Virus record (IMG/VR): IMGVR_UViG_3300014208_000032
Span: 9,116-73,115 of that record
Strand: one strand, 5' to 3'
Origin: a virus
DNA length: 64,000 nucleotides
Within the stretch, counting starts at the first letter, position 1, and each line of letters opens with the position of its first letter. Below the pieces are notes generated by a model. That model was not told the origin of the DNA. It saw nothing but the letters and a program-made list of their open reading frames with translations, and ran no database searches. The translations under genes were made by a program, and so were the position numbers. Shown here piece after piece: positions 1 to 64,000 of this stretch.

Positions 1-1
1 T

Positions 2-406
2 CTAAATAAGACAATTTCTATAAGAACTAATACTAGTAAAATTTCAGAAGACCCTAAAAGAGTTGAATTAAATACAGAAATAATTGCTACTTTTAAAAAC
101 CAATATATTAAATTTAAAGAAAATAATGATTTTCAATTGTGGGGGCCAGAAATGAGCTGGCCTCATACTTCTTTTAAACCATCTAAAAAAGATTTAGAAA
201 ATTTAAATAATCTTGATTTAGAGGATTTAGAACTATTAAATAAAAGCAGTAAGCATCTTTCAGATTACATTTATTTTGAGTTAGAAAGTAAAAGATTTAT
301 AGGTTCAGATGGTTATTTTACACCAACATTAAGCTTGTTTAGTAAATCAAAAGTTCAGTTCAATAAATTATACAGATTTTACTTGGATGCAAATGGTTTA
401 CTATAA
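2..406 (+). CDS. hypothetical protein, 5'-truncated by window edge
   Basis: Frame of ORF 137..406 stays open back to position 2. Confidence 0.55.
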   Translation, partial: LNKTISIRTNTSKISEDPKRVELNTEIIATFKNQYIKFKENNDFQLWGPEMSWPHTSFKPSKKDLENLNNLDLEDLELLNKSSKHLSDYIYFELESKRFIGSDGYFTPTLSLFSKSKVQFNKLYRFYLDANGLL

Positions 407-411
407 AAAAA

Positions 412-433
412 TACCTCCCCAGAAGGGGAGGTA
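412..433 (-). terminator. intrinsic terminator after vertex capsid gene
   Basis: Stem TACCTCCCC/GGGGAGGTA, T7 tract on minus strand. Confidence 0.8.
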
Positions 434-455
434 AAAAACAGTAGTTTTTTAATTT

Positions 456-1886
456 TTAAAACAAATCAGTTCCAGCTCCAGTTACAGTGATTACACCATA
501 TTGTTTCTGACCTGCATAATCAGAAGTTCCTGTGATTGTTTTACTTTCAAGAAACTCAAGAGCATACCTTGCAAAAATTCCCTGGTTTAAGTTCAAGTTA
601 CTTACATCTGTTGCACTATAAACATTAAAAGAATAAGGAGCAAAAATTAATCCAGGCATAAATTTACTTCCTTCTGATGGAGTAAACCCACAGATTATTT
701 TATCTTCCGTTTCAACTGGATTGATAAATACTTTAATAAACTTGTTAATAATACCGATCTTTTGAATTACAGAATAATACTCTGTAATTTCTCCTTCAAA
801 TTTTTCCATTAAAATAACTGCTTGCATAAATTTTGGTGGAATAACAATGAAGTTTCCAATTCCACACCTAGCAGCAGAACCTATTGTTGTCAACATTTTT
901 ATAATTGTTGTATAAAGTTCATTTGCTGGGTTGTTAATATATTGCATTGTCGTCCAATCTCTCCAAGCAATAGTATCAGTATGAATGTTTGTTGCGTTTT
1001 TAATTTTATCAATTACATCCTGTTCAATTTCATAGTTTAAAAGAGAGCCAACAACAGCAGAAAGTTCTGGAACTGATTCTTCTTTTGTTACAGCAGTAAA
1101 ATCATCAATCAGTTCTTTTGTTAGTTCAACCTTCATTTTTTTAGATTTTACTTGATAAGCTCGTCCAATAAGTTTTGGGGTAACATTAACAATTTCAGTT
1201 CCATCATAAGATGTGTATGTCAAAACGCCATAATTTGCCTTGTTTATGTTAGACACATCCGTTGCTCCATAAGAAGCAATCACTGAAACTTTTCCTGGTT
1301 TTGAGACAGCAAAAGTGATAATAAGATTTGTATCATCGTAAGTAATTACTAATCCGTTTAATACAATTCCACTATAAGTATACCCGAGAGCAACAAGAGT
1401 TGCTTTTGTGTTTGTATAAACATTTGCACCAGTTCCGGCAGCTACTTTAACAAAAACTCCTGATATTGTTTTTGTTAAGTCATCAACTCCGGTATACGCA
1501 ACACTAAAAGTTGTGTTAGCACCAGCCCCATCATCAACGGTAACAGGGGTGATTGCCGCACTGTAATCCAAGGTTAGATTTGTTGCCACACCTTTTAAAG
1601 AATAATTTGTGTCACCAGTTTCAGATCCAACACCAATTATTCTTTTGGGGCCAGTTTGTTGTTCTGTACCTAATCCGTAAAAAACACCAGAAGGTGATTC
1701 AATTTTTCTAACTGATGCGATTTCTGGTAGAAAAGCGTTTTCGAGAGTTACTTTGATAATTCCACCAAGTAAATCTTTTACACCTTGCTGCCCATTATCA
1801 AAATATGTTGGTGCTTCATTAAGCACTTGTTCTCTAATTGAGTTTTCAATTAAATAGTCAAAATTTTTTTTCATTTCAATCTCCAT
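456..1886 (-). CDS. gp24-like capsid vertex protein / second gp23 paralogue (probable start 1874)
   Basis: gp23-family motifs (KSKKMKVELTKELIDDF, EIEQDVI, GLIFAPY, FARYA); N-terminal VLNE|A processing site; GGAG before ATG 1874. Confidence 0.8.
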   Translation of the reverse strand: MEIEMKKNFDYLIENSIREQVLNEAPTYFDNGQQGVKDLLGGIIKVTLENAFLPEIASVRKIESPSGVFYGLGTEQQTGPKRIIGVGSETGDTNYSLKGVATNLTLDYSAAITPVTVDDGAGANTTFSVAYTGVDDLTKTISGVFVKVAAGTGANVYTNTKATLVALGYTYSGIVLNGLVITYDDTNLIITFAVSKPGKVSVIASYGATDVSNINKANYGVLTYTSYDGTEIVNVTPKLIGRAYQVKSKKMKVELTKELIDDFTAVTKEESVPELSAVVGSLLNYEIEQDVIDKIKNATNIHTDTIAWRDWTTMQYINNPANELYTTIIKMLTTIGSAARCGIGNFIVIPPKFMQAVILMEKFEGEITEYYSVIQKIGIINKFIKVFINPVETEDKIICGFTPSEGSKFMPGLIFAPYSFNVYSATDVSNLNLNQGIFARYALEFLESKTITGTSDYAGQKQYGVITVTGAGTDLF

Positions 1887-1977
1887 TGTTAATTATAAAA
1901 ACAGTATATTATTAACTTGACTTTAATTCAAAAAACAAACTTTAAAAGACGTAAATATAATATACGGGGCATAAACA

Positions 1978-3714
1978 ATGACAATAAATAAAGTTCTTGA
2001 TAATAAAAAAAATGAAGTAAATATAAATGAAATTATTGTAAATAACGATTTTACAAATACAATAAAAACAAAATATGAAATATTTTATAATTGTTTTCAA
2101 TGTGGGAGGGAAACACATAAAACAGCATATAAATTTGCAAAGCCATTAAATGAAAATTCATTTATTTGTCAAAAATGTTCTGTTATTAATTTTAGAAAAG
2201 AAAACAAAGAAGTAATAAATCAAAAAAGAAAAGAAACTGTATTAGAAAAATACGGAGTAGAAAATGTTGGCTTTTTAACAAAAAATCACTCAACAAAAAG
2301 TACAGAGACAAGAGAAAAAATGAAAGCAACTTGCTTAGAAAAATACGGAGTAGAGTTTCCTTTTCAATCAAAAGAACTAAGAGATAAAAGAAAAATAACT
2401 TTTATGAAAAAATATGGTGCAGATCATCCACTAAAAAATGAGGATGTTATAAAAAAAATAAAAGAAACAAACCTACTTAAATATGGGAAAGAAACAAATT
2501 TACAAAACGATGATGTTATTGATAAAATAAAAAAATCTAATTTAGAAAACTACGGAACGGTTTATGCTTTTCATTCACCAGAAGTTATAAAAAAAATAAA
2601 AGAAGAAAATATAAAAAATTTTGGGCACGAATATCCATTTCAACTAAAAGAAAATAGAGATAAAGCAAAAAACATTATATATAAACAACTAAAAATATTT
2701 CAACAAGATGATGTTGTGCCACTTTTTACCCAAGAAGAATATAAAGGGACTAAAAAAAACGAATATAATTTTTCTTGTAAAAATTGTCAAACTGTTTTTG
2801 TTTCTAAAATAGAAAATGGTAAAATACCAATTTGTCCAACTTGTTATCCACATTTTTCAGGAATATCTAAAAAAGAAAAAGAGTTATTTAAAATAATAAA
2901 AACATTAACATTAGAAAACGTTATTGGAAATTATAATGATGGAAAATTTGAGATTGATATTTTCATACCTGGTTTAATGCTGGGTTTTGAATTTGATGGT
3001 TTGTATTGGCATAGTACTGAATATAAAACTAGTAATTATCATATAAATAAAACTAATTATTTTTTAGAAAAAGGAATAAAAATAATTCACATATTTGAAG
3101 ACGAGTATGATAATAATAGAGATGTTTTAATATCAATGATAAAAAATAAATTAAATTCTCCTGATAAAACAATATATGGTAGAAAATGTTTTGTAAAAGA
3201 AATAACAACAGAAGAAGCAATTGTTTTTATAAACAATTCTCACATACAGGGATATACAAATTCTTCTGTTAAATTGGGTTTATTTTTTGAGAGTGAGTTG
3301 GTTTCTGTTATGACTTTTGGTAGATCAAGATATTCCATAAAATTTCAATGGGAATTAATAAGATTTTGTAATAAAACTGGGTACAAAGTAATTGGTGGGG
3401 CTGGAAAATTATTTAAATACTTTATAAATTATTTTAATCCGGAAAATATAGTAAGTTATTGCGACCTAAGATATTTCGATGGTGTTATGTATGAAAAAAT
3501 AGGAATGAATTTTTCACACACATCCAATCCAAATTATTTTTATTTTCACAAAAGTAATCTTAAAAGGTTTTCAAGAGTTAATTTTCAAAAATACAGATTA
3601 AAAAATATGTTTGAAAATTATGACGAAAAATTAACAGAAGAAGAAATAATGAGAAGTAACGGATATTTCAAAATATTTGATTGTGGAAATAAAGTGTTTA
3701 CTTGGAATAAATGA
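1978..3714 (+). CDS. Hef-like homing endonuclease (KYG repeats, Zn ribbon, Vsr/DUF559-like nuclease, C-terminal GNAT-like domain)
   Basis: Repeated EKYGVENV/KKYGADHP units; CxxC pairs; EIDIFI...FEFDGLYWH...IHIFEDE; WELIRFC...SYCDLRY. Confidence 0.75.
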   Translation: MTINKVLDNKKNEVNINEIIVNNDFTNTIKTKYEIFYNCFQCGRETHKTAYKFAKPLNENSFICQKCSVINFRKENKEVINQKRKETVLEKYGVENVGFLTKNHSTKSTETREKMKATCLEKYGVEFPFQSKELRDKRKITFMKKYGADHPLKNEDVIKKIKETNLLKYGKETNLQNDDVIDKIKKSNLENYGTVYAFHSPEVIKKIKEENIKNFGHEYPFQLKENRDKAKNIIYKQLKIFQQDDVVPLFTQEEYKGTKKNEYNFSCKNCQTVFVSKIENGKIPICPTCYPHFSGISKKEKELFKIIKTLTLENVIGNYNDGKFEIDIFIPGLMLGFEFDGLYWHSTEYKTSNYHINKTNYFLEKGIKIIHIFEDEYDNNRDVLISMIKNKLNSPDKTIYGRKCFVKEITTEEAIVFINNSHIQGYTNSSVKLGLFFESELVSVMTFGRSRYSIKFQWELIRFCNKTGYKVIGGAGKLFKYFINYFNPENIVSYCDLRYFDGVMYEKIGMNFSHTSNPNYFYFHKSNLKRFSRVNFQKYRLKNMFENYDEKLTEEEIMRSNGYFKIFDCGNKVFTWNK

Positions 3715-3788
3715 ATTTGGTTTTTTCTAATGTTATGTCATATATAATGTATAGAAGTTAAACATAAATTTTCTATAAGGGTAATTAT

Positions 3789-5483
3789 ATGAACAAAATA
3801 ATAAAAGTTGTTGACAGAAAAAGAGTAGAAAAAATTATAGATAATAAATCTGATAGTGAGATTTTTGAACAATGTTCTACTCACGATATAATATATTTTA
3901 TTTGTAATGTTTGTAATTTTGTGGGGAACAGAATTAAATCAAAATTTATAGAAGACGATTTTGTTTGCAAAAAATGTAAACTATCTTCAATATCAAAAGA
4001 GGAAAGAAAAAGAAGATTAAAATTAAATCAAGAAAAACAAAGGAAAAAATTTGATGGGCTTCTATATTTTCAGACAGAAGAGTTTAAAAAGAAATCAGAG
4101 GCAACAAGCTTAAAAAAATATGGCCATTCTAGTCCAAATTCTTCAGATGAAATAAAAGAAAAAAAAATATTATCTTATATTGAAAAATATGGCGTGGATA
4201 ATCCAATGAAACTGAAAGACATCTCAGATAAATTAAGAAAACCAAAAAAAAATAAACCAATAATTTCAAAAGAAGAAACTGAACAGAAAAGAATATTTAC
4301 TAATTTAAAAAATAGGGGTGTAAAATATTCCGGGCAAGATCCAATAGTAATAGAAAAAATTAAAAAAACAAACTTCCGCAACCATGAAGGAAAATACTTT
4401 TTTCAGACAGAGAAATTTATTTTAGAAAATAAAACAAGAAATTTGAATAAACAATATGATATTTTAAAAACAGAAAAATCAGGTTTTTCCCCTCTGTTTA
4501 CAAAAGAAGAATACAATGGAACTATTGGGTTTAAATATCCGTGGAGATGTTTGGAGTGTTCTAGTGAGTTTATTTCTTCTTTTGTTAATGGAATACCACC
4601 AAGGTGCCCAAAATGTTCTCCTGTTATAAAAAGTTATTCCCAGGCAGAAAAAGATATCAGAGTGTTTATTAGCGACGAATTAAGAGTTTTAACATCAAAA
4701 ATAAGACCAGAAAATGTTTTTGAGATTGATATATTTTGTAATGATTATAGTATTGGGTTTGAATATGATGGGTTATATTATCATTCTACAGACAAAATAG
4801 GGAAGGATTATCATCTAAACAAAACTAATTTTTTTAAAGAAAGGGGAATAAGCGTCTATCATATTTTTGAAGATGAATGGTTAAATAAAAAAGAAATAGT
4901 AAAATCAATCATAAAAACAAAATTAAATAAATTCGATAAAACATTTTATGGTAGAAAATGCACAATAAAAGAAATTAATTATAATGTTGCAAAAAGCTTT
5001 GTAGACGAAAATCATATTCAGGGTTATTCCAATTCTTGTATGAGGGTTGGGTTATTTTTTGAGGAAGAGTTGATTTCTGTTATGACTTTTGGAAAATCAA
5101 GATTTGATAAAAAATATGAATGGGAATTAATAAGGTTTTGCAACAAATTAGGATATAAAGTGGTTGGTGGGGCTGGAAAGTTGTTTAATTATTTTAAAAA
5201 TGAATATAATCCATCTAATATAATTAGTTATTGTGATTTAAGATATTTTGATGGCATTATGTATGAAAAAATAGGTATGAAATTTTCTCATATTTCTTCT
5301 CCAAATTATTTTTATTTTTTAAACAATAAAATAAGATTTTCAAGAAATAGATTTCAAAAACATAAATTAAAAAATATTTTAGAAACATTTGACGAAAACA
5401 AAACAGAAACAGAAAATATGTTGGATAATAAATATTTACAAATACACGACTGCGGAAACAAAGTATTTGTTTGGAATAAATAA
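3789..5483 (+). CDS. Hef-like homing endonuclease, paralogue of 1978..3714
   Basis: Same architecture; near-identical C-terminal ~190 aa ending DCGNKVFxWNK. Confidence 0.75.
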   Translation: MNKIIKVVDRKRVEKIIDNKSDSEIFEQCSTHDIIYFICNVCNFVGNRIKSKFIEDDFVCKKCKLSSISKEERKRRLKLNQEKQRKKFDGLLYFQTEEFKKKSEATSLKKYGHSSPNSSDEIKEKKILSYIEKYGVDNPMKLKDISDKLRKPKKNKPIISKEETEQKRIFTNLKNRGVKYSGQDPIVIEKIKKTNFRNHEGKYFFQTEKFILENKTRNLNKQYDILKTEKSGFSPLFTKEEYNGTIGFKYPWRCLECSSEFISSFVNGIPPRCPKCSPVIKSYSQAEKDIRVFISDELRVLTSKIRPENVFEIDIFCNDYSIGFEYDGLYYHSTDKIGKDYHLNKTNFFKERGISVYHIFEDEWLNKKEIVKSIIKTKLNKFDKTFYGRKCTIKEINYNVAKSFVDENHIQGYSNSCMRVGLFFEEELISVMTFGKSRFDKKYEWELIRFCNKLGYKVVGGAGKLFNYFKNEYNPSNIISYCDLRYFDGIMYEKIGMKFSHISSPNYFYFLNNKIRFSRNRFQKHKLKNILETFDENKTETENMLDNKYLQIHDCGNKVFVWNK

Positions 5484-5484
5484 A

Positions 5485-5508
5485 AAACCCACTCTTTCAA
5501 GTGGGTTT
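5485..5508. terminator. intrinsic terminator between convergent genes
   Basis: AAACCCACT/AGTGGGTTT stem. Confidence 0.7.
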
Positions 5509-5527
5509 AATTAAATCACATTAACTA

Positions 5528-7222
5528 TTAAAGAAAGTTCAAGTTAGCAATCTTCAAGCGGGAATAGTAATATTGTCCCCTGCGGATCTTGTGAATTCCG
5601 TATCGAGAGAAGAACCCTCGAATACTATCAAAGTTCTGAGGATTGGTAACCGTATCACTCATCCACTGAATATAAGGAGCGTAAACAACACCGGCACCAT
5701 ATTCAGAAGTATTGGATTTGTATCCCATAAGGATTTCATCAGCACGACCAGAAGGTCTGTTGATATCGCAATAAATCTGCATAGAACCGTTATTCAATTC
5801 ACCAAGTTCCTGAATTTTCATGCTGTTGTTTGTGAAAATATCACCTTCAAAGCCAGGAAGTTGACGAAGCACTGCGCCCATCTGAGGACCAACAACTGCC
5901 CAAGAAGGAACGCCCAATCGGTTATACTGGGCAGAAAGAGCACCAAGTTCAAACATCTTCTGAGAAAGCAACCGATGTCGATCCAAGAAGTTTCCAGAGG
6001 TTCCCTGGATTGTGTCCACGTTATTACTAACAAGAGCTGTGGTAAAGTCAGGGGCGAGAGTTCCTGGGACAGAAGTTCCTGGAACAGAAAGTGGATCATT
6101 ACCCCAAACATGCAATTTATCCAACTGAGAAGGAACGATATTTTCGATAAAGTCAAGCACCTCTCTGTCTGTTTCGTATGCTTGTTCCATAGAAGCGATT
6201 TTCACAAGTTCGGACTCTACGTCAATCTTGTGGTATCTCTGCATATCCTGTTCAGATTCTTTTGTCCATCTGATTTTAAGTTTTCTTTCTTGTGTTTCAA
6301 CATTCTCAGATTCAACACTGAATTCCATCTCAGGCATATAAGCAGTAGATTCCTGTTCATAGTGCCAGAATATCATAATCTTTTTTAGACCATAAAGGCT
6401 ACCAGCGTTTCCAGTTGTGGAAATATCCACTTCACCAGCAGCTCCACCACTAACAAACTGAAGCAAAGCTTCAACAGTAGGAACCCTAGATCCATTAATA
6501 TAAGCAGTAAACCCTTTTCCACCAGCTCTTACACCAGCACTATCAAAACCCTTGTGTGCCCAATCGGTATATTTAACCAAAAAGTCCTCAGATTTTGCTT
6601 CAGCGTCAGCACCAGCCAAAAGACTAAACTCATCAAAGAAAGGAATAATTTTTCCGTGAACATCAGTAACGAGAGTAGCACCAGTAAGTGCGCCGTTAGC
6701 ATCGGTTGTTCCAACGAAAGGTCCAAACTTGTGGTTGCTGTAATAGCTAGGAACAGCAGTGGTGTTTCCATCTCCATCAAGATCAAGGTTAGCACCAGTA
6801 TATTTCTGGCCAGCAGTGTGCCCATTCTTGGAATTGGAATATTTGTAGTCGATGTAATAAACAACACCAGTTCTAGCATCAATTGGCTGAGTAGAAACAA
6901 GTTTGTTAGTGAAGAGATTAGGCATCACCCTTCTGATGATTGGGAAAAGAACTCTTGGGATTACCTGAGATTTATCAAAGGTGCTATAAGTAGAAGCAGG
7001 AGCTTCGTTAAGCTGTTCAGTCCCTTCGTTGAGAACATTCTCTTCAAGCCACTTTGATGTAACCTGTCCTTCCTTAACCATGTTGCCATAGGAATTCTCC
7101 AAAAGCATCATTGTATTAAAACGAACACTTTTGTCAGCAATGTCTTCGCAAAGCCACCCCCATCTTGTAGAGAGCACTTCATTATACTGCTCATTAGTCA
7201 TTCTTTCCATTTTTTCCTCCAT
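5528..7222 (-). CDS. major capsid protein, T4 gp23-like (probable start 7210)
   Basis: FPIIRRVMP..VSTQP..TGVVYY, RKLKIRWTKESEQD, ETDREV, AGVVYAPY, RGFFSRYG; QLNE|A cleavage site; GGAGG before ATG 7210. Confidence 0.95.
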   Translation of the reverse strand: MEEKMERMTNEQYNEVLSTRWGWLCEDIADKSVRFNTMMLLENSYGNMVKEGQVTSKWLEENVLNEGTEQLNEAPASTYSTFDKSQVIPRVLFPIIRRVMPNLFTNKLVSTQPIDARTGVVYYIDYKYSNSKNGHTAGQKYTGANLDLDGDGNTTAVPSYYSNHKFGPFVGTTDANGALTGATLVTDVHGKIIPFFDEFSLLAGADAEAKSEDFLVKYTDWAHKGFDSAGVRAGGKGFTAYINGSRVPTVEALLQFVSGGAAGEVDISTTGNAGSLYGLKKIMIFWHYEQESTAYMPEMEFSVESENVETQERKLKIRWTKESEQDMQRYHKIDVESELVKIASMEQAYETDREVLDFIENIVPSQLDKLHVWGNDPLSVPGTSVPGTLAPDFTTALVSNNVDTIQGTSGNFLDRHRLLSQKMFELGALSAQYNRLGVPSWAVVGPQMGAVLRQLPGFEGDIFTNNSMKIQELGELNNGSMQIYCDINRPSGRADEILMGYKSNTSEYGAGVVYAPYIQWMSDTVTNPQNFDSIRGFFSRYGIHKIRRGQYYYSRLKIANLNFL

Positions 7223-7320
7223 TTAGGTTTTTATATATATTAGAAAATCTTAAATTACCTTAACCATATCTTGAAAAATGGACTTTTTGGCTCTTTCGGC
7301 GTTATAAGATATAAAAAAAA

Positions 7321-7340
7321 GGAAGTAAATAAATACTTCC
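7321..7340 (-). terminator. intrinsic terminator after scaffold gene
   Basis: GGAAGTA/TACTTCC stem flanked by A/T runs. Confidence 0.7.
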
Positions 7341-7360
7341 TTTTTGTAACAAACTAAAAA

Positions 7361-8245
7361 TTAACCATTAAGGTGGGATTTCATCCTGTCTTTAAGGCGA
7401 TTGACTTTGGCTTTTGGAGCATCTTCTCCAATAACACTTTCTTTTACAACACCCTTACCTTTTTCTTCATCATTCTCGTCGTCTTCATCTTCTTCATCAT
7501 CACTTTCTTTTTCTTCATCATCCTCGTCGTCTTCATCTTCTTCATCATCACTTTCTTCGTCTTCATCATCCTCGTCGTCTTCATCTTCTTTTTTCTTTTT
7601 CTTGTCTTTTGTTTTCTTGCTGTATTTAGTGTTGGTTCCAGTTTTAGAAGTTTCCTCTTCTTCGTCACCTTCACCAACATCCTCAGCACCCTCAGAAAGG
7701 CTTTCGATAATATTATAGAATTGTTCGGTTACTTCTTCGGCACTACCTTCATTAACAAGGGTAATAATAAGTCGCTGAGTTTTTCTATCATAATCAGAAA
7801 GAAGTTTTGCAAGAGTTCTGGCTCCTTCTTCAAGTTGCATTTCTTTCTTAATCTTCAAATTTTCCTCACGAAGAATAGAAATTTCCTCAGAGTAAAGATT
7901 TCCACCATAACTTTCGTTAAGAGTAGGGGCAACAAGTTCTTTAATTTTTTCAAGAATCTGAAGTTCTGGATTAGAAGAAACCATTTCTGAAATAACTTCT
8001 GCTTTAATTTCATCTCTCATTTCATTGAGAGCAAGCATCATTTTGTCAGCAAATTCTTCCTTCAATTCTTCTTGATACTTCACGTTCTCTTCTTCAAGAA
8101 CCTGGATCAATTTCTGTTTTTCGTTATCAAATTCCTCGTTGAGTTCGTTGATAACCTCTTCTTTCCAAGATTTGATGTGCTCACGAATTTGTTCCTCTTC
8201 GTTCAACTCCAATTCTTTATTCAAAGCATCTTCTTTTTTTGTCAT
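7361..8245 (-). CDS. prohead core scaffolding protein (gp22-like)
   Basis: Glu-rich coiled coil with many L-x-E sites and acidic low-complexity tail; lies between protease and MCP. Confidence 0.75.
   Translation of the reverse strand: MTKKEDALNKELELNEEEQIREHIKSWKEEVINELNEEFDNEKQKLIQVLEEENVKYQEELKEEFADKMMLALNEMRDEIKAEVISEMVSSNPELQILEKIKELVAPTLNESYGGNLYSEEISILREENLKIKKEMQLEEGARTLAKLLSDYDRKTQRLIITLVNEGSAEEVTEQFYNIIESLSEGAEDVGEGDEEEETSKTGTNTKYSKKTKDKKKKKEDEDDEDDEDEESDDEEDEDDEDDEEKESDDEEDEDDENDEEKGKGVVKESVIGEDAPKAKVNRLKDRMKSHLNG
7471..7590. repeat. coding tandem repeat (D/E-rich) in scaffold gene
   Basis: Repeated TCGTCGTCTTCATCTTCTTCATCATCACTTTC units. Confidence 0.7.
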
Positions 8246-8259
8246 AGGTATTCCTCCAA

Positions 8260-9063
8260 TTATATGTTCTTAATTACCTTTTCTATATTTTTATTTTTGA
8301 GGTTTTTGCTTATATAAGCAAAAAACATCTTTTGATTATTTTTTCTTAACGTAGAAGTAAATCCAGCTCCAACACCTTGTGATCCAATTCCTAAATAATT
8401 ATTATATTTAGAAGAGACATCTCTATTTAAATTTATCAATACATCAACTAATTTTTCTTTTTCGTTTCCTATTGAAGTGGAAGATTTTATATCTCTTAAC
8501 AAAATTAACATTTTATTAGAATGATAATCAATTACTTTAGAATATTCTTCTAAAACATTATCTTCTTGTGTTTTTCTATTCAACATGTTATCGTTCTTGT
8601 TGGACAATTGTTTAGACATAGAAAAAACATAAAGATCTATTTTGTTTAAAACCAAATTTAAGTAAGATAGTGTATAGGAAACCAAACAAGGGATTTTTAA
8701 TTCTTTAATAGTTTTTGTGTTATTAGTGTCTAAATATCTAAATATAAACCCATAATCATCTTCTATATCTTTTTGAATTTTTTTAATCCCATTTTTAGAA
8801 TTAGAAAAATCTTTTATATTTTTATCAAGATATTCGTTCTTAAACTTTTTGATTTTGAGGGTAGTCCTTTCGACAGATTTTAAAAAATCTTCCAACTTAG
8901 TTGTATCCAAACCTTCTTCTGAACCTCTTCTGATTTTTGAGTCAATGGATTTTATCAAGAAGTTTAAAGTAAGAATACTAATGTTTAGAGTATTTGTATT
9001 TTCTAAATTAATTCCTTCCTCTAATATATTAGAACAAATAAACTTTAAACTTTCTGATAGCAT
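8260..9063 (-). CDS. hypothetical head-module protein
   Basis: 267 aa ORF coupled to protease gene. Confidence 0.6.
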   Translation of the reverse strand: MLSESLKFICSNILEEGINLENTNTLNISILTLNFLIKSIDSKIRRGSEEGLDTTKLEDFLKSVERTTLKIKKFKNEYLDKNIKDFSNSKNGIKKIQKDIEDDYGFIFRYLDTNNTKTIKELKIPCLVSYTLSYLNLVLNKIDLYVFSMSKQLSNKNDNMLNRKTQEDNVLEEYSKVIDYHSNKMLILLRDIKSSTSIGNEKEKLVDVLINLNRDVSSKYNNYLGIGSQGVGAGFTSTLRKNNQKMFFAYISKNLKNKNIEKVIKNI

Positions 9064-10686
9064 TTAGAACAATCCTTTTACAATGTCAGAAATTTTAACT
9101 TCTTTTTCATTAAGATAATCAAAACTTTCACCTTCCATAACAAATTCTGGTCTTCCAAAATCACCAGCGGACGGATCAAAAACAACATCAATTGCTTTTA
9201 ATCTCAATCCACTAGTTACTTCTACTAGGTTTTTCCCAAGCTGTCCGGTGTATGGTTTTGTGTTTCCTAAAGCTCTTGTTGAAACCCCGAGGTGAATACC
9301 TTCTGACATCAACTGACGAAGTTTTCTACCTTGGTCTGTATTAAGAACCTCCATTTCACCAACAACAGCGCCATCTTCCATGAGTTCTAATCTTGTTATT
9401 TTGTGAGATATTTTATCAACGTTGATTTTGGGGGAATTTCCTGTCCAAAAAGATTTTCCGTTTTGTTTCATATAAAAATTTCCATTAGGAACAGTAATAC
9501 AATAAACGTTTCCATCATGGTCTTTTTTTTCTATTTTAAGAAATCTTTCATCAAGGTAAATACCTTTTGTTGTAGAAAGATTTAACTGATAAAGAGTTGA
9601 TTTATTTTCCGCTTCAATTAAGTGGTCAGCAAACATATAATCTTCTGTTGTATTTATTTCTGTCCAATTTCCACTTCCTCCACATTTAATGACTAATTCA
9701 TGTAAGTCCTCAATCAATCTCTTAGAAACAGAAAAAACGTTTATTCTGTTTCCTCCATCCATTCCTCTTCGATCTCTTCCATCACCCTTAACAAACCACT
9801 CTACTAATTCTTCAAGATAGGGAGCATCAAGTTGTTTTAGTTCAAGTGGAATATATTTAGCATAGCAATTTCCTAATGGCCTTAAAAAATCAGCAAATGC
9901 TTTAGAACTAAAATTAAATCTAATTAGAACATTATCTCTCCTTTTTTGATGATATTCTTTCATGTCAAAAGGAAGCCTACTAAATAACTCCCTAATCTCA
10001 TCTGCTGTAGTCCCATCGTTTTGTGAAATAGAAATTAGATTCTTCTCTTTTGAAACAAATCCCTCAGAGAGATATATTCCCATAAAAGACATTAGATCTT
10101 TTGTGTTAAACTCAATCCCAGAAATAGTTATTTTTTCGCTCGTTTCTGTTGACCAGTTTCCTAGTTTTATTATTTTATGTTTGTTATATTTATTTCTATT
10201 TTCAAATATTTCCCCAACAGTAACTATTTCTCTTTTTCCATATCTATTTTCTAAATAAAATCTATGAGAACCAGTAAAATCGGATGATATGTTTTTTCCA
10301 TTAAAAGAATAAATATCCCCTTTCCAATACTCATTTATAATTGTTTGTATTGGTTGATAAACAATATCATTGTTTTCATCAAGAGTTGCTACTTCATCAC
10401 CGATTTTACAATCGAGAAACTCTTTCCATCCTTCTTTTGCTAAGATGGAGAAATCGCTAACCCCGACACACGCAGGGTGATCGAGTTCACCTACCAGACC
10501 ATTTCTTGAAATTAAATCTTGAACCGACTCAACCATTTCTTTTAAAATTGCAAATGGATAAACTCTTCCGTTTTTATTGGGAATGTCTGCTTTTGAAAAA
10601 ACACCACGAATAACAAATCTTTTATCCTCGTTTTCTGTTAGTTGATATTCAAGAGGACTAAAATCTTCTAAAAATTTTTCACTCAT
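9064..10686 (-). CDS. prohead core protease (gp21-like) containing an intein
   Basis: NKNGRVYP, GELDHP (catalytic His), KISH, GVSTRALG (catalytic Ser), DVVFDPS. Confidence 0.92.
   Translation of the reverse strand: MSEKFLEDFSPLEYQLTENEDKRFVIRGVFSKADIPNKNGRVYPFAILKEMVESVQDLISRNGLVGELDHPACVGVSDFSILAKEGWKEFLDCKIGDEVATLDENNDIVYQPIQTIINEYWKGDIYSFNGKNISSDFTGSHRFYLENRYGKREIVTVGEIFENRNKYNKHKIIKLGNWSTETSEKITISGIEFNTKDLMSFMGIYLSEGFVSKEKNLISISQNDGTTADEIRELFSRLPFDMKEYHQKRRDNVLIRFNFSSKAFADFLRPLGNCYAKYIPLELKQLDAPYLEELVEWFVKGDGRDRRGMDGGNRINVFSVSKRLIEDLHELVIKCGGSGNWTEINTTEDYMFADHLIEAENKSTLYQLNLSTTKGIYLDERFLKIEKKDHDGNVYCITVPNGNFYMKQNGKSFWTGNSPKINVDKISHKITRLELMEDGAVVGEMEVLNTDQGRKLRQLMSEGIHLGVSTRALGNTKPYTGQLGKNLVEVTSGLRLKAIDVVFDPSAGDFGRPEFVMEGESFDYLNEKEVKISDIVKGLF
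9436..10470 (-). mobile_element. intein (345 aa) with LAGLIDADG homing endonuclease
   Basis: Starts at Cys73 (HPA|CVG), block B FTGSHRF, LAGLIDADG helices FMGIYLSEG and WFVKGDG, block F VYCITVPNGNFY, ends WTGN|S. Confidence 0.9.
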
Positions 10687-10731
10687 TTTTTAACTCCTTA
10701 AAGTTTCTAATATTAACTTTTCTAATAAAGA

Positions 10732-10757
10732 AAAAGGGAGGCAAATGCCTCCCTTTT
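10732..10757 (-). terminator. intrinsic terminator
   Basis: AAAAGGGAGGCA/TGCCTCCCTTTT stem. Confidence 0.8.
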
Positions 10758-10775
10758 GTTTAATTAAAAATAATA

Positions 10776-11921
10776 TTAACTAATATATTCGTTAGAACTT
10801 TCGTAAATATTTTTACCAAGAATAATAGAAATTGCTTCTTTTACTTCTTCAACAGGAGTTCCTTCATCTTTTTTGGATGAAAGTTTAGCAGCAAGTTTAT
10901 CAAGTTTTGCTTTAATTTTTTCATCTTCAACTTTTCCAGAAAGAGTAGTAAGTTCATCTGCAATTTTCTGTAATTCATCGGGCGTAAGTGTTGGGGCTGG
11001 TTCTTCGGCAGTTTCACCATCTGTTGGAGCTTCAGTTTCAGCGGCATCTTCCTCAGCTTCGGTAATATAATCAGGTTTAACTGAATTAAATTCACCTTCT
11101 TTAAGAAGTTTTTCAACTTTTGTGGAAATAATATTCATACTGTCTCGAAGATCTTTATTCATAAGAACTGCTTTCCCAAGAACAATTTTTCTTTCTGCTT
11201 TATCGAGAGAAAAAAGAGCAGGAAAAGATTCGAACAAATCAATGAAGTAAGAATCATCTTTATTTTCAACAAGTTCTTTACTTGCTTCTGCAAGAGCTTT
11301 CTTAAAGTCATCTTGTTTCCAAAGATTTTTTGCCTTATCTTTATTAGAAGATCCAACAGTTTTTTTAGATTCGGTAGGAATTAAAGAAACAGATACATCT
11401 TCATTAAAAGAAAAGAACTTAATTTTATTAAGTGGTTTGGTTGCAATTCTAGTAGCGTATTTCTGCACAAATCCCTCGTTAATAATATCACTTCTTTTTA
11501 CTTCGTTTAGTGAAGCATAATCAGATGTTTCTTCAAAAGATTTTCTTGACATAGCATCGTGAATGGTTTCAGTGATATACCTATCTTTTGAAAGAATGTT
11601 TTTCTTATAAGAAGAAAGAACATCTTCTAAAATACCTGTATCAAAAAAATCTTTTACACTTTCTTTAAGAGAGGTTGTCTCATCGACAATTGCCAACTCT
11701 TCAAAGTTTTTGAAAGAAACAGTATAGTTTTTTCTATTTATTTCCCATTTTGCAACAAAAAACTTTCCAGTTGTATGTTCAAAAAGGTTTACAGCATCCT
11801 CAAAAACAGAAACAAGCGCAGCATTTGCACTTTCGTTCACGATATTCCCAATAATTTTTTGAACATTTTCGTTATTGAAAACGTTAGCATTCTCAAACTG
11901 AGCGGCTGTCATTATTTTCAT
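10776..11921 (-). CDS. putative prohead core protein
   Basis: Between portal and protease; multiple LKE/ITE/LNE sites; SD and late-type motif upstream. Confidence 0.55.
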   Translation of the reverse strand: MKIMTAAQFENANVFNNENVQKIIGNIVNESANAALVSVFEDAVNLFEHTTGKFFVAKWEINRKNYTVSFKNFEELAIVDETTSLKESVKDFFDTGILEDVLSSYKKNILSKDRYITETIHDAMSRKSFEETSDYASLNEVKRSDIINEGFVQKYATRIATKPLNKIKFFSFNEDVSVSLIPTESKKTVGSSNKDKAKNLWKQDDFKKALAEASKELVENKDDSYFIDLFESFPALFSLDKAERKIVLGKAVLMNKDLRDSMNIISTKVEKLLKEGEFNSVKPDYITEAEEDAAETEAPTDGETAEEPAPTLTPDELQKIADELTTLSGKVEDEKIKAKLDKLAAKLSSKKDEGTPVEEVKEAISIILGKNIYESSNEYIS

Positions 11922-11949
11922 TATTTAATCTCCTTAGAATTTTCTAATA

Positions 11950-12390
11950 TTAACTTTGTCGGTTGTCAATTTTTACAATTTTATGAACACCTTTAAAAAG
12001 CCTTTTCACATTTCCTTCCACTAAATCATTCAATGTTAAATGAACTTCTATGTCTTTATAAAATTTATCTTTGATTTCATCTTCAAAAGAAAGGTTTTCA
12101 CAAACTATTTTTTCACCACTTATGCTTTTAATTCTAAGAATGTCCCCTCTCTTCTTTTCTTTATAAAAATCATAGATAGGGCTATTTTCTGTTAGTGCTC
12201 GTTTTTTATCTTTTTTTGAAAGAGCTAGGGGTTTTGTTAATTCTTTATTTTTTATTAGAATGTTCTTTTCTTCTCTCGGCGTATTTGCTGTTGGATAAAT
12301 ACTCCGTATTGTTTCGAGAAATTGTCCTTCTTTTAAATCAAGTATTTCCTCTTTGATTTCTTCCAATAAAGAAATTAAACTATTATTCAT
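11950..12390 (-). CDS. hypothetical head-module protein
   Basis: Overlaps portal stop; L-x-E-rich N-terminus. Confidence 0.6.
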   Translation of the reverse strand: MNNSLISLLEEIKEEILDLKEGQFLETIRSIYPTANTPREEKNILIKNKELTKPLALSKKDKKRALTENSPIYDFYKEKKRGDILRIKSISGEKIVCENLSFEDEIKDKFYKDIEVHLTLNDLVEGNVKRLFKGVHKIVKIDNRQS

Positions 12391-14395
12391 CCTTTAAATA
12401 TTCCTTTTTATGCAGTGGTATTCTACTTTCTTCTAAAATTCCATTTCCTTCATTGTCTTTCGTTGGTTTATAAATTAACATATCTCTTTCTTTAAAAGAA
12501 AGTCCACCAAACTCACCAAGCAAAATCATCCGGCGAACAGAGTTTTCAAGAAGTTTTTTACCATATTTCTTTTCCATCTTTTTATTTATGTCTTCAACTA
12601 AATTTTCTAGTATGGCTTCTGATGGTTCTTCATTTCTTTTTCTTAAATCTTTCATAAAGTATAAGAAATCTTCCTTGTTTTCTGTTAAGAATTTTTTACC
12701 ATACATTTGTCTAAAAATATCAACAGATGCTAAAATTGGTTCTGTTGATGGAATTGGAGTCATTTCTCCGCCCATTGGGGTTGCACCACCCATTTCGGTT
12801 CCTGTTGGGGGCACGCCAGGTTCTCCACCCATTGGAACTTCTCCGCCCAATCCAGCACCACCTAATCCCATATCTCCACCCAGCCCCATATCTCCACCAG
12901 CAATTCCGGCAGTTCCATCTGCGTTTACTGCACCAGATTGTAATTTCATTTGGAAACCAAGGTCAGATATCTCTCTATCAGACATCTTAAGAATTTTTTT
13001 AAGAATCCAAGCATCGGGAAATAACCCAAGTTGTTTGATTGTAGAGACAAGATTAATTTTTTGATTAAAAATATCAACTTCTGCAATCTCTTTAACGGAT
13101 GATGGTGGAGTTAGTTCAACAGTAAAATTGGAAAGATCTTCTTTCTTAAATCCTTTTAGCCACAACTCAATAGCAAGCATTTTATTAAGAGTTTTAACTA
13201 TTTGTTTTTGAATACGCTCAATGTATCGAGCAAACTTTTGATCCATTTGAGAAAGAGATTGTGTTCTATTAGCTTCTTCTCCCAAATACTCCAATGGAAT
13301 ATTCATTGTTCTCAAAATCTTCTTTACAAAATAATTAATATCATCCATATTTTGAAACGCAGTTCCGCCTTGCAAGGTTTCAATTCTTGTTCCAGACCCA
13401 CCTTCTCTTTGTGGAACGAAAATGTCTTTAAACAAAGAAAGACCACCAATCTGTTTTGTAATATCTCCGTTTAGGTCGATAACGTTTTCGGAGCGGTAAT
13501 TATCCTTCATTTGGTTTAGAAATCTTCTTGCTTCAGACGGACTAAGGTTTCCCACATCAACATAGAACACTCTTTTTTCTGGTGATCTTGATAAGCGATA
13601 GGTAACCATCAAATCTTCTAATAATTCCAATCTTCTGTATGTTTTAATACCGGGTTTCAACAAAGAAGAGCCGTATGGTTTGTTTTCAGAATCTTCTGCT
13701 ACTTTAAAATGTGCAACCTGCCAAGGAAACAATTTATAAATCATTTTGTCTTTTTCTTTACTAATGTAATCAAAGACACCTGTTTTAAAGTTATTTCTTT
13801 GTTTTTCGTCTAAATCTACTGTATAACGAAACATAAGAAGTTTAGAATCAATTTCAATCCTTTCTGTTCTTTCTTGTTCTAAAAATCGAATTTGAACAAT
13901 TTCTTTGGGATCTTTAAAACTATTAGGAATAATCTCATAAAATCCATCACCAAATTTTGCGGTGTTAAAAATAATATTCCACAATTCAGAATTGAGATCT
14001 AATTTCTTAATAAACAGTTCTTCTCCAATTTTTCTAATATCTTCGTTGGGAGAAAAAACACGAACAACGTTTCCATCATCATTTTGTTGTGTACTGTCAT
14101 CAGCGATAATCTCAAGGCTTCTATTAATATACTCGCTATTTCCCATGCTTCTATAAACAGAATAACTTCCACGTCTATCATTTAATGAACGCATTCCTTG
14201 AACACTAGCATCATCAAAAAACATAGACATATTGGCAGGATCATCTTCATCCCTCATTAAATCTTGTCTTAGTTTAGAAATATCTAATTCTGTTTTAGCA
14301 TCAACAGGCATTGATTTGTTTTGATCAATGTCTTTCTGAATAATATGTTGTTTTTTAATGTCATAAAAAACTTCTCTACCATTAATCATCGGCAT
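12383..14395 (-). CDS. portal protein (T4 gp20-like)
   Basis: LLEDLMVTYRLSRSPEKRVFYVDVGNL, GTRIETLQGG, DINYF, KFARYIERIQ; G/M/P-rich C-terminal linker. Confidence 0.95.
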   Translation of the reverse strand: MPMINGREVFYDIKKQHIIQKDIDQNKSMPVDAKTELDISKLRQDLMRDEDDPANMSMFFDDASVQGMRSLNDRRGSYSVYRSMGNSEYINRSLEIIADDSTQQNDDGNVVRVFSPNEDIRKIGEELFIKKLDLNSELWNIIFNTAKFGDGFYEIIPNSFKDPKEIVQIRFLEQERTERIEIDSKLLMFRYTVDLDEKQRNNFKTGVFDYISKEKDKMIYKLFPWQVAHFKVAEDSENKPYGSSLLKPGIKTYRRLELLEDLMVTYRLSRSPEKRVFYVDVGNLSPSEARRFLNQMKDNYRSENVIDLNGDITKQIGGLSLFKDIFVPQREGGSGTRIETLQGGTAFQNMDDINYFVKKILRTMNIPLEYLGEEANRTQSLSQMDQKFARYIERIQKQIVKTLNKMLAIELWLKGFKKEDLSNFTVELTPPSSVKEIAEVDIFNQKINLVSTIKQLGLFPDAWILKKILKMSDREISDLGFQMKLQSGAVNADGTAGIAGGDMGLGGDMGLGGAGLGGEVPMGGEPGVPPTGTEMGGATPMGGEMTPIPSTEPILASVDIFRQMYGKKFLTENKEDFLYFMKDLRKRNEEPSEAILENLVEDINKKMEKKYGKKLLENSVRRMILLGEFGGLSFKERDMLIYKPTKDNEGNGILEESRIPLHKKEYLKDE

Positions 14396-14397
14396 AA

Positions 14398-15021
14398 TTA
14401 ATACCCCAACTTTTTATCTAATTTTTTATAATAATCTTTATTAACGCTTTTACCGATTGCTTTTTTATGATCTCTTTCTGTGCTACCAGTAAATTCCTTA
14501 AATCTTTTGTCTTGTTTTAGTTTTCTTTCGTGTTTATAAATAGAGGAATCTTTGTTTTTACCATTAATGTCGTTAATGTGTTTGTCAACTCTTTTTGAAA
14601 ATTGCGCTTTTTTACCTTCGGTAGTATTATCTTCGACAGGAGTTTCTTCTTTGTTAATCAATTTTTCTTTATTATCTTCATTTCCATCTTGGGTAGAAGT
14701 TTCGTCTTCTGGGGTTTCTTTGTTTTGTGTGATAGGTGTTGTTGCACTTTTTGTTGGTATTGTTGAAGATTTATTTGATCTAAATTTTGCTAATATTTTT
14801 TCATCCGATCCTTCTTTTGTTGGATCAGGACTGATTTGTATTTTTGTTACTCTTTTTGAGGTTGCTAAAGTAGGAGGTGCCCCTGGAGTTAAAGGTACTA
14901 CAGGCACAACAGAAGCGTCTTGTTGTTGTGTAGGATCAATTTGTTGATTTTTATCTACGGGAATATTTTCTGCTTCTGTGAAAAATGATAAAATCTTTTT
15001 AATACTTTTAGTGTAATACAT
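14398..15021 (-). CDS. hypothetical protein, probable processed virion protein
   Basis: Between terminase and portal; N-terminal FFTE|A; low complexity. Confidence 0.6.
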   Translation of the reverse strand: MYYTKSIKKILSFFTEAENIPVDKNQQIDPTQQQDASVVPVVPLTPGAPPTLATSKRVTKIQISPDPTKEGSDEKILAKFRSNKSSTIPTKSATTPITQNKETPEDETSTQDGNEDNKEKLINKEETPVEDNTTEGKKAQFSKRVDKHINDINGKNKDSSIYKHERKLKQDKRFKEFTGSTERDHKKAIGKSVNKDYYKKLDKKLGY

Positions 15022-15030
15022 TTAAACCTC

Positions 15031-16926
15031 TTAGTTGATTAGCCAATTATATATTTTAATTTCTTCAGAATTGGCATCCCCACCATCCCATTCATCAGAA
15101 ACAAATCCATAAGCTTTAGAGAAATTATCTTCTTCTCCATCATTTATATTATCTTTCTTAAATGTAAACATCTTACCACTTTCTGAAATTAAGAAACTTT
15201 CTCCACCGTTAGTTGCCCTATCTCTTAAATAAAGACAAAAAGCAAGAGCCATCAACAAGTCATCATGTGCTGATGATGATGCATGAGTTGGTTTTCCTTT
15301 TTCGTTATAAATCCAAGTTGTCATTTCAAGATAAAGTCTTTTGCTATAAATTTTTAATTGAGAAAAAAGATCATCTACTGTTAACCAATCAATAAGATTA
15401 TTTGTAATTAGTTTTCTTGATTTTTCTGTTGTGGTCCATCCAGTAGCAATTTGCTCGCCTTTTTTGTTTGTTTTAAATTCTTTATACATATTATTATAGG
15501 ATTCATTTTCATCATAATAAAGTTTAGTAAAAACAGCTTCACCAACTCCATTACTTTCAATGATTAAATATGCTTGATTATAATAATTTGCTAACATATA
15601 AATTAATCTAGCAAATGCTGGAGTAGATAATAAATTTTGATATTCACAAACTTGCTCATATTCTTCTACATCAAATATTTGAAATGTAGAATAATCAGCA
15701 GAAGTTCCTTTTGCTATGTCGCAACTAATCGCATATCTTTTCCCTGGTTTTGGCTCTTTCCAGATCCAAAGTCCATCAATTTCCATTGTTTTAAATTTAT
15801 TTTTAATTATTGGTTCTCTAATTCGACTTTCAATTTTAGCAAGAACATCTTTATTAAAAACCATATTTCCAGAGACAATGAATTCGTGAAGAATTTCTTG
15901 GCGATAAGATTGTTCGTTACTATCTTCATATTGTCTTCTTAACCAAGGGTTTTCGTAATATTTTTCTTTAGCAAGAGGCATAAAAAAATTATTATATTTT
16001 GATTTTATAGGTTCGTTGTGATAATAATTTTCTTTAATTGCTTTTTCAAGAATTTCATTATATCCTTTTTTTGGTCCAGCGATCTCTGGATCATCAGGAA
16101 TTTCCCACCAATCAATTGTAATTAATTTTGTGTGTTTATCTTTTGATATTTGAGCATTTACAACTTGTTCATAATAATATTGACCAGCACCTGATGTTCC
16201 GGATGGTGTTGAAATTACCAACAATTGACCACCAGTTTTTGTAAGTGCTGGTCCAGAGGATGATACAATTTTTCTGACCATTCTGTCAGATTGATAGTGA
16301 GCTACTTCGTCCATAATAAGAAGAGAAATAGAATCACCTCGTCCAGCATTTTCTGATTGGGATTCTGATCTGATTGTTGAGAGAGTTCCTGATGGATGTT
16401 GTAAAACTATTTTTTCAGTATTTTGTGCTAAAACTTTTTTCTTTAAAAAATCTGGCATCCTAATCATTGTTGTATTAAACCTGCCAACAAATCCCTGGGC
16501 AGCAATTTGTGTTTTAGAAATAATAGATATGTATTCTCCCTCATAAAAATTGCATTTCCAGAAAGCATAATTTGAAGTTAAAGTAGAAAAGCCTGCTTGG
16601 CGAGTTTTAAATGCTACAACCTTTAGATATTTTTGGATCTCTCTTGCTAATTCTTTTTGAAAATAATATGGTTTAAATGGTTCTGACCCTTTCCCTGGAA
16701 TATCCACCCAAGCATAACTGGTCATAAAATAAAGAAACGATTTTTTACAAAGAAAATGTTCTATTCCAGCATCAACAATTTCTGTTGATAAATCATTATA
16801 AGTTGTTTCAACAAAATTCCCTGTCGAATTTAACAGGGCCTCTTTTGTTGTTGTTGAAATAGAATATTTTTTTATTTTACTATCTATGGACGTGAGAAAT
16901 TTCTGTTCTTTTTCGTTGAGTATCAT
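15031..16926 (-). CDS. terminase large subunit (gp17-like)
   Basis: Walker A variant KTRQAGFST, GRGDSISLLIMDEVA, ISTPSG, nuclease DIAKG..DYS, IESNGVG, HDDLLMA. Confidence 0.95.
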   Translation of the reverse strand: MILNEKEQKFLTSIDSKIKKYSISTTTKEALLNSTGNFVETTYNDLSTEIVDAGIEHFLCKKSFLYFMTSYAWVDIPGKGSEPFKPYYFQKELAREIQKYLKVVAFKTRQAGFSTLTSNYAFWKCNFYEGEYISIISKTQIAAQGFVGRFNTTMIRMPDFLKKKVLAQNTEKIVLQHPSGTLSTIRSESQSENAGRGDSISLLIMDEVAHYQSDRMVRKIVSSSGPALTKTGGQLLVISTPSGTSGAGQYYYEQVVNAQISKDKHTKLITIDWWEIPDDPEIAGPKKGYNEILEKAIKENYYHNEPIKSKYNNFFMPLAKEKYYENPWLRRQYEDSNEQSYRQEILHEFIVSGNMVFNKDVLAKIESRIREPIIKNKFKTMEIDGLWIWKEPKPGKRYAISCDIAKGTSADYSTFQIFDVEEYEQVCEYQNLLSTPAFARLIYMLANYYNQAYLIIESNGVGEAVFTKLYYDENESYNNMYKEFKTNKKGEQIATGWTTTEKSRKLITNNLIDWLTVDDLFSQLKIYSKRLYLEMTTWIYNEKGKPTHASSSAHDDLLMALAFCLYLRDRATNGGESFLISESGKMFTFKKDNINDGEEDNFSKAYGFVSDEWDGGDANSEEIKIYNWLIN

Positions 16927-16950
16927 TTAAATATGTATGATACGAAAATA

Positions 16951-17238
16951 TTATCTTCTATGTTTAAAAAGTTCAAGTTGAGATAATCTGTGATGTGCAA
17001 CTGCCTCTGGGGAAAGTTTTTTGTCACCTTTTTCTTTTCTGATTTTATTAACATATTGTGTGTCAATATAACCTTTTATTTTTCCCTTCTCATCTTTTAT
17101 TATAAGATAAAGAATTCCGCCTTCACTTTCTCCTTGTCTTTCTTTCCAGTCATCTTTTTCTTTAGAAGTTGGTTTAACAATTTCTTCATTAAGAACCTCT
17201 TCTTTTAGCAATTCATTTACCCTGTCTTTAAAATTCAT
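16951..17238 (-). CDS. hypothetical protein with capsid-targeting-like N-terminus
   Basis: MNFKDRVNELLKEEVLNE; C-terminal RLSQLELFKH. Confidence 0.6.
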   Translation of the reverse strand: MNFKDRVNELLKEEVLNEEIVKPTSKEKDDWKERQGESEGGILYLIIKDEKGKIKGYIDTQYVNKIRKEKGDKKLSPEAVAHHRLSQLELFKHRR

Positions 17239-18248
17239 TTCCTGTTCTCCTTTAATATTGTTAAAAATCCAAATTTCTCTGGTATTAAATCTGCTTCTGT
17301 ATAACTCTTACCTTTATCTCTGAAATTAATCTTTATCTTTTGATTGGCATCTCTTATTTTAGACATAAATTCTCCAACATATCTATTCCAATTTCTAAGA
17401 TTTTCTTTTGTGTTAATATTTGATTTAGAAATTCCTGGGTGGTGCTTTTCTGCAAATCTCTTTAAAAAATCTTGGCTATTAACCATTTTTGAAAAAGAAA
17501 CTCTATTTAATTTATTTTCCATTAGATCACTCACGATATTTTGAATATTAGCATTTTGTTCTGCTGGTTCTAAAAAATAATTATTAGAATTTGTTTCTAT
17601 GTTTTTGTTTTTATAAAGTCCCGTATTATGTTTTAAATTATCTTTTCCAATATAGGATGTTTTTTTTATTCTGGAATAATCTAACATATGAACCAATTCG
17701 TGTTTTAATATACGCCTGATTTCTGTTTTTTCTTTTTCTTTGTGAATATATAATATATTATTTTTTATGTTTATTTTTATAAAACTTTTTGTATCATCAA
17801 CGGATGGTAAAATGACGCTCATATCTTTTTGATATGTTTCCTTAGAAGAAACTGTTGCGTAATTATAGGGTTCTTTGTTTTCTATTTTTCTATCATCGAG
17901 TTCTCCATAAATATTAATATATGGTTTAAATATGACGTAGAATTTTTTTTTCTTAAACTCTTCTATATCATCTTTAGTTTTAAAGTTATTATCTTTTATA
18001 AAAGTATTCAAGAGAATCAAAATTTTGTCTGTAATATCTATTGTTTTTATTTTATTTCCAATTGAGTTTTTTATTGTTTTTTCAAGATTTACTTTATAAG
18101 ATTTATTTTTTTTTGGATCGAACAAAGTTGGTATAAAATTAAAGTCAGTTATATTATTTTTTAGCCAATCTAAATACTCATTTAGAATATATCTTGATAA
18201 AGATGTTGTTTCATAAACTGCTTCAAACAAATAAGTAAAATCTTTCAT
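17235..18248 (-). CDS. putative zincin metallopeptidase with capsid-targeting-like N-terminus
   Basis: LKHELVHMLD (HExxH) plus downstream YFLEPAEQNA; N-terminus MKDFTYLFE. Confidence 0.6.
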   Translation of the reverse strand: MKDFTYLFEAVYETTSLSRYILNEYLDWLKNNITDFNFIPTLFDPKKNKSYKVNLEKTIKNSIGNKIKTIDITDKILILLNTFIKDNNFKTKDDIEEFKKKKFYVIFKPYINIYGELDDRKIENKEPYNYATVSSKETYQKDMSVILPSVDDTKSFIKINIKNNILYIHKEKEKTEIRRILKHELVHMLDYSRIKKTSYIGKDNLKHNTGLYKNKNIETNSNNYFLEPAEQNANIQNIVSDLMENKLNRVSFSKMVNSQDFLKRFAEKHHPGISKSNINTKENLRNWNRYVGEFMSKIRDANQKIKINFRDKGKSYTEADLIPEKFGFLTILKENRK

Positions 18249-18270
18249 AAAATTAACTTAGCAAAAAAAA

Positions 18271-18297
18271 GAACTTGTAAGTTTTCCTTACAAGTTC
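18271..18297 (-). terminator. intrinsic terminator
   Basis: GAACTTGTAAG/CTTACAAGTTC stem, T8 on minus strand. Confidence 0.8.
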
Positions 18298-18341
18298 AAA
18301 AGTACCTCGATGATACTGCTACCGCTTTGGAATTTTTTTAT

Positions 18342-18779
18342 TTAATCTTCGTCATCTTCGTTGTCAAATTTATCAAAAGTGTCATCCACTTCATCATCAC
18401 CAATATCAATACTCCCACCAAATGGACTACGAACTTTGTTCGGTTTTCTATTTTCTTCTAACCCAAATTTTTCACGAATCAATTCTTCAACAGAAGACAG
18501 TTGTTCTAATGCTTTTTTACCAAGAGATCTTCTAATTATTTTTTTCTCTTCGTATTCTTGTTCTTTTTTTCTTACATCAACGATTGGCAAAGAATAACCA
18601 TTTCCAAAATTTGTTTCTGAAAATCTTGACGCAATTGAATCAAGCTCTCTTCTTAAATTAACAAAAGCATTAAGGAGATTTGCATCAGTTTCCAATTTAT
18701 CCGTAATTATTTTGTGCTCTTCTGAATTTTCATTAAGGGATGCTCTTAAATTATATAGAATTTGACTTTTAATACTCAT
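18342..18779 (-). CDS. hypothetical protein
   Basis: 145 aa; N-terminus ends SLNE. Confidence 0.6.
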   Translation of the reverse strand: MSIKSQILYNLRASLNENSEEHKIITDKLETDANLLNAFVNLRRELDSIASRFSETNFGNGYSLPIVDVRKKEQEYEEKKIIRRSLGKKALEQLSSVEELIREKFGLEENRKPNKVRSPFGGSIDIGDDEVDDTFDKFDNEDDED

Positions 18780-18780
18780 A

Positions 18781-19104
18781 TTACCTTCTTGTTAATTTTC
18801 TTTTATTTACGTCATAAGAATACTCTATGCCGTTGTCATCAGTTAATGACACAATAGAACCAACTTTACTTCTTGAATTAGCAATATCATCTGGAGTTAA
18901 TGGCTTTACAAAACTTTTAGTTAAATTACTATCAATAATGGCTGTTCTTATTTCTTTAATAACTTTAAGCCAGCTTGGTTGTCCAACAAGAGCTTGTTGT
19001 CCAGCAGGAGTTTTAGTGCTTAAACCATTAAATTTAACAATATCCAAGTTGGCTCCGGCCAATTCTGTTCCGTCGTTTTCTTTAATTAAATCAAAAAATT
19101 TCAT
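18781..19104 (-). CDS. hypothetical protein with capsid-targeting-like N-terminus
   Basis: MKFFDLIKE. Confidence 0.6.
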   Translation of the reverse strand: MKFFDLIKENDGTELAGANLDIVKFNGLSTKTPAGQQALVGQPSWLKVIKEIRTAIIDSNLTKSFVKPLTPDDIANSRSKVGSIVSLTDDNGIEYSYDVNKRKLTRR

Positions 19105-19119
19105 ATTAACCTTCTTAAA

Positions 19120-19542
19120 TTAACTTTGCGGATCATTGCTAATGTGATTAAATACATTTTGTAAATCTATTCCAGCTTTTCTCTCGGACACCACGTTGAT
19201 CATAACACCGTTGGCAGTTTTTGTTGCTTCGTTTTTCTTTGCTTTAATTTTAAGAAGTTCTATAATATTTTTACTTGCTTCTATTTTTAATTCAAGTGCC
19301 CGCATAACAGCTTCTTTAGAAGCTTGACTGTGATCTCTTCCAATAGCCAAATCTCCATAGAATAAAGAAAATAGTTGATCTGCTTTTTCTCTATCTTTAT
19401 TTACCATATCAACAAGGTGTTCACTAACACTTTCTTCGTCATTGGCATCCACTTTGATAATTTCTTGATTGTTTTTTGTTTCTAAACTTCTTACTTCAAT
19501 AGAAGCTAAATCTAAAATTTTATCTAATTCTGTATCCTTCAT
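19120..19542 (-). CDS. helical protein, possible small terminase
   Basis: 140 aa helical-hairpin pattern near terL; no diagnostic motif. Confidence 0.3.
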   Translation of the reverse strand: MKDTELDKILDLASIEVRSLETKNNQEIIKVDANDEESVSEHLVDMVNKDREKADQLFSLFYGDLAIGRDHSQASKEAVMRALELKIEASKNIIELLKIKAKKNEATKTANGVMINVVSERKAGIDLQNVFNHISNDPQS

Positions 19543-19546
19543 ATAA

Positions 19547-19750
19547 TTAACTTTTCAATTGGTCTATATACCAATATCTTTGACATTCATTACAAAATGT
19601 TTTGTTTTTAACATCTCTAAAATCCCTATTTTCTAAAACAGGGATATCTTGGATTGATGTTTCGGCAAGATTTAGGGACCCACAAGGGCATCTCTTTTTT
19701 TTTGCATAGTAGCGAAATTTTATATCTTTTTGTTGTTGTTCAGACAGCAT
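19547..19750 (-). CDS. small zinc-ribbon protein
   Basis: CPCG...CNEC. Confidence 0.55.
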   Translation of the reverse strand: MLSEQQQKDIKFRYYAKKKRCPCGSLNLAETSIQDIPVLENRDFRDVKNKTFCNECQRYWYIDQLKS

Positions 19751-19751
19751 T

Positions 19752-20420
19752 CTATTCCTCTGTAATTGATATCAAACTAAATAAATCATTTCTATATGGG
19801 ATTATATCCGCCATAAAAACTTTTATTTCTTTTGCTTTAAATCCAAACGACTTCACAAAATTAAACATATCAGTTCTTGAAATGAATTTTTTATTTTTAC
19901 GAATATATTCTGCCATTAACCCAGAGATTTGTAGATAATCTCTTCTTTTTTGTTTTAAAAAGTTTTCATTAATAATACCAATGAAAGTTCTTTCAAAATC
20001 ATCAGCAAAATTATCAATATTATTTGTTGGTTTTGCAATTAACTCAATCTGCATATCAACATCAGCATGCCCTCTGTGTTTTTTTCTTCTATCTGTATAA
20101 TTTAGCAAGCTTCTTTTAACTATCCAAGAAAAATAATTAAATGCTGTTCCTTTTTCAATATCAAATTTTAAATAATTTGTATAACAAGCGTGAATTCCGT
20201 GTTGAACACAATCTTCATAAGGTTCAAAAATATAATAGCGATAAAGTTGAATAATTGCTTTTACAATTTTCATTATTTCGTCTGTAATTTTGTTCTCAAG
20301 TTTGTCATCTTTGGATATAATCTTTATTTTGTTTTTTTCACCTAGTATATACTGTGTTGTAGTTTGATATTCTTTTATTAGACCACGAACATAATCTTCA
20401 TCGAAATAATTTTTAGCCAT
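19752..20420 (-). CDS. phage late sigma factor, gp55-like
   Basis: Region-2-like EDCVQHGIHACYTNYLKFDIEKGTAFNYFSWIVKRSLLNY; N-terminal KNYF. Confidence 0.75.
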   Translation of the reverse strand: MAKNYFDEDYVRGLIKEYQTTTQYILGEKNKIKIISKDDKLENKITDEIMKIVKAIIQLYRYYIFEPYEDCVQHGIHACYTNYLKFDIEKGTAFNYFSWIVKRSLLNYTDRRKKHRGHADVDMQIELIAKPTNNIDNFADDFERTFIGIINENFLKQKRRDYLQISGLMAEYIRKNKKFISRTDMFNFVKSFGFKAKEIKVFMADIIPYRNDLFSLISITEE

Positions 20421-21076
20421 TACTCGTCCTTTTTCATTACAATTATATAGTCATTAATTGTGTCGGGATTAAATTGATCGGGAAGGTTTGAGCCATCTTT
20501 TCTCATAAGTAAAGACATATTGTCTGAACCAGATAATTTATTAATTTTAAACCCAATTGATTCATCTACTTTTGAACCATAATCAATCGTGCAAAGGATT
20601 TTATCTTCTGTTTTCAAGAAGTCAGAAATTTTCTGTCTTTCTGGGGAAAGAACGATTTTAAATATTGCAACAACTTCTTCTGGAAATGATTTCCCGCCAT
20701 TACTATTTGGTTTGTTAGAAATGGAAGAAAGTAGATCATCTAGTGAATGAATATTTTCGCTCTCATCTTTTGAAAAAGAAATAATCCCTTTCTCTTTAAA
20801 AGAGAAACTCTCATCCTCAAGAATTAGTTTTCTTTTTCCTTTTCTTTTTACACTTTCGGTTTTTAATACAGGTTGTGGAGTTGGTAATGCTGGAGTAGAT
20901 GTATTTTCTACTTCAACTTTATCATTTTTTTCTTCGTCAGAAGCAATATCTGTTCCAGTTCTAAGAATTTGACAAGAAACATCGTAAAAACATTTAAATC
21001 CGTCTTCTTTGTTTTTCTTTTGTGCTACAATTTCATCTTCAAATAATTCTTTAACTATATTGAGTATTTTAGACAT
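20420..21076 (-). CDS. hypothetical protein
   Basis: 218 aa, translationally coupled. Confidence 0.6.
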   Translation of the reverse strand: MSKILNIVKELFEDEIVAQKKNKEDGFKCFYDVSCQILRTGTDIASDEEKNDKVEVENTSTPALPTPQPVLKTESVKRKGKRKLILEDESFSFKEKGIISFSKDESENIHSLDDLLSSISNKPNSNGGKSFPEEVVAIFKIVLSPERQKISDFLKTEDKILCTIDYGSKVDESIGFKINKLSGSDNMSLLMRKDGSNLPDQFNPDTINDYIIVMKKDE

Positions 21077-21282
21077 TATATTTCTCCCTTAAAAATCTCA
21101 ACTAAATCAGAACTACTGTTTATAAAAAGAATAAATTCTTTTACTGAGTCAAAAACAAAGCCAGTTGTTGCAGGGTTTGCTTTTTCAAAAATCTCAACAC
21201 CATCACCCGTAAAGTCAATTTGAATTTCTTTTCCATTAATTGGAAATTCATATAAACTTTCTGTTATCTTTTTTAATTGCAT
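21076..21282 (-). CDS. hypothetical protein
   Basis: GGAG SD; coupled to next gene. Confidence 0.6.
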   Translation of the reverse strand: MQLKKITESLYEFPINGKEIQIDFTGDGVEIFEKANPATTGFVFDSVKEFILFINSSSDLVEIFKGEI

Positions 21283-21310
21283 ACATTCTCCATTACATTT
21301 ATTTATGACA

Positions 21311-21946
21311 TTAGATAGCCAACTGTTTTTTATTCCATTCTCTTATCTTTGATATGAAATCAATCTCTGTTGTTTTAGTAAAAATATTATTTTCTGGAGT
21401 AGTGGTTCCGACAGACATTAAAATATTATATGTTTCAGTTTCTTTTTTTGTTTTTGCTTTCATTTTATAATCTTTCATTATCATTGAAACATCAACATCT
21501 TTATAAATTGTTTTTTTATCACATTCTTTTTTAAGAAGAATATAATTTCTTTCTATCCAAATTATAATTGTTTTTCTTACTCTCTTTGTTATTCCGTGAT
21601 CTTTTTTGATATGGTAATAAAATTCAAGAAGGTTTTTTATAGAAGAAATTATTTTTGGAAACATTTCATAAAACACTTTCTTTGACGGAACATTATTAGA
21701 GGAAAGAACAGATAATGTAATGAGTGATGGAAGATTTGTTTTGTTTTCTTTTAAGGAATCGAATAAAAATTGCCTTATTCTATCTGGATACATCGAACAG
21801 ACGGAATAAAGCAATCTTTTATTAATATGTTGAAATCCGCTTTTAGTGGAATCCAAATTACCATTTATTATCCAATTCCTAACCTTATTTAATGTCAGGT
21901 CAGGAACGGATCTTTCTTTGAATTTTCTTCTTAGTATTTTAACCAA
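21311..21946 (-). CDS. hypothetical protein, weak TROVE-like helical pattern
   Basis: TTG start after GGAG; FPKII..LLEF..GITKRVRKTIIIW loosely resembles TROVE. Confidence 0.4.
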   Translation of the reverse strand: MVKILRRKFKERSVPDLTLNKVRNWIINGNLDSTKSGFQHINKRLLYSVCSMYPDRIRQFLFDSLKENKTNLPSLITLSVLSSNNVPSKKVFYEMFPKIISSIKNLLEFYYHIKKDHGITKRVRKTIIIWIERNYILLKKECDKKTIYKDVDVSMIMKDYKMKAKTKKETETYNILMSVGTTTPENNIFTKTTEIDFISKIREWNKKQLAI

Positions 21947-21948
21947 TA

Positions 21949-23628
21949 TTAAACTCCAATTTTTTTGTTAAGTTCCTCTATTACTTTTCTTACTTCTACT
22001 TCATTTACGCCTTTAAGAGAACCTTCTCCTTGAAGTTTAAATGCACCAGTTGAATCTTTCATTTTAGTGCTTATTCTTGAAAGATATTTACCTAATTTTG
22101 ATCCTATTTCTTTTCTCATTTCTTTTTTCTTGTCTTCGTCTTTGACTCTATTCACTCTTGCCATTAGTTTATCAAAAGCATCACTAACAATTTGTCTAAT
22201 TCTTTGCATTTCTTTTTGTTCTGGGTTTACTTCGCCTTTTTTTAAGTCAGTAAGGAGTTCGTTTGGTGTTTTTGGAATTGCTTTATGTTTTTTGATAATA
22301 TCAGCCATTTCACTTTTAGAAAGAGGGGTTTCTTTTTCCTCATCCTTATTTAATAACCCTGCTTTTCTGTCTTTTAATTGTTTATTTTTTTCTTCCATAT
22401 CTCTAGTGTTTTTTGCTTGCAAATCTAAGAGTTTTCCAACAGAAGTTTTTCTCAAAGTTTTCTCTTGTTTTATAAAATTGTCAATAAGAAAATCAAGTTT
22501 TTTTGCCACAGAAATAATATCTTCTTTTTTCTTAATCGTAGGGAGGTCAATAATTCTTTGTGTATTATCTCCTGCTTTTGTTGATATATTTTTTGCTTCT
22601 TTTTTAGAGGCAACGATATCCATCCCTTTTTCTGTAAAAGCATCAACTGTTTCATTATATTTCTCTAAAAAATCATAAACTGGTTTTAAGTGTTTAATTA
22701 TATTTTCTAGTCCAACATATTTAACTTCTAAATCAATTATTCCAGTAGGGGTTTTTGTTGATATTTTACCTCTTGTTAGTGGTTCTATTAATTCTTTTAA
22801 CTCTTCTAATTTTGCTTCTCTTTTTATGCTGTCTTCTTTTTCTGTTGAATTAAAATCAATATTTGATATATCTACTTTTTTTATTAATATGTTATCTTTG
22901 TTTACACCTTGGGTTGATTTAGATTGTTTTTTGAAACTGGAAACATTTTTAAAATCAGCCATAATTTCATCATAATCTTTAACTACATCTTTTGAAACTT
23001 TTGCTAAAAATTTAAACAATCTAATTTTTTCTTCTGTTCCTAAAACTCTTCTTGCTTTTTGAAAATCTTCTACTGATTTTGCTAGTTCTTTTTCTTTTTC
23101 ACTATTTGCTGTCTTCAAAAGATCATCAACAACTTCTCCATAGTTTGTTAAAAATTCTCTAACTTTTGCTAGATCGCTATTTTCAAAGGATGTTTTTCCA
23201 GAGATTTCATTTAAATCATCAGATAATTTCTTTCTAAAATTATATTCTTCTTCTGCTGATTTTTCTGTTCTTCCTGTTTCGTGTTTCCCTTTTTGTTGAA
23301 GAACACTTTCTCCTTGTCCTCCGACAGCAACAACTTTTACTTTATCTTCTTTGGTTGCTTCCCCTGCATATTTTTTTACAAGTTCTTCGTTTCCACTTAA
23401 TCCAAGTTCTGAGATTCCAGATAAAAACGGAGATGTTAAACTACCATTAGTGTTATACATTCTAACGGATTTTCTTTTAGCAAAATCAACAACGAACTTT
23501 ATTTTTTCTTCTTTCCCTTCTATTTTAGAAAGATCAATTTCGCTATACCATTTTCCCTTGCCGATTGCTTTGCCGTAAGCAGCACCACCAACAGCCATCT
23601 CATTTAAAAATTCTTTAAAACTTTTCAT
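21949..23628 (-). CDS. large helical protein with T4-type capsid targeting sequence
   Basis: N-terminus MKSFKEFLNE (cf. T4 internal proteins MKTYQEFIAE). Confidence 0.65.
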   Translation of the reverse strand: MKSFKEFLNEMAVGGAAYGKAIGKGKWYSEIDLSKIEGKEEKIKFVVDFAKRKSVRMYNTNGSLTSPFLSGISELGLSGNEELVKKYAGEATKEDKVKVVAVGGQGESVLQQKGKHETGRTEKSAEEEYNFRKKLSDDLNEISGKTSFENSDLAKVREFLTNYGEVVDDLLKTANSEKEKELAKSVEDFQKARRVLGTEEKIRLFKFLAKVSKDVVKDYDEIMADFKNVSSFKKQSKSTQGVNKDNILIKKVDISNIDFNSTEKEDSIKREAKLEELKELIEPLTRGKISTKTPTGIIDLEVKYVGLENIIKHLKPVYDFLEKYNETVDAFTEKGMDIVASKKEAKNISTKAGDNTQRIIDLPTIKKKEDIISVAKKLDFLIDNFIKQEKTLRKTSVGKLLDLQAKNTRDMEEKNKQLKDRKAGLLNKDEEKETPLSKSEMADIIKKHKAIPKTPNELLTDLKKGEVNPEQKEMQRIRQIVSDAFDKLMARVNRVKDEDKKKEMRKEIGSKLGKYLSRISTKMKDSTGAFKLQGEGSLKGVNEVEVRKVIEELNKKIGV

Positions 23629-24284
23629 TATCTATTTTCCCTATTGGCGTCAACAGTTTTAAAAACTTTTCCTGCTGGAACTTTTATTTTACTAGCATTA
23701 GCTAAATGCTCTTGGCTATCATCAACAAATTTTACTACTTTGTATTTGCTTAAAAACTTTTCAAGTTGTGGATTTTTATTATAACCTTTATAAATACCTT
23801 CGGCTCTTTTTTTCTCGTCATTGATTGCGTGAATGTTTGCTGGATTAAGTTTGGGAACCATAACTAATTTATCCCCTACTTTTGCTCTCAGCCAATCTCT
23901 AATGGCTTGTTTAACGGAATCTTCTACACCTCTGGCGGTTATTATGCCAACATGCCATCCTGCCTTTACGTGCCTATCCAACATCTTTAAAACAGGAAGC
24001 TTCCCTTTCCCGTAAACAATACTGGTATAAATTTTATCCGGATCTCGAAATTCTCTAAAATCCCAAGTTTCACCGTTTTTAGTTGATAGTTTCTTTTGTT
24101 CTTTTGTCATTCCATCATATTGTTCTGGGGTTAATTTGTTAATATCTTTTTTGCCTGTTGGATCTTTTAAATAGATAAAAATATCCTTTGCTGTCAGCAA
24201 AGTATTATCAATATCAAAAACAATAATTTTATCATTAGTTCTTTTGTCTTGAAGTTCTTCGTTTAATAAATCTTTAATTGTCAT
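23628..24284 (-). CDS. HAD-superfamily phosphatase with capsid-targeting-like N-terminus
   Basis: FDIDNTL, IITAR, K, FVDD motifs; MTIKDLLNE. Confidence 0.8.
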   Translation of the reverse strand: MTIKDLLNEELQDKRTNDKIIVFDIDNTLLTAKDIFIYLKDPTGKKDINKLTPEQYDGMTKEQKKLSTKNGETWDFREFRDPDKIYTSIVYGKGKLPVLKMLDRHVKAGWHVGIITARGVEDSVKQAIRDWLRAKVGDKLVMVPKLNPANIHAINDEKKRAEGIYKGYNKNPQLEKFLSKYKVVKFVDDSQEHLANASKIKVPAGKVFKTVDANRENR

Positions 24285-24326
24285 TTAATTTCCTCGTTTG
24301 AATTATCTTGACAATTAGTAAATAAA

Positions 24327-24348
24327 AAACCCACAATTAAGTGGGTTT
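24327..24348 (-). terminator. intrinsic terminator
   Basis: AAACCCAC/GTGGGTTT stem. Confidence 0.65.
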
Positions 24349-24354
24349 GATTTT

Positions 24355-24726
24355 TTATTCTTCCATAAAAGGTTTAAGCAACATTACATCTCGAACCGTA
24401 AATCCCGATTCTAAAGCTTCTATTTCAATTTTGTATTGAAACACATTATCCTTAGTAAGTAAATCTGCTAAATCATTATTAAATTCTTTAACAAGTTCTT
24501 GTTTAACTCTAATATTCCCATCTTCGCCGGTTTCTCCGTATTTTTTAATAAGATCGACGCGAACTTTATCAATCAACCTATATTCGTCTGTTGTTTCAAG
24601 AACAAATCTTGCCAAAGAAAGCAACACAGAACCACGAACATTTTCAATTGCTTCAATTTTTGAAATAATTGAATCTCCATCTTCGTTTGGTTGAAACAAA
24701 TTCCAAATATCAACATTTTTAACCAT
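24355..24726 (-). CDS. DUF1617-like phage protein
   Basis: RVDLIKKYGETGEDG..EFNNDLADLL pattern; AGGAG SD. Confidence 0.5.
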   Translation of the reverse strand: MVKNVDIWNLFQPNEDGDSIISKIEAIENVRGSVLLSLARFVLETTDEYRLIDKVRVDLIKKYGETGEDGNIRVKQELVKEFNNDLADLLTKDNVFQYKIEIEALESGFTVRDVMLLKPFMEE

Positions 24727-24796
24727 ATTTTCTCCTATAATATATAATTATGATTTAAGACGTTAAGATAATTTATATTAGCAGGAGAAATAAAAA

Positions 24797-25333
24797 ATGG
24801 ATTTTAAAGAAAAAGTTTTGGAATTACTTGAAGGAATTGTTAATCCAGATTTAAACAAAGTTTATGGTGGCAAGAAAACTGGAGCTGCTTATGTGAACAA
24901 ACAAGGAACAAGAATTTCTCTTGGTGCGGATGTTCCAAAAGATATTGTTCTTTGGATTAGAAAAAAAAATAAAGATGGCGTTCCTGTTGGAACAATTACT
25001 AATCAATTAAAAATCCACATTGAAAGATGGTTAACCAATCCTAAAAACAAAGAAGTATTAGCAAAGAAATATCAAGAACTTGTTGGTAAAGATTTTCTCA
25101 CACAAGAAGAGGCACTAAGAAAACCTGGTGGAATAGCTTCTGAACTTATTGAAATTGTTTTAAAAGGAAGAACCACAAAAGAAGGAGTTGCTGCGAAAGC
25201 AAAACAACAACCAATAACTAAGGTTTTTAATAAAGAAAAAGATTTTGAAGAAAGAGTTAAAAGACAGATGATTAAAAATCCAAAATTATCAGAAAAACAA
25301 ATTCGCTCTTCTTTGGGAAGGATTTTTAAATGA
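24797..25333 (+). CDS. hypothetical protein with capsid-targeting-like N-terminus
   Basis: MDFKEKVLELLE; AGGAG SD; motif upstream. Confidence 0.6.
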   Translation: MDFKEKVLELLEGIVNPDLNKVYGGKKTGAAYVNKQGTRISLGADVPKDIVLWIRKKNKDGVPVGTITNQLKIHIERWLTNPKNKEVLAKKYQELVGKDFLTQEEALRKPGGIASELIEIVLKGRTTKEGVAAKAKQQPITKVFNKEKDFEERVKRQMIKNPKLSEKQIRSSLGRIFK

Positions 25334-25683
25334 AAGGATTTATGGAAAAAAATAGAACAAAGATTATTGTCATTGTTGCTGTTTTGATTCTTGCAGCATC
25401 TGGAATCTGGGGATATAATTCTTATACCAACAATGGTTTGTTCGAAAAGTTTTGGAAATTCAACAAACAAACCACACAACAAAACGAACTTGTTTTGCAA
25501 AATTTCCCCAAAAAAATCTCTGACCCGTTTGTTGATGGAATTTCTCCAAAACAGTTGGAAACTGTAGACACTATCTTTGATTTAGTTTTCAAATATATAG
25601 ATAAGATATTATCATCATTAGCAACACTATTCGGCTTATTTGTTCTTTATAAAGAAATTAAAAAAGGAAAAAGGAAAACATAA
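25330..25683 (+). CDS. holin candidate (2 TM helices, basic tail)
   Basis: IIVIVAVLILAASGIW and ILSSLATLFGLFVLY, then KKGKRK; precedes putative lysin. Confidence 0.45.
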   Translation: MKGFMEKNRTKIIVIVAVLILAASGIWGYNSYTNNGLFEKFWKFNKQTTQQNELVLQNFPKKISDPFVDGISPKQLETVDTIFDLVFKYIDKILSSLATLFGLFVLYKEIKKGKRKT

Positions 25684-25684
25684 A

Positions 25685-26179
25685 ATGACAAGACAAAAAA
25701 ACTCAAAACTATATCCAGTTATTCAAAAAGAGGGCTGTTATATGCTATCTGGAATGAGAAAAGTTCAACTAATTACGGGAGATAAATTTGATTTTGATAA
25801 TCCAGAATTTGTTAATAAAACTTATGACGAACTATTAAAAAAAGAAATTATTAATTCAAGATGTTTAATGCAATCTCCTACTAAATTTTTTGAATATTTT
25901 AATTTAGATATTAGACAAAGAGTAAGGGCAGACGGAGTAGTTTTTGAATCTACCTATATTCCTTTTGAAAATGAATTTGAAGTTCTTTGTTTTAAAACAA
26001 GTGTTCTTCTTGGAAATTACACGCATTTTGTTCTTGGTAATGGGAAAGGTGGAATAGAGTTTGATCCAATGGGAGAAAGTGATGCTAAACCTTTTGGTTA
26101 TGTTTGTAACAAAGGAAAATTAAGTTCTAAAAGAATATTTAGTGTATTAAAATTTGGATCTGAGAAAAAGGAAATTTAA
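25685..26179 (+). CDS. DUF261-like / C39-like cysteine peptidase, candidate endolysin
   Basis: IQKEGCY...THFV...FDPMG (Q, C, H, D arrangement); ATG at 25685. Confidence 0.6.
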   Translation: MTRQKNSKLYPVIQKEGCYMLSGMRKVQLITGDKFDFDNPEFVNKTYDELLKKEIINSRCLMQSPTKFFEYFNLDIRQRVRADGVVFESTYIPFENEFEVLCFKTSVLLGNYTHFVLGNGKGGIEFDPMGESDAKPFGYVCNKGKLSSKRIFSVLKFGSEKKEI

Positions 26180-26778
26180 TGTGGAAGAAAATTCTATATT
26201 TGCCAAAATTAAAAAAAATATTATTTTTATCTTTGTTGTTGTTATTCTTACAATCACAATCGTTGTCGCAGGATATTATTCTATTACAAACGGTTCCAAC
26301 GGAAAAATTGATACCCTTAGTGCTTCAATATCAACAGATAGCAAAAGACTTGAAGAGTCAATCAGACGATTTGAAGAAACAACTGGACGAATTAATAAAC
26401 AACTCACAGATATCGGAGCAGAAATTTCAGGAATTAAATCAGAGATATCAAAACTTGGAGTCCAGACGAGCAATATTAGAGAAACAGTCAGAGGATTTGG
26501 TAAAACTTTCGGAGAATTTGGCAATGAACTCAATAGGTTTGGAAACTCATTATCAGATATTAAGTCAAGAGTTTCAGGTATTCAATCAGGACTTTCAAAC
26601 ATTCAAACAGGACTTGATGACTTTGATGTCGCAAATAAAAAATTTAGTGATATTATCAACGGAAATTAACAACCAGAATAAATTTTTAACAAACGCTGTC
26701 GTTATTGGTGGCAGCGTTGTTGGTGGCTTAGTAGCTGTAGATGTTATTATAAATATACTACTGCTTTTAAAAAAGTAA
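26179..26778 (+). CDS. secreted coiled-coil protein with C-terminal hydrophobic helix (o-spanin-like role)
   Basis: Signal peptide KKILFLSLLLLFLQSQSLS, heptad repeats, C-terminal AVVIGGSVVGGLVAVDVIINILLLL. Confidence 0.65.
   Translation: MWKKILYLPKLKKILFLSLLLLFLQSQSLSQDIILLQTVPTEKLIPLVLQYQQIAKDLKSQSDDLKKQLDELINNSQISEQKFQELNQRYQNLESRRAILEKQSEDLVKLSENLAMNSIGLETHYQILSQEFQVFNQDFQTFKQDLMTLMSQIKNLVILSTEINNQNKFLTNAVVIGGSVVGGLVAVDVIINILLLLKK
26181..26669 (+). CDS. N-anchored coiled-coil membrane protein (i-spanin-like), overlapping in another frame
   Basis: GTG start at 26181; TM IIFIFVVVILTITIVVAGYY; long heptad pattern. Confidence 0.65.
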   Translation: MEENSIFAKIKKNIIFIFVVVILTITIVVAGYYSITNGSNGKIDTLSASISTDSKRLEESIRRFEETTGRINKQLTDIGAEISGIKSEISKLGVQTSNIRETVRGFGKTFGEFGNELNRFGNSLSDIKSRVSGIQSGLSNIQTGLDDFDVANKKFSDIINGN

Positions 26779-26795
26779 TTCTTTTAATTGTAAAT

Positions 26796-26823
26796 AACCT
26801 AAGTACTCTTTTGTATTTAGGTT
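26796..26823 (+). terminator. intrinsic terminator of lysis-like cassette
   Basis: AACCTAAGTAC/GTATTTAGGTT stem followed by T run. Confidence 0.55.
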
Positions 26824-26853
26824 TTATTTTAGGTAATCTCGTGTAAATTGGCA

Positions 26854-27195
26854 CTAAATCCTCCCGTAATCATCTTCTAATTTAAGAGTATCCTCCTTTT
26901 CTAAATTTCCTTTTTGAATTTCTAATATTATTAAACTATTGTCTTTATCTGGATTATAAATTCTATGTAAATTATTTTTAATAATATTTATTATATCTTC
27001 TTCACAAAAAATATCTATTTTGTCATCTATTTCATATACGGCAGTTCCGTTTAATATATAATTTTTTTCATCTTTAAGGTTGTGTAAATGTAAACTTGTT
27101 CTTTGTTTTGGGTTAATTGTAGTTAAAGATACTTTCTTTTCTTTTGATGAGAATAATATTATTTTTTCACCCCAAGGTTTTTCTATCTTTTCCAT
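26854..27195 (-). CDS. cupin, mannose-6-phosphate isomerase type II C-terminal-like
   Basis: EKPWG, TSLHLHNLKDE, HRIYN, LEIQ, EDDYGR. Confidence 0.8.
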   Translation of the reverse strand: MEKIEKPWGEKIILFSSKEKKVSLTTINPKQRTSLHLHNLKDEKNYILNGTAVYEIDDKIDIFCEEDIINIIKNNLHRIYNPDKDNSLIILEIQKGNLEKEDTLKLEDDYGRI

Positions 27196-27196
27196 A

Positions 27197-27233
27197 ATAG
27201 TATTATCTTTTCAAGCTGCCAAGATAATACTAT
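27197..27233. promoter_or_regulatory. back-to-back pair of putative late promoters (13-bp inverted repeat)
   Basis: ATAGTATTATCTT-N11-AAGATAATACTAT between divergent genes. Confidence 0.6.
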
Positions 27234-27264
27234 GAGATGAAAAACTCAAAAAGGAATAAAAAAA

Positions 27265-27726
27265 ATGGCAACACTAAGAGAAATTTTTGAAGAGACATTA
27301 AACGAAGAACTTGGATCTAAAAACGGAAAAATGAGATTGGCAGACAGAGATGCTTTTTCAGAACTAGTAGGTAATTTAAACCCAAAAACAAAATCAAGTT
27401 TGTTGTCTACTATTGCAAACGGAACAAATGATCAAATTTTTGCAGCACTAAAAGCTGCGTCTACTGGTATGCCTTATAATAAAAGGATTGATGAAATCAA
27501 AGAAGCTGGTGATTTTGATAAATTTATCAACTCCATCAAAGGAATGAAAACAACTGAATCAAAAGTTGTTGTTTCTTATGACAGAAACAAATCATCTACA
27601 TTTAGAAAAAACTTAAAAGATACCAGAAACCAATTTGCCGATAAAGTTGCCACTGATGCAGAAAAACGCCCTGCTTTTTCAAAAAAAACAGACCTTGCAA
27701 ATAAAATAAAGGGTGATTGTAAATAA
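27265..27726 (+). CDS. hypothetical protein with capsid-targeting-like N-terminus
   Basis: MATLREIFEETLNE. Confidence 0.6.
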   Translation: MATLREIFEETLNEELGSKNGKMRLADRDAFSELVGNLNPKTKSSLLSTIANGTNDQIFAALKAASTGMPYNKRIDEIKEAGDFDKFINSIKGMKTTESKVVVSYDRNKSSTFRKNLKDTRNQFADKVATDAEKRPAFSKKTDLANKIKGDCK

Positions 27727-27727
27727 A

Positions 27728-28507
27728 ATGAAAAAATTATTGTTAATACTATTAACATTATTTTTTTCTTGCACTAGTAATGTTAAAGACGAAAAAACTA
27801 TAACATTTGTTATTAACCCTTGGTTTCCGTATGAACTATGGAACGAAGAGGATAAAAAAATAGAAGGTGCAACTGGAGAATATGTTGATTTAGTTTTTAG
27901 AGAACTTGGATATAAAACAGAATTTATTGTTGAGCCAAAATTTGATAGAGCTCTTTATATGGTATCAGTTGGAGAGGTTGATGCAGTTTATACTTTATTA
28001 AAAACAGAAGAGAGGACAAAAACAATGTTGTTTTCTACTTCTATAATTACTCCCTATGAATCAATGTTTTATATTAACAAAACAAAACATCCAAACTTAG
28101 TTAACGCAGATATTTATTCCACGAAAGAACAACTTATATTTGGTTCTCTAACTGGGGAAACAGAAACAGCTATTACTGTAAATTCTAACCCTAATTTTAC
28201 ATTCATCAGAACGTTTGAAAAATATCAGGATTTAATGTATTCATTGGATGCAAATATAATCAATATTGCTTTTATGGAAAAGTATAATGGAATTTATGAA
28301 TATAATCAATATAAAAAAAATAACACCTTGTCAACATTTGAACTATCCAGCACTAATAATACCTCTAGACAAGATTTAAAAATAGCTTTTACAAAAAATG
28401 ATCGAGGAGAAAGATTTCAGAAAGATTTTGATTTAAAAAACTTAGAGTTAAAAAAAACAAACATTCTTGAAAAATTATTTGAAAAATATGTAGGAAAATT
28501 AAATTGA
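27728..28507 (+). CDS. lipoprotein, extracellular solute-binding protein family 3
   Basis: Lipobox MKKLLLILLTLFFS|C; PWFPY..EG..VDLV..LGY..FDRAL..GEVD..ER; ATG 27728. Confidence 0.8.
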   Translation: MKKLLLILLTLFFSCTSNVKDEKTITFVINPWFPYELWNEEDKKIEGATGEYVDLVFRELGYKTEFIVEPKFDRALYMVSVGEVDAVYTLLKTEERTKTMLFSTSIITPYESMFYINKTKHPNLVNADIYSTKEQLIFGSLTGETETAITVNSNPNFTFIRTFEKYQDLMYSLDANIINIAFMEKYNGIYEYNQYKKNNTLSTFELSSTNNTSRQDLKIAFTKNDRGERFQKDFDLKNLELKKTNILEKLFEKYVGKLN

Positions 28508-29292
28508 TTACAACAGGTCTTATGGGATCTTTTATGCTAGATTTTTTTTTACTAATCTCTTTGTTTTCAATAAGTGTTTTGAGTTTTAATAAATATTTTA
28601 TAGAATTATTTTATGAAAATCTAAAAATAGGTTCTAAAAAAATATCTGCAAAAAAAGAATACAACACATCTGCTTTGTGTCTTGGTTTTCTTTATTTGTC
28701 TTATTTTTTCGAGAGTTTTTTTGAAGGAATTAATTCAAGTGGTGTTTATTTTATTTTACCATTCTTAATAAAACTGTCTAATTATGATATTAGGTTTTTT
28801 CTGTACTTGTTTGATATTATTTCTATATTTTTTTTGGGAATAGTTTTAACAAAAATCACTCAAAGATACTTTAATAGTTTTAAACAATCAAACAATTTAT
28901 TAATGATAAAATTTATTATTGTAATCACTATTTTTTTGTTTATTTTAGATTCTTTTCTTAAAACAAACTATATTCATCAAACCCTTCATATTATACAAAA
29001 AATTTTGATATTCATATTTTTTCACTTTATTTATATTAACAAGAACAAAGCTCTTGAAACAGATTTTTCTATTTACTATAGAATTGGTTTTGTTTTACTT
29101 ATTTCTTATTTATTTACTTGTTCTGTCATTTACATTTCTTCTGTGACTTTATATTTAGGCGTGTTTTTAACAATACATAATATTGCAAACGTTATAGAAA
29201 AAATAATTGTTCTCTTGTTTGGTATATTACTAACAATAATAATAGAAAAAGATGTTGGAAAAATTAGGATAAAATATGATAGAAATAATTGA
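28504..29292 (+). CDS. multi-pass (~7 TM) membrane protein
   Basis: About 7 hydrophobic segments; coupled to SBP gene. Confidence 0.7.
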   Translation: MITTGLMGSFMLDFFLLISLFSISVLSFNKYFIELFYENLKIGSKKISAKKEYNTSALCLGFLYLSYFFESFFEGINSSGVYFILPFLIKLSNYDIRFFLYLFDIISIFFLGIVLTKITQRYFNSFKQSNNLLMIKFIIVITIFLFILDSFLKTNYIHQTLHIIQKILIFIFFHFIYINKNKALETDFSIYYRIGFVLLISYLFTCSVIYISSVTLYLGVFLTIHNIANVIEKIIVLLFGILLTIIIEKDVGKIRIKYDRNN

Positions 29293-30055
29293 TTTTATAA
29301 ACAGACTCTCTCTTCCTTTTGTTTTTGGGTTTATATTTAGCACTGCAGTTGTTTCTGTGAGTTTGATTTATCTTTTTTTGTATGAATCTATTAATCCAAT
29401 AAAAAAAATAATAAATTCCTTTCTGGTTATTTTGTCGTATATTGCCTTACTTTTTTCTCTTGTTTTAGAGTATAATTATGTTTTGATAATAAATCAATTC
29501 ACAACTTTCTTATTAGACCCTAAGCATACAATTTATTATATTACATATTTAAATCTTTTCTTTTATATTATTCATTATAAAGTAATTAGTGAAAATCTTG
29601 TTAAAAATAAAACTTATCAAAAAATAGGATTTTTTGTAAATTATGGAGTTCTTCTTGTTGTTCTGTTATCAACAACTCTTAATGATTATGAATATTACTT
29701 TATATTTGTTGTTTTGTTTTTAATCACTTTATTTATTAATTTTTTCTTTTGGTTAAAATGTTTTAAAAGCAAGTCGTTTGCTGTAATGACTTTTATAATA
29801 ACTCTTTTTAGTTTTGTTTTTTTTATGTTTAAAACAGGATATTTGTTCGGACTAACATTTAATTCATTTCAAATGCTTTATTTTTTAAATGCTTATAAGT
29901 GGGTAATATTTACAATCTATCCTATTTTATTAGGAATTGGAATCTCTTATTATAACTTTCTCATAGTAAAAAGTTATGATATAGACAAAAATAATAACAA
30001 TAAACTTAACTCGTTTAAATTTATTAAAGTTAAACCAGAGGAAAAAAAGGTTTAA
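29276..30055 (+). CDS. multi-pass (~7 TM) membrane protein, sensor-domain-like
   Basis: About 7 hydrophobic segments; last helix YPILLGIGISYYNF resembles 7TM sensor ends. Confidence 0.7.
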   Translation: MIEIIDFINRLSLPFVFGFIFSTAVVSVSLIYLFLYESINPIKKIINSFLVILSYIALLFSLVLEYNYVLIINQFTTFLLDPKHTIYYITYLNLFFYIIHYKVISENLVKNKTYQKIGFFVNYGVLLVVLLSTTLNDYEYYFIFVVLFLITLFINFFFWLKCFKSKSFAVMTFIITLFSFVFFMFKTGYLFGLTFNSFQMLYFLNAYKWVIFTIYPILLGIGISYYNFLIVKSYDIDKNNNNKLNSFKFIKVKPEEKKV

Positions 30056-30058
30056 TAA

Positions 30059-30925
30059 ATGCTAGAATCATATTTCACTTGGATTTCAACACTAGAACAA
30101 GGGACAGGAATATTTGTCTTTTTTCTCTCTGTATTGTTAGCTTTTATTTTGCTAGTTTTTTCTATTAGAATAACTCTAAACGCTTTGGCAGTTTTAGCTA
30201 GTAAAATACCAGCAAAAAAAAGAGCAGGAATTCTTTTTAAAATAATTAATATATTTGTCGGGAAAAAATCCGAAAAAGATGATGAAGAAGAAAAAGATGA
30301 TACAATGAGTATTTCTAATTCTATTGATACTACGGAAGTTGTTCTTATGATTTCTAATATATTAATTTTCAAAGAAGAAGAAAAAAAATTAGAAAAAGAA
30401 TTTATGATCACTAGTATTAAATTAGTAGACCAAACAATGAAAACAGAACTTGCAAAAACAATTAGAGAAATGATTTATGTATCAGATCCTGTTTTTTATG
30501 CGGAGGAAACAGAATTTTTGGGTCTTTATACGGAAGCTATTGCTCTTTCTATGGATGAGGTTTTAAAAGATGCTATTAGAGAAAATGGGTTAGATAAATA
30601 CACTGACTCAATTGCTAAAAAAAATTATATCGACTTGAAAATACTTGATATTATTAATTTAATAACTTATAAATTAATTGGTGTTGTAAAAAAAATGGCA
30701 AAGAGAGAAAATAAAGAATTTCTCTCTTATTTAGAAAGCACTAAATTTTATATAGAATTAAGAAGATTGTTTGTTGATCTATTTGAAAAACTCATTGTGT
30801 TTGCTATCGAAAAAGAAGCAAAAAGAACAATCATGAAAGAAAAAATCATTGAAACATTCACAACAATTTCAGAGACATCTGAAAGTTCGATCAAAATAAT
30901 AAAAAATTTAATGTTTATTAAATAA
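30059..30925 (+). CDS. membrane-anchored helical protein
   Basis: N-terminal TM IFVFFLSVLLAFILLVFSI, then soluble helical domain. Confidence 0.65.
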   Translation: MLESYFTWISTLEQGTGIFVFFLSVLLAFILLVFSIRITLNALAVLASKIPAKKRAGILFKIINIFVGKKSEKDDEEEKDDTMSISNSIDTTEVVLMISNILIFKEEEKKLEKEFMITSIKLVDQTMKTELAKTIREMIYVSDPVFYAEETEFLGLYTEAIALSMDEVLKDAIRENGLDKYTDSIAKKNYIDLKILDIINLITYKLIGVVKKMAKRENKEFLSYLESTKFYIELRRLFVDLFEKLIVFAIEKEAKRTIMKEKIIETFTTISETSESSIKIIKNLMFIK

Positions 30926-30932
30926 AAAATAA

Positions 30933-33900
30933 CTAAAGAATTACATAAGTAAAGTGGAACGACCATCTAGTATTAGCAACATTAGTTGTAACATCAGTTG
31001 TTACTGTAGCTCTATCGTTAGCAACATCTCCTATTATTTCCATACTAGCAATTTCAGATGATGCAACACAAGAGCCAGCTAATTGATAAACTTGACTAAA
31101 ATTAGAAGGTATTGGCAAAGATAGTCCCATAGCAGTTGTTGTAGATGCTGAAGTTATATCAAGATTAAATTCTCCTGAAACAGTAACCAGATTTCCTATT
31201 CTAAACCATTGTGCTCCTAAAGATGCAGAAGCATCTACATTTGTTGTGTTATAAAGAGTGGGTGTATAAGTCCCAGAAGTTATATATTGATTCGTTACGC
31301 CAGTTACATCACCAACATTGTTATGTAGATTTGATCCATATATCCTACCATCAGCCATTACATTAAATACATCTGTACCACCTGCTAATCCACTATCATT
31401 AACAGCAAATTTAGCACCAGTAGCGCCAGAAGAAAGACCAACAATTACTTGTCCAGGTCTTGAAGCATGAGCATGTGCATGAAAATGTATAGCTCCACCC
31501 ATAGCAGCAGAACCAGAGCCAGCCTGTATAGATAATCTTCCAGTACCAGCACCAATTTCTTCTGTTAATATGTATTTATTGCCTGTTAATGTTGGGAGTA
31601 TTAAATTTCCATCAGTAGATAGCGCCATTCTTGATGTAGCGGCAGTAGAGTCATAGAAACTAATACCCCCACCCTTGTAAAGAACATAATTAGAATAATT
31701 AACACTTGCAACCCCAGTAGTAGCAAGTTCAAGAGCTGTAATATTTGTTTTTGATTCAATATTAATAGCAGCAGTTTCTCCACCAGTAGCGGTTCCTTTA
31801 ATAGCTATTCCTGAAGTGTTAACACCTGCAGCAAACCATGTTGGATTATCTATTCTACCATTTAACACATTTCCACCAGCAGAATTAAGTATAATATTTC
31901 CATAAGCACCACCAGTTTTATAAGCCTGCCAAGCAGAATAAGTATCTCCACTAGTAGCGCCATTATATAATATTGACCCGGAACCAATAGTTGAAACATC
32001 CCAATCGGTATTTCCAAACACTATTTTCTGAGTGTCAGGACCTTTTATTTGTAATCTACCTAATCCATTTGTTATTGCCCCACCTACAAGAATATTTCCA
32101 GTCAATCCTATTAATTTCATCATTTCTGTAGGACGAGTTGTGGCTGATGCGTCTAACATGCCACCAAAAATGATATTAGTAGAAGAATGCACACCTCCTG
32201 ATGTGATAGACTCAAACCACATTCCAGCAGTATAAGATGGGTCTGCAACGTCTCTATAGGTATCCGCTAATATGCCACCAAAAATATAAGTCCCGTTCGT
32301 AGAGTTATGATAAGCGTTTATTATAGAACCAGAAGTATTAATAGCAGATAAATTTGTAGGTGCAATATATAATTTATCAATAAGAGCAATATTTCCAACA
32401 ACATTTAATTTATAAGTTGTTGTGGTTATTGTTCCTACGCTAATATTATTAGTAGCTGTATCAATCATTATAGATGGTGCAGTTGCACCTCCTATACCAA
32501 ATTTACCAGCTCCAAGTGTCCAACCACCATGACTTAAGTACACATCAGTAGTTCCCCAACTAGTTCTAATACCAGATTCAGCAGCAGCTCTATATATGTG
32601 TATTGGATATAATGGAGTTGTAATACCTATTCCCAATGTGTCATTTACTTCATCATAAGTAGAAGCTCCAAAAAGTATTTTACCTTTTGTTGCGTGAGAT
32701 GTTGAAAAAAGAGTTAAGTTATTTCCTGATGCAGTTCCGCCTATTACAGTTTGTCCACCAGATAAACCAGTTATTAAATTATTAGCAATAGCATTTACTG
32801 TTCTTGTTAAACCACTTCCAAAAGTAAGGATAGCATCTTTTGTATTTAATTGAGCTTGTATATTTGATGTAACGTCAGTTAAATAACCCAATTTTGTTGT
32901 TGTGATACCATCTAAAGTTTTTAATTGGAATGAGGCACTATCGTAATAAGCAACAGTTGCGTCATCAGGAGTTTCTTCTATTGTTGCAATCTTTACTAAA
33001 GACCCCGCATCACCAATTCTTGCCCAACCACCATTATCAAGTACTAAAAACCCATCATTAATTCCATCATAAAGTTTTGCTTGAAATCCAGTATAAACTC
33101 CAGTGCCTAAACCTGATACTGCACCATCTCTGGTTATTATTATATCTTTTGTTGTAAAAATTTGTTCTGCATGAGTTGTGTAAGATGTTCCAACTTGGTA
33201 AATATTTCCAGTAATATTAACATCACCATTACCTTTAATGTTGAATGTAGAAATATTACTTCCGCTCAAAATTTCAAATACTTTATCAGTATCTGCTGTT
33301 GATCCTCTTTTTATTTGAAGAGCACTTAATGCTGCAGTTGTTGTTATTTGTGGTTGAGTTGAATTATTATAAGCTTGTTGAATTGTTGTTGTTCCAGAAC
33401 CAGATGCTGTGGCGTTAGATCCTCCCCACTTATCAACTTCAAAAAACTTAGCTTGAGTTAAATCACTAAGATCTGTTGCTGTGCTTTTAATAATTAAAAT
33501 ACATCTCAACAAACCATTCTCAGCAATATTCTGCTCAGTAATAAACACTTCAGAATTAATTGCTTGAATTGCCTCAGACATTGAACCATAAAATGCTTGA
33601 CCATATTGAATACGAATAAGGTTAGATGTAAAAATAACAATTCTTTGAATTGTAAATTTATTTGGATTTAATACAGTTCTAACGCCATTTAAATCATAAT
33701 AACCTGGATCTAAAACTGCAGTATCTGCATACTCAGTTCCTGTATTTAATCTATATCTAATGTTTGTTGGGGCAATTAAACCAGAAAGAGTTATTTTATG
33801 TGGATTTTTGTGACTAATAAAAAAATTAACACCTTTTTTGAAAACATAACCAATACTTTTATTAATTGAAAGATTGATTCCGTTAGGTGAAATTATATTT

Positions 33901-34595
33901 CCAGAAACATTAAAATTCCTCATGCTGTCTAAGAGATCGTTAAATTGTGATATTGAATTTCCAGCAACGTCTGGAAGATTATTTACAGCATTAATAGTAG
34001 TTCTGTTTGAGTGAATAATTACACCAAGCAAAACATGATCTCTTCTATCTTCTATAGTAAACGGAGAAGTTTCTTGTATAATTGCGTTGGTAACAAAATC
34101 CATTGCTAAATATGTTACATTGTGAGTTAATATATTTGTAACTGATACACCAGTTATCCCTGGAAAATTTATTACGGAACCTGTTGGGTTTATTGGATCA
34201 GTGGTATTCACTTGATTAGCATACCCAGATGAAATATTAAATTTTGTTGGATCTGCGTTTATAGAAATTGTAAATCCAGCTCTAACCCCATTAGATGATT
34301 CATTAACTATTTTTTTGTTAATTTCATCAGTAAACTCATGTAGTGAAAATACGTGAATAGCTTCCAGTGAAGTAAAAACATTCGTTGGAATTGCTAATAA
34401 ATTATCTTTTGTTAAAATCAAATCACCTGAAATTATTTCTGCTTCAAAGTTTTTACTAGCAAAATAAATATCTGATAACTCTTTTTCGTTTTTTATGGAA
34501 AAATAAGTATAAGGATAAATGTCTTTATTTATTTGTGCAATTCTTATTGTAGAACTTGTGTTGTTGTATAAATAAATTGGAAATATTATATTCAT
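30933..34595 (-). CDS. tail fibre / receptor-binding protein
   Basis: 1220 aa G/T/S-rich; GIGITTP-type repeats; C-terminal SGTYTPT..RIGNLVTVSG..FTYVIL. Confidence 0.8.
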   Translation of the reverse strand: MNIIFPIYLYNNTSSTIRIAQINKDIYPYTYFSIKNEKELSDIYFASKNFEAEIISGDLILTKDNLLAIPTNVFTSLEAIHVFSLHEFTDEINKKIVNESSNGVRAGFTISINADPTKFNISSGYANQVNTTDPINPTGSVINFPGITGVSVTNILTHNVTYLAMDFVTNAIIQETSPFTIEDRRDHVLLGVIIHSNRTTINAVNNLPDVAGNSISQFNDLLDSMRNFNVSGNIISPNGINLSINKSIGYVFKKGVNFFISHKNPHKITLSGLIAPTNIRYRLNTGTEYADTAVLDPGYYDLNGVRTVLNPNKFTIQRIVIFTSNLIRIQYGQAFYGSMSEAIQAINSEVFITEQNIAENGLLRCILIIKSTATDLSDLTQAKFFEVDKWGGSNATASGSGTTTIQQAYNNSTQPQITTTAALSALQIKRGSTADTDKVFEILSGSNISTFNIKGNGDVNITGNIYQVGTSYTTHAEQIFTTKDIIITRDGAVSGLGTGVYTGFQAKLYDGINDGFLVLDNGGWARIGDAGSLVKIATIEETPDDATVAYYDSASFQLKTLDGITTTKLGYLTDVTSNIQAQLNTKDAILTFGSGLTRTVNAIANNLITGLSGGQTVIGGTASGNNLTLFSTSHATKGKILFGASTYDEVNDTLGIGITTPLYPIHIYRAAAESGIRTSWGTTDVYLSHGGWTLGAGKFGIGGATAPSIMIDTATNNISVGTITTTTYKLNVVGNIALIDKLYIAPTNLSAINTSGSIINAYHNSTNGTYIFGGILADTYRDVADPSYTAGMWFESITSGGVHSSTNIIFGGMLDASATTRPTEMMKLIGLTGNILVGGAITNGLGRLQIKGPDTQKIVFGNTDWDVSTIGSGSILYNGATSGDTYSAWQAYKTGGAYGNIILNSAGGNVLNGRIDNPTWFAAGVNTSGIAIKGTATGGETAAINIESKTNITALELATTGVASVNYSNYVLYKGGGISFYDSTAATSRMALSTDGNLILPTLTGNKYILTEEIGAGTGRLSIQAGSGSAAMGGAIHFHAHAHASRPGQVIVGLSSGATGAKFAVNDSGLAGGTDVFNVMADGRIYGSNLHNNVGDVTGVTNQYITSGTYTPTLYNTTNVDASASLGAQWFRIGNLVTVSGEFNLDITSASTTTAMGLSLPIPSNFSQVYQLAGSCVASSEIASMEIIGDVANDRATVTTDVTTNVANTRWSFHFTYVIL

Positions 34596-34613
34596 ATTAT
34601 TATCTTTATGATG

Positions 34614-34883
34614 TTAATAACTTATTATATAATACATTGAAAATCCAGAAAAAGAAACAAAAGCTCCTATTACAGCCCCCAATATAGCCACAACAACATA
34701 TTCAACAGGTTTTTCTGATTTTTTTATTAAATAGAAAGAAGTTGTTGTAATTACCGATCCTGTTATAGTTCCAGCAATAACCGTTTGTATTATTTCAGTA
34801 TTAAATTTTTCTTCTGCTTTTAAATTCTTATAAGGATATTGAGATGATAATAAAAAACACAACAATAATAAAAATATTCTCAT
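34614..34883 (-). CDS. small membrane protein
   Basis: Signal-like N-terminus and two Gly-containing TM helices. Confidence 0.5.
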   Translation of the reverse strand: MRIFLLLLCFLLSSQYPYKNLKAEEKFNTEIIQTVIAGTITGSVITTTSFYLIKKSEKPVEYVVVAILGAVIGAFVSFSGFSMYYIISY

Positions 34884-34925
34884 TTTAATTTACAAATTTC
34901 ATTTGGATAATAATCCTTGGTATTT

Positions 34926-35222
34926 TTAATATTCTTTTAATATAACTATTCCAATTACGCTTTGATTTGCTGTAACTGGAATATAACCTAAAATATATTC
35001 TTCGCTAACATCAGTTATTAAAGAAGATAGCCACACCAAAAAATCTTCTGATAGGGTTTCGGAATTATTATATGCTTGTTGAAGAAATGTGACACCAGGA
35101 ACTCCCCAATCAACACCCCATTCTCCGCCTAGGTTTTTTTCTATTTCTTTTAATCTAATTATGAGAGAGTTTATAATTTTTAAATCAAAGTTTCCAGTTA
35201 TTAGATAATCATTAATTGCCAT
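34926..35222 (-). CDS. hypothetical structural protein
   Basis: QQAYNNS motif shared with fibre 30933..34595; leaderless-type start. Confidence 0.55.
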   Translation of the reverse strand: MAINDYLITGNFDLKIINSLIIRLKEIEKNLGGEWGVDWGVPGVTFLQQAYNNSETLSEDFLVWLSSLITDVSEEYILGYIPVTANQSVIGIVILKEY

Positions 35223-35244
35223 ATATTTATCTTTATATAAAAAA

Positions 35245-35268
35245 AGACAGAGTGTTCAGACTCTGTCT
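35245..35268 (-). terminator. intrinsic terminator
   Basis: AGACAGAGT/ACTCTGTCT stem, T run on minus strand. Confidence 0.75.
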
Positions 35269-35290
35269 AAAATTAGAAATTAAAAACTAA

Positions 35291-36406
35291 TTAAGCAAGG
35301 CAGACAAAAGTCCAAGCAGCAGCAGAACCCATCACAACAGTGGTTTGCGTGGCAGAATCGTGAGTAATAGATGTTGGGGCGGTAACTACGCCATCAGCAA
35401 CCAAATAAGCTTGCACAACTGGCTGAATTCCTAGTCCGTGAGTGATAACATAAGTTCCAGTTCCAGCAGCAGGAGATGTTCTATAAACCCTAGCAATAGT
35501 TCCACCAACAACAGGAGTTGTCAAGGAAATATTGGCAGTAAGAGTTCCTGGGGTGATTGTGGCAGCATAACTACCAGTTCCACCGGCTCGTCCAGTAAGA
35601 ACTACGGCATCCTGTGTGGCAGCAGCAATTGCTTTCACAGAACCAGTAACAGTAGTCAAACCAGTAACATTAACAGCACCGGTGTTTGTTGTAACACCAG
35701 TAATTCCAACAGCACCAGTAATAGTAACAGCACCAGTAATTCCAGTTGCTCCAGTAATAGCTGTAACACCAGCAATAGTAACATCACCAGTAGCTTCAAG
35801 AGCATAGTTTGCAGTTCCACCAGAAGCAACAGCAGTTATGGCAGTGTTTTTTGTTCCGGTTCCTGTAACAGTAGAAGTCACACCACTTCTTGTTCCAGTA
35901 ACAGTATCAGCAACAGCAGCAACATTAACTACAGCTCTTGTGGCAGTAGAGGTAGAGGTAGAGGTGACATCAACAGCTTTGCCAGTTGTTAAAGCATCAG
36001 CGGAAATTTCAAGAGCTTTACCAGTTGTGATACTGTCCCCAAGTAATTTATTTCCGAATGTTGTAGTAGAAGACGAAGTGAAAGTTGCAGGAATATCTCC
36101 ATCAACAAGAGCAGCCCAAATAGGGACAGAACTAGTTTCCTGCAAAAACATTTTAGTAGCCGTAGCATTTGGAGCTAATCGGGCATTAACTGTGGCATTT
36201 CTATAAGAAATATCACCTTCGGTTGTGGTTGGGGAAAGTGCATCAAAACCAGCAACTGCTGTAATCTGACCTGTCCCACCGCCGTTAATATCAATTGTTC
36301 CATTAAGAGCAATGATAGCAGAAGCTGCTTCAACAATATCCATCTCGTCAGCAACCGTCTTGATTGACAGGTTGATATATTTTTGATCGCCTGTAAGTAT
36401 ACTCAT
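35291..36406 (-). CDS. virion fibre/decoration protein with TG-x-x-x-I hexapeptide repeats
   Basis: ITGATGITGAVTITGAVGITG repeats; C-terminal ITHGLG..PVVQ; strong SD. Confidence 0.7.
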   Translation of the reverse strand: MSILTGDQKYINLSIKTVADEMDIVEAASAIIALNGTIDINGGGTGQITAVAGFDALSPTTTEGDISYRNATVNARLAPNATATKMFLQETSSVPIWAALVDGDIPATFTSSSTTTFGNKLLGDSITTGKALEISADALTTGKAVDVTSTSTSTATRAVVNVAAVADTVTGTRSGVTSTVTGTGTKNTAITAVASGGTANYALEATGDVTIAGVTAITGATGITGAVTITGAVGITGVTTNTGAVNVTGLTTVTGSVKAIAAATQDAVVLTGRAGGTGSYAATITPGTLTANISLTTPVVGGTIARVYRTSPAAGTGTYVITHGLGIQPVVQAYLVADGVVTAPTSITHDSATQTTVVMGSAAAWTFVCLA

Positions 36407-36548
36407 AAAATTATTCTCCTTTTATGTTCATGTTAAAAATATCTTTACTTTATGTAAAAAAACCGGGCGGACAGTTTTGTCTTTTTATTGGACAGGAATG
36501 TCCGGTCTATATAAAACAACTTAAATAAAAATCTACTACTAGAATTTT

Positions 36549-37700
36549 TTATTTTTTAAGATTAGAAGTCAAATAAGATACATTTTCATAAAGAAAAGCT
36601 CTGGTTGTTTTGTTTAGGTTTATGAAGACATCTTTTATTGTTTCTAGTGGAATAATATTTTTATCTATTTCCATCTTCAATAATCTTATATCAGTTATTA
36701 ATTCTTTTGTTCTGATATCACCTATTTTTTTAGAAACATCAACGAGTATAGATTTTGCTTTGTTTGTATCTTCGATAAATATTACATATTTTATAAACCT
36801 TGTTATTGAATCTATTTTATTGTTTGTTGTATAAAGAGGAGAAAGATGAGTAAATATTTTTTTAACTAAACTTTCAACTAAAGATGTATCAGATTCTCTT
36901 TTTAAAGACACGTTTTTTAATATTTCTGTTTCTTTTTCGAAACCAATAACAGATTTTACATCATTTTCGTTTCCATCAACAAAAATAATATCCGTTTGAC
37001 CATCATTTTTATCAGCAACATATAATAGATTTTTTGAAATGTTGTTGATAGAACTTTTTTCTAATCTGTTTTTAAGATAATTATAAACAACAACTTCAAA
37101 CATTTTTCCAAGAGTATAATTTAAAAAACCAATAAATTTAGGTAATTCTTCTTTTGAAGAATATTTTAATAGAATATTTTTAACACCAGTAGATACAATA
37201 GATAAAAAATCCTTTATAGTAGTTGCTGAAATTCCATTAATAAAATCAATGATTGCTTTTGATCTGTTACTTAATTTTTTCTCTGTGAAAGCTTCTTCTT
37301 TTAATTCTGTTTTTTTCTTTTTTAGAAATTCATTTTGAAAAAAACTAATAACTAATGATTTTAGTTTTTCTACAGTTAATTTTCCACCAGATGTTGGTAT
37401 TGCTTTTCTTGTTTTGTCTGGGTTGGAGATTCCGTATTCAAAAATACTGATATTTTCTGAGTTTGTTGTTATTTTGTAATAATATTTTTTTCTTTTCGGT
37501 GGATTTTTTTCATAATGAGTATTCATTTTATTAACAGTTTCTTTTGTTACTACTCCTGTTTTCATTTCAAGAACGGTTATGATTCCGTTTTTCATTTCTT
37601 TTTGGGCATAGATTACTTTAAGTTCGTCTTTTAATTTGATTTGAGTAGTTACAGAAAGATTTTTTATAAACTTTATTTCAACGGGTATTTCTCTTGTCAT
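36549..37700 (-). CDS. hypothetical protein, possible PD-(D/E)xK nuclease in C-terminal half
   Basis: GKMFE...QTDIIF...NDVKS; start reassigned to ATG 37700 (late motif 3 nt upstream). Confidence 0.45.
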   Translation of the reverse strand: MTREIPVEIKFIKNLSVTTQIKLKDELKVIYAQKEMKNGIITVLEMKTGVVTKETVNKMNTHYEKNPPKRKKYYYKITTNSENISIFEYGISNPDKTRKAIPTSGGKLTVEKLKSLVISFFQNEFLKKKKTELKEEAFTEKKLSNRSKAIIDFINGISATTIKDFLSIVSTGVKNILLKYSSKEELPKFIGFLNYTLGKMFEVVVYNYLKNRLEKSSINNISKNLLYVADKNDGQTDIIFVDGNENDVKSVIGFEKETEILKNVSLKRESDTSLVESLVKKIFTHLSPLYTTNNKIDSITRFIKYVIFIEDTNKAKSILVDVSKKIGDIRTKELITDIRLLKMEIDKNIIPLETIKDVFINLNKTTRAFLYENVSYLTSNLKK

Positions 37701-37730
37701 ACTATTATCTTGACTTGAAAAGTTAATACT
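37701..37730. promoter_or_regulatory. back-to-back leaderless late-type promoters
   Basis: CAT-ACT-ATTATCTT-GACTTGAA-AAGTTAAT-ACT-ATG. Confidence 0.65.
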
Positions 37731-38564
37731 ATGAAAAGCTTTAAAGAACATTTACAAAGAAAATTAGACGAAAACGTATTAGATCCTATTAATAAAACAA
37801 AATCAAAAGAACTTTGGAGTACATCCGGTAATCTTCTTCCAGACGCTAAGAGAACGCTTTTGACGAACTTTTACTCCTGGTGGGATAAGTTTGGGTTTGA
37901 ACGCAAAGATATAAAAAAAATGCTTATCCTGGGCAGTATAACGGGCTTTCAATACAATGAAGCTTCAGATATTGATGTTAATGTTGTGGTTAATCTTTCT
38001 AAAGAAAAAATATCTTCTGTTTATAAATTATTACCAGGAAATGTTAAGATTGGGAAACATCCTTGTAATTATTATCTTACAGCAGATGAATATGATGCTG
38101 GAAAAGCAGACGGGGTTTATAACGTAGTAAAAGATGTTTGGGAAAAAGAAGTAAAAAAAATAGACCCAAAAATTGATAACAGTTATGTTCTTGAAGTTAC
38201 TAAATTTTTTATGGACGGAATTGATGGGCGAATTGCTGAATATGAGAGAGATAAGAAAGAACTTGATATGTTTTATCAATATCTTAAAGACGCAGATCTT
38301 GAAGTTAATAAAAATGATTTAGAAAAAAGTATAGCTCAAAAAAAAGGCGAGATCGAAGCTGATATTCAGTCGCTAGTTATTGGTTATCATGTTATCAAAG
38401 CTTTTAGATGGGAAGCATTTGTAAAAGATGCTAAACCAATAGAATTACAAATTCAAATAAAAAGCCCTAACCTTACGTTGAACAATTTAATTTATAAAAC
38501 ACTAGAAAGGTTTGGATATTTTGATAAACTCCACTCCGTTTTGGAAAAAGAAGGAAAACTATGA
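37731..38564 (+). CDS. Pol-beta superfamily nucleotidyltransferase with capsid-targeting N-terminus
   Basis: LGS..GFQYNEASDIDVNVV; N-terminus MKSFKEHL. Confidence 0.75.
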   Translation: MKSFKEHLQRKLDENVLDPINKTKSKELWSTSGNLLPDAKRTLLTNFYSWWDKFGFERKDIKKMLILGSITGFQYNEASDIDVNVVVNLSKEKISSVYKLLPGNVKIGKHPCNYYLTADEYDAGKADGVYNVVKDVWEKEVKKIDPKIDNSYVLEVTKFFMDGIDGRIAEYERDKKELDMFYQYLKDADLEVNKNDLEKSIAQKKGEIEADIQSLVIGYHVIKAFRWEAFVKDAKPIELQIQIKSPNLTLNNLIYKTLERFGYFDKLHSVLEKEGKL

Positions 38565-39211
38565 AATTTGAAGATCTTATTAATGAGATGGAATCTATGA
38601 GTTATGACAGCGGACACGACAGAAGCATTGCCGATGTTTCTACTCATGCCACCCATCATACTGCCCCACCAGAGGCAAGTATTAATTCAAGAAGTTTTAA
38701 AGATTTTGAAAACTTTACAGATAGAGTTTCAGATAAAGATATGCATCTTGATATGAATAATGATAAAAAAATTGATACAGATGAATTAAAAAGATATGTC
38801 AACTGGACTGCTAAAAAATTAGGAGTTCCGCAAGAGATTGCTTTGGCTGTTGTGGAAAGAGAAAGCAATTGGAATCAGAATGATGTTTCCAGAAACAGAA
38901 ACGGAACAAGAGATGTGGGATTAATGCAACTAAATTCCAGTAATAGAAAATATTTTGAGGATAAGTTTTGGACACCAGATCACCATGGAATAAAATTTAA
39001 TCCAATGAACCCAGAACATAATGTTGAGGTTGGTATTAAATATTTAAAATGGCTAAATACTTATTTTGATGGAGATTGGGGTAAAGCAATTATGGGATAT
39101 AATGCCGGTCCAGGAAACGTAAAAAGAGATACGATTCCTGATTCTACCAGAAATTATTTAAAATTTGTTATGGATTTTGTTGGCGACAAAGCAAAGAAAT
39201 ATTTTGGATAA
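38561..39211 (+). CDS. lytic transglycosylase (SLT) with capsid-targeting N-terminus
   Basis: AVVERES, GLMQL, NVEVGIKYL, YNAGPG; MKFEDLINE. Confidence 0.9.
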   Translation: MKFEDLINEMESMSYDSGHDRSIADVSTHATHHTAPPEASINSRSFKDFENFTDRVSDKDMHLDMNNDKKIDTDELKRYVNWTAKKLGVPQEIALAVVERESNWNQNDVSRNRNGTRDVGLMQLNSSNRKYFEDKFWTPDHHGIKFNPMNPEHNVEVGIKYLKWLNTYFDGDWGKAIMGYNAGPGNVKRDTIPDSTRNYLKFVMDFVGDKAKKYFG

Positions 39212-39224
39212 AAGGAAATAGAAA

Positions 39225-39506
39225 ATGAAAAAAATAAAAGATTTAATTCTTATGAACTCTCTTTTGCTAACAGAAGATGAAAAACCAGAACAAGAGAAAA
39301 TAGACGGGAAAGAAGATAAAGATTGGCAAATAAAAACAGGAGCTGAAGTAGAGAAAGAACACGCTGGAACTTATGAAGAAGTGCAAAAGATTTTTAAAAC
39401 AACTGGCAAATATCCATCATTAGAAGATTATTGCTTAATGATTGTTAATGATCACCTAAAAGAAGATCCAAAATATTATTCTAAATTAGTGAAATTTGGA
39501 TTATAA
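39225..39506 (+). CDS. DUF5661-like phage protein
   Basis: GAEVEKEH...DHLKEDPKYYSKL. Confidence 0.6.
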   Translation: MKKIKDLILMNSLLLTEDEKPEQEKIDGKEDKDWQIKTGAEVEKEHAGTYEEVQKIFKTTGKYPSLEDYCLMIVNDHLKEDPKYYSKLVKFGL

Positions 39507-39722
39507 AAGTTTATAACCTTTTCTTTTTAATTCTTTATTGGCATCTTCTCTTGTGAGGATGCCTTTTTTTATTTTAGCAACTAACATTTCAACATAAGTA
39601 ATTTCAGCAATATCTTTTTCTGCATCTGGTTTGAAATCTTCTCTTTGGTTGCTTTTTTTAATCAACTTTGTTTTTGGTTTTTTGTTGTGATTAAAATCAT
39701 CTATTTTTTTTGATTTGCTCAA
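39501..39722 (-). CDS. small basic hypothetical protein
   Basis: TTG start overlapping upstream TGA. Confidence 0.45.
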   Translation of the reverse strand: MSKSKKIDDFNHNKKPKTKLIKKSNQREDFKPDAEKDIAEITYVEMLVAKIKKGILTREDANKELKRKGYKLL

Positions 39723-39898
39723 TTGGTTTTCCTGTTGTCAGTAGAATAAAATCCACTTCCTTTTAGTGAAAAATTAGCAGAAACAATTTTAATTTTCATT
39801 AATCTTCCTTGGCTATCTCTTACTTCTGGTTTTTCATTCATTGGGTGTTCTACTTCTTTTTCTTCGTATTCGTTATGATAAATATAAAATGCCATCAT
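39719..39898 (-). CDS. FmdB-like small protein lacking Zn cysteines (59 aa, not in ORF track)
   Basis: MMAFYIY..EVEHPM..P..S.NFSLKGSGFYSTD. Confidence 0.55.
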   Translation of the reverse strand: MMAFYIYHNEYEEKEVEHPMNEKPEVRDSQGRLMKIKIVSANFSLKGSGFYSTDNRKTN

Positions 39899-40251
39899 TA
39901 CCTCTCGTCAATTATTACTTTGTCTTCTTCTTTTAAATTGTCACCAAACTGAATTTGAAGATAATTTATTTCGTGGTTATTAAAATTATGTATTCTGTGG
40001 GTTGCGTTTGGTTCAATTATAATATTATCATTATATTTTAAAAAAATATTATCATTATTTTTCATAATAATTAAATCTGTTTGTGGTGTAATGTTTTTGA
40101 TCATTTCATTTTTTTTAAAGTGTTTATGAATGGTTGTTGAAGTAGTTGGATTCATCATATTATAAGTAAGAATAACATAATCATCTTTATAAATAAGTTT
40201 TGAAGTTCCCCAAGATTTTACTCTTAGGGGTTCTTCTTTTTGTTCTTTCAT
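39898..40251 (-). CDS. cupin, MPI type II-like (second paralogue)
   Basis: KSWG, TIHKHFKKNE, HRIHN, QIQFG. Confidence 0.7.
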   Translation of the reverse strand: MKEQKEEPLRVKSWGTSKLIYKDDYVILTYNMMNPTTSTTIHKHFKKNEMIKNITPQTDLIIMKNNDNIFLKYNDNIIIEPNATHRIHNFNNHEINYLQIQFGDNLKEEDKVIIDER

Positions 40252-40266
40252 AAGATAATTATGATA

Positions 40267-43200
40267 TTAAGTTGCTACTCCAGTGATTGTATGATAAAGT
40301 GAATCTGCAGCATATTCTGTGTTTAAATAATAGGCACGAAAAGTATAAGAAGTTGATGTTATAGCAGTTATTCCCGTGTTTAATCCTATATTAGCTCCCC
40401 AAACCCCAGGACTTGTTTCTTGTTGTATAACCCTTGTTGATGCTCCTGGCGGGGCGTTGGCATCTGCTAATACAATTTGGCTTCCACCAACTAATGTTGT
40501 AAAACTCATTGCCGGAGTAATAATAGGTGTTGGTATTTCTAAATTACTAATCACTCTTATCTTCTTAACCTCAACTATTTGTTCAGATATATTATATCGC
40601 ATCCCATAAATTCTTTTAAGTTCGCTAGTTGTTGTGTCATAATAAAAAACATCGCCAGTAGTCACACCAGTTTCGTCAAGAATATTTCCCCAAACAGGAG
40701 CAGCGCCATTAGTTCCAGTTCCTGTTTCGGTTAAGAATTTTTTAACTGTTGTGGTGTTTGGAGAAAGAAGTGTTGTAACGTCTACATTACTTTGATATGG
40801 AATTGACCCTAGAAGTGTTGTGTTGTTCCCACCAACTAAATTTGTTGATTTTATTGTGGTTCCTGTTATTGTTCCAGTAACAGTTAATGTGTTATTAATG
40901 GTAGTTGCTGTATCAATTGTTGTTTTTTCATATTCATTAGATAATAAAACAATATCTATATTGGTTCCGCTATATTGTGGTACATATATTTTATTTAAAT
41001 TTATAAAAGAAATGTCATGATTAACGTTTGTAAGAATATTTTCTGTTGTTTTTGAGTTAGTACTAAGTTCTACAATATCCATGTTTGTAGAGTTTCTGAG
41101 TGGTAGATAAAGTTTTCCATTATAAATATGAGATGTATATTTATCATTACTAGATAGAGTTGAAATTGTAGTAACAGAATTATTACTTAAATCAACAATA
41201 TCCATATTTACTCCACCACTTTGTGGTAAATAAAGTTTTCCATTATAAATCTGAGATGTGAATCTATTATGGTTGGAAATTAATGTTAGTGTAGTAACAG
41301 AATTATTACTTAAATCTACAACATCCGCAATATTTCCACCTGTTAAAATAGAAGAGTGTGGTAAATAAAGTTTTCCATTATAAATCTGAGATGTATATCT
41401 ATTGTGGTTTGATAGAGTTGAAATTGTAGTAACAGAATTATTACTTAAATCAACAATATCCATATTTACTCCACCACTTTGTGGTAAATAAAGTTTTCCA
41501 TTATAAATTTGAGATGTGTTTTTTGTAAAAGCTGTTAAAGTTGAAATTGTAGTAACAGAATTATTACTTAAATCAACGATGTCCATATTTACTCCACCGC
41601 TTTGTGGTAAATAAAGTTTCCCATTATAAATTTGAGATGTGGAAGTAATCATACTTGTTAATCCAGAAATTGTGGAAAATGAGTTATCACTTAAGTCCAT
41701 AATAACAAAATTTACACCAAAAGCATTTGTTATGTAAACTTTGTTGTTATACAAATGAGCATCTTTGTTTGTAAAAGAAGGAAGAGTGGCAAGTGAAGTT
41801 TTTGTTGGTGGTGATAACATGTCAATAACAAGTCCAATTTTAACATCACTTCTTGTTTCTAGTTTGTTGGTTGTAGAATCCCAAACAGCAACTCCCATAT
41901 CAACAGGAAGAGCTTGAACGACAGAGTTTCCAATAGAAGCTGTATCAAATCTATTAGTTGCAGCGTTCCAGATTGCCACTCCACCATCTAATGGCGTGTT
42001 TTCTCTTGTAGCAATTGCTTGCAAAGAAGTTTTCACAATTCCATCAACTGAAGTTCCCACTTTAAAAGTATCAGTTTCTTCATCGAATACAATATAATAA
42101 CTATCTAAGCCAATTCCACGTTGAATTTCTATACCAGCCATATTGGTAGATAAAGCTGTTCCGTTTTTGTTTAATGTTAAAATTGGATCTGTAGAATTTA
42201 AGGAATTTACATTCACATTAGTAGTAGCTACAACAATATCAACAGAAGTTGGTGTAATCTCCATAATTTTAGAAGCGCCAATTCCCGTGCCAGTCCAAAA
42301 TTGAATTCTTGAATCTGGATCATCAAAAAGATTAAAAAGAGTAGTAATACTTCCATCTCCATTTTCTTTACTTACTATTGTGTTTGCTACATTTCCAGCA
42401 TTAAATTGGGTTTCTCTGGCAAAAAAATCTCTTTGATCGTAAGTGTTTGCTAAAACATAAGTCCCAGGAGTTCCTGTAATTTCTACAAAATAAAAATCAT
42501 TAGTAAAAACAGATGGATCTGGTGCTCCAGCCCAAGTAGTTGAAACAAGAACAACTTCCCCTAGTTCATTAGTAGAAATTAAATATTTTCCAGCAACAGG
42601 AATTGGAATAATTCCTAAAGAAGGAATTAAACTAACATCTCCAGAAAATGCAGTAAATATTTTATTAAGATAAAGATTACTTCTTAAGATAGAAGCATTG
42701 ATATAAACAATAAGTTCAAAAGATTTAGCAAAACCAACTGTATCATCTTCCCAGTTTGTTAAATCATCAACCCCAGTTCCTATAAAATAATCATAAGTTC
42801 CATCAATAAAAGAACGAGCTTTAAATTTACCATTAGCAGTAAGTTTAACCTCAAAATTATAATTACCAAATTCAATATCGTTGGTTGGAAAAATAATTTT
42901 ATTAAGAATTCTGGAAAATAAATCAACATCAATATAATTATTGAAAAATACATTATTGGGAATTACTTTGCCAACCAAATCTGCTCTTGCTATATCAATT
43001 TCTGTTTTTCTGGAAACACCAGCACCAGGGGATAAATAAAGAAACTGAATTCCATTTACTATCTCAAGAGAAAGATCAATATCAAAAATTGTATTTTTAA
43101 AAATACCGCCAGAAAAATTGAATACTGCACTCTGTTCTAAGAAATCAATTATTTTACCAACATTATAATTAATGTTTTCAATGGGTCTATTGATGGAGTA

Positions 43201-43329
43201 GGGAGTTCTGTAATCAATTTTCTCTAAAAATTCCAATCCGGGTATTATAGCATTAAGATCTTTGATTCCACTTCCGGTTGTTTTCTTTTTAAACATTATA
43301 TTATTTCCTTTTGTTATTCCCACTGGCAT
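40267..43329 (-). CDS. virion structural/fibre protein with inserted repeat beta-propeller
   Basis: NRPIEN N-terminal motif, DPILTLN..AGIEIQRG fibre module, seven ~41-aa repeats. Confidence 0.75.
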   Translation of the reverse strand: MPVGITKGNNIMFKKKTTGSGIKDLNAIIPGLEFLEKIDYRTPYSINRPIENINYNVGKIIDFLEQSAVFNFSGGIFKNTIFDIDLSLEIVNGIQFLYLSPGAGVSRKTEIDIARADLVGKVIPNNVFFNNYIDVDLFSRILNKIIFPTNDIEFGNYNFEVKLTANGKFKARSFIDGTYDYFIGTGVDDLTNWEDDTVGFAKSFELIVYINASILRSNLYLNKIFTAFSGDVSLIPSLGIIPIPVAGKYLISTNELGEVVLVSTTWAGAPDPSVFTNDFYFVEITGTPGTYVLANTYDQRDFFARETQFNAGNVANTIVSKENGDGSITTLFNLFDDPDSRIQFWTGTGIGASKIMEITPTSVDIVVATTNVNVNSLNSTDPILTLNKNGTALSTNMAGIEIQRGIGLDSYYIVFDEETDTFKVGTSVDGIVKTSLQAIATRENTPLDGGVAIWNAATNRFDTASIGNSVVQALPVDMGVAVWDSTTNKLETRSDVKIGLVIDMLSPPTKTSLATLPSFTNKDAHLYNNKVYITNAFGVNFVIMDLSDNSFSTISGLTSMITSTSQIYNGKLYLPQSGGVNMDIVDLSNNSVTTISTLTAFTKNTSQIYNGKLYLPQSGGVNMDIVDLSNNSVTTISTLSNHNRYTSQIYNGKLYLPHSSILTGGNIADVVDLSNNSVTTLTLISNHNRFTSQIYNGKLYLPQSGGVNMDIVDLSNNSVTTISTLSSNDKYTSHIYNGKLYLPLRNSTNMDIVELSTNSKTTENILTNVNHDISFINLNKIYVPQYSGTNIDIVLLSNEYEKTTIDTATTINNTLTVTGTITGTTIKSTNLVGGNNTTLLGSIPYQSNVDVTTLLSPNTTTVKKFLTETGTGTNGAAPVWGNILDETGVTTGDVFYYDTTTSELKRIYGMRYNISEQIVEVKKIRVISNLEIPTPIITPAMSFTTLVGGSQIVLADANAPPGASTRVIQQETSPGVWGANIGLNTGITAITSTSYTFRAYYLNTEYAADSLYHTITGVAT
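40945..41770 (-). repeat. seven ~123-nt tandem coding repeats (SQIYNGKLYLPQSGGVNMDIVDLSNNSVTTISTL)
   Basis: Near-identical DNA units, e.g. TTGTGGTAAATAAAGTTTTCCATTATAAAT. Confidence 0.85.
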
Positions 43330-43760
43330 TATAGATTTTCCTTGTCTTTTTTAATTAAATCTTGTATTTCTGTCTTTCCAAAAAACCAGTCGTTTTCGTT
43401 TTTTGTTTTAAGATTTTTGACATACATTTTATTATATCTTCTCAAAAGAGGGAGAGCATCGGGGAAAAAATATTTAATTCTTTTATATTTTTCTTCTTTA
43501 TTAACAGATAACATTCTGGCGAAACTATCAATTTCATCAATTGCTCTCATTGCGTATTTTTTATTATCATAATAATTTACATTAAAACCAAGAATATCAC
43601 TTCTTTTGCCATAGGTTTTTTGGTGAGGTTGTCCTGGATATTCAAAATCCAATACTTTTACTTTTGGGTTAGGATCTTGCTTAAAATTGTCGTATTTGAA
43701 TTTAACAAGTACTGCATCTTCGCTGAGAACAATTTCTTCATATAATTCTTGAAACTTCAT
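43329..43760 (-). CDS. possible gp2-like DNA end protector; capsid-targeting-like N-terminus
   Basis: FKY..DPNPKVKVLD..LGFNVNY..RRY pattern; MKFQELYEE. Confidence 0.4.
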   Translation of the reverse strand: MKFQELYEEIVLSEDAVLVKFKYDNFKQDPNPKVKVLDFEYPGQPHQKTYGKRSDILGFNVNYYDNKKYAMRAIDEIDSFARMLSVNKEEKYKRIKYFFPDALPLLRRYNKMYVKNLKTKNENDWFFGKTEIQDLIKKDKENL

Positions 43761-43776
43761 AATATTATCTTTTCAA

Positions 43777-43900
43777 GTGAACTAATTACCCATTAAAGAC
43801 AGGTAATATTTTTGTTTCATAGACAAAACTTGTTTTTTGAATAAACAAAACCCTTGGTTTTTATCTCCACAAACTTATATTCGGGTTATTCCAACCCTAT
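43777..43900 (-). ncRNA. TnpB omegaRNA scaffold / IS605-type right end
   Basis: Minus strand: GGGTTGGAATAACCC hairpin, TTTGTGGAGA...TCTATGAAACAAA, terminal hairpin ATTACC..GGTAAT, ending TAGTTCAC. Confidence 0.7.
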
Positions 43901-45037
43901 TTTTTTTAAACCATAATTTTTAAGATTGATCCCAGCGTTTTGATCTCGATCAATCTCAAATCCACAACTCGGGCAACTAAAAATTCTATCTTTTAACATT
44001 AAATCTTTGTGAATAAATCCACACTTCGAACAAGTTTTAGATGAAGCAAACCATTTATCTGCTTCAATTAAAATCTTGTTATTCCAAAAAGTTTTATATT
44101 TAAGTTGTTGTAAAAACATACCATAACCTAAATCATTAATAGATTTTCCTAACTTTAAACACTGAGCCATTGCTCTTAAGTTAATATTTTCAACCACTAT
44201 TACATCATTATCTTTTACGAGTTTTGTAGATAGTTTTTGGGTAAAATCTTTTCTTTTGTTAGTAATTTTTTCAAATAATAAATTTACTCTTAGTTGTGCT
44301 TTTTTTCTATTATTCGAGCCCTTCTGTTTTTTAGAAACTTTTCTTTGAAGAAATTTTAATTTCTTTTCGTTGTTTCTGTAAATCCTCTCATAAACAGGAG
44401 AACTTCCTTGATCATCTACAAAAAAAGAAGACATAGACATATCTAAACCCTTGGTTTTCAGGTTTTTACTTATGACAACTCCTTTTAGTATTAAATCTTG
44501 TTCAAAAATTATTGAGACAAAGTATTTTCCAGTTGGTGTTTTACTAACAGTAGCAGATTTTATTTCTCCTTTTAATTCTTTTCTTAAATCTCTAAAATTT
44601 ATCCAACCAAGTTTTGGAAGTTTTATTTTTTTTGATTCAAAATCAATTTTAATATTTTCATTTGTAATTGTTGTTCTATAAGAATCTTTTTTACCTTTTT
44701 TGTGAAACTTTGGAAAACCAGATTTTCCTTTACTTTTCCCAGAAATGGATTTAAAAAAGTTTTGATAAGCCGCAGATAAATCTCTTGAAGATTGTTGTAA
44801 AGAAATAGAATCCACTTCTTTTAAAAATTCAAACTCAGTTTTATATTCTTTTTCTGTTTTATATTTAAATTCAAACAATGCTCGTTTGTCATTTTTTAAT
44901 ATTTCATAGGTTTTAATTTTTTCGGCAAGCATTGCATTATAAATAAACCTTGAACAACCAATAGTTTTATTTATTAAAACTTCTTGTTCTTTATTTGGAT
45001 AGATTCTTACTTTTAATGCTTTAATTATTAAACCCAT
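43886..45037 (-). CDS. tnpB: TnpB RNA-guided endonuclease (IS200/IS605 family), no tnpA
   Basis: KVRIYP..GCSRFIYN, GFPKF, RuvC GLDM / VVENI / DRDQNA intact, CSKC..CPSC. Confidence 0.95.
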   Translation of the reverse strand: MGLIIKALKVRIYPNKEQEVLINKTIGCSRFIYNAMLAEKIKTYEILKNDKRALFEFKYKTEKEYKTEFEFLKEVDSISLQQSSRDLSAAYQNFFKSISGKSKGKSGFPKFHKKGKKDSYRTTITNENIKIDFESKKIKLPKLGWINFRDLRKELKGEIKSATVSKTPTGKYFVSIIFEQDLILKGVVISKNLKTKGLDMSMSSFFVDDQGSSPVYERIYRNNEKKLKFLQRKVSKKQKGSNNRKKAQLRVNLLFEKITNKRKDFTQKLSTKLVKDNDVIVVENINLRAMAQCLKLGKSINDLGYGMFLQQLKYKTFWNNKILIEADKWFASSKTCSKCGFIHKDLMLKDRIFSCPSCGFEIDRDQNAGINLKNYGLKKIGLE

Positions 45038-45095
45038 ATAATATTATCTTTACGTCTTTTACAAAAGTTATTAAATTATTATACTTTGGTAAAAA

Positions 45096-45290
45096 TTATG
45101 CTAAAATATTTACTTTTGTTCCTAAATAGTTTTTTGATATTGCTTCGACTTCTTGGTCGGTTCTTTTTTCAAGCATAACAACCTTCTTTCTTTTAGAAAA
45201 AGAACTGTATAAAAATACTTGATTATACACAAAAGAGGCCACTTCATAGGAATTGTTGGAAATAATATATTCGTCAGTTAATATTGTCAT
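45096..45290 (-). CDS. hypothetical protein
   Basis: 64 aa; TATAAT-like element just upstream. Confidence 0.4.
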   Translation of the reverse strand: MTILTDEYIISNNSYEVASFVYNQVFLYSSFSKRKKVVMLEKRTDQEVEAISKNYLGTKVNILA

Positions 45291-45299
45291 ATTATACTT

Positions 45300-45497
45300 A
45301 TGACATATTTAATCGAGAGGGAAAAAATGATAATCGAATGCCCAAATTGTGACGAAGAATTTATAGCTTATGAATGGGAAAATATAACCTGTCCAAAATG
45401 TGGTAGAACTGCTTATTGGGATAGTTATTTTTCTTATGGCACCGATGGAGAGATTGAAGATGAGTTTGCATTTGTTGATTGGGAGGAAATAAAATGA
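45300..45497 (+). CDS. small zinc-ribbon protein
   Basis: CPNC...CPKC; probable start 45328 after GAGG. Confidence 0.6.
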   Translation: MTYLIEREKMIIECPNCDEEFIAYEWENITCPKCGRTAYWDSYFSYGTDGEIEDEFAFVDWEEIK

Positions 45498-45724
45498 AAA
45501 GACAAATTAACAAATACATTAATAGCATTAGAAAAACAAAAACTTATTCAAGAGATTATTGTGAAGAAGTTGATGAGTATTATTTTATGGGTGATGGGCA
45601 AGGTGATTTTGAAGACAGTTCTTATTCTGCATCAAAAGAATGTACAGAGAGATACATAGAAGAATGTCTAAAACAAATAGAGATAGCAAAAGAATATCTG
45701 GAGAAAATAAATGGAAATGATTGA
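45494..45724 (+). CDS. hypothetical protein
   Basis: GGAGG SD; coupled. Confidence 0.6.
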   Translation: MKRQINKYINSIRKTKTYSRDYCEEVDEYYFMGDGQGDFEDSSYSASKECTERYIEECLKQIEIAKEYLEKINGND

Positions 45725-46034
45725 TTGGTTAAAACAACAAAGAAACTTTTATAGTAAAAAATTGATTAAAATAGCGGACACGCAAAATGCTGATTTTATT
45801 TATATTAGCGGAAGGTTAATGATGCTAGAAGAAGTAATTAATAAAATAAGAATTGATAGTTTAGATGTTGAAAAAGAATTATATGATAATTATGAAAACA
45901 AATCGTTTGATAGAGCAATAGTAGAAATAGTAAAAAAATCTATTGAAATGGAAAATAATATAAAAAGAGGAAATCCAATTCATATTTATAACAAAGAAAC
46001 AAAAGAATTTGAGGAGATAAAAAATGGAAATTGA
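45711..46034 (+). CDS. hypothetical protein
   Basis: GGAG SD. Confidence 0.6.
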   Translation: MEMIDWLKQQRNFYSKKLIKIADTQNADFIYISGRLMMLEEVINKIRIDSLDVEKELYDNYENKSFDRAIVEIVKKSIEMENNIKRGNPIHIYNKETKEFEEIKNGN

Positions 46035-46188
46035 TAGAGCAAATCTTTTAATTGTGAAGATCAAGAAAACAATTGATGAGTTGGAAAATAATAAGATTAC
46101 ATCCATTGGGTTAATGCATGATAATCAAGAAAATTATAACAACGGAATTGATACAGCAATTAGAATTGTTAAAAAGTTGTTGAGGTAA
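46024..46188 (+). CDS. small hypothetical protein (54 aa, not in ORF track)
   Basis: GAGGAG SD; fills gap. Confidence 0.55.
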   Translation: MEIDRANLLIVKIKKTIDELENNKITSIGLMHDNQENYNNGIDTAIRIVKKLLR

Positions 46189-46192
46189 AAAA

Positions 46193-46489
46193 ATGCCAAT
46201 TAATATTAGTAATACAACAAATTTTACCATATCTAGTAGTGGAAATATCGGTATTGGTTCCTTGACACCGATGTATACTAGCAGTTCAGCGTGGTTGTCA
46301 ATACCTACAACGTCAACAACAAGAAGTTATGGTTTCGCAATAGGAGGTTATTATACCTCAACTATTTTAGACACAACTGTGAATTTTAATTATTCAGGTT
46401 ATAACCAAGCTTATTTAACACCAATTTATGGTAAAAAATCACAACGAATTTTTATTACTTTTGACGACGAGGAGAAAGAAAATGTTTAA
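46193..46489 (+). CDS. hypothetical protein, S/T-rich, C-terminal KKSQRIFITFDD
   Basis: GAGG SD. Confidence 0.55.
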   Translation: MPINISNTTNFTISSSGNIGIGSLTPMYTSSSAWLSIPTTSTTRSYGFAIGGYYTSTILDTTVNFNYSGYNQAYLTPIYGKKSQRIFITFDDEEKENV

Positions 46490-46832
46490 ACAATTTTTAA
46501 AAGATATTATTTCAATACCAAAAAAGATTGTATCTGATTTTCTTCCTGTGTTTGGTGCTGCTTTACTTTTTACTTGTATCGTATTTGGAATACCAACAGG
46601 GATTATTTTTTCTATTAATTTGTTATTTCTACAACAATGGGATCTCACGTTGTATTTATTAGGTAATATTACCAACCCAGGCAATAAAATTATGGATTTA
46701 TTAACGGTTTCTTCCGCAGAATTTATTGTTTTGCTAACGCTTGCTGGGGTAATTATTTTTGTTGTGATTAATATTGTTGATTATTTAAAATCTCTAAAAG
46801 AAAGAAGCAGATTAAATAAGGACAAAAATTAG
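46482..46832 (+). CDS. two-TM membrane protein
   Basis: AGGAG SD before ATG 46482; two hydrophobic helices. Confidence 0.65.
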   Translation: MFKQFLKDIISIPKKIVSDFLPVFGAALLFTCIVFGIPTGIIFSINLLFLQQWDLTLYLLGNITNPGNKIMDLLTVSSAEFIVLLTLAGVIIFVVINIVDYLKSLKERSRLNKDKN

Positions 46833-47039
46833 ATGTATGTTTCAATAGTTAATATTTTTGACAATGACAATGAATTTGTGCAAAATGTTATTCACAATGA
46901 TTTAGAAATAGCAAATGAAATAGCTGATGGTATTAGGATTAGAAATCCAAATTTTAAGGTTTTTACCGAAAGCGTTTATGTTAGAACTACTGATGCAAAA
47001 GAAATTTTAAGAGAGATGTGGGAGGATAATCATATATGA
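46833..47039 (+). CDS. hypothetical protein
   Basis: Coupled ORF. Confidence 0.55.
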   Translation: MYVSIVNIFDNDNEFVQNVIHNDLEIANEIADGIRIRNPNFKVFTESVYVRTTDAKEILREMWEDNHI

Positions 47040-47251
47040 TTATTATTTTTGTCATGGTTGGTGTTTTTATTGCTTTTGGCATAATTGGAGTTGCATTAGA
47101 TTATTTTGATTGGAATGATGGAATTTGTAAAAAAACTGGGAAACACTGGGAATATTTTGATACAGATAGTCAAGATGGTCACGGGTATAAATCTGATGAA
47201 TATCGTATTTGGATTAGTTGGGGTTTTGATAAAAATGCAGAGTTATTATAA
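47036..47251 (+). CDS. small membrane-anchored phage protein
   Basis: GGAGG SD; N-terminal TM; WNDGIC..W..FDTDSQ.G.GY. Confidence 0.65.
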   Translation: MIIIFVMVGVFIAFGIIGVALDYFDWNDGICKKTGKHWEYFDTDSQDGHGYKSDEYRIWISWGFDKNAELL

Positions 47252-47492
47252 ACTAGCGGAACAAAGACCGTTTGAAATAAGACGCACTTATAATGAGAGT
47301 GAATACATAGCATACCCATTAGTGTGTCTTCCTATGAGTGATAGAGAAATCATTTATTATTTAGAAGAAAAAACTAGATTATTAGAGAAAACAATAGAGA
47401 CAATAAAAATCTATTCAGATGATGACTATTTTAAAGCATCTTTTGAGTTAGAAGAGTTTTTAAAAAACTTTAAAGTTTATGGGGAGAAATAA
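47235..47492 (+). CDS. hypothetical protein
   Basis: Probable ATG 47235 in ORF 47106..47492. Confidence 0.5.
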   Translation: MQSYYKLAEQRPFEIRRTYNESEYIAYPLVCLPMSDREIIYYLEEKTRLLEKTIETIKIYSDDDYFKASFELEEFLKNFKVYGEK

Positions 47493-47946
47493 TGTGTAAT
47501 GAGATAAGGTTTGATAAAAATGGATAGTTTTAAAGTTAAAATAATTTCTTGTTCTAATCCTGAATATTGGTATTCTCATTTAATAGGAGAAGTGTTTTCA
47601 GTTAGACATCTTACAAGAGAAGAAAGTGATAAATATGTTAAAGATGAAGACAAAGAAGTGAGATATTTTGTAGTGTCTCCAAAAATGTATGTTATAAGTT
47701 TAATAAATTCTCGTGATACTGTATTATATTCAGATAGGGATGAACAAATGAATTTGGCAGAAGAGATTATTGCCGTTCTTGAAAAAGCAAGATTAACAAA
47801 AGATTACCATAATCCCTGGATGGTAAATGGTATTCTTAATGCTATTGTTGAGGGATGTCCAGATTCTGAAAAGATTATTACAAGAGACATAGATAAATGG
47901 GCAAATGAAATGTGGGATTCTTAAAAGGAGAAATAATGTGTAATGA
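47483..47946 (+). repeat. 20-bp direct repeats GGAGAAATAATGTGTAATGA (47483-47502, 47927-47946)
   Basis: Exact duplication of an SD+start region flanking one gene. Confidence 0.8.
47520..47924 (+). CDS. hypothetical protein
   Basis: AAGGT SD, ATG 47520. Confidence 0.6.
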   Translation: MDSFKVKIISCSNPEYWYSHLIGEVFSVRHLTREESDKYVKDEDKEVRYFVVSPKMYVISLINSRDTVLYSDRDEQMNLAEEIIAVLEKARLTKDYHNPWMVNGILNAIVEGCPDSEKIITRDIDKWANEMWDS

Positions 47947-48091
47947 TCATTGTCCATCAGATAAAGGCATAAGTCAAATGGTAAAAAGAAAAAGTGGTTT
48001 AAAGAAAAAGCATCAAAAACTTAAAAAGAAATATAAAGAATTAAAAAAATCATATAATAAAATTAAATATAGGTTTTTAAATGAAAATTAA
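47936..48091 (+). CDS. small basic protein (51 aa, not in ORF track)
   Basis: AGGAG SD; MCNDHC..K-rich coiled coil. Confidence 0.45.
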   Translation: MCNDHCPSDKGISQMVKRKSGLKKKHQKLKKKYKELKKSYNKIKYRFLNEN

Positions 48092-48407
48092 TACGGAATT
48101 AAAAATGAAATGTTATGATTGTAAACTAAAAAAATGCAAGAAAACTCTTCTCAATAGGATTAGAGCCAATAGATACAGAGATAGTTTGGATAATGGAACA
48201 AGAGATAAACACAACCTAAAACTTCTCAAAGAGAGATGGTTCTTAAGAGAAAGGGTTTTAAAGATTAAATGGACAAAAATGGAAGAAATTGATACAGAAA
48301 CAACTTGGGACGAATTAACTATTAAAAATATAGTAAAAGAAATTAATGATGGAATAGAAAAATATGGCAAATATGATACAAGGAGTATAGATAAGAACTA
48401 TGAATGA
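48081..48407 (+). CDS. hypothetical protein
   Basis: CxxCxxxxC N-terminus. Confidence 0.55.
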   Translation: MKINTELKMKCYDCKLKKCKKTLLNRIRANRYRDSLDNGTRDKHNLKLLKERWFLRERVLKIKWTKMEEIDTETTWDELTIKNIVKEINDGIEKYGKYDTRSIDKNYE

Positions 48408-48633
48408 TAATGATACAGAGGCAATAGAAACCGCTAACAATTTTTCAGATGCATTAGCAGAACAATATAGAATATTAGCAGGTGGCCGAGTTTCTGTTGG
48501 GGAGTTAAGGCCAGAAATACTTACAGAGTATGCTATGGAACAAAGGAGTGATATTATTTATTATATAAATTACAAATACAATGAAGTTAAAAAATCACAA
48601 CGAATATTTTTAGATTTTGGAGATGACAAATGA
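48400..48633 (+). CDS. hypothetical protein, C-terminal KKSQRIFLDFGDD
   Basis: Coupled ORF. Confidence 0.55.
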   Translation: MNDNDTEAIETANNFSDALAEQYRILAGGRVSVGELRPEILTEYAMEQRSDIIYYINYKYNEVKKSQRIFLDFGDDK

Positions 48634-48691
48634 AAGTAATAAAAAAAACAATTCCGATTGACGTTGTATTATATGAAGAAGGAGTAAATAG

Positions 48692-49276
48692 ATGAATAGC
48701 ATAACACATGCAGAGTTTGAATTTTCTTTATTAGAAAATGTAAAATATGAAACAGAGGATGAAGTTCCTATTGTTTTAGAATACAAAGAAGAAATTATTA
48801 ACTTAATTAAAAAATTTAGTAATTCAGGGCAATCAGGAATGTCTGCCCCAATCACTGCTTCTATAATTACTAATTGTATTAAAAATCTTATGGCATTTAA
48901 ACCAATTGGCCCACTTGTTGGGAACGAAGAAGAATGGAATTATAATAGCGATGATAGTTTTCAAAATAATAGATTATCTGCTGTGTTTAAAACTGGATTA
49001 AATGGTAAACCTTATTATTTAGATGCCATTACTTTTGTTGGAGAAGAGGAGTATGACACTTTTCACGGACATGTTGAAGGTATATCTTCTAGACAATATT
49101 TAAAAGGTTTTCCATTTTTTCCAAAGACGTTTTACATAAATGTTTATAAGGATTTTGAAAATAAAGATGAAAACAATTTATGTAGTGGAGATGATGGAGA
49201 GTATACCTATAGAATTAAATATCCAGAACAACTAGAAGAAGTGTTTAATTATTATGATAAATTTACAAAGGAGTAA
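48692..49276 (+). CDS. conserved phage hypothetical protein
   Basis: FS.SGQSGMSA..PL.G.EEEWN..QNNRLSAVFK; AGGAG SD. Confidence 0.65.
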   Translation: MNSITHAEFEFSLLENVKYETEDEVPIVLEYKEEIINLIKKFSNSGQSGMSAPITASIITNCIKNLMAFKPIGPLVGNEEEWNYNSDDSFQNNRLSAVFKTGLNGKPYYLDAITFVGEEEYDTFHGHVEGISSRQYLKGFPFFPKTFYINVYKDFENKDENNLCSGDDGEYTYRIKYPEQLEEVFNYYDKFTKE

Positions 49277-49281
49277 ATAAA

Positions 49282-49452
49282 ATGGAAGAGATTAAAGCAG
49301 GAGACATAGTGGTGCTAAAAAATGGGCAAAGCCCAAAAATGATGGTCACTAGAGTTTCTATGGAAGTAGCAGATGTGTGCTGGTTTGAACATCAAATATC
49401 ATTCAGAGAAGAAAGTATTCAAGTTGTTGTTTTGATGAAGGTAGGTAATTAA
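49282..49452 (+). CDS. YodC/DUF2158-like protein (56 aa, not in ORF track)
   Basis: IKAGDIVVLKNGQSPKMMV..VCWF; AAGGAG SD. Confidence 0.7.
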   Translation: MEEIKAGDIVVLKNGQSPKMMVTRVSMEVADVCWFEHQISFREESIQVVVLMKVGN

Positions 49453-49455
49453 AAA

Positions 49456-49881
49456 ATGAACATATTAGAATTGGCAAAACAAAAACAGGATAGTATTGAT
49501 GACAAAAGATTAAAAATTATTAAAGAAAGAGAAGAGGAAGAACAAAAAGAGAGAAATGATTGTAATATTTTTTTTGAAAAAACATTGAAGATATTAAAAG
49601 AACTTGAAATAGATGCAGTAAGTCCAAATAATTATTGGGAAGGTATAAATATATCGCTAACAAAAGATATAGATATTAAAATAGGTGTTATTAGTAGTAG
49701 CTATATAACGATTAGATCTTATTTAAAAGAATTTCATTATAATTATGATGTAGAAACAAATTTTGTTTACATAAAACCAAATGCGGAAGGTTTTATAGAC
49801 GAAAGTAATAAAAGAATAATTCAATATAGTGCTGAATTTTTGGAAAAAGTGTTTAAAAAATTAATTTCTGACTATAATTAA
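49456..49881 (+). CDS. hypothetical protein
   Basis: AGGT SD; N-terminal coiled coil. Confidence 0.6.
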   Translation: MNILELAKQKQDSIDDKRLKIIKEREEEEQKERNDCNIFFEKTLKILKELEIDAVSPNNYWEGINISLTKDIDIKIGVISSSYITIRSYLKEFHYNYDVETNFVYIKPNAEGFIDESNKRIIQYSAEFLEKVFKKLISDYN

Positions 49882-50432
49882 CTAGTTATTTTTTTTCTTT
49901 TCTTAATCTTATCTCTTATTTTTCTAAATAAAGCAATACCAGCGGCGAGAGCAAGCGTTCCGCCGCCAATAGCAGTAGCAACTCCTGTGTCAAACATCAT
50001 AGGAGAACTATTATTATTGGGTATTCCACCAGAAGCAATAGTTTCCAACCTAGAAAGAGTTGCGTCAGGAAAGTCCCATCCGTTGTTTTCTGCACCTTTA
50101 ATCTTGCTAATATATTTATCCAATTCTTTTGTTAATTCGTTTTTATCAACATAAGTTTTATCCAATCCTTCAATATTTCTAACTGCACCACTTCTCATAA
50201 TTCCAATATCAAATGGTAAAAAACTTTCATAAAAATCTTTAGTAAAATTATTCTTAATATATTCAGCAAAATTGTTATCATTTTTTACAATCTCTGCAAT
50301 TTTATCTTTTGAAAACGTAAACAAATTAAGAAACAACAAATCACTTTCAATGTCAAAATTGTTTGTATTAACATAACTCTCGTTAAGAGTTCTTCCCTCA
50401 ATTCTTAAAAGGATTTGTTGTTTATAATTCAT
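49878..50432 (-). CDS. tail-anchored membrane protein with TLNE|S leader
   Basis: C-terminal GVATAIGGGTLALAAGIALF followed by RKIRDKIKKRKK. Confidence 0.65.
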   Translation of the reverse strand: MNYKQQILLRIEGRTLNESYVNTNNFDIESDLLFLNLFTFSKDKIAEIVKNDNNFAEYIKNNFTKDFYESFLPFDIGIMRSGAVRNIEGLDKTYVDKNELTKELDKYISKIKGAENNGWDFPDATLSRLETIASGGIPNNNSSPMMFDTGVATAIGGGTLALAAGIALFRKIRDKIKKRKKITS

Positions 50433-53050
50433 TATATTTTCTCCGTCACTGTCATTTCTTTTTCTTTAATAGAAGCAATATCTGCATCTGTTAAATTGCC
50501 AGAGATTATCCAATTCTTATCTGGTGCATTAAATCTTGCTTTGTAAATATTTTTCAACCAATCTTTATTAGGAAATGTTTTCCCACCAATTAAATAGGTT
50601 TTATTAGCAGATTTTACTTCAGCAATATTCTTAGCAGCATTAGAAACAGCAGATTGAGCTGCTACTTTTGGAATTTCTTTGTCAGGAGCTGGTTCAAATT
50701 TCTTCATATTCATTTCATAAGAAGCATCAGTTTCTTTATATGTAGGAGTAGATCCTTTAAGAACTTCTTGAAGTTTCTTGTTAACAATAGCAACAATTCT
50801 TTTGATAATAACTTTAGGAACAGCAGACAATACATCTTTAATTTCAGTTTTTGGTAGATTTTTTGCTTTAATGTCTTCAAGTTGTTTTTTAAGTGGTTCG
50901 ACATTAATTCCTCTTGCTTCTAATTTTTTAATTCTAACTTCCATATCTTTTTCTTTGTCAGATATTTGTCTCACGTTTTTAGGGGCAAGAGTTGGCATAG
51001 ACAATTTAGAAATTGTAACAATTGGTTTGTGTCCACCAACTTGTTTTTCAACCTTCTCAATACCAAAATCAAATAAAGTTTTATCATAACCATATTTACT
51101 ATGAATATCTCTAATTTCTTTAGAAGTATCACTTTTTATTTCTTGAATAGCTTGTTTACCAATTTCTACTAAATTAATTCTACTGGCAGTTTCTTTATCA
51201 AGATCACTATTAACAGCAAATTGAATCATATCATTCCAACTTCTAAAATAGACAGGAAATCTTCCAAATTCTTTATCCTTCAATACAGGAGGAAGAAATC
51301 TGTTCATATCTTTAGGACTTTCTGCCCCCATTAATACAGAAGAAACCTTAACCATATTGGAAGTTTCAGGGTTCATTTGTTTTTCAATCTGCCCTTTTAA
51401 TTTTTCTCTTCCAGTTGCTATCTCTGCTTTATAACTAGACGCATCATTTGCATCATTTCTTCTTCCAGCTTTATCAATAAAATTAAGATCTTTCTTTCTT
51501 GCTTGAAGAGCTTCTTTCATTCCTTTTAAATCTTTGGCATAAAGAGGTTTAGTAAATTCTTTTATCTTATAATCTTCCCAGCCAGATTTATTTGCAAGAG
51601 TTTCGATTTCTTTAGATTTAGATTGCCAATTTCCTGATAAAAGTTTCTCAATATCTGTAATAACTTTTTCTTCATGAAATGTAGAACCTTGTAGAGCTTT
51701 TCTTTTTGTTGTTTTTGATAATTTAGAAAGTGATTCTGCATCCCTGTTTTTATAGAAAGAAGATTCAGCTTTAATTAATTCTTGTCCTTTTTTAGAAAAC
51801 ATTGTATTAAGAAAACTAATCAAGGTTGGTTTAGCATTTCTAATGAGATATTCTGTTATTCCAGTAGTTCTTGTGTTGGCAGATCCGTGAACCATGTCTG
51901 GCTTAATCATTTTGGAAATAATAGAATTAGATATATGAGCAAAGTTTTCTTTAATACTATCATCCATTTTCACAAGTTTTTCAAGAGAAGTAAAATCTGC
52001 ACTATCAACTCTTTTCAAATCAGATATAAATTTTTGATCAGCAATATTTTGTGTATGAAATGTAGCAAGTCGAGATGTGTCTGATTTATAAACTTGCTTC
52101 ATGTCTTTAGAATGTTTGAAATAATCATTAGTAATTTTAGCTAGGTTGTTTACTTGTTGAGGAGTGGCAGTATATTTCTTTTGTTCTAAAAACTTATTAA
52201 TAGCTTCTTGAACACTTTCTTTTCCTTCTACTGCTTTAATAAACTCATCAAAAAGCCTATCATAAACCTCTCTATTCCTCATAGAAGTATCAATTGGTCT
52301 TGTATTATAATCAGTTGATCTTGCATAATCTTTTTCAATATTATTTAGTTCGGTATATTTTAAAGCTTTAAGCATTTCAATTTTTTTATCAAAAGATTTC
52401 TCTTCATAAACTTTTTTCAATTCTGCATATAATTGATCTTTTTTTAAACTTCTATCAAAATTAGCAGTAAGATCAGACATTCCAACAGGAGATCCGCCAC
52501 CAGCAATGCTTCTTAAATCTTTTCTTAAATCATTATACATACTTACAAGAGCAGATTTGTATTTTTGATTTTTACCTTTTATGACATCAAGTTTTCCTTG
52601 GGTTTGTTTTCCAAGAACTCCCTTGATATCAAAAATCTCATCAAGTTTATTTTGAATTACTTTTCTAATAGCAGAGGAAGAAGAATCCGATCCATGTCTT
52701 ACAGATCCGATAGATTGTTTAATGTCTTTCTTTTCGTGGTGGTCAGAAACCCAATAATCTTTATTACCAAGAACTTTATCTGTTTCATCTCCAAAATCTC
52801 CAAAATCAACAACAACACCTTTTTGCCCTTTTTTTAAATTCCAAACATCTTTAGCGTTTGCTCCATATTGAACAGGGACTAGAACAATTTGTTCTGGCTT
52901 AACTCCTTGCTTGAGTAATTGATTGTAAGCCATAGTGGCAGAAGAAATTCCGTCTAAATCAGTGTGATGGAGTAATTTTATTGATTTCTCTGTTCCTTTT
53001 TTTCCTAAGTTAATACCACTTTCTGTTATGTATTCTTTAAAACTTTTCAT
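50432..53050 (-). CDS. DHH/DHHA1 phosphoesterase-like protein with large insertions and capsid-targeting sequence
   Basis: HTDLDG, VVDF, SDHH, GGHK motifs; N-terminus MKSFKEYITE. Confidence 0.75.
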   Translation of the reverse strand: MKSFKEYITESGINLGKKGTEKSIKLLHHTDLDGISSATMAYNQLLKQGVKPEQIVLVPVQYGANAKDVWNLKKGQKGVVVDFGDFGDETDKVLGNKDYWVSDHHEKKDIKQSIGSVRHGSDSSSSAIRKVIQNKLDEIFDIKGVLGKQTQGKLDVIKGKNQKYKSALVSMYNDLRKDLRSIAGGGSPVGMSDLTANFDRSLKKDQLYAELKKVYEEKSFDKKIEMLKALKYTELNNIEKDYARSTDYNTRPIDTSMRNREVYDRLFDEFIKAVEGKESVQEAINKFLEQKKYTATPQQVNNLAKITNDYFKHSKDMKQVYKSDTSRLATFHTQNIADQKFISDLKRVDSADFTSLEKLVKMDDSIKENFAHISNSIISKMIKPDMVHGSANTRTTGITEYLIRNAKPTLISFLNTMFSKKGQELIKAESSFYKNRDAESLSKLSKTTKRKALQGSTFHEEKVITDIEKLLSGNWQSKSKEIETLANKSGWEDYKIKEFTKPLYAKDLKGMKEALQARKKDLNFIDKAGRRNDANDASSYKAEIATGREKLKGQIEKQMNPETSNMVKVSSVLMGAESPKDMNRFLPPVLKDKEFGRFPVYFRSWNDMIQFAVNSDLDKETASRINLVEIGKQAIQEIKSDTSKEIRDIHSKYGYDKTLFDFGIEKVEKQVGGHKPIVTISKLSMPTLAPKNVRQISDKEKDMEVRIKKLEARGINVEPLKKQLEDIKAKNLPKTEIKDVLSAVPKVIIKRIVAIVNKKLQEVLKGSTPTYKETDASYEMNMKKFEPAPDKEIPKVAAQSAVSNAAKNIAEVKSANKTYLIGGKTFPNKDWLKNIYKARFNAPDKNWIISGNLTDADIASIKEKEMTVTEKI

Positions 53051-53075
53051 TATTTTCCCTTTTATTATATTAACT

Positions 53076-53450
53076 TTATTCGCTACTATAAACTACAAAT
53101 TTCTTTTTATCTTTCTCGTCTATGAAATCAATATTGTTTATTTTTTTAAATCCAATTGAATTATGTAAATTTATACTTCTATCATTATCATTACTAATTA
53201 CAGAATAAAATAATCCAAATTTTTTCTTAGCTTCTAATAAAACTAATTTTGCTAATCCTTGTCTTCTAAATTCTTTATCTATTTGTATAAATATTTCCTT
53301 CTTGTTTTTTAAGACATCATTAGTCAATATATCAAAATAACCAATTATTTTATTGTCATAGATAATATCATAATTATCTCTATCTTTTTCTTTCTTTGTT
53401 AGTTTAAATATTATTGTTTTATTTTCATTCAATAAATCAAATAGTTTCAT
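53076..53450 (-). CDS. GNAT acetyltransferase with capsid-targeting-like N-terminus
   Basis: FRRQGLA (motif A), NDRSINLHNSIGF; start reassigned to ATG 53450 (MKLFDLLNE). Confidence 0.8.
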   Translation of the reverse strand: MKLFDLLNENKTIIFKLTKKEKDRDNYDIIYDNKIIGYFDILTNDVLKNKKEIFIQIDKEFRRQGLAKLVLLEAKKKFGLFYSVISNDNDRSINLHNSIGFKKINNIDFIDEKDKKKFVVYSSE

Positions 53451-53470
53451 GTAATTATCTTTGCCAAAAA

Positions 53471-53504
53471 AAATCCAAGACAAATTTTACTTCATCTTGG
53501 ATTT
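53471..53504 (-). terminator. probable intrinsic terminator
   Basis: AAATCCAAGA/TCTTGGATTT stem, T run on minus strand. Confidence 0.5.
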
Positions 53505-53524
53505 AATTTTAAAAATTATTTAGA

Positions 53525-54148
53525 TTAAAAAATAGAACAAATGATAAGAAACAAACCAGTATAATAAGTTGGCATTATAAGATATTGATAAGCATTCTTA
53601 AAAGGCCAATTTGGATTAAACAACTGATGAGCAATTACACTGTCGCTGATATAAAGCAACGAAGTTCCAATAACAATCATCCAATTTCCGGTTAGTATTG
53701 CCATTGATACTAAAAATACCTGTGCCAATAAATAAACAGCAATAGGAATTGTTTTATCTCCAGCTTTTAAAAATAAAAATTGAAAGATTGAAAACCCAAT
53801 CAAAGTAATAAGAGGAATAATAATCATTTCGTTAATAATTAAAGTTTTAAATAAAAATGAAACTCCAAACAAAACATATCCAATCAGAAAAGATAATGCT
53901 CCATAAATAAATACTTCATCTTTCCCTAAATAAGAAAGAAAGTAATCACCTATTACAGAAAGTAAAAATCCAACTGAAAGAATTACCATCCCAATTGAGG
54001 GAAATAAAATTGTTCCAACAATAGAAAGACCAAAAAACAATCCAGTTGATGTAAGTTTTACCAACCCTGCTTTTAAATTATTTTGAACCGCCAACTCCAT
54101 TCCAATTAATCCAACAACAAGAGCTACTAATCCTAATGCTATAAACAT
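53525..54148 (-). CDS. YhhN-family membrane protein (lysoplasmalogenase-like)
   Basis: SVIGDYFL, GALSFL, LYISDSVIA, IMPTYY; ~8 TM. Confidence 0.75.
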   Translation of the reverse strand: MFIALGLVALVVGLIGMELAVQNNLKAGLVKLTSTGLFFGLSIVGTILFPSIGMVILSVGFLLSVIGDYFLSYLGKDEVFIYGALSFLIGYVLFGVSFLFKTLIINEMIIIPLITLIGFSIFQFLFLKAGDKTIPIAVYLLAQVFLVSMAILTGNWMIVIGTSLLYISDSVIAHQLFNPNWPFKNAYQYLIMPTYYTGLFLIICSIF

Positions 54149-54291
54149 TTGTTCTCCTTATTTTGTGCTTTTTTTCTCAATAATATAACATCAACCAATA
54201 AAGACAACCTCAAAAGAGTTTTCTCGTCTCTAGTTTTTTCAAACTTCTTTACAAAATAAGCAATATCTTCAATATCAACATCGACCATTTG

Positions 54292-54717
54292 TTAATTCTC
54301 CTTATATTCTTTTTTTTCTTCAAATCCTAAATCAAGAACTTTATTAATTCTGTTTTTTAAACTCACTCTGTTATCATTATATTCTCTAATAAGAATGGCA
54401 AATCTTCCAACGTCATCTAAATTAACTTCTGTTCTGATTTTATCTTCCAAGTCCCACTGAGATTTATTAGAAGATGACAGTGTATCGTAAATTACACTTA
54501 TTTTTGGCATATATTCTTTTAAAAATATAAACAATTCGCTGTATTCATAATCTACTTTCAATCCTTTATTTTTCTTTATTTCAAGAATAGAAAGTTTATC
54601 AAACAATTCTCCAGGAGACACGAAATCAAATAAACGATCTTTGGGAACATATTGTCTATAAGGAATATCACTTCCATCTAAGTTTGTTGTCCTACAATAA
54701 GTAAAAGTAGATTCCAT
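54292..54717 (-). CDS. DUF6165-like protein
   Basis: VSPGELFDKLSILEIK..WDLEDKIR..NDNR..LK.RIN..EKKEY. Confidence 0.7.
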   Translation of the reverse strand: MESTFTYCRTTNLDGSDIPYRQYVPKDRLFDFVSPGELFDKLSILEIKKNKGLKVDYEYSELFIFLKEYMPKISVIYDTLSSSNKSQWDLEDKIRTEVNLDDVGRFAILIREYNDNRVSLKNRINKVLDLGFEEKKEYKEN

Positions 54718-55685
54718 TATTTTCCTCCAAGGATTGTATCAAGATTTTCCATAATTAATTTAGGGATTACTTTAATACATTCTGGTTTTTTGCAAGTCCA
54801 AACATTTCCCTTACTAACAAAATCAGAAGAATGTCTAAAATAAGGGCGAGAACAATGCAAATCATGAAATGGACAAGAGTTAGTAAGATTAATGTTTTGT
54901 TTATAGCCAAAATTAATTGGAGATGTCGCACCCCAAAGAACAATTCCTTTTTTCTTTATATTTTTACAAGCAGAAAAATGTTGTAGACTGCTGTCTATAG
55001 CGATAAAAGTTTCTGCTTTTTGAAGAATATAAGGCATTGCTGTATAAGAAAGATCAGAAGTTTCAACAGCTCCAGGAATTTTATATTCATAAGGAAGTCC
55101 AACATTAACTACTGTATAGTTTTTATACTTCTGTGTAAACAAAGTAAGCAATTCGTTAAGGTTTTCCATTGGATAATCTTTTACCATACTTTTGTTGTTT
55201 GGTTGCTGGTTAACTGCTTGATTTCCACCAACAAATTGAATTGCAATATATCTTCTTCCCCCAATTCTTTTATCAAGTTCTGCTTTAATATGGTTTGGGG
55301 TTTCAATAGCAATTGGTAAATCTTCTTCTTCATTGTAATCTAAATCAAAAGATCTCATAAAACCTTCAATGATACTGATTTTTTTATTAAAGAAATCATT
55401 CATTTCGTATGGCTCAGGAGCAAATCTATTTCTGTTTTTAAAATAGTCATCATAACCATATTCAACATTCATATTAATGCTTCTTCTAACCCCATCAATT
55501 CCTTCATAGATGTCAGGGAAAGCAGAAAGGATATCTACTTCTCCATATTTCTCAACCACCTTTGGAATCACAGCAGAGAAGGATACGTGCCTTCCAATTC
55601 CTCCTGTCATTACTAATGTTGTATTCAAATCTTTTTTCTCCTTTTCTAAATAAATTGAGTAAATATTTTTATCTAACCAAATCAA
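54717..55685 (-). CDS. GT9-like (heptosyltransferase-type) glycosyltransferase
   Basis: GGIG, FIAIDSSLQH, GIVLWGATSP..FGY..N, C-terminal Cys cluster. Confidence 0.75.
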   Translation of the reverse strand: MIWLDKNIYSIYLEKEKKDLNTTLVMTGGIGRHVSFSAVIPKVVEKYGEVDILSAFPDIYEGIDGVRRSINMNVEYGYDDYFKNRNRFAPEPYEMNDFFNKKISIIEGFMRSFDLDYNEEEDLPIAIETPNHIKAELDKRIGGRRYIAIQFVGGNQAVNQQPNNKSMVKDYPMENLNELLTLFTQKYKNYTVVNVGLPYEYKIPGAVETSDLSYTAMPYILQKAETFIAIDSSLQHFSACKNIKKKGIVLWGATSPINFGYKQNINLTNSCPFHDLHCSRPYFRHSSDFVSKGNVWTCKKPECIKVIPKLIMENLDTILGGK

Positions 55686-57133
55686 TTTTCTATATATTCC
55701 TTCTTTTGCATTACAAACAATAAATCCCTATAATTTTCATCAGGTAGATTATCAATAAATTTAATCTCAAGTATTTTAAAGTTTACCTCTGCGTAATTAT
55801 TTATGCTTCCGTAATAAGTTGATTGATCAAAGTAGTCCATACTTTGTTCTGTGAAAAAGCGAACGTGAGTTGGGTCAATAAAGGCAGTAATACTTTTATA
55901 ATAAGGAACCTTCATTACAAAAAGTCCATCATTTTTTAATATTCTATAAACATTTTTCATAGCAGAAATAATATTAGGAAGATGTTCCATTATAGACATA
56001 GCATAAATTTCATCATAATCTACCCCAATTGGCCAAAAATCTAAATTTAAATCAGTAATAATTTCTGGATTCGTTTTGCTTCTAATATCAACATTAACCG
56101 CGCCAATCATTTTATCATTGCCAGAACCAAGATTACAAATTTTCTTTACTTTAAAATCTTTATATTCTTCTTCTGCTATTTTAAAAACTTCTACTATATT
56201 CTTTGTAAAATTTTTCCATGTATAATCTTCCACATCAATTTCTTTTGCTAGGCATTGATGTTTACTTGCATTGTTAACAAACTCTTCCATCAATTCAAAT
56301 AAATAATTTTTGTTTGGTTCTGCCCATTCGGTTTCAAAATTATTTCTAATAATAATTTTACTCATTAAATAATCAATTGCTAAAGATTTTGAAACAGGAA
56401 GAAAATCTTCTGTTCCACCAAATGGGGTATGAATAACTGGCAAACCACAAGCTGCAGCTTCCAATGCTGTTAACCCTACTCCTTCCCCATGAGAAGGAAG
56501 AATAAGACAATCACACATATTATAATATTCTACCATGTTTTCTTCTTTAGAGTTTTTATAATCATACAATATGTTTCCGTCTCTAGTTATCCCGTCTTTT
56601 CCATCTTCTGTTGTTTTAATATACAATCTCGTGTTAGGATATAGTTTATTAAAATCTTTAAACACTTCAACAGCAATGTCAAACCCTTTTCTTTCACTTA
56701 ATGCCCCGCAATATAAAAATGTATAAATTGGTTCTCTATCTTGTGTAAAAACTTGTGGTTTAATATCTATTGTGTTTTTATAAATATTTTCGTCATATCC
56801 GCCAAGTGAAACAAATATTTTTCTATTTAATACTCTTTCCAAATATTCTTTATTCCTATCGTTTGAAACAATAATATATTCTGCTTTGTTTAGATTATCT
56901 AATTCGTTCTGTGGTAAAGTTGTTGTTTCAAACTGAACCCAAACAACATTTATTCTATTATAAACTGGTTTAAATCCATTTGGTAAACAAATAGTAAAAG
57001 CAATTTTAGAATCTTTATCTAATTTAACATCAAAATCTTTAAGATGTTTTTTAAAATATTTAATTGTTTTAGACATCCCATAATTTAATCCAATTCCGTT
57101 TTCTACAAATAAAGGGTTATATAATATTTTCAT
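55682..57133 (-). CDS. GT4 glycosyltransferase fused to class I SAM methyltransferase
   Basis: RKG, PSHGEGVGLTALEAAACGLPVI; then NLGSG..NVD..MEHL..YRILK.DG..DPTH. Confidence 0.85.
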   Translation of the reverse strand: MKILYNPLFVENGIGLNYGMSKTIKYFKKHLKDFDVKLDKDSKIAFTICLPNGFKPVYNRINVVWVQFETTTLPQNELDNLNKAEYIIVSNDRNKEYLERVLNRKIFVSLGGYDENIYKNTIDIKPQVFTQDREPIYTFLYCGALSERKGFDIAVEVFKDFNKLYPNTRLYIKTTEDGKDGITRDGNILYDYKNSKEENMVEYYNMCDCLILPSHGEGVGLTALEAAACGLPVIHTPFGGTEDFLPVSKSLAIDYLMSKIIIRNNFETEWAEPNKNYLFELMEEFVNNASKHQCLAKEIDVEDYTWKNFTKNIVEVFKIAEEEYKDFKVKKICNLGSGNDKMIGAVNVDIRSKTNPEIITDLNLDFWPIGVDYDEIYAMSIMEHLPNIISAMKNVYRILKNDGLFVMKVPYYKSITAFIDPTHVRFFTEQSMDYFDQSTYYGSINNYAEVNFKILEIKFIDNLPDENYRDLLFVMQKKEYIEN

Positions 57134-57190
57134 TCAATACTCCTATCAGTTATTTATGATATGGCAAAGTTAATATTAAACGAGGGAAAA

Positions 57191-57982
57191 ATGAATATTA
57201 AAAATAGTATAATGAAGAATGCTTTGAATGAAAGAGATGCGAGTGATACTAATTATGCACAAGAAAAGAAAAGAGAAGCTGCAGAGAGACAAGCAGAGGC
57301 AGATAAAGCAGCCAGCGAAGAAAAGCTTCAAGGTTTTATGGATAGAGAAGCAAATAAATCTGAACCAACAAAACTAATTCCGCCAACAGGAAGAATACCA
57401 ACCCCTTCTGATAGGATTAATTCCCCAAGAGATGTAGCAAATCAAGCAGTTTCTAATTCAAACGCAAAAAAAGAAGAAATAAATCAAACAGCTTCACCCA
57501 CAAGTATTCCAACAAAAGATGAAGTTGCTTCTATCGCAAGTGGTAATGCTTCTCCAAAAATAGAAACAAGAATTGAAGACATAACAAGCAGTTTTCCAGC
57601 AGCAAAACATGACCAATTAGAAGCTGCTGTTGCTCAAAAAATACCAGACCTTCCTGCTGGATTTAGTTTCGACAAATTTTGGACTGACCCAATGAGCCAA
57701 CTTCAACTATTAAACCCAATGCAAGTTGCTGGAGTTGTCGGATTAGTCATTGGTGGGATTGGAATGTTTAAAATGATAAAAAATTGGTGGAGAAGAAAGA
57801 AAACAAAAAACACAATTGCTTCTGCTCAACCAGCTTATCAAAAAAGAGCTGCCTCTTTAAACACAGAAACCTATTTTAGTTTAAAAATTGATAAAGATAA
57901 TAAATATAGTAAATCTGCTAAAAAATTTAATACTATCTATAATTCAATAATGACAGAGATAGACAAGAAGGGTAAAAAATAA
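57191..57982 (+). CDS. membrane protein with ALNE leader and C-proximal TM helix
   Basis: GAGGG SD, ATG 57191; VAGVVGLVIGGIGMF then WWRRKK. Confidence 0.65.
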   Translation: MNIKNSIMKNALNERDASDTNYAQEKKREAAERQAEADKAASEEKLQGFMDREANKSEPTKLIPPTGRIPTPSDRINSPRDVANQAVSNSNAKKEEINQTASPTSIPTKDEVASIASGNASPKIETRIEDITSSFPAAKHDQLEAAVAQKIPDLPAGFSFDKFWTDPMSQLQLLNPMQVAGVVGLVIGGIGMFKMIKNWWRRKKTKNTIASAQPAYQKRAASLNTETYFSLKIDKDNKYSKSAKKFNTIYNSIMTEIDKKGKK

Positions 57983-58788
57983 TGAGCATAAGAGATGATA
58001 TAGTTGGTGTTTCTAATAGAAGTTTAAAAGAAAGTGTTAACGATGCTTTGTATATAAATGAAGATGTTGAGCTTGTTACAGAATTTGTAGCTATGTTATA
58101 TGGCGATCTTACTGCTGTTAAAGCAAATAAAAAATTGAATGAGAGTTTTTCTAAAGGAAGTTTTCTTATTGAAAGAGCACCAAATCTTCGTGACGAAGAA
58201 AAAAGTGGCGGGGCAATGGTTCAGGAACTTATTAATAGACACGGGAGAGGTGGTAATGGTCCACTTTTCCCCAGAGGCGAAAACAAAGTCATTGGAGCTT
58301 CCAATTTAGTATCTCAAGGGAGAGTTGGAGCTGCCGAAAATAAATTAGGTGAATTAGGTGCCCTTAGTGGTGTTAATACTCCAGAAAATATTGCTTCAAA
58401 AGCTGTTAATACCGATTGGGTATCTGCTCTCGGATCTAATGTGACTGGTGGATTACAAACTGCTGGAAAGGCAACGAGTGATTTCTTAACAAAGAACTTT
58501 CCTGACATTGCTGCTAATCCTGCTTTCCAAGGAATAAAATCTGGTGGCAAGGGAATTCTAAACACAATGGCAGCTAATCCAAGTATGGTGGCTGCTGGTA
58601 TTGGTTTAGCAGCTTTACTTCTTGTTGCTCCAAAAATATTTAAAGGATTTAGAAAAATGAGAGCAAAAGGAATGCTTAAAAAGTTAAATGCAAGAAGAAT
58701 TGCCAGTAATCTTCAATCAATTCCCTCTGTAGTGCTTTCCGATCCAAAATCTTTTATTGAAAAATATAAGAGTGGCGAATTAGGTTAA
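57982..58788 (+). CDS. membrane protein with L-x-E leader and C-proximal TM helix
   Basis: SLKE/INE/LNE sites; VAAGIGLAALLLVA then basic helix. Confidence 0.65.
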   Translation: MSIRDDIVGVSNRSLKESVNDALYINEDVELVTEFVAMLYGDLTAVKANKKLNESFSKGSFLIERAPNLRDEEKSGGAMVQELINRHGRGGNGPLFPRGENKVIGASNLVSQGRVGAAENKLGELGALSGVNTPENIASKAVNTDWVSALGSNVTGGLQTAGKATSDFLTKNFPDIAANPAFQGIKSGGKGILNTMAANPSMVAAGIGLAALLLVAPKIFKGFRKMRAKGMLKKLNARRIASNLQSIPSVVLSDPKSFIEKYKSGELG

Positions 58789-58801
58789 AACGTGAATAAA
58801 T

Positions 58802-58833
58802 AAAAAACCCACTTTATTAAGAGTGGGTTTTTT
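58802..58833. terminator. bidirectional intrinsic terminator
   Basis: AAAAAACCCACT/AGTGGGTTTTTT between convergent genes. Confidence 0.8.
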
Positions 58834-58847
58834 TATAATCAAAAGAA

Positions 58848-61010
58848 TTATAAAATTACATAAGTAAAAGTAAAAATCATAGAAATAGATGCTGTTGTGG
58901 TCCAACCACCAGAATTTTGAAAAATTGCTGTATTGTTAGCGGTGTCAGCATATATAGCCATAGTAGAACCAAGAGTGTTAGATATTGCTGTTCCAGCAGT
59001 ATTAAATGCAGAAACTAATTCAGAAGCAACGGGAAGTGTTATATAAAACGCCGTAGAAGTAGAGGCAGAAGTTGTGGAAACTTCTACTATTCCTGATACA
59101 GTTACTACATTTCCAACTCTCATCCAATTGGACAAATTGGTGGTTATAACAGAAGTATTTGCAACCCCAGTTGCAGTGGGTGTATAAGTTCCTGAAGCAA
59201 TGTATTGATTAACGGTTCCAGTAACTGCCCCAGCATTATTATGCAATGCTGCTCCATAAATTCTCCCATCAGTAGTTACAGAAAAACAGTTGTTTATTAC
59301 TAAACTCCCTCCATTTGAACTGATAATGTTTGGACCAAGATAGGTATAATTTCCAGAACCATCAAATATTCGAATAGCTGTATTTTGTGTTGCTATGTCA
59401 CCATAAAAAGTCATTTCTTTGGTAGATAAATTACCACACATCGTAGCATAACAAGATACAATACAATAATTTGTTGGATTATTTCCTAGTATAAATCTGT
59501 CTGGGCAACCAAATAAATTATAACCAGCACCATTACCAATAAAATTAGAACCAGAAGAACAATAAGCTCCATAGCCAGCATTAATTCCAATAAAATTAGA
59601 ATTAGAAGAGTTATAAGCATCATAACCAGCACTAGTTCCAATAAAATTAGAATTAGAAGAACAATAAGCTCCATTTGAACCGCCGTCACCAGTTCCATTT
59701 CCTATAAAATTAGAGTTATTGGAACAATGTGCACCAAATCCAGCACACATTCCAATAAAATTAGAATGAGAAGAATTAAGAGCTTCACGCCCTGCATTGC
59801 TTCCAATAAAATTGGAACTCAAAGAACAAGTTGAATTAAATCCAGCACTATTTCCAATAAAATTAGAATTAGAAGAACTAGTAGCTCTTCTCCCAGAATC
59901 GTTTCCTATAAAATTAGAGAAAGAAACACAACAACTTCCAATTCCAGCACAGGTTCCAATAAAATTAGAATTACAAATTTCAAAACTACAAGCACTAAAA
60001 CCAGAGAAAAAACACCCACCGGCAGAAAATCCTATAAAATTAGAATAGTGAGAATTATAACTACAATATCCAGCACAAGTTCCAATAAAATTAGAATGAG
60101 AAGAACAACAGGCATTATATCCAGAATTATCACCTATAAAATTAGAACCAGAGGAAAGACAAGTATTCACTCCGGAATTGTTTCCTATTTTTACTTGGTT
60201 ACAAGAGTTTGTTTCAAATTTAATACAGCCACATCCATCACTAATAATAACACTATTTGAGACATCTCCTATTGGAACGACTTTGCCGATACAATTCCCA
60301 ATCAGTGTATTGTAGTTTCCATCAACAAGCCCTCTTCCAGAATGATGACCCAAGATTACATTCCAACATCCATTTTTTAAATAACATCCATCAACATCGC
60401 TCACATAACCAGAATTTCCACCAATTAAAATATTTGTGTTTGCACCTCTCAAGCGTAATCCAGAGTTCAAACCAATTCCAATATTTCTTTCGCCAGTCAT
60501 TCCACCACAGGCAGTTAATTCGCCTTTCAAAGCGCTAAATCCAATTCCAATATTTCTGCCTGTTCCACCAACTCCGCACCAATTTTGAAGAACTTGACTA
60601 CCCACAGCTACTTGAACAAATGATTCAGATGAAAAATAAAGATTAGTGGTCCCAACAATTGTGTTATAATCACCACAAACCATAATAGGGGCATTTCCAG
60701 CTCCTAAATTTGTATTATATCCTCCACAAACAAGACAAGAAAAACCTTCAATTCCAACTGATGTATTAGCACTGGTTCCTAAAATAAGAGCATTGCAACT
60801 TGCTGATACAAACGAACATAATGAATTTATTCCTATAGCTATATTACACACGGCATTGGAACATAAATTAGAACAAAGAGCATTTGTTCCAATAGAAATA
60901 TTATTACAAGCATCTCCACGTTTTATGTTGTCTACGTTAGCATCCAATACGCCTAAAATTTCTACATTTAATTGTTTAAAGCAACAACTTTCCAAATTTG
61001 TATAAGCCAT
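58848..61010 (-). CDS. Cys-rich beta-solenoid tail fibre / receptor-binding protein
   Basis: 12 SNFIG-x-x-AG repeats, ~39 Cys; C-terminal domain homologous to 30933..34595. Confidence 0.75.
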   Translation of the reverse strand: MAYTNLESCCFKQLNVEILGVLDANVDNIKRGDACNNISIGTNALCSNLCSNAVCNIAIGINSLCSFVSASCNALILGTSANTSVGIEGFSCLVCGGYNTNLGAGNAPIMVCGDYNTIVGTTNLYFSSESFVQVAVGSQVLQNWCGVGGTGRNIGIGFSALKGELTACGGMTGERNIGIGLNSGLRLRGANTNILIGGNSGYVSDVDGCYLKNGCWNVILGHHSGRGLVDGNYNTLIGNCIGKVVPIGDVSNSVIISDGCGCIKFETNSCNQVKIGNNSGVNTCLSSGSNFIGDNSGYNACCSSHSNFIGTCAGYCSYNSHYSNFIGFSAGGCFFSGFSACSFEICNSNFIGTCAGIGSCCVSFSNFIGNDSGRRATSSSNSNFIGNSAGFNSTCSLSSNFIGSNAGREALNSSHSNFIGMCAGFGAHCSNNSNFIGNGTGDGGSNGAYCSSNSNFIGTSAGYDAYNSSNSNFIGINAGYGAYCSSGSNFIGNGAGYNLFGCPDRFILGNNPTNYCIVSCYATMCGNLSTKEMTFYGDIATQNTAIRIFDGSGNYTYLGPNIISSNGGSLVINNCFSVTTDGRIYGAALHNNAGAVTGTVNQYIASGTYTPTATGVANTSVITTNLSNWMRVGNVVTVSGIVEVSTTSASTSTAFYITLPVASELVSAFNTAGTAISNTLGSTMAIYADTANNTAIFQNSGGWTTTASISMIFTFTYVIL

Positions 61011-61559
61011 TTATCTCTCCTGCCTTCTAATATCTTTTTTAGCTGCAGAAATTATACTGTCAGTTCTGCTTATTATATTTTTATCTAACATACTAACAAC
61101 CAGAGGAGTTAAAATTACTGATAAAGTATTCCCTCCGAGTTTTCCAAAGAAATTATGACGAGCATTATCATCAGGAATAAGTGCTCCTAATGCAAAATAA
61201 GATAGTAAATAGGTTAAACTACCTATGCCAATGATACTAACTATATTCAAGAACGTATTAATGTTATACTCTTTAAACATTAAATTGTAATCTTTTTTGA
61301 GTTCATTATACTTTAATTTGATACTTTCTTTATCTTCTGCTACTTTATATTCATTTTCTAATTTATTTAATTTTGTATAAAGTTTTCTTAGGTAGTTAAG
61401 AAGAATTTTAATCTTTCGTTTTTGTTTTTCTGTTATCTCTTCTAAGTCAACATTTTTCTCAATTTTGTGGATTATATCAATAACTTTATTGCTATCTTTT
61501 AGCCATTTAATTCCTTCGTTGAGAGTTGAGATATTAAGAATATTTTCTTTTATGTTCAT
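61011..61559 (-). CDS. membrane protein with TLNE|G leader
   Basis: MNIKENILNISTLNE; coiled coil; C-terminal hydrophobic helices. Confidence 0.6.
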   Translation of the reverse strand: MNIKENILNISTLNEGIKWLKDSNKVIDIIHKIEKNVDLEEITEKQKRKIKILLNYLRKLYTKLNKLENEYKVAEDKESIKLKYNELKKDYNLMFKEYNINTFLNIVSIIGIGSLTYLLSYFALGALIPDDNARHNFFGKLGGNTLSVILTPLVVSMLDKNIISRTDSIISAAKKDIRRQER

Positions 61560-61591
61560 GATATTATCTTGACTAGTTTAGATTAAAAAAA

Positions 61592-61615
61592 AATCCTCCT
61601 TTTTAGAGGAGGATT
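61592..61615 (-). terminator. intrinsic terminator after RNR
   Basis: AATCCTCCT/AGGAGGATT stem, T run on minus strand. Confidence 0.8.
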
Positions 61616-61651
61616 AATTACTACACTATTTATGATATTACTAATTATTAT

Positions 61652-63943
61652 TTAAATGGCACAGCTTTCTCCGTCACAAAATTTACTTCCATCAGGAGAT
61701 GAAAATAATTCTGTATAATCTGGAATTGTTATATTATCATTCATTTCGTTAAATTTTTTTTTCGTTATTTCTTCATAAGGAGCTTGTTCATATCCGTGTT
61801 CCGTTAATGGCAAAAATGAAATTGATTTTAATTGATCTTCAAAAGCGTATAAAATTGGAGCAATATCTTTTGCTTCTTCTTTTTTAAAAGTAACAGTAAT
61901 AGATACTTGATTATCCGCCCAATAATTTTGATAGTCAATACAATTTTTAACTTGTTCCCAAATACTAACATCAGTTTTCTTTTTTGTGAAGAATTTTTCA
62001 TGAACAGGAAAAGAAATAACTGATGTATTCATTCTATCTTCTTCCGAATTTCCATAAGCAGAATAATCCACTTTATAACCAGCATTTTTCATGATATTAA
62101 CTAACGGGTGATTTGTTGCAACTCTAACTCTTCTGATATAATATTCACTGTGTGGGTAATGAATACCAGCAGAAACACCTGGCAATAGGGCCACCGATCC
62201 AGAAGGCTTTATACTAGTAGTTTTAATAGATTTAGGGATACAAAGCCAATCAGAGTATTTTGTGTCCAATTCTTGAAGTCGATTATATCCATTATTAGAC
62301 CAATCAAGCATTTCTCTTCTTCCATGTCTTCCAAAAGCATCAATTATCCCAGATTGAGAGGCACCAATTCTTCTATTTCTCATCATAACGGCATTTGTTT
62401 CTTCCCAATGTGTAGGAAGTAACGTAACTGTCTTGGCATACATATAAGCATATTTTAATGTTTCTCTATATTCTTCATAATTTTCATGAAGAGATGGAAA
62501 CGTTTCCACAAGACAACAGAGTTCCATAGATTCCAAACTTTGCTCAGAACATGGATTACAACCAACGACTTTATTGTCTTTCCAATTTTCTCCATCTTTT
62601 AATCTTCCAAATTTTCTCATATTTTCAAGCCATACAATACCAGGTTCTCCATTTAATATGATACTATCAGCAATGGAATTATAATCTGTCTTTCCAACTT
62701 CTGCATTTATACTATTATTTGAAGCCCATCTATGAGTTTTTACTTCTTCTGGAAATTTATTATAATCTTTCATTGTTATAAATTCTTTATCGTTCCAATT
62801 TCCAAGTGCCAGCTCGGCACTTCTGCGTACATTTCCTGCAACAACACAAACACCAATCATATTCATAACATCTACAATGTCAGTAGATTTTACAAAATCA
62901 CCAATTCTTTTTTCTAATAGTTTTTCAATATTTTCGTGTAATCTCATTAAAGGATCTGGTCCAGATGCTGTTCCTCCAAATCCTTTTATTATAGCTCCTG
63001 CAGGTCTAATTATAGAATAATCAAATTTAGGTAATTTCCATCCATGAATAAAAGAATCTAACAAAATTTCAAGAGATTTAACCCAGCCTTCCCGAGAGTC
63101 GGGTATTGTAAATATTTCGGTTTCTTTTACATAATTTGGTTTTTTTATTTTAATTTTACCACTGCCATTAGCATCGAAACCAACCCCAACACCAAGCATA
63201 AGAGCATCCATTGTCCAAGTAAAAGCAAGAGATCCTCTGATTTCAATATCGTCTGTTGTTACGAATGCACAATTATTAAGTGCTGCACTTCCCTTTTCTT
63301 CAACAAAAGAGGTTCCCATCATCCATAAACCACGACCAGGTGGAAGAAACTTAAAATTAAAGATCTTATCATACATTTTTTGTGCTGATTTTTGTGCTTT
63401 TTTTTCATTCCAAGGAAGTTTAATTTTAGAACAATGTTCTTTTTGTATTTTTATTGTTCCTTCAACAACCCTTTTTACTGTCTCGAACCATCTTTCGTTT
63501 CTGTTTTCAGATTCAATTTTTCTTGAATATGTTCTTAGATAAACAAATTCACCAAGTGGTCCCCAATTTGGTTGCAATTCACTATATCTATTTATAAAAT
63601 CTTCATCAATTTTAAATGTTATTTTTTTATCTCTATGTGGTTGAAATTGTTTTAAATCCTCATCTGTTTTTATGCTAAAATTTTTTACATCAATTTTAAT
63701 CAATTCGTTCTCCTTTATCATTCCAATAATATTATCTACTTTTTTCTTATCAAATCCAACAATCCAATTTCCTTTGTAATGAACTTGCGGAACAGTCATT
63801 GCTCCTGTTCCTACTTCAATTTCTTTCATAAAAATATCGTTCTCTTGAACATTCTTTTCTATATAAGAAATTGAATTTTCATCAAAATATTTTTTCAACA
63901 TCTTACAGTAAGTGCAACTATCTGATGTATAAATATCAACCAT
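61652..63943 (-). CDS. nrdJ: class II (B12-dependent, RTPR-type) ribonucleotide reductase with N-terminal glutaredoxin/NrdH domain
   Basis: CTYC..TVP..IVGFD glutaredoxin; RTYSR, PPGRGLW, LNNC, GNVRRSA, NPCSE, TSIKPSG, C-terminal CDGESC. Confidence 0.92.
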   Translation of the reverse strand: MVDIYTSDSCTYCKMLKKYFDENSISYIEKNVQENDIFMKEIEVGTGAMTVPQVHYKGNWIVGFDKKKVDNIIGMIKENELIKIDVKNFSIKTDEDLKQFQPHRDKKITFKIDEDFINRYSELQPNWGPLGEFVYLRTYSRKIESENRNERWFETVKRVVEGTIKIQKEHCSKIKLPWNEKKAQKSAQKMYDKIFNFKFLPPGRGLWMMGTSFVEEKGSAALNNCAFVTTDDIEIRGSLAFTWTMDALMLGVGVGFDANGSGKIKIKKPNYVKETEIFTIPDSREGWVKSLEILLDSFIHGWKLPKFDYSIIRPAGAIIKGFGGTASGPDPLMRLHENIEKLLEKRIGDFVKSTDIVDVMNMIGVCVVAGNVRRSAELALGNWNDKEFITMKDYNKFPEEVKTHRWASNNSINAEVGKTDYNSIADSIILNGEPGIVWLENMRKFGRLKDGENWKDNKVVGCNPCSEQSLESMELCCLVETFPSLHENYEEYRETLKYAYMYAKTVTLLPTHWEETNAVMMRNRRIGASQSGIIDAFGRHGRREMLDWSNNGYNRLQELDTKYSDWLCIPKSIKTTSIKPSGSVALLPGVSAGIHYPHSEYYIRRVRVATNHPLVNIMKNAGYKVDYSAYGNSEEDRMNTSVISFPVHEKFFTKKKTDVSIWEQVKNCIDYQNYWADNQVSITVTFKKEEAKDIAPILYAFEDQLKSISFLPLTEHGYEQAPYEEITKKKFNEMNDNITIPDYTELFSSPDGSKFCDGESCAI

Positions 63944-64000
63944 AATTTCTCCTTTTTGTTTTGGGCTGGAAGTTTAACTTACCATTTTCTCTTCCGGTAA

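Follow-up and report, generated by a model that had tools for sequence, protein, structure and literature searches.

Why do so many unrelated proteins of an uncultured phage begin with short, similar leaders, and does the machinery that builds the phage head read them? The window analysed here, a stretch of 64,000 nucleotides, belongs to a 160 kb source genome whose IMG/VR record is estimated to be 69% complete. The leaders in question occupy the first 9-18 residues, are acidic-hydrophobic in character and end in [L/I]-x-Glu, mostly L-N-E or I-T-E. We consider it likely that they are capsid-targeting propeptides of the T4 type; judging from the features described below, the proteins that carry them are very probably substrates of the prohead protease that would be loaded into the head. 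Coordinates are window positions, with + or - for the strand.

Leaders and the late genes

Each of the 14 N-termini listed in the original prediction was confirmed at its start coordinate by sequence check. The accompanying estimate of about 20 leader-bearing proteins stands in part: the N-termini are real and the motif is present beyond chance, while the window holds ~17 good candidates, including four outside that list (14398, 18342, 20420 and 61011). One entry, 21076-21282, was rejected as a leader protein because 12 orthologues lack such a site, and the large terminase, which begins M-I-L-N-E, is a chance match to the motif. Genome-wide, we estimate roughly 25-30 leader-bearing proteins. 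At least two classes can be told apart, a short T4-like class and a class of 15-20 aa common to the clade; several leaders end in only a loose form of the motif (L-D-E, L-S-E, L-L-E, L-F-E or I-K-E), and about half of the candidates are orphans.

With genes called by a simple ORF caller and labelled late by a 7-base motif, AAG[AT]TA[AT], the pattern [LI][NT]E with its Glu at residues 5-20 occurs in 18 of 107 late genes of the 160-kb genome, against 2.8 expected (p = 4e-10), and in 3 of 90 non-late genes, which is background. The looser [LI]xE occurs in 52 of 107 late genes (20 expected, p = 2e-12) and, again at background, in 20 of 90 non-late genes; the difference between late and non-late genes is significant by Fisher's test (p = 2e-4). 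Enrichment at residues 5-20 is 6-fold and confined to late proteins, in which the Glu falls most often at residues 9-10. It is specific for Glu at P1 and Leu or Ile at P3, since control motifs that put D, K or Q in P1, or V or A in P3, showed no excess in late genes; the reversed pattern E-x-[LI] is likewise enriched there. Relatives repeat the enrichment (23 sites vs 7.7 expected in G001, 21 vs 7.9 in G002) and, pooled, have 130 sites against 63 expected (p = 4e-14). The original prediction turned on the motif not being equally frequent in early proteins; early and non-late genes lie at background, and this count leaves the idea unrefuted. Its description of the set as much larger than T4's does not survive: through the same pipeline the N-terminal site excess is ~2 times that of T4 (35 vs 17), and two related genomes are similar. 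By this yardstick the leader set is about twice T4's and not unique.

Most leader genes had also been placed behind a late motif, which is borne out at the sequence level, AAG[AT]TA[AT] lying upstream of each candidate or its operon. The promoter abuts the ATG in five candidates, and ten have ordinary ribosome-binding sites. The predicted mature parts, whose pI played no part in choosing candidates, are basic (median pI 9.4 vs 5.65 for other late proteins, p = 1e-5).

The T4 capsid-targeting sequence (CTS) quoted in the original prediction can be read from the T4 record, where ipII and ipIII begin with it. The short leader of the present phage matches T4 ipI at 6 of the first 7 residues and T4 gp61.1 at 7 of 10, the 3 differences all being conservative, and it is similar to the ipII/ipIII CTS. 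A search with its back-translation placed it in front of at least 44 unrelated protein families of T4-like contigs, counted over the first 120 IMG/VR contigs containing it, and a codon-scrambled control leader gave 3 IMG/VR matches vs at least 120 for the unscrambled leader. Written as M-K-[ST]-[FY]-[KQ]-E-[FY]-[LI]-x-E, the label is kept even where the capsid protein is only ~23% identical to that of T4. Tentatively, and with some doubt on our part, the T4 internal-protein leader may be a near-verbatim address label across the T4 superfamily, with an injected enzyme kit as the cargo of this lineage; were that true, sequence could be enough to read off which proteins uncultured T4-like phages package in their heads.

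Protease, capsid and scaffold genes

The head genes form a T4-like module arranged as in T4, with a portal, an S77 protease, a scaffold-like gene and two Gp23-fold proteins. The prohead maturation protease (9064..10686, -) is of the T4 gp21 type (Peptidase_S77; PF03420, 3.9e-15; phrog_207, 1.2e-34), and its triad of H70, S469 and D500 is invariant in an alignment with three intein-free orthologues and T4 gp21. A LAGLIDADG intein, which starts with Cys, ends with Asn and has Ser at +1, interrupts the protease directly after the catalytic-His motif G-E-L-D-H-P. The N-terminus of the protease itself has a conserved Q-[LI]-x-E site.

Both capsid proteins carry the same LNE|A site, as had been claimed. 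In the major capsid protein, of Gp23 fold (5528..7222, -; PF07068, 1.7e-45), a 73-residue propeptide ends L-N-E|A-P, and in the second Gp23-fold protein, a gp24-like vertex protein (456..1886, -; PF07068, 1.8e-24), the same junction closes a propeptide of 24 residues. Of 12 relatives with terminases 40-60% identical, 11 retain the major capsid junction as [LI]-[NT]-E|A-P; its counterpart in T4 gp23 is L-T-E|A.

Between the protease and the capsid gene, the position of gp22 in T4, lies a 294-aa scaffold (gp22-like) candidate (7361..8245, -) that is conserved in relatives at 44-57% identity and for which family profile searches found no family match. It contains 5 strict and 16 loose cut motifs, 8 and 3.8 times the genome mean, and ranks second in the genome for their density; the gene at 10776, like this one, holds many internal cut sites.

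Proteins behind the leaders

The enzyme identities first proposed hold to differing degrees. Two score above their Pfam cut-offs: the lytic transglycosylase (38561..39211, +; 216 aa), whose SLT domain at residues 80-191 matches PF01464 at 84.1 bits vs a cut-off of 21.3 (7.2e-24), and the GNAT acetyltransferase (53076..53450, -; 124 aa), which matches PF00583 at 28.8 bits vs 20.7. The transglycosylase has a 9-aa leader ending I-N-E|M, lies in the operon of 37731 and matches phrog_342, "internal virion protein with endolysin domain" (7.6e-15). A lysis-enzyme role is possible for this protein. The GNAT protein, for which no orthologue was found, has a 9-aa leader ending L-N-E|N, and its start is correct, with a late box, AAGATAAT, 3 nt ahead of the ATG.

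The DHH/DHHA1 phosphoesterase (50432..53050, -; 872 aa) has a short-class leader of 10 aa with the junction I-T-E|S-G-I, and a late box lies at -26. It falls below its cut-off (PF01368, 25.7 vs 28.1 bits; best PDB profile match E = 0.011), but five orthologues preserve its H-x-D-x-D-G, S-D-H-H and G-G-H motifs without change. The orthologue leaders measure 5, 10, 12, 18 and 19 aa, and E10, G12 and I13 are invariant. For the HAD-type phosphatase (23628..24284, -; 218 aa; 9-aa leader ending L-N-E|E; late box at -25) the D-x-D-x-T motif and phrog_415 (2.7e-9) support the call, and the DUF2608 and Acid_phosphat_B matches are weak. In four orthologues an [LIM]-x-E site is retained N-terminal to D-x-D-x-T; in two relatives the HAD domain forms the N-terminal part of a longer protein (857 or 1013 aa), and a phrog_415 HAD also stands behind a short-class leader in unrelated T4-like contigs.

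Two further identities are weak. The probable Pol-beta-type nucleotidyltransferase (37731..38564, +; 277 aa; 14-aa leader ending L-D-E|N-V-L-D; late box abutting the ATG) has a G-S...S-D-x-D motif that, together with junction residues E14, L17 and D18, is invariant in four orthologues, and its nearest Atlas clusters (language-model neighbours) carry NTP_transf_2 (score 0.96); no Pfam match was found. In its AF2 model residues 1-21 have pLDDT <50, and the top Foldseek rows include nucleotidyltransferases at weak E = 0.06-0.3, while a VIA search matched the helical part only. What had been called a zinc metallopeptidase is a 337-aa H-E-x-x-H protein (17235..18248, -; 9-aa leader ending L-F-E|A; second site, L-N-E, at residue 24; late box abutting the ATG). 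Its H-E-L-V-H at residue 183, the motif behind that call, is kept in its only homologue (45% identical) and its Atlas neighbours, LPD23 and SprT-like, are weak; no family match above threshold was found.

Several proteins without an enzyme call can be followed into relatives. A Lys/Glu-rich protein of 559 aa (21949..23628, -), whose start overlaps the end of the HAD gene and for which no family match was found, has a 10-aa short-class leader ending L-N-E|M-A-V; the closest relative (terminase 91% identical) has an orthologue with 82% identity in which leader and junction are both retained. The basic 95-aa protein at 16951..17238 (-) has an 18-aa leader ending L-N-E|E, and its orthologue in the closest IMG/VR relative has another leader, an equivalent junction, I-D-E|S, and then the same K-P-T-S. 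Two orthologues (57% and 42% identical) of a basic 143-aa protein (43329..43760, -; 14-aa leader ending L-S-E|D; late box abutting the ATG) have leaders of 10 and 12 aa, with L12 and E14 invariant. In a clade-wide conserved protein outside the earlier list (20420..21076, -; 218 aa) an [LFI]-x-E site falls at residues 10-17; seven orthologues keep the hydrophobic-x-E, after which come a linker that is Lys-rich and variable and then a core, F-Y-x-[VI]-D, that is conserved. A 182-aa protein with a C-terminal hydrophobic segment, likewise outside the list (61011..61559, -), has a 15-aa long-class leader ending L-N-E|G-I and a late box abutting its ATG; the junction E|G-[IL]-x-[WFY]-[FL]-K is common to three homologues, one of which sits within the head-gene cluster of a relative. 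In six orthologous families, leader length (5-19 residues) and sequence vary and the residues flanking the Glu are fixed; the same leader type also heads unrelated proteins in different phages. The leader of a very basic 178-aa protein (24797..25333, +; pI 10.1; 12 aa, ending L-L-E|G; late box at -32), for instance, is nearly identical to that of the DHH orthologue in another relative, L046, although caution is due here because this is the first gene of an operon running on into lysis genes.

Among the remaining candidates, no orthologue was found for the basic 107-aa protein at 18781..19104 (-; 9-aa leader ending I-K-E|N; late box at -22). The basic 153-aa protein at 27265..27726 (+) is an orphan with a strict motif, its 14-aa leader ending L-N-E|E and its late box lying at -44; so is a 184-aa protein with a C-terminal hydrophobic segment (49878..50432, -; 18-aa long-class leader ending L-N-E|S), which is downstream of the DHH gene in a common operon. 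A third orphan, outside the earlier list (18342..18779, -; 145 aa), has a 17-aa leader ending L-N-E|N, with the strict motif at residue 17, and is acidic; because its mature pI is 4.7, this suggests a core or scaffold-like role rather than that of DNA-bound cargo. The predicted mature part of a 93-aa DUF5661 protein in the operon of 37731 (39225..39506, +; leader of 17 aa ending L-T-E|D; PF18905, 25.8 bits vs a higher cut-off of 27) is also acidic, with a pI of 5.0, and no orthologue was found. A weaker candidate outside the earlier list is a basic low-complexity protein of 207 aa (14398..15021, -; 16-aa leader ending F-T-E|A) placed between the portal and terminase genes, for which neither a family match nor an orthologue was found.

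Possible roles and known systems

If the leaders are capsid-targeting propeptides, the ~17 window proteins would be made late in infection with an N-terminal leader that docks each onto the scaffolding core during prohead building, as in T4. The gp21-type serine protease (9064-10686) would first splice out its intein and, once the shell is closed, would cut after the Glu, the site that it would also use in both Gp23-fold proteins. Once mature, the proteins, most of them basic, would remain in the head with the DNA and probably exit with it at the next infection. Docking, cutting, head retention and ejection are steps that we infer; ejection together with host takeover we only infer, and a search for virion proteomes of relatives found none. 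The probable cargo would comprise the predicted DHH phosphoesterase and HAD phosphatase, the GNAT acetyltransferase, the lytic transglycosylase and the probable nucleotidyltransferase, along with numerous proteins that have no functional call.

The tagged proteins might instead be assembly parts only, a core or scaffold degraded by the protease and expelled so that nothing is delivered, as is the case for T4 gp22, gp67 and gp68 (PMC5694885). The mature parts of 18342 and 39225 are acidic and may be scaffold pieces that are destroyed, the genes at 7361 and 10776 have many internal sites, and a homologue of 61011 falls within a relative's head-gene cluster. We nevertheless think this unlikely for the set. 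The scaffold candidate is packed with cut motifs, whereas in the enzymes the strict motif is almost only at the N-terminus, and their catalytic motifs are kept across orthologues; in most candidates the mature part is basic, as are the T4 internal proteins retained with the DNA, and an 872-aa phosphoesterase would be an odd scaffold.

It is very improbable that there is no signal at all, the leaders reflecting N-terminal amphipathic helices of a generic kind, or a preference of late and leaderless mRNAs for AU-rich codons at the start. They do use AU-rich codons (K, F, E, N, I, L), the promoter abuts the ATG in five candidates and E-x-[LI] is also enriched in late genes, yet [LI]-x-K, [LI]-x-D and [LI]-x-Q show no enrichment, though Lys codons are equally AU-rich. 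The ordinary ribosome-binding sites of ten candidates, the conservation of junctions while leader length varies and the rarity of matches to the scrambled leader also argue against it. We give hardly any credence to the idea that other machinery reads the leader, as a recognition tag for a modifying enzyme or as a signal for export or for the timing of lysis, the transglycosylase being one example. That protein and 24797 are near lysis or cell-wall functions, but a radical-SAM gene was not found in this genome (record estimated 69% complete), and the leaders are hydrophilic and acidic, unlike signal peptides, and end in the exact capsid maturation motif.

Injected proteins are hard to detect without virion proteomics, and they are prime candidates for anti-defence or takeover functions because they are active before any phage gene is expressed. 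Should the address-label reading be true, the predicted kit of DHH/HAD phosphoesterases, nucleotidyltransferase, acetyltransferase and cell-wall hydrolase would be injected with the DNA and act before expression, e.g. to counter nucleotide-based defence signalling or to attack the cell wall. Were the leader a reliable label, the injected proteins of uncultured T4-like phages, several of them enzymes here, could be listed by sequence alone, and the T4 capsid-targeting rule would hold far beyond the T-even group. The leader would also be a natural, portable packaging tag, relevant to T4-based protein delivery.

Known systems share parts of this arrangement. T7 gp16, a 1318-aa core protein, has an SLT domain like 38561-39211 (the phrog_342 match), as do other internal virion proteins, and is head-internal, digesting the wall locally at DNA entry; it is not known to be loaded through a cleavable CTS, whereas the SLT protein here has only 216 aa and a 9-aa leader. 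In phiKZ and SPN3US, as proposed here, many head-internal proteins are cut after the Glu of a short motif, and those cut include enzymes, e.g. virion RNA polymerase subunits, that are then ejected (PMC5694885, PMC7411985). Their motif is [S/A/G]-x-E, their propeptides mostly exceed 100 residues and their protease is S80, a distant S77 relative; the leaders of the present phage are short and T4-like.

In T4 the CTS suffices for packaging and gp21 removes it; across the T-even phages a conserved CTS precedes varied internal proteins (PMC3012670, PMC5694885). On the sequence evidence, T4 IPI, IPII, IPIII and Alt share with the present set an S77 protease with the same catalytic triad, cutting after the Glu in [L/I]-x-E, as well as the capsid propeptide logic, late expression, basic mature proteins and N-terminal leaders of 5-19 aa; in T4, too, unrelated cargo including an enzyme (Alt) stands behind a conserved leader (PMC3012670; PMC5694885). 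The major capsid protein here is only ~23% identical to those of T4-like coliphages. Further differences from T4, known from sequence alone, are the ~2-fold N-terminal site excess, the two leader classes and the intein in the protease, and the predicted DHH, HAD, GNAT, SLT and nucleotidyltransferase cargo classes are not known in T4 heads. The mechanism proposed is the one already known for the T4 internal proteins, here apparently at ~2 times the scale of T4.

Leader motifs at the N-termini of late proteins

All of the N-termini quoted in the original prediction were found where it had placed them, each leader being an N-terminal peptide that ends in [LI]-x-Glu. Open reading frames were called genome-wide and classed as late when AAG[AT]TA[AT] occurs no more than 45 nt upstream, or when they closely trail such a gene on the same strand, giving 107 late and 90 other ORFs to compare, with Glu counted at residues 5-20 and the expectation taken from internal windows. 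The strict, capsid-type motif [LI]-[NT]-E occurs in 18 of the 107 late ORFs against 2.8 expected (p = 4e-10), and the loose motif [LI]-x-E in 52 against 20 expected (p = 2e-12), whereas the non-late ORFs are at background for both (3 of 90 and 20 of 90; late versus non-late, Fisher's test, p = 2e-4). The original prediction had named equal frequency in early proteins as an outcome that would refute it, and the motif is not equally common there. Within late genes the Glu position peaks at residues 9-10, and control motifs in which Asp, Lys or Gln replaces Glu, or Val or Ala replaces Leu/Ile, have no excess. The leaders are real.

In the candidate cargo enzymes the strict motif is almost confined to the N-terminus. 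The predicted mature parts of the candidates, which were chosen by their N-termini alone with pI playing no part in selection, have a median pI of 9.4, compared to 5.65 for other late proteins (p = 1e-5), and such basic proteins fit with DNA-associated internal proteins. Outside the window, at genome positions 126000-148000, early genes lie behind a repeated sigma-70-like promoter (TTGACA, A/T-rich spacer, TATAAT); none of these genes carries a leader.

The head module, its protease and the predicted cut sites

The whole viral record is 159,813 bp at 30% G+C, of which the window is bases 9116-73115. Its head module, on the minus strand, is T4-type with the gene order of T4: portal (12383-14395), two small genes, a Peptidase_S77 prohead protease of the T4 gp21 type (9064-10686), a 267-aa gene, a scaffold-like gene (7361-8245), a Gp23-fold major capsid protein (5528-7222), and a second Gp23-fold, gp24-like (vertex) protein (456-1886). 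Two paralogous homing-endonuclease genes (phrog_3339 / phrog_559; 1978-3714 and 3789-5483) lie on the opposite (plus) strand between the major capsid and vertex-protein genes, and the large terminase is at 15031-16926. By capsid protein, the closest entries of the phage collection come from uncultured huge phages and a Flavobacterium phage, at 25-28% identity, with T4-like coliphages at ~23%; the vertex protein found no match by tblastn of the same collection, nor did the capsid protein as the sole query of a locus search.

Alignment of the protease with three orthologues and T4 gp21 reveals His70, Ser469 and Asp500 to be invariant. An intein of ~355 residues with a LAGLIDADG domain splits the protein directly after the catalytic-His motif, and has Cys at its start, Asn at its end and Ser at +1; the protease should be active once the intein is spliced out. 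Most orthologues lack this intein, though some are similar in length (e.g. 568 aa in the compared locus L053). Large-terminase inteins occur in many relatives, and the terminase here is intein-free.

Both capsid proteins contain L-N-E|A-P (the bar marking the predicted cut), in agreement with the shared LNE|A site that had been predicted. In 11 of 12 relatives [LI]-[NT]-E|A-P is present at the same position of the major capsid protein, with another L-N-E conserved in most of them a few residues before this junction. Over its 294 residues the scaffold candidate has 5 strict cut motifs and 16 loose ones, 8x and 3.8x the genome mean, as would be expected of a T4 gp22-like core destined to be cut into pieces. 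An alternative reading of the leader as a tag would bring in a radical-SAM partner, which was not found in this genome, whose record CheckV estimates to be 69% complete. We consider that the leaders very probably mark predicted substrates of the prohead protease that are loaded into the head.

Predicted cargo and its junctions in relatives

Among the enzymes originally predicted as cargo, the functional assignment is firm for an SLT lytic transglycosylase (38561-39211) and a GNAT acetyltransferase (53076-53450), and good for a DHH phosphoesterase (50432-53050) and a HAD phosphatase (23628-24284), both with conserved motifs; the nucleotidyltransferase (37731-38564) and metallopeptidase (17235-18248) are weak assignments. 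The other candidates received no assignment, the small ones none in PHROG scans either, and PDB sequence searches with 37731, 21949, 50432 (candidates are named by start coordinate) and two profiles returned no usable match except a single weak DHH-like row. For 37731 the AF2 model is mediocre (pLDDT 64), with non-significant Foldseek rows and a match to its helical bundle alone in a VIA-wide search, and that of 43329 is too poor for use (pLDDT 43). Three candidates were rejected: 21076-21282, which the original prediction had listed as leader-bearing (start 21282) and whose orthologues have no cut site; the large terminase, a chance match; and 19752-20420, where the site falls inside a conserved domain.

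More than 100 terminase relatives exist at 40-60% identity, and we sampled 79 IMG/VR loci and 14 whole records, including two genomes of ~200 kb each, G001 and G002. The N-terminal excess recurs in G001 (23 versus 7.7 expected), in G002 (21 versus 7.9) and in all relatives pooled (130 versus 63, p = 4e-14). The junction is constant in six orthologous families whose leaders vary. Orthologues of the DHH enzyme have leaders of 5, 10, 12, 18 and 19 residues, each followed by E|[SA]-G-I, and the junction of the nucleotidyltransferase-like protein (37731) is always E|[NS]-[IV]-L-D; a constant junction behind a changing leader is also seen in the HAD phosphatase, 43329, 16951, 20420 and a 209-aa protein outside the window. 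A DHH orthologue in a different phage has a leader nearly identical to the 12 residues that head 24797, indicating that leaders move between cargo proteins. A long class of leader (15-20 residues) with a conserved E-E-I-x-K-N-S-G-V core heads unrelated proteins clade-wide, and is resembled by the leaders of 61011 and 49878. In the closest relative (a 33.6-kb contig, terminase 91% identical), for which two proteins were compared, the leader of 21949 is kept save one Lys-to-Arg change, the whole protein being 82% identical.

Two relatives have the HAD phosphatase as the N-terminal portion of a longer protein, of 857 or 1013 aa (L032:700-3741 (+) in G002). The fused protein of G002 has V-L-T-E|M-A-V at residue ~401, like the junction of a separate downstream gene elsewhere (alignment E = 0.48, non-significant), which is only a hint of possible protease-jointed polyproteins or a split gene. 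Two TnpB-like genes, window 43886-45037 (-) and genome 123949-125208 (-), each have a late box just upstream, and one of the two directly precedes 43329-43760, a tagged gene.

The short leader beyond this clade and in T4

A back-translated pattern of the short (T4-like, 10-residue) leader matched at least 120 IMG/VR contigs, compared to 3 for a codon-scrambled control. Among the matches listed, the pattern is at ORF starts or a few codons off, with the upstream frame open for no more than 20 codons in most; T4 homologues are nearby in 101 of 120 loci; and 112 complete ORFs form at least 44 unrelated clusters, among which are a cytidylyltransferase-like protein and a further HAD phosphatase of phrog_415. 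Of the proteins headed by the short leader, again among the matches listed, a ~190-220-aa family is the commonest (49 of the 112 ORFs; IMG/VR loci L221-L340); it is usually near homologues of T4 gene 3, tail sheath and terminase, is often preceded by a T4 late promoter (TATAAATA), and has only a weak "virion structural protein" match in PHROGs. On an unrelated 104-kb IMG/VR contig (L239:2357-3913 (+)), four consecutive small genes, one a HAD phosphatase, share one 10-residue T4-type leader, by sequence a putative cargo cassette like the T-even ip loci. Of 21 papers that a full-text search showed to use the term capsid targeting sequence (CTS), none is a survey of it across phages.

According to T4 reviews, the internal proteins of T-even phages vary widely with the CTS as sole common feature, the CTS is sufficient for packaging of foreign proteins, and the T4 enzyme Alt loses a 6-residue propeptide (PMC3012670, PMC5694885). 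In the T4 record, ipII and ipIII begin with the published CTS, the one that the original prediction had quoted, and the starts of ipI and the hypothetical gp61.1 are nearly identical to the short leader of this phage. Gene 61.1 (T4 record, 18966-19130) adjoins the primase gene and encodes 54 aa with an ipI-type 10-residue leader ending I-K-E; it looks like a CTS-bearing protein of T4 itself that had gone unrecognised. Under the same pipeline, 63 of 267 T4 ORFs have an N-terminal [LI]-x-E, versus 45.8 expected, an excess of ~17 compared to ~35 in this phage. The set is therefore about twice that of T4, not an order of magnitude larger, and the original "much larger than T4's" is reduced accordingly. 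The picture predicted here is that of the T4 mechanism at work in a remote lineage whose list of putative cargo is longer and rich in enzymes.

What the first reader, a model, noticed from the sequence alone, without database searches (positions are those of the whole stretch)
26177..26778. Dual-coding DNA: two membrane coiled-coil proteins in different frames from one TAATGTG junction (non-lipoprotein spanin pair?)
Seen: in TAATGTG (26177-26183) the peptidase stop (TAA), an ATG (26179) and a GTG (26181) overlap behind one AAGGA SD. Both frames stay open for 489 shared nt in AT-rich DNA and both look like real proteins. Frame A (162 aa) has an N-terminal TM and a clean heptad repeat. Frame B (199 aa) has a signal peptide, a Q/L/E heptad repeat and a C-terminal hydrophobic helix. 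The hydrophobic N-termini and coiled coils come from the same bases. Known: lambda Rz/Rz1 are embedded genes, but Rz1 is a short lipoprotein starting well inside Rz. Here neither protein has any Cys, the overlap begins at the first codon and the partners are similar in length. Inference: an undescribed spanin-like membrane-fusion pair forming a hetero coiled coil, with ratio set by start choice.
Basis: partly seen in the sequence, partly recalled or inferred. Interest (0 to 1): 0.8.

Follow-up and report, generated by a model that had tools for sequence, protein, structure and literature searches.

The report
Two membrane proteins, one DNA stretch
About 490 bases of this large uncultured phage are read in two reading frames, from start codons two bases apart, to make two different membrane-anchored rod-like proteins; three distant relatives keep the same layout, so this is real dual coding, not chance, although what the pair does (probably cell-envelope work at lysis) is still unproven.

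Summary
Observation confirmed. Frame A (26181-26669, 162 aa) and frame B (26179-26778, 199 aa) overlap for 489 nt behind one AAGGA; B's ATG overlaps the stop of the upstream DUF261 gene.

Dual coding is strongly supported. An exhaustive search found three distant loci (23-35% protein identity) with the same layout:
- both frames are open;
- the starts lie 2-4 nt apart behind one SD;
- A has an N-terminal TM;
- B has a signal-peptide-like N-terminus, an invariant Leu heptad ladder and a C-terminal TM beyond A's stop (the fourth copy, L002, is cut by its contig end inside the hydrophobic tail).

Chance openness of the second frame is about 1e-6 per locus. It stays at 1e-2 to 5e-5 when only each gene's own codons are shuffled. 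Synonymous variation is suppressed in both frames (z 7.3 and 5.5) but not in B's non-overlapped tail (z 1.4). B is the better-conserved frame, while A has the more genome-like codon usage.

The spanin reading is only partly supported. The pair ends a lysis-like cassette here and follows a small 2-TM gene in one relative. There is no lipoprotein, no Cys and no homology to lambda Rz, and the context differs in two relatives. A hetero coiled coil is untested.

The scan noted similar twin-start pairs before on other DNA (e1-3430461, e1-5249955, e1-3417986, e1-5467027); those are not the same sequences.

The parts
25330..25683 (+). 117-aa protein with an N-terminal and a C-terminal hydrophobic helix and a basic tail; holin candidate (inference)
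   Evidence: ORF and translation; no family hit
25685..26179 (+). DUF261 protein (ORF opens at TTG 25640; ATG at 25685); putative wall-degrading enzyme (inference only). Its TAA stop overlaps B's ATG.
   Evidence: Pfam PF03196, E 5e-16, above cut-off; tblastn relatives only in Borrelia/Borreliella plasmids
26168..26172 (+). Shared Shine-Dalgarno AAGGA, 6 nt before B's ATG and 8 nt before A's GTG
   Evidence: equivalent SD plus twin starts in L002, L003 and L006
26179..26778 (+). Frame B gene, 199 aa: signal-peptide-like N-terminus, long heptad (leucine-zipper) helix, C-terminal TM, KK tail
   Evidence: conserved in L002, L003 and L006
26179..26268 (+). B residues 1-30: basic n-region, 11-residue hydrophobic core, small residues at -3/-1 before invariant Q31. 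Predicted Sec signal peptide (inference, no SignalP run).
26181..26669 (+). Frame A gene, 162 aa (GTG start): N-terminal TM anchor, two heptad helices with a break near residue 105, conserved C-terminal D-x-x-N-x-x-F motif
   Evidence: full-length homologues P0005, P0021 and P0035
26220..26279 (+). A residues 14-33: signal-anchor TM with a basic N-flank, so N-in/C-out is inferred
   Evidence: invariant A30 and Y32
26670..26778 (+). B-only tail beyond A's stop. It holds the QN.FL motif and the TM (about 26695-26769) with a buried acidic residue.
   Evidence: Conserved as protein with a free third codon position; coding-like score in frame B
26796..26823 (+). Terminator-like hairpin followed by a T-rich run, 18 nt after B's stop, between convergent genes

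Best explanation
This is a genuine, conserved dual-coding locus. One late mRNA segment is translated in two frames from twin start codons behind a single Shine-Dalgarno (B: ATG 26179; A: GTG 26181).

B (199 aa) is exported by an N-terminal signal peptide and stays anchored by a C-terminal TM (type I, N-out). Its roughly 130-residue leucine-zipper helix would project into the periplasm. A (162 aa) is anchored by an N-terminal TM (type II, N-in) and puts two heptad helices on the same side of the membrane.

The heptad register of both proteins is written by the same bases: B's TTR leucine codons read as NTT (Ile/Val/Leu/Phe) in A. B has ATG in 4 of 4 loci and the better spacing, and it is the better-conserved frame. 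A has GTG in 3 of 4. B is therefore probably the major product and A the minor one.

Shown (computationally): the two frames, their conservation, and selection on both. Inferred: that both are translated, their topology and their ratio.

Function (inferred, about 0.4): an envelope-acting pair used at or around lysis. It would be either a lipoprotein-free, spanin-like device bridging or attacking the outer layers, or a regulator of the holin/lysin step. In the window it is the last, translationally coupled gene of a cassette made of a 2-TM protein, a DUF261 protein and the pair.

My odds: dual coding under selection 0.93; both products made 0.85; lysis-related function 0.4.
For: (1) Homologues. 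An exhaustive phmmer search with A found three full-length relatives of 159-162 aa. In each encoding locus the +1 frame is also open over the whole gene. It starts with ATG 2-4 nt from A's start behind one SD, and it ends in a hydrophobic TM-like tail beyond A's stop. In L002 that tail is cut by the contig end.

(2) Chance openness. P(B open | A residues, local codon usage) is 1.0e-6, 1.1e-6, 5e-7 and 1.4e-6. P(A open | B residues) is 2e-10, 5e-7, 8e-7 and 1e-9. When only each gene's own synonymous codons are shuffled, P is 0.012 to 5e-5 for B and 2.7e-3 to 2e-4 for A.

(3) Synonymous-site suppression. Identical-residue column pairs keep the same codon 154 times against 101 expected in A (z 7.3). 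In B's overlap the figures are 137 against 96 (z 5.5). In the B-only tail they are 21 against 17.5 (z 1.4).

(4) B-only tail. It is conserved as protein (8 of 14 shared residues between the window and L002, against 35% overall). Its third codon position is saturated, with excess identity 0.03 against 0.18 and 0.25 at positions 1 and 2.

(5) Protein features. B has 20 invariant columns, including Leu at 86, 93, 100, 114, 121, 128, 149 and 156. AF2 gives one helix 41-198 with pLDDT 80-90. A has its TM, invariant A30/Y32 and a D149-N152-F155 motif. TM and heptad features are present in all loci.

(6) Gene layout. A terminator-like hairpin lies 18 nt after B's stop. B's ATG overlaps the stop of the DUF261 gene.

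(7) Lysis context. A 2-TM protein and DUF261 lie upstream in the window, and a small 2-TM ORF ends 9 nt before the pair in L002. PHROG 739 'Rz-like spanin' is hit weakly by 3 of 4 A proteins, best E 1.6e-4. No lipobox ORF lies next to the cassette in the 160 kb held.
Against: Only four distinct loci are known, so the statistics rest on four lineages, and the six pairwise comparisons are not independent. A has no non-overlapped part, so its case rests on openness, a start codon and constraint on B's third positions.

Against a lysis role: in L003 the pair follows dNMP kinase and ClpP-like genes, and in L006 it stands alone between divergent and convergent genes. DUF261 has no demonstrated lytic activity. 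Neither protein has an outer-membrane anchor or any Cys in the mature part. There is no profile similarity to lambda Rz. All other family and PDB hits are generic coiled-coil matches. The host, and so whether it has an outer membrane, is not established.
Confidence: 0.8

Rival explanations
1. Real dual coding, but the pair is not a lysis or spanin device. It would be two inner-membrane coiled-coil proteins serving another envelope task, such as superinfection exclusion, anchoring or organising replication or assembly at the membrane, or remodelling the periplasm.
For: The neighbourhood is not conserved. L003 has dNMP kinase, ClpP-like, RecA-like and clamp-loader-like genes around the pair, and L006 has RNR and unknown genes. 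The pair is the only thing shared at blastp E 1e-4 between the window's genome and the relatives' flanks, as expected for a self-contained module of any function. There is no outer-membrane anchor and no relation to Rz.
Against: In the window B is translationally coupled to the last gene of a cassette of a 2-TM protein plus DUF261. L002 has a holin-sized 2-TM ORF immediately upstream. Size and topology of A match i-spanins, and 3 of 4 A proteins hit PHROG 739 weakly.
Confidence: 0.4
2. Only frame B is a functional gene. Frame A stays open as a side effect of B's composition (Leu, Gln, Glu and Lys use purine-ending codons, so few T-ending codons can create A-frame stops), and any A product is noise.
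For: B is the dominant frame in evolution. Excess nucleotide identity is 0.26, 0.24 and 0.12 at B positions 1, 2 and 3, so A's first position is the least conserved. B has its own conserved tail. A's AF2 model is poor, pLDDT 56. A uses GTG in 3 of 4 loci.
Against: Even with B's own codon counts kept, A is open by chance with P of only 2e-4 to 2.7e-3 in each of four loci. B's synonymous sites are constrained in the overlap (z 5.5) but not in the tail (z 1.4). A's start codon is the first possible one in its ORF and sits behind the SD in L002, L003 and L006. A's codon usage is closer to the genomes' norm than B's: z -0.6, -1.6 and -3.4 against -4.0, -7.0 and -4.4. The invariant TTGATG gives Asp in A, which needs TTG rather than TTA in all four loci.
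Confidence: 0.07
3. There is one protein made by a programmed frameshift or hidden by an assembly indel. Translation would start in one frame and shift to the other (for example A's body joined to B's TM tail), so the two full-length ORFs are not separate genes.
For: An A6T3 run at 26637-26645 reads A AAA AAT in frame B, which is a -1 slippery shape. B's tail scores as coding while A ends 109 nt earlier.
Against: The run is not conserved in the relatives. The A-minus-B coding score rises steadily up to A's stop, with no switch point. A shift needs only a short overlap, not two frames open over 160 codons with their own start codons in four loci. Four independent assemblies agree on the layout.
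Confidence: 0.02
4. Only frame A is real and the long B ORF is a chance or compositional artefact of an AT-rich coiled-coil gene.
For: In the window A fits the phage's codon model (z -0.6), while B's overlap fits the +1 off-frame model best.
Against: B is open in all four loci at about 1e-6 each. It is more conserved than A. It also has a conserved non-overlapping TM tail followed by the terminator.
Confidence: 0.01

Closest known systems
Two-component spanins with embedded or overlapped genes (lambda Rz/Rz1, P2 lysB/lysC; Kongari et al. 2018, PMC6139136)
   Same: Two envelope proteins come from one stretch of DNA, with the second in the +1 frame, at the end of a lysis-type cassette. A has i-spanin size and topology: an N-terminal TMD and two periplasmic coiled-coil segments with a break.
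   Different: The partner is not a short proline-rich lipoprotein that starts deep inside the i-spanin gene. It is a longer, fully helical protein that starts 2 nt before A, covers all of it and extends beyond it. It has a signal-peptidase-I-type signal, no lipobox and a C-terminal TMD. There are no periplasmic Cys and no sequence relation to Rz. [quoted passage not shown]
Unimolecular spanin (T1 gp11; described in PMC6139136)
   Same: B combines an N-terminal export signal with a C-terminal TMD, and it is the last gene of the cassette.
   Different: gp11 has a lipobox and a mainly beta-strand periplasmic domain. B has no lipobox Cys and is one long alpha-helix. It also comes with a second protein encoded in the same DNA.
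Classical same-strand overlapping phage and virus genes (phiX174 D/E and A/B; paramyxovirus P/C with neighbouring alternative starts). Named from my own knowledge plus the reviews listed.
   Same: Two proteins are read from two frames of one mRNA. Selection on both frames suppresses synonymous change.
   Different: The overlap here is about 160 codons and covers one gene completely. Both starts share one SD within 2-4 nt. Both products are predicted to be ordered, membrane-anchored coiled coils, rather than one ordered and one short or disordered protein. The locus sits in a dsDNA phage of over 160 kb that is under no obvious pressure for genome compression.

Membership tests
Two-component spanin (i-spanin + o-spanin) | i-spanin: N-terminal TMD followed by a periplasmic, largely coiled-coil domain | tested here: met
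   A has a TM at residues 14-32, helices 40-104 and 110-159, and heptad periodicity in all four loci
Two-component spanin (i-spanin + o-spanin) | o-spanin: outer-membrane lipoprotein with a signal-peptidase-II signal and lipobox Cys | tested here: not met
   The window's A and B have no Cys. The only Cys in any homologue lies in the L006 signal core, without a lipobox. No lipobox ORF lies beside the cassette.
Two-component spanin (i-spanin + o-spanin) | Genes lie in or next to the lysis cassette (holin, endolysin) | tested here: inconclusive
   In the window a 2-TM protein and DUF261 lie upstream, and L002 has a 2-TM ORF upstream. L003 and L006 have no recognisable lysis genes nearby. DUF261 has no proven lytic activity.
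Two-component spanin (i-spanin + o-spanin) | Sequence or profile relation to a described spanin family | tested here: not met
   hhalign against lambda Rz gives probability below 1%. PHROG 739 and 89 'Rz-like spanin' hits reach only E 1e-4 to 3e-3, among many generic coiled-coil hits.
Two-component spanin (i-spanin + o-spanin) | Outer-membrane disruption at lysis (complements lambda Rz/Rz1) | not testable with these tools
   Needs genetics
Unimolecular spanin (T1 gp11 type) | N-terminal lipoprotein signal plus C-terminal TMD in one chain | tested here: not met
   The C-terminal TMD is present and the signal is present, but there is no lipobox
Same-strand overlapping (dual-coding) gene pair | Both frames kept open in diverged homologues beyond chance | tested here: met
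   Four loci, with P of 1e-6 to 1e-10 each under local codon usage and 1e-2 to 5e-5 under own-codon shuffles
Same-strand overlapping (dual-coding) gene pair | Synonymous variation suppressed in each frame within the overlap only | tested here: met
   z 7.3 for A, 5.5 for B's overlap and 1.4 for the B-only tail. Third-position excess identity is 0.11 in the overlap and 0.03 in the tail.
Same-strand overlapping (dual-coding) gene pair | Each frame has its own start codon with a ribosome-binding site | tested here: met
   Twin starts lie 2-4 nt apart behind AAGGA, AGGAGG, GAGGAG and AAGGAG
Same-strand overlapping (dual-coding) gene pair | Both products detected | not testable with these tools
Programmed ribosomal frameshift product | Conserved slippery site and a shift point where the coding signal changes frame | tested here: not met
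   The A6T3 run is not conserved and there is no switch in coding score before A's stop

The most novel reading that the evidence does not exclude
A conserved family of 'twin-start', fully overlapped genes in large uncultured phages makes two ordered, oppositely anchored periplasmic coiled-coil proteins from the same bases. The genetic code hard-wires a shared heptad register (TTR Leu in one frame, NTT Ile/Val in the other). The two proteins work together as a lipoprotein-free device that bridges or breaches the envelope at lysis. That would be a new spanin class, and together with the similar pairs noted elsewhere in this scan, a recurrent solution.
Probability: 0.3. Interest if true: 0.9.

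Novelty: new variant of a known kind. Interest (0 to 1): 0.78.

Why it matters
Long same-strand overlaps in which both products are ordered proteins are very rare in dsDNA phages and bacteria, and gene callers remove them by design. Here the same DNA is annotated as A by one source and as B by another.

This locus shows about 160 codons under selection in two frames. It has a simple initiation arrangement (two starts behind one SD) and a transparent coding trick that gives both proteins a heptad repeat.

It offers a clean natural system for studying start-site partitioning and the evolution of overprinted genes. The usual rule that the newcomer is disordered does not seem to hold here.

If the lysis reading is right, it would also explain how some phages without a lipoprotein spanin deal with the outer layers, an open point raised by Kongari et al. 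(PMC6139136).

Tried and rejected
- Close-relative scans found nothing. These were IMG/VR with A, B and the DUF261 protein; metagenome and genome contigs with the window's B and L003's B; and IMG/VR with L003's and L002's B.
- A degenerate DNA motif scan gave the L006 record plus one chance hit, L009.
- Word-index protein searches with A and B found nothing. With the B alignment they found only P0036, the L006 B protein.
- INPHARED phages have no match to A, B or DUF261.
- Clusters at 90% identity are all singletons.
- Complex prediction on A plus mature B gave no verdict: score 0.06, and the controls were not run. This counts neither for nor against binding.
- The ESM Atlas gave only look-alikes scoring 0.81-0.86, which are leads only.
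- PDB profile searches, NCBIfam and Pfam gave generic coiled-coil hits only.
- The PDB sequence search with DUF261 found nothing.
- A literature search on DUF261 was uninformative.
- Reaching spirochaete genomes through a Borreliella plasmid handle was not possible.
- Considered and rejected: an alternative genetic code, because standard-code ORFs cover 86% of the genome; and a frameshift fusion.
Full report
**What is in the sequence**

- The window is part of a 159.8-kb IMG/VR virus record, estimated 69% complete. It has 29-30% G+C, and ordinary standard-code ORFs cover 86% of it.
- At 26177-26183 the letters TAATGTG hold three signals: the stop of the upstream gene, an ATG (26179) and a GTG (26181). 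AAGGA lies at 26168-26172.
- The ATG opens frame B (26179-26778, 199 aa). The GTG opens frame A (26181-26669, 162 aa). B is the +1 frame of A, and they share 489 nt.
- A has one N-terminal TM. B has a short N-terminal hydrophobic core and a C-terminal TM that lies beyond A's stop. Neither has Cys. Both show a sharp 3.5-residue hydrophobic period.
- A terminator-like hairpin (26796-26823) follows B's stop by 18 nt, ahead of a convergent cupin gene.

**Is the overlap more than chance in this genome?**

- In 123 other long ORFs of the phage, the +1 frame has a stop every 13 codons. Its longest open run is 131 codons, with a median of 41.
- Given A's residues and the phage's codon usage, 10.8 stops are expected in B's frame, and P(none) = 9e-7. 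Given B's residues, P(A open) = 2e-10.
- A avoids NTA and NTG codons and over-uses GTC, ATC and TCA.
- A single window cannot settle this, because a scan of many windows will meet such odds by luck.
- Codon models were also ambiguous. A fits the phage's coding model (z -0.6). B's overlapped part fits the '+1 off-frame' model best. B's tail beyond A's stop looks weakly coding.

**Relatives decide it**

- Close-relative searches were empty.
- The exhaustive phmmer search with A gave many generic coiled-coil hits (sampled). It also gave three full-length matches of 159-162 aa: P0005, P0021 and P0035.
- Their encoding contigs are L002, L003 (identical DNA in L004 and L005) and L006 (the same as L007 and L010).
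- All three carry a second ORF in the +1 frame:
  - It spans the whole A gene.
  - It starts with ATG 2-4 nt from A's start behind one SD. L006 has the same ATGTG; L002 and L003 have (A/G)TGAATG.
  - It has a basic and hydrophobic signal-like N-terminus.
  - It runs on past A's stop into a hydrophobic TM-like tail. L003 and L006 hold the whole TM; L002 is cut by its contig end inside it.
- Protein identity to the window is 22-30% for A and 23-35% for B.
- B has 20 invariant columns. They include a leucine ladder at 86, 93, 100, 114, 121, 128, 149 and 156, and Q31 at the predicted signal cleavage site.
- A has 8 invariant columns. They include A30 and Y32 at the end of its TM, and D149, N152 and F155 near the C-terminus.

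**Statistics over the four loci**

- P(B open | A residues, local codon usage) is 5e-7 to 1.4e-6 in each locus. P(A open | B residues) is 2e-10 to 8e-7.
- I also ran the harshest null I could think of: keep each gene's own codon counts and only permute synonymous codons among positions. The other frame is then open with P = 0.012, 5e-5, 1e-4 and 2.5e-4 for B, and 6.5e-4, 2.7e-3, 2.65e-3 and 2e-4 for A.
- At this divergence synonymous sites should be saturated. Yet where two sequences share a residue, they also share the codon far too often:

| Region | Same codon, observed | Expected | z |
|---|---|---|---|
| Frame A | 154 | 101 | 7.3 |
| Frame B, overlap | 137 | 96 | 5.5 |
| Frame B, tail (B only) | 21 | 17.5 | 1.4 |

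- The six pairs from four sequences are not independent, so the z values are optimistic. The contrast with the tail is still the expected signature of two-frame selection.
- Excess nucleotide identity over composition is 0.26, 0.24 and 0.12 at B's codon positions 1, 2 and 3 in the overlap. In the tail it is 0.18, 0.25 and 0.03.
- So B behaves like the dominant coding frame, and its wobble position is freer where A is absent.
- The B-only tail is conserved as protein through synonymous differences. That is independent proof that B is read.
- For A the most telling single site is the invariant TTGATG. B would tolerate TTA for Leu, but A needs the G for its Asp.
- Codon usage is closer to each genome's norm in A than in B's overlapped part, while B's tail is normal. 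By the usual criterion for overlapping genes this would make A the older frame and the overlapped body of B the newcomer. That is speculation.

**How the coding trick works (directly from the sequence)**

- B's heptad leucines are mostly TTR codons. A reads the same bases as NTT (Ile, Val, Leu or Phe). Both proteins therefore get hydrophobic residues at the same heptad positions.
- B's preference for purine-ending codons (Leu TTR, Gln, Glu, Lys) gives A a purine-rich first position (65-80%). This explains A's Ser/Gly/Ile/Glu/Asn-rich make-up.
- Over A's TM, A's NTT codons become TTN (Phe/Leu) in B, which produces B's signal-peptide core.

**Predicted proteins**

- AF2 with the four-row alignments gives B as a helix 8-30 plus one continuous helix 41-198, with pLDDT 80-90 in the middle.
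- It gives A as helices 3-36, 40-104 and 110-159 at low confidence, pLDDT 56.
- The topology below is inferred from flanking charges and hydrophobic lengths, not from a predictor.
- B looks like a cleaved Sec signal (small residues at -3 and -1 before the invariant Gln), then an N-out rod, a C-terminal TM and a short basic cytoplasmic end.
- A looks like an N-in signal anchor with its helices outside.
- Both rods would sit on the periplasmic face of the cytoplasmic membrane with opposite chain polarity.
- Whether they pair is unknown.

**Function**

- In the window the pair closes a same-strand run of a 117-aa 2-TM protein with a basic tail, a DUF261 protein (Pfam E 5e-16) and the pair. B's ATG overlaps the DUF261 stop.
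- In the collections searched, DUF261 relatives occur only on Borrelia and Borreliella plasmids, next to phage-derived genes. Their activity is unknown.
- In L002 a small 2-TM ORF ends 9 nt before the pair. In L006 an 84-aa 2-TM gene lies 0.8 kb away on the other strand.
- In L003 the neighbours are dNMP-kinase-like and ClpP-like genes. In L006 they are an RNR and unknown genes.
- Three of four A proteins hit PHROG 739 'Rz-like spanin', but only at E 1e-4 to 3e-3 and among tape-measure and other coiled-coil noise.
- hhalign against lambda Rz is negative.
- No lipobox-bearing ORF lies near the cassette.
- I therefore put a lysis-related envelope role at about 0.4. Within that I cannot separate a spanin-like bridge from a regulator of the holin/lysin step.
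[quoted passage not shown] My literature searches found no description of a pair like this one.

**Comparison and novelty**

- The locus works like the embedded spanin genes in one respect: two envelope proteins from one DNA stretch, with the second in the +1 frame.
- It fails the defining o-spanin test because there is no lipoprotein. I do not file it as a spanin.
- It is a well-supported member of the wider class of same-strand overlapping genes, with unusual traits:
  - the smaller gene is completely covered;
  - twin starts lie behind one SD;
  - both products are ordered, membrane-anchored coiled coils;
  - the host genome is a large dsDNA phage with no obvious need to save space.
- Earlier notes of this scan describe similar 'twin-start' pairs in other phages. 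Sequence look-ups show they are not the same family members. I did not test them, so they add context, not evidence.
- Annotation pipelines disagree on the very same DNA. JGI calls the A frame (P0035), while the NCBI WGS record JFJP01 carries the B frame (P0036).

**Verdict**

- Dual coding is real with high confidence (about 0.93 for selection on both frames).
- The spanin-like and hetero-coiled-coil interpretation remains a hypothesis.
- Interest is high because of the clean, conserved and mechanistically transparent two-frame design.

Noticed in passing
window 26276-26533 (-); L002 107-649 (-): An antisense frame over the pair is also unusually open: 85 aa in the window, and 180 aa with no stop in L002. 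It has 3-6 stops in the other loci, so it looks like a compositional by-product of the heptad DNA and not a third gene.
   Followed up: partly
L003 5521-5565: B's C-terminal TM coding tail overlaps the 3' end of the convergent 233-aa gene by 45 nt on the opposite strand.
   Followed up: no
L006/L007 4999-5574: The same DNA is annotated differently by different sources. JGI calls the A frame (P0035, 162 aa), while an NCBI WGS record (JFJP01) carries the B frame (P0036, 191 aa). Neither lists both.
   Followed up: yes
window 25685-26179: DUF261 relatives (about 32-34% identity) turn up only on Borrelia/Borreliella linear plasmids among 72,556 plasmids, and in none of 50,697 phage records. On lp54-type plasmids the gene follows a 52-aa ORF, and a phage terminase gene lies about 3 kb further on. 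This hints at a spirochaete link for the phage.
   Followed up: partly
window genome versus L002, L003, L006 flanks: At blastp E 1e-4 the A/B pair is the only thing shared between the 160-kb record and the 5-kb flanks of the relatives. The pair is therefore better conserved, or more mobile, than its neighbours.
   Followed up: partly
window 26342-26383 and 26553-26594: There are weak 21-nt tandem duplications (71-76% identity) inside the pair. Each is one heptad long, which suggests growth of the coiled coil by heptad duplication that lengthens both proteins at once.
   Followed up: no
window 4175-4381 (-): A 68-aa ORF has a lipoprotein-like start (basic residues, hydrophobic core, IGSC). It probably lies inside a larger gene's other frame. 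It was not examined as a possible o-spanin.
   Followed up: no
L006 6378-6632 (-): An 84-aa gene with two TM helices (holin-sized) lies 0.8 kb downstream of the pair on the opposite strand.
   Followed up: no

Follow-up and report, generated by a model that had tools for sequence, protein, structure and literature searches.

The window, by which we mean the whole 64,000-nucleotide stretch of viral DNA analysed here, carries at positions 27728-30925 of the plus strand a module of four coupled genes that encode an SBP_bac_3 lipoprotein (SBP), two seven-helix membrane proteins (TM_A and TM_B) and a single-pass membrane protein with a helical C-terminal domain (P4). On sequence evidence the four genes are real, intact and under purifying selection, TM_A, TM_B and P4 are orphan families, and the four-gene set is found only in phages. 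We regard it as plausible, rather than probable, that the module works as a membrane complex which senses a periplasmic ligand and is connected with lysis or envelope events.

The gene for SBP, a family-3 solute-binding lipoprotein of 259 aa (27728..28507), is followed by that for TM_A (262 aa, 28504..29292), which begins with a TTG codon in a 4-nt overlap with the SBP stop; an alternative ATG lies 18 nt downstream of the TTG. TM_B (259 aa, 29276..30055) overlaps TM_A by 17 nt, and a spacer of 3 nt separates it from P4 (288 aa, 30059..30925). An earlier note on this DNA had described four coupled genes with these protein types, and the open reading frames, the overlaps and 3-nt spacer, the SBP_bac_3 match and the evidence for seven helices all agree with that description. 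The first gene of the transcription unit is an open reading frame for a soluble 153-aa protein (up153, 27265..27726, plus strand), with 1 nt between its stop and the ATG of SBP. It shares 32% identity with its ortholog in the related locus L003 (dN/dS 0.46) and was not found upstream of SBP in L009, L011, L012, L014 or L015; by these comparisons up153 is lineage-specific and stands outside the conserved module. An Rfam scan of 26700-31200 detected no structured RNA.

Relatives of the module occur in about 8-10 metagenomic phage lineages, and identity falls as low as 24-29% for TM_B and P4. The order SBP-TM_A-TM_B-P4 is kept in every relative with enough DNA (L003, L009, L011, L012 and L013; L004, L005, L008, L010 and L014-L016 are partial), with junctions that overlap or nearly abut, which disposes of the earlier note's caution that the genes might never co-occur elsewhere. 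The genes that flank the module in these relatives share almost nothing with the window genome. A metagenome scan added only one 1-kb contig, from the L009/L010 lineage, and searches of INPHARED (blastn with the module DNA; tblastn with SBP, TM_B and P4) returned nothing. No described system with such a layout was found in Pfam, PHROGs, NCBIfam, the PDB, the INPHARED phages or the literature, as the earlier note had supposed for phages.

These comparisons bear directly on the suggestion that the module is an ordinary or decayed fragment of a host-derived amino-acid ABC transporter, carried as a functionless passenger. The SBP family is very common in bacteria, and the layout is superficially like that of HisJQMP. 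However, the four genes are intact, and their dN/dS values against the L003 ortholog set range from 0.12 (TM_B) and 0.14 (SBP) to 0.40 (TM_A), indicating purifying selection rather than the decay that the earlier note had named as a hazard. The genes have stayed together even at the lowest identities, the TM proteins carry no permease signal, and the SBP profile at E<=1e-5 finds just 8 proteins, all of which belong to this phage module, while a pattern scan of 185,579 GTDB species genomes with that profile found no relative. The passenger explanation is effectively refuted.

Over residues 30-256 SBP matches Pfam SBP_bac_3 (PF00497) at 44.7 bits (gathering cut-off 26.4; E 1.4e-11), and its orthologs carry the PF00497 annotation in precomputed tables. 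It is the best-conserved component family-wide (48-71% identity), and the signal peptide and lipobox Cys are kept in 5/5 full-length orthologs. Among solved structures, SBP comes nearest to polar amino-acid binding proteins (4i62, E 5.4e-6) and to the flytrap domains of EvgS/BvgS. Two residues that are invariant in the family alignment (A8), R96 (in T-E-E-R) and E184, align with T-D-E-R and with the acidic residue of F-E-E in 4i62; in reference amino-acid binders we take the first position to bind the alpha-carboxylate of the ligand and the second its alpha-amino group. Judged from these two aligned residues only, the ligand class would be amino-acid-like. In PHROG, SBP matches only phrog_10776 (function not annotated), over the N-terminal part of a 674-position profile, and an IMG/VR pattern scan with the SBP profile found no relatives. 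A regulatory SBP domain of the MltF type was considered and rejected, since no MltF appears among the PDB matches of SBP at E<=5.

TM_A has seven hydrophobic segments by hydropathy, and the AF2 model of TM_B has seven helices at a pLDDT of only 62. Loop and tail charges of both proteins fit an N-out/C-in topology, which we infer for the pair from sequence. TM_A is the fastest-evolving component (22-37% identity to its orthologs, family alignment A6), with a conserved basic C-tail, G-K-x-R-I/L-K; it had no match in Pfam, PHROG or NCBIfam, and a word-indexed protein search returned only TM_A itself. An exhaustive profile search of 1.84 billion representative proteins with TM_B, run without a length limit, returned 8 relatives only, all of them stand-alone proteins of 104-261 aa, and no fused forms. 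IMG/VR pattern scans with TM_A and with the TM_B profile found no relatives, and in the ESM Atlas every feature score for TM_B was below 0.9.

TM_A and TM_B are predicted to form a heterodimer. Prediction of the partner complex, which the earlier note had proposed as a check, gave an ipSAE of 0.67 for TM_A with TM_B and 0.00 for the best of 3 controls; the value of 0.67 is reached by 58/80 solved complexes and 2/110 mismatched pairs. Contact agreement between runs was at least 74%, with partner pLDDT at least 78, and the predicted interface sets TM1/TM7 against TM1/TM6/TM7 in parallel. An ancient duplication is possible, because the two proteins match in size and topology and their predicted interface is pseudo-symmetric; paralogy was undetected in the sequences (BLASTP E 0.04 over 58 residues; hhalign probability 0.4%).

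In its helix arrangement TM_B models as rhodopsin/GPCR-like. The best 50 VIA matches of its model are all 7TM rhodopsins or GPCRs, the first at Z 15.9 with an rmsd of 3.4 A over 219 residues, although Z ~13-14 is common for helical models and seven-helix bundles resemble one another generically. Foldseek with the same model (pLDDT 62) finds microbial rhodopsins at E 1.1e-3 to 3e-2 with TM-scores of 0.5-0.6, and the neighbours of TM_B among predicted structures include GGDEF and histidine-kinase sensor membrane modules (TM-scores 0.55-0.67). If the rhodopsin matches (VIA Z 13-16) were taken at face value, TM_A and TM_B would be divergent microbial rhodopsins and the module light-driven or light-sensing, a reading that we find scarcely credible. 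Identity to those matches is just 5-13%, and the Bac_rhodopsin Pfam signal is absent from the TM_B family at E<=10. K208, the sole lysine in TM7 of TM_B, is Ser in L011, L012 and L013, and the family has no other invariant intramembrane lysine; a retinal protein is unlikely because the conserved TM7 lysine is missing. Pfam matches to 7TMR-DISM or other bacterial 7TM sensor input modules were likewise absent for TM_A and TM_B at E<=10.

P4 begins with an acidic N-peptide (conserved M-VE-FF-W) and a single TM helix, after which a basic stretch and then a disordered acidic linker lead to a helical-bundle domain of ~200 aa. Its AF2 model has a pLDDT of 77 overall and 85-93 over residues 90-260, and the C-terminal domain is all-helical, with an invariant N-x-L-x-x-x-T loop at residues 176-182 (family alignment A5). 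The bundle is probably cytoplasmic, and is placed there because the positive-inside rule holds in 7/7 members. The earlier note had looked to this last protein for the output of the module; the fold search for an output domain was unsuccessful, with no match above the noise for helical proteins. Foldseek against the PDB gave a best E of 0.12, with TorS sensor-domain entries among the weak matches, VIA against all PDB representatives a best Z of 8.7 (the noise range for helical proteins), and BFVD a best E of 0.017, to an unnamed protein. The ESM Atlas gave no usable match, the family search no significant match and the IMG/VR pattern scan no relatives.

In the family alignments, which are shallow (5-8 sequences each), conservation peaks on extramembrane parts of both faces: the N-tail and loop 1 of TM_B, the C-tail of TM_A, and the N-peptide and 176-183 loop of P4. 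The TM4/TM5 cores are the least conserved regions and have no invariant polar residue. Such a distribution is more in keeping with a scaffold or relay than with a route for solutes.

This pattern counts against a new SBP-dependent importer, in which TM_A and TM_B would translocate the ligand and P4 would be an accessory or gating subunit, with membrane potential or a recruited host ATPase as the energy source and amino-acid uptake boosted late in infection. The HisJ-Q-M-P layout is that of a polar amino-acid ABC operon, and the module mirrors it in gene order and in sizes (259/262/259/288 aa); like HisJQMP and GlnHPQ, it has a family-3 binding protein, two membrane proteins and a fourth protein of ~260-290 aa in one operon. 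SBP retains the amino-acid-binding residues, and the predicted membrane pair is heteromeric and pseudo-symmetric, like many transporters. Cyanophage PstS, a phage-encoded binding protein that feeds a host transporter, provides a precedent for a solute-binding protein gene in a phage, but PstS is encoded on its own and serves the host PstCAB transporter, whereas SBP always comes coupled to three membrane proteins that are specific to phages. The membrane proteins of the module, unlike those of HisJQMP/GlnHPQ, have seven helices and lack the BPD_transp_1/EAA signature: at E<=10 the 15 TM_A/TM_B family sequences showed no BPD_transp_1 (PF00528) and no other transporter family in Pfam, bar a single trace of TctB (E 3.7) in 1/8 TM_B members. 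The fourth protein is an anchored helical bundle without a nucleotide-binding motif, not a nucleotide-binding domain. Across the 159.8-kb phage record (69% complete) there were 0 matches to the ABC ATPase family (PF00005) and none to BPD_transp_1. The earlier note had likewise seen no ABC ATPase among the four genes, and its refuting case, in which TM_A and TM_B would be ordinary ABC permeases, is not borne out. Nor does the module fit a TRAP or TTT secondary transporter, whose binding protein is of the DctP or TctC type and whose membrane subunits are DctQM or TctAB; SBP is of family 3. Receptors and rhodopsins make up the best 50 fold matches of TM_B, although this alone would not decide against a permease. 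We judge the importer unlikely.

We return to the ligand-sensing complex, which might work as follows. The four proteins would assemble in the cytoplasmic membrane of the host as a single complex that is specific to phages. SBP would bind a small ligand in the periplasm whose head group resembles that of an alpha-amino acid, with free amino acids and peptide or cell-wall fragments as the candidates, and dock on the pseudo-symmetric TM_A/TM_B heterodimer of two 7-helix bundles. P4 would join through its periplasmic N-peptide and TM helix and show its helical bundle to the cytoplasm. The complex would relay the ligand state across the membrane, and the output would be a late-infection envelope event, most probably lysis timing or licensing. 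The docking of SBP, the participation of P4 and the lysis-related output are what we infer from the features above. Against sensing, no component of the module has a recognisable signalling output domain, and a search of the four proteins for kinase and cyclase domains found none, in agreement with the earlier note; also, in a diderm host, lipoprotein sorting could carry SBP to the outer membrane and so separate it from the 7TM pair.

TorT-TorS, LuxP-LuxQ and BvgS/EvgS likewise use a periplasmic binding-protein fold to recognise a ligand for a membrane partner. They end, however, in a histidine kinase (HAMP, DHp and catalytic domains), whereas the module has no recognisable output domain and its membrane part is a stand-alone 7TM pair; the P4 bundle is a predicted cytoplasmic domain rather than a periplasmic sensor. 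As architectural analogies only, SRII-HtrII joins a 7TM bundle to a helical transducer, and SRII-HtrII entries are among the TM_B matches, while GABA-B joins a flytrap domain to a 7TM heterodimer (GABA-B and GPR156 appear at VIA Z 13.2). Neither has a sequence relationship to the module, in which there is no retinal lysine and P4 lacks a HAMP or methyl-accepting domain; its binding protein is a separate type-II (family 3) lipoprotein, in contrast to the fused type-I flytrap of class C GPCRs.

The module recurs beside lysis genes. In the window, a block of lysis-type genes with a terminator-like hairpin (25330..26823, plus strand) encodes a 117-aa TM protein, a DUF261 peptidase-like protein (Pfam E 5.2e-16) and two overlapping coiled-coil TM proteins, with weak matches to Rz-like spanin PHROGs. 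The genes end at 26778, 950 nt upstream of the module on the same strand, which is close to the distance of about 1 kb given in the earlier note; between the two units lie the hairpin (26796-26823), a cupin gene on the opposite strand and the promoter-like motif that belongs to the module. The module adjoins DUF261 and coiled-coil TM proteins in L003 as well. L009 has a holin-like gene (2 TM) that overlaps the start of SBP, and an SLT gene after P4; in L011-L013 the genes that follow the module encode a YkuD-like enzyme with an H...SAGC motif, a holin-like protein (2 TM) and a protein resembling Rz. The adjacency thus involves 3 gene arrangements and 3 unrelated peptidoglycan-enzyme families (DUF261, SLT and YkuD-like). 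Against a functional link, the arrangements number only 3, and the flanks of lysis genes are common sites for unrelated accessory genes. At E<=0.1, TM_A, TM_B and P4 had no PHROG match of any kind, and SBP matched no annotated lysis family.

By its sequence elements the module is a transcription unit apart from the lysis genes in the window, and it is probably expressed late. A divergent promoter-like element (27197..27233) consists of two perfect copies of AAGATAATACTAT that form a 13-bp inverted repeat. The minus-strand copy (27197-27209) lies 2 nt before the cupin gene start, and the plus-strand copy (27221-27233) lies 32 nt before the up153 ATG, a position that is kept before the up153 ortholog of L003. 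When <=2 mismatches are allowed, the window contains 20 matches to the motif where 7.0 would be expected, and 0/100 shuffles reach that count. Matches coincide with or closely precede the starts of the tail-fibre gene (34594-34606) and of genes at 37731, 43760 and 45037, so that the module and the tail-fibre gene are preceded by a common promoter-like motif. The classic T4 late promoter, TATAAATA, was not enriched (16 matches against 12.45 expected) and was dropped for the AAGATAATAYTAT motif; sigma-70-like promoter matches were at chance level (27 against 29.5).

The earlier note had proposed a small-molecule sensing complex that controls lysis timing or the superinfection response, or else hijacks host signalling, and this proposal fares unevenly: the link to lysis genes, which recurs in 3 arrangements, is stronger than that note could know, whereas P4 has no recognisable output fold and the module is a separate transcription unit. 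In its most specific form, in which a phage-encoded receptor complex (flytrap lipoprotein, 7TM heterodimer and P4 transducer) sets lysis timing, lysis inhibition or the superinfection response from a periplasmic cue that is amino-acid-like or derived from the cell wall, we consider it doubtful. The T4 proteins holin T, antiholin RI and RIII read a periplasmic cue and adjust lysis timing. Both are sets of phage membrane and periplasmic proteins, but the module has no homology to annotated lysis-regulator PHROGs, and its components, namely SBP, the 7TM pair and the predicted N-out single-pass P4, are entirely unlike those of T4.

Proximity to lysis and tail-fibre genes is also what a superinfection-exclusion or envelope-protection module would predict, since exclusion and conversion genes (lambda bor, T5 llp-type lipoproteins) are typically found there. 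Such a module would occupy or modify a component of the host envelope, with a host amino-acid transporter or a DNA-entry route as candidate targets, and so block secondary infection or shield the cell until lysis. The module moves or persists as a cassette among phages with otherwise unrelated flanks; the fast evolution of TM_A (22-37% identity, dN/dS 0.40) is as expected in conflict, and the high conservation of SBP as expected if a conserved host partner must be fitted. Known exclusion systems, however, consist of 1-2 small proteins, and a complex of four conserved proteins that keeps its ligand pocket is exceptionally elaborate by comparison. Neither PHROG nor Pfam showed any similarity to exclusion families, and expression from a late-type promoter would come late for exclusion, though not for protection of the cell or progeny. 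Exclusion or protection is in our estimate improbable.

Three new protein families are defined here, together with a predicted 7TM heterodimer that has no cellular homolog in 1.84 billion representative proteins. Arbitrium and other phage quorum-sensing receptors are cytoplasmic, and T4 lysis inhibition uses small antiholins. With its binding protein hard-wired to 7TM proteins that the phage itself dedicates to it, the module would be a first among viral systems, and, if it does sense a ligand, it would represent an undescribed class of viral transmembrane signalling built from orphan families. Control of lysis timing would offer a ligand-gated handle on phage lysis, and transport would mean a new class of binding-protein-dependent uptake system; either outcome is within reach of experiment, since the four genes are short and a laboratory strain can express them.

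A link to lipid metabolism was considered and rejected, as the YhhN gene of the window genome lies 23 kb from the module. In L011, genes for a thioesterase, a Lipase_3 protein and YhhN are found upstream of the module.

The four genes belong to a large tailed phage, since the record that carries them also encodes terminase, portal and tail-fibre genes. The window's parent IMG/VR viral record is 159.8 kb long and 69% complete (CheckV), and the complete phage genome is probably larger than 200 kb. The open reading frames run in one direction on the plus strand and span 27728-30925, exactly as an earlier note on this DNA had described. The gene for the family-3 solute-binding lipoprotein, SBP (27728-28507, 259 aa), is followed by that for the seven-transmembrane (7TM) protein TM_A (28504-29292, 262 aa), which begins with a TTG overlapping the SBP stop and has an alternative ATG 18 nt downstream. 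The gene for the second 7TM protein, TM_B (29276-30055, 259 aa), overlaps TM_A by 17 nt, and that for P4, a single-TM protein (30059-30925, 288 aa), begins after a 3-nt spacer. A fifth plus-strand gene, up153 (27265-27726), which encodes a soluble, lineage-specific protein, opens the transcription unit and stops 1 nt short of the SBP start.

The module very probably exists as a conserved unit whose products form a complex. An exhaustive HMMER search of 1.84 billion representative proteins with a TM_B profile yielded eight matches of 104-261 aa, none of them fused, and the eight proteins found by the SBP profile at E ≤ 1e-5 all lie on the same set of contigs as the module. On the relatives' contigs the order SBP, TM_A, TM_B, P4 is unchanged and the junctions overlap or nearly abut. 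The earlier note had allowed that the genes might never co-occur elsewhere; all four are found, in the same order, on the metagenomic contigs L003 (identity 71% for SBP, 37-39% for TM_A, 73% for TM_B and 48-49% for P4), L009 (63, 25, 26 and 37%), L011 (48, 23, 28 and 29%) and L012 (51, 25, 24 and 29%). The short, incomplete contig L013 carries TM_A, TM_B and P4, and partial sets are present on the short contigs L004, L005, L008, L010, L014, L015 and L016. A 70-aa minus-strand gene call on L015 (2126-2338) conceals the TM_A start; the call is probably wrong, and the plus strand there encodes a TM_A-like N-terminus directly after SBP. Outside the module, L009, L011 and L012 have almost no detectable overlap with the window's genome: the few shared proteins are an SLT protein (30% identity), an SMC-like protein (29%) and a Tad3-like protein (37%), while SBP stays at 51-64%. 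With flanks so nearly unrelated, the four genes must be kept or moved as a unit. Searches of INPHARED phages, IMG/VR and GTDB species genomes found no module relatives, and a metagenome scan added one short contig; the module is rare, phage-restricted as far as visible, and known from metagenomes only.

SBP matches Pfam SBP_bac_3 at 44.7 bits (cut-off 26.4), and its signal peptide with a lipobox cysteine is kept in 5 of 5 full-length orthologs. The nearest solved relatives of the family profile are polar amino-acid binders, namely 4i62 (E 5.4e-6), the binding domain of GlnPQ and a Gln/Arg binder of ancestral type. The matches to solved structures also include two sensor-kinase flytrap domains, those of EvgS and BvgS, but not MltF. 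Two invariant residues, R96 (in T-E-E-R) and E184, align with ligand-contact positions of 4i62, positions that in amino-acid binders hold the alpha-carboxylate and alpha-amino groups, and on this basis the SBP pocket appears able to accept an amino-acid-like head group.

TM_B was modelled with seven helices at a pLDDT of 62, and an N-out/C-in topology would follow from the basic residues of its loops 1, 3 and 5 and its C-tail. Foldseek ranks microbial rhodopsins first (E 1e-3 to 3e-2, TM-scores 0.5-0.6), and in a Foldseek-independent comparison with 48,161 PDB representatives the best 50 matches were all rhodopsins, GPCRs and one adiponectin receptor. Because the best of these (Z 15.9, rmsd 3.4 Å over 219 residues) has a Z barely above the usual range for helical models, the model points to a rhodopsin/GPCR-type arrangement of helices, not to homology. 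The possibility that TM_B is a retinal protein was rejected as scarcely credible, since three family members have a serine in place of K208, the sole lysine of TM7. Among the closest ESM-Atlas structures are the membrane modules of histidine kinases and GGDEF proteins (TM-scores 0.55-0.67), a weak hint. TM_A is similar in size, and hydropathy and loop charge give it the same 7TM N-out/C-in plan. Kinship between the two was undetected by BLASTP (E 0.04) and hhalign (probability 0.4%), and TM_A, TM_B and P4 have no match in Pfam, PHROGs or NCBIfam, even in scans of all family members at E ≤ 10, apart from a lone TctB hit at E 3.7 in one TM_B member.

The predicted complex of TM_A with TM_B, for which the input was our own shallow alignments, scored 0.67 (the best of 3 controls scored 0.00), a mark that 58 of 80 solved complexes attain, as do 2 of 110 mismatched pairs. 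Contacts agreed between runs by at least 74%, with a partner pLDDT of at least 78, and the modelled interface sets TM1 and TM7 of TM_A against TM1, TM6 and TM7 of TM_B in parallel. The prediction, which expresses a model's confidence and no measured binding, supports a pseudo-symmetric heterodimer and is consistent with both proteins being N-out.

P4 begins with a conserved acidic peptide of 15 residues (M-VE-FF-W...LD) and a single TM helix, after which a basic stretch in 7 of 7 members would, by the positive-inside rule, place the remainder in the cytoplasm. This remainder continues with a short amphipathic segment, an acidic disordered linker and a helical bundle of about 200 residues (pLDDT 85-93), and its loop 176-183, in which N176, L178 and T182 are invariant, is the most conserved element of the protein. 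Fold and family searches with P4 gave nothing above noise.

When conservation was mapped onto topology, peaks appeared outside the membrane on either side: at the N-tail and cytoplasmic loop 1 of TM_B (Y-E-x-x-N-P-I), at the cytoplasmic C-tail (G-K-x-R-I/L-K) and loop 5 of TM_A, and at the periplasmic N-peptide and cytoplasmic 176-183 loop of P4. Conservation is lowest in the TM4/TM5 cores, which have no invariant polar residue. Such a pattern would fit docking surfaces on both membrane faces better than a conserved solute pathway, though it is soft evidence. The family alignments are shallow, at 5-8 sequences, and the TM_B model is of modest confidence. The module mimics the gene order of HisJQMP-type importers, but the permease and ATPase features that define those systems are absent from it, and a new kind of binding-protein-dependent importer is an unlikely reading. 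The earlier note had also considered that the TM proteins might be ordinary ABC permeases or decayed host fragments. A decayed host ABC fragment is effectively refuted by the lack of these features together with dN/dS ratios against L003 of 0.14 for SBP, 0.40 for TM_A, 0.12 for TM_B and 0.34 for P4, with dS near saturation.

Tentatively, we read the module as a phage-specific ligand-sensing membrane complex, a plausible rather than a probable account. The SBP lipoprotein would read a periplasmic amino-acid-like ligand (a free amino acid, a peptide or a cell-wall fragment) and dock on the TM_A/TM_B heterodimer, P4 would couple the complex to a cytoplasmic target, and the output would affect a late event at the envelope, lysis timing being the likeliest. 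The closest working likeness is to binding-protein-coupled sensors (TorT-TorS, LuxP-LuxQ, BvgS/EvgS), but these own output domains, whereas the module has none. As no more than an analogy, its architecture recalls SRII-HtrII and class C GPCR heterodimers, and it may parallel T4 lysis inhibition in function, with zero components in common. Three of the four proteins are orphan families, and no system of this composition was found described (the earlier note knew of no phage system with the layout), so the module is new in composition; its function is predicted only.

The module has lysis-type genes as neighbours. Upstream of it, in both the window and L003, lie a 117-aa TM protein that is a holin candidate (25330-25683 in the window), a DUF261 protein (25640-26179 in the window, plus strand, E 5.2e-16) and two overlapping coiled-coil membrane proteins that weakly match Rz-like spanins, 0.95 kb away; the DUF261 protein is likely the peptidoglycan-active enzyme of this block. 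L009 has a two-TM holin-like gene of 85 aa that runs into the SBP start, and 69 nt past P4 begins a lytic transglycosylase of the SLT family (E 2.5e-13). In L011, L012 and L013, a protein of phrog_26752 ("unknown function"; L011:9678-10343, L012:7079-7729, L013:2471-3031) lies 14-38 nt downstream of P4, followed by a two-TM holin-like ORF and a coiled-coil protein that has an N-terminal anchor and a weak match to Rz-like proteins. The phrog_26752 proteins share an invariant H...x18...S-A-G-C-I that resembles the catalytic motif of YkuD L,D-transpeptidases (weak Pfam match, E 7.7e-4), and this signature, with their place ahead of holin-like and Rz-like genes, makes them candidate YkuD-fold endolysins. 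That three unrelated families of peptidoglycan enzymes stand beside the module speaks for a functional tie with lysis. The comparison is limited to these three arrangements, however, and lysis-gene neighbourhoods are also classic landing sites for accessory genes. A superinfection-exclusion or envelope-protection cassette is, like import, an improbable reading.

The module is nonetheless a transcription unit of its own, outside the lysis operon, as indicated by a terminator-like hairpin (26796-26823) after the lysis-type genes, which end at 26778, and by a promoter-like motif of its own. The earlier note had placed the module about 1 kb downstream of the lysis cassette on the same strand; this holds, at a distance of 950 nt, with the separate unit to be added. 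The 69-nt divergent intergenic region contains a perfect 13-bp inverted repeat of AAGATAATACTAT (27197-27233). When up to 2 mismatches are allowed, the window has 20 copies of the motif where 7.0 would be expected, a number reached by 0 of 100 shuffles, and one-mismatch copies lie at or immediately 5' of gene starts, among them those of the tail-fibre gene (34594-34606), the operon at 37731 (37720-37732), the gene at 43760 (43759-43771) and the gene at 45037 (45038-45050), TnpB being among the motif-bearing genes. L003 retains the motif 32 nt 5' of its up153 ortholog and at its tail-fibre gene start. From this enrichment, position and conservation we infer a promoter of the phage's own, of the structural (late) class. 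In contrast to this motif, the T4 late box in its classic form, TATAAATA, shows no enrichment in the window, and an Rfam scan of the module region matched no family.

Several minor features were recorded. The inverted repeat serves two divergent genes, the second being a stand-alone cupin gene (26854-27195, minus strand, 113 aa) that is similar to the mannose-6-phosphate isomerase C-terminal domain (E 2e-13) and keeps its position in L003. Several start codons (tail fibre, 37731 operon, 43760 gene, TnpB) coincide with, or lie no more than 2 nt from, the end of a recurring motif, AAGATAATAYTAT, which suggests a phage promoter yielding leaderless or near-leaderless mRNAs. Within the 3' end of the P4 gene, a minus-strand terminator-like hairpin (30701-30728) lies about 205 nt beyond the point at which the convergent tail-fibre gene stops (30933), so the tail-fibre transcript may run antisense across the P4 gene end. 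The DUF261 family is most familiar from Borrelia, which, along with SBP being a lipoprotein, hints at a spirochaete or another host with lipid-anchored binding proteins. The two-TM holin-like ORFs of L011 (about 10350-10600) and L012 (about 7740-7990) are uncalled and are homologous to a 115-aa gene of L013 (3044-3391). Thioesterase-like, Lipase_3 and YhhN genes lie 5' of the module on the same strand in L011, a 103-kb relative (2723-6394); a consistent linkage with lipid-modifying genes was rejected, the window's YhhN gene (about 53534-54001, minus strand) being 23 kb away. A 194-aa ORF at 48692-49276 (plus strand) is 37% identical over 159 residues to an L012 gene annotated PF25185 (Tad3), and so may encode an anti-defence protein of the Tad3 type.
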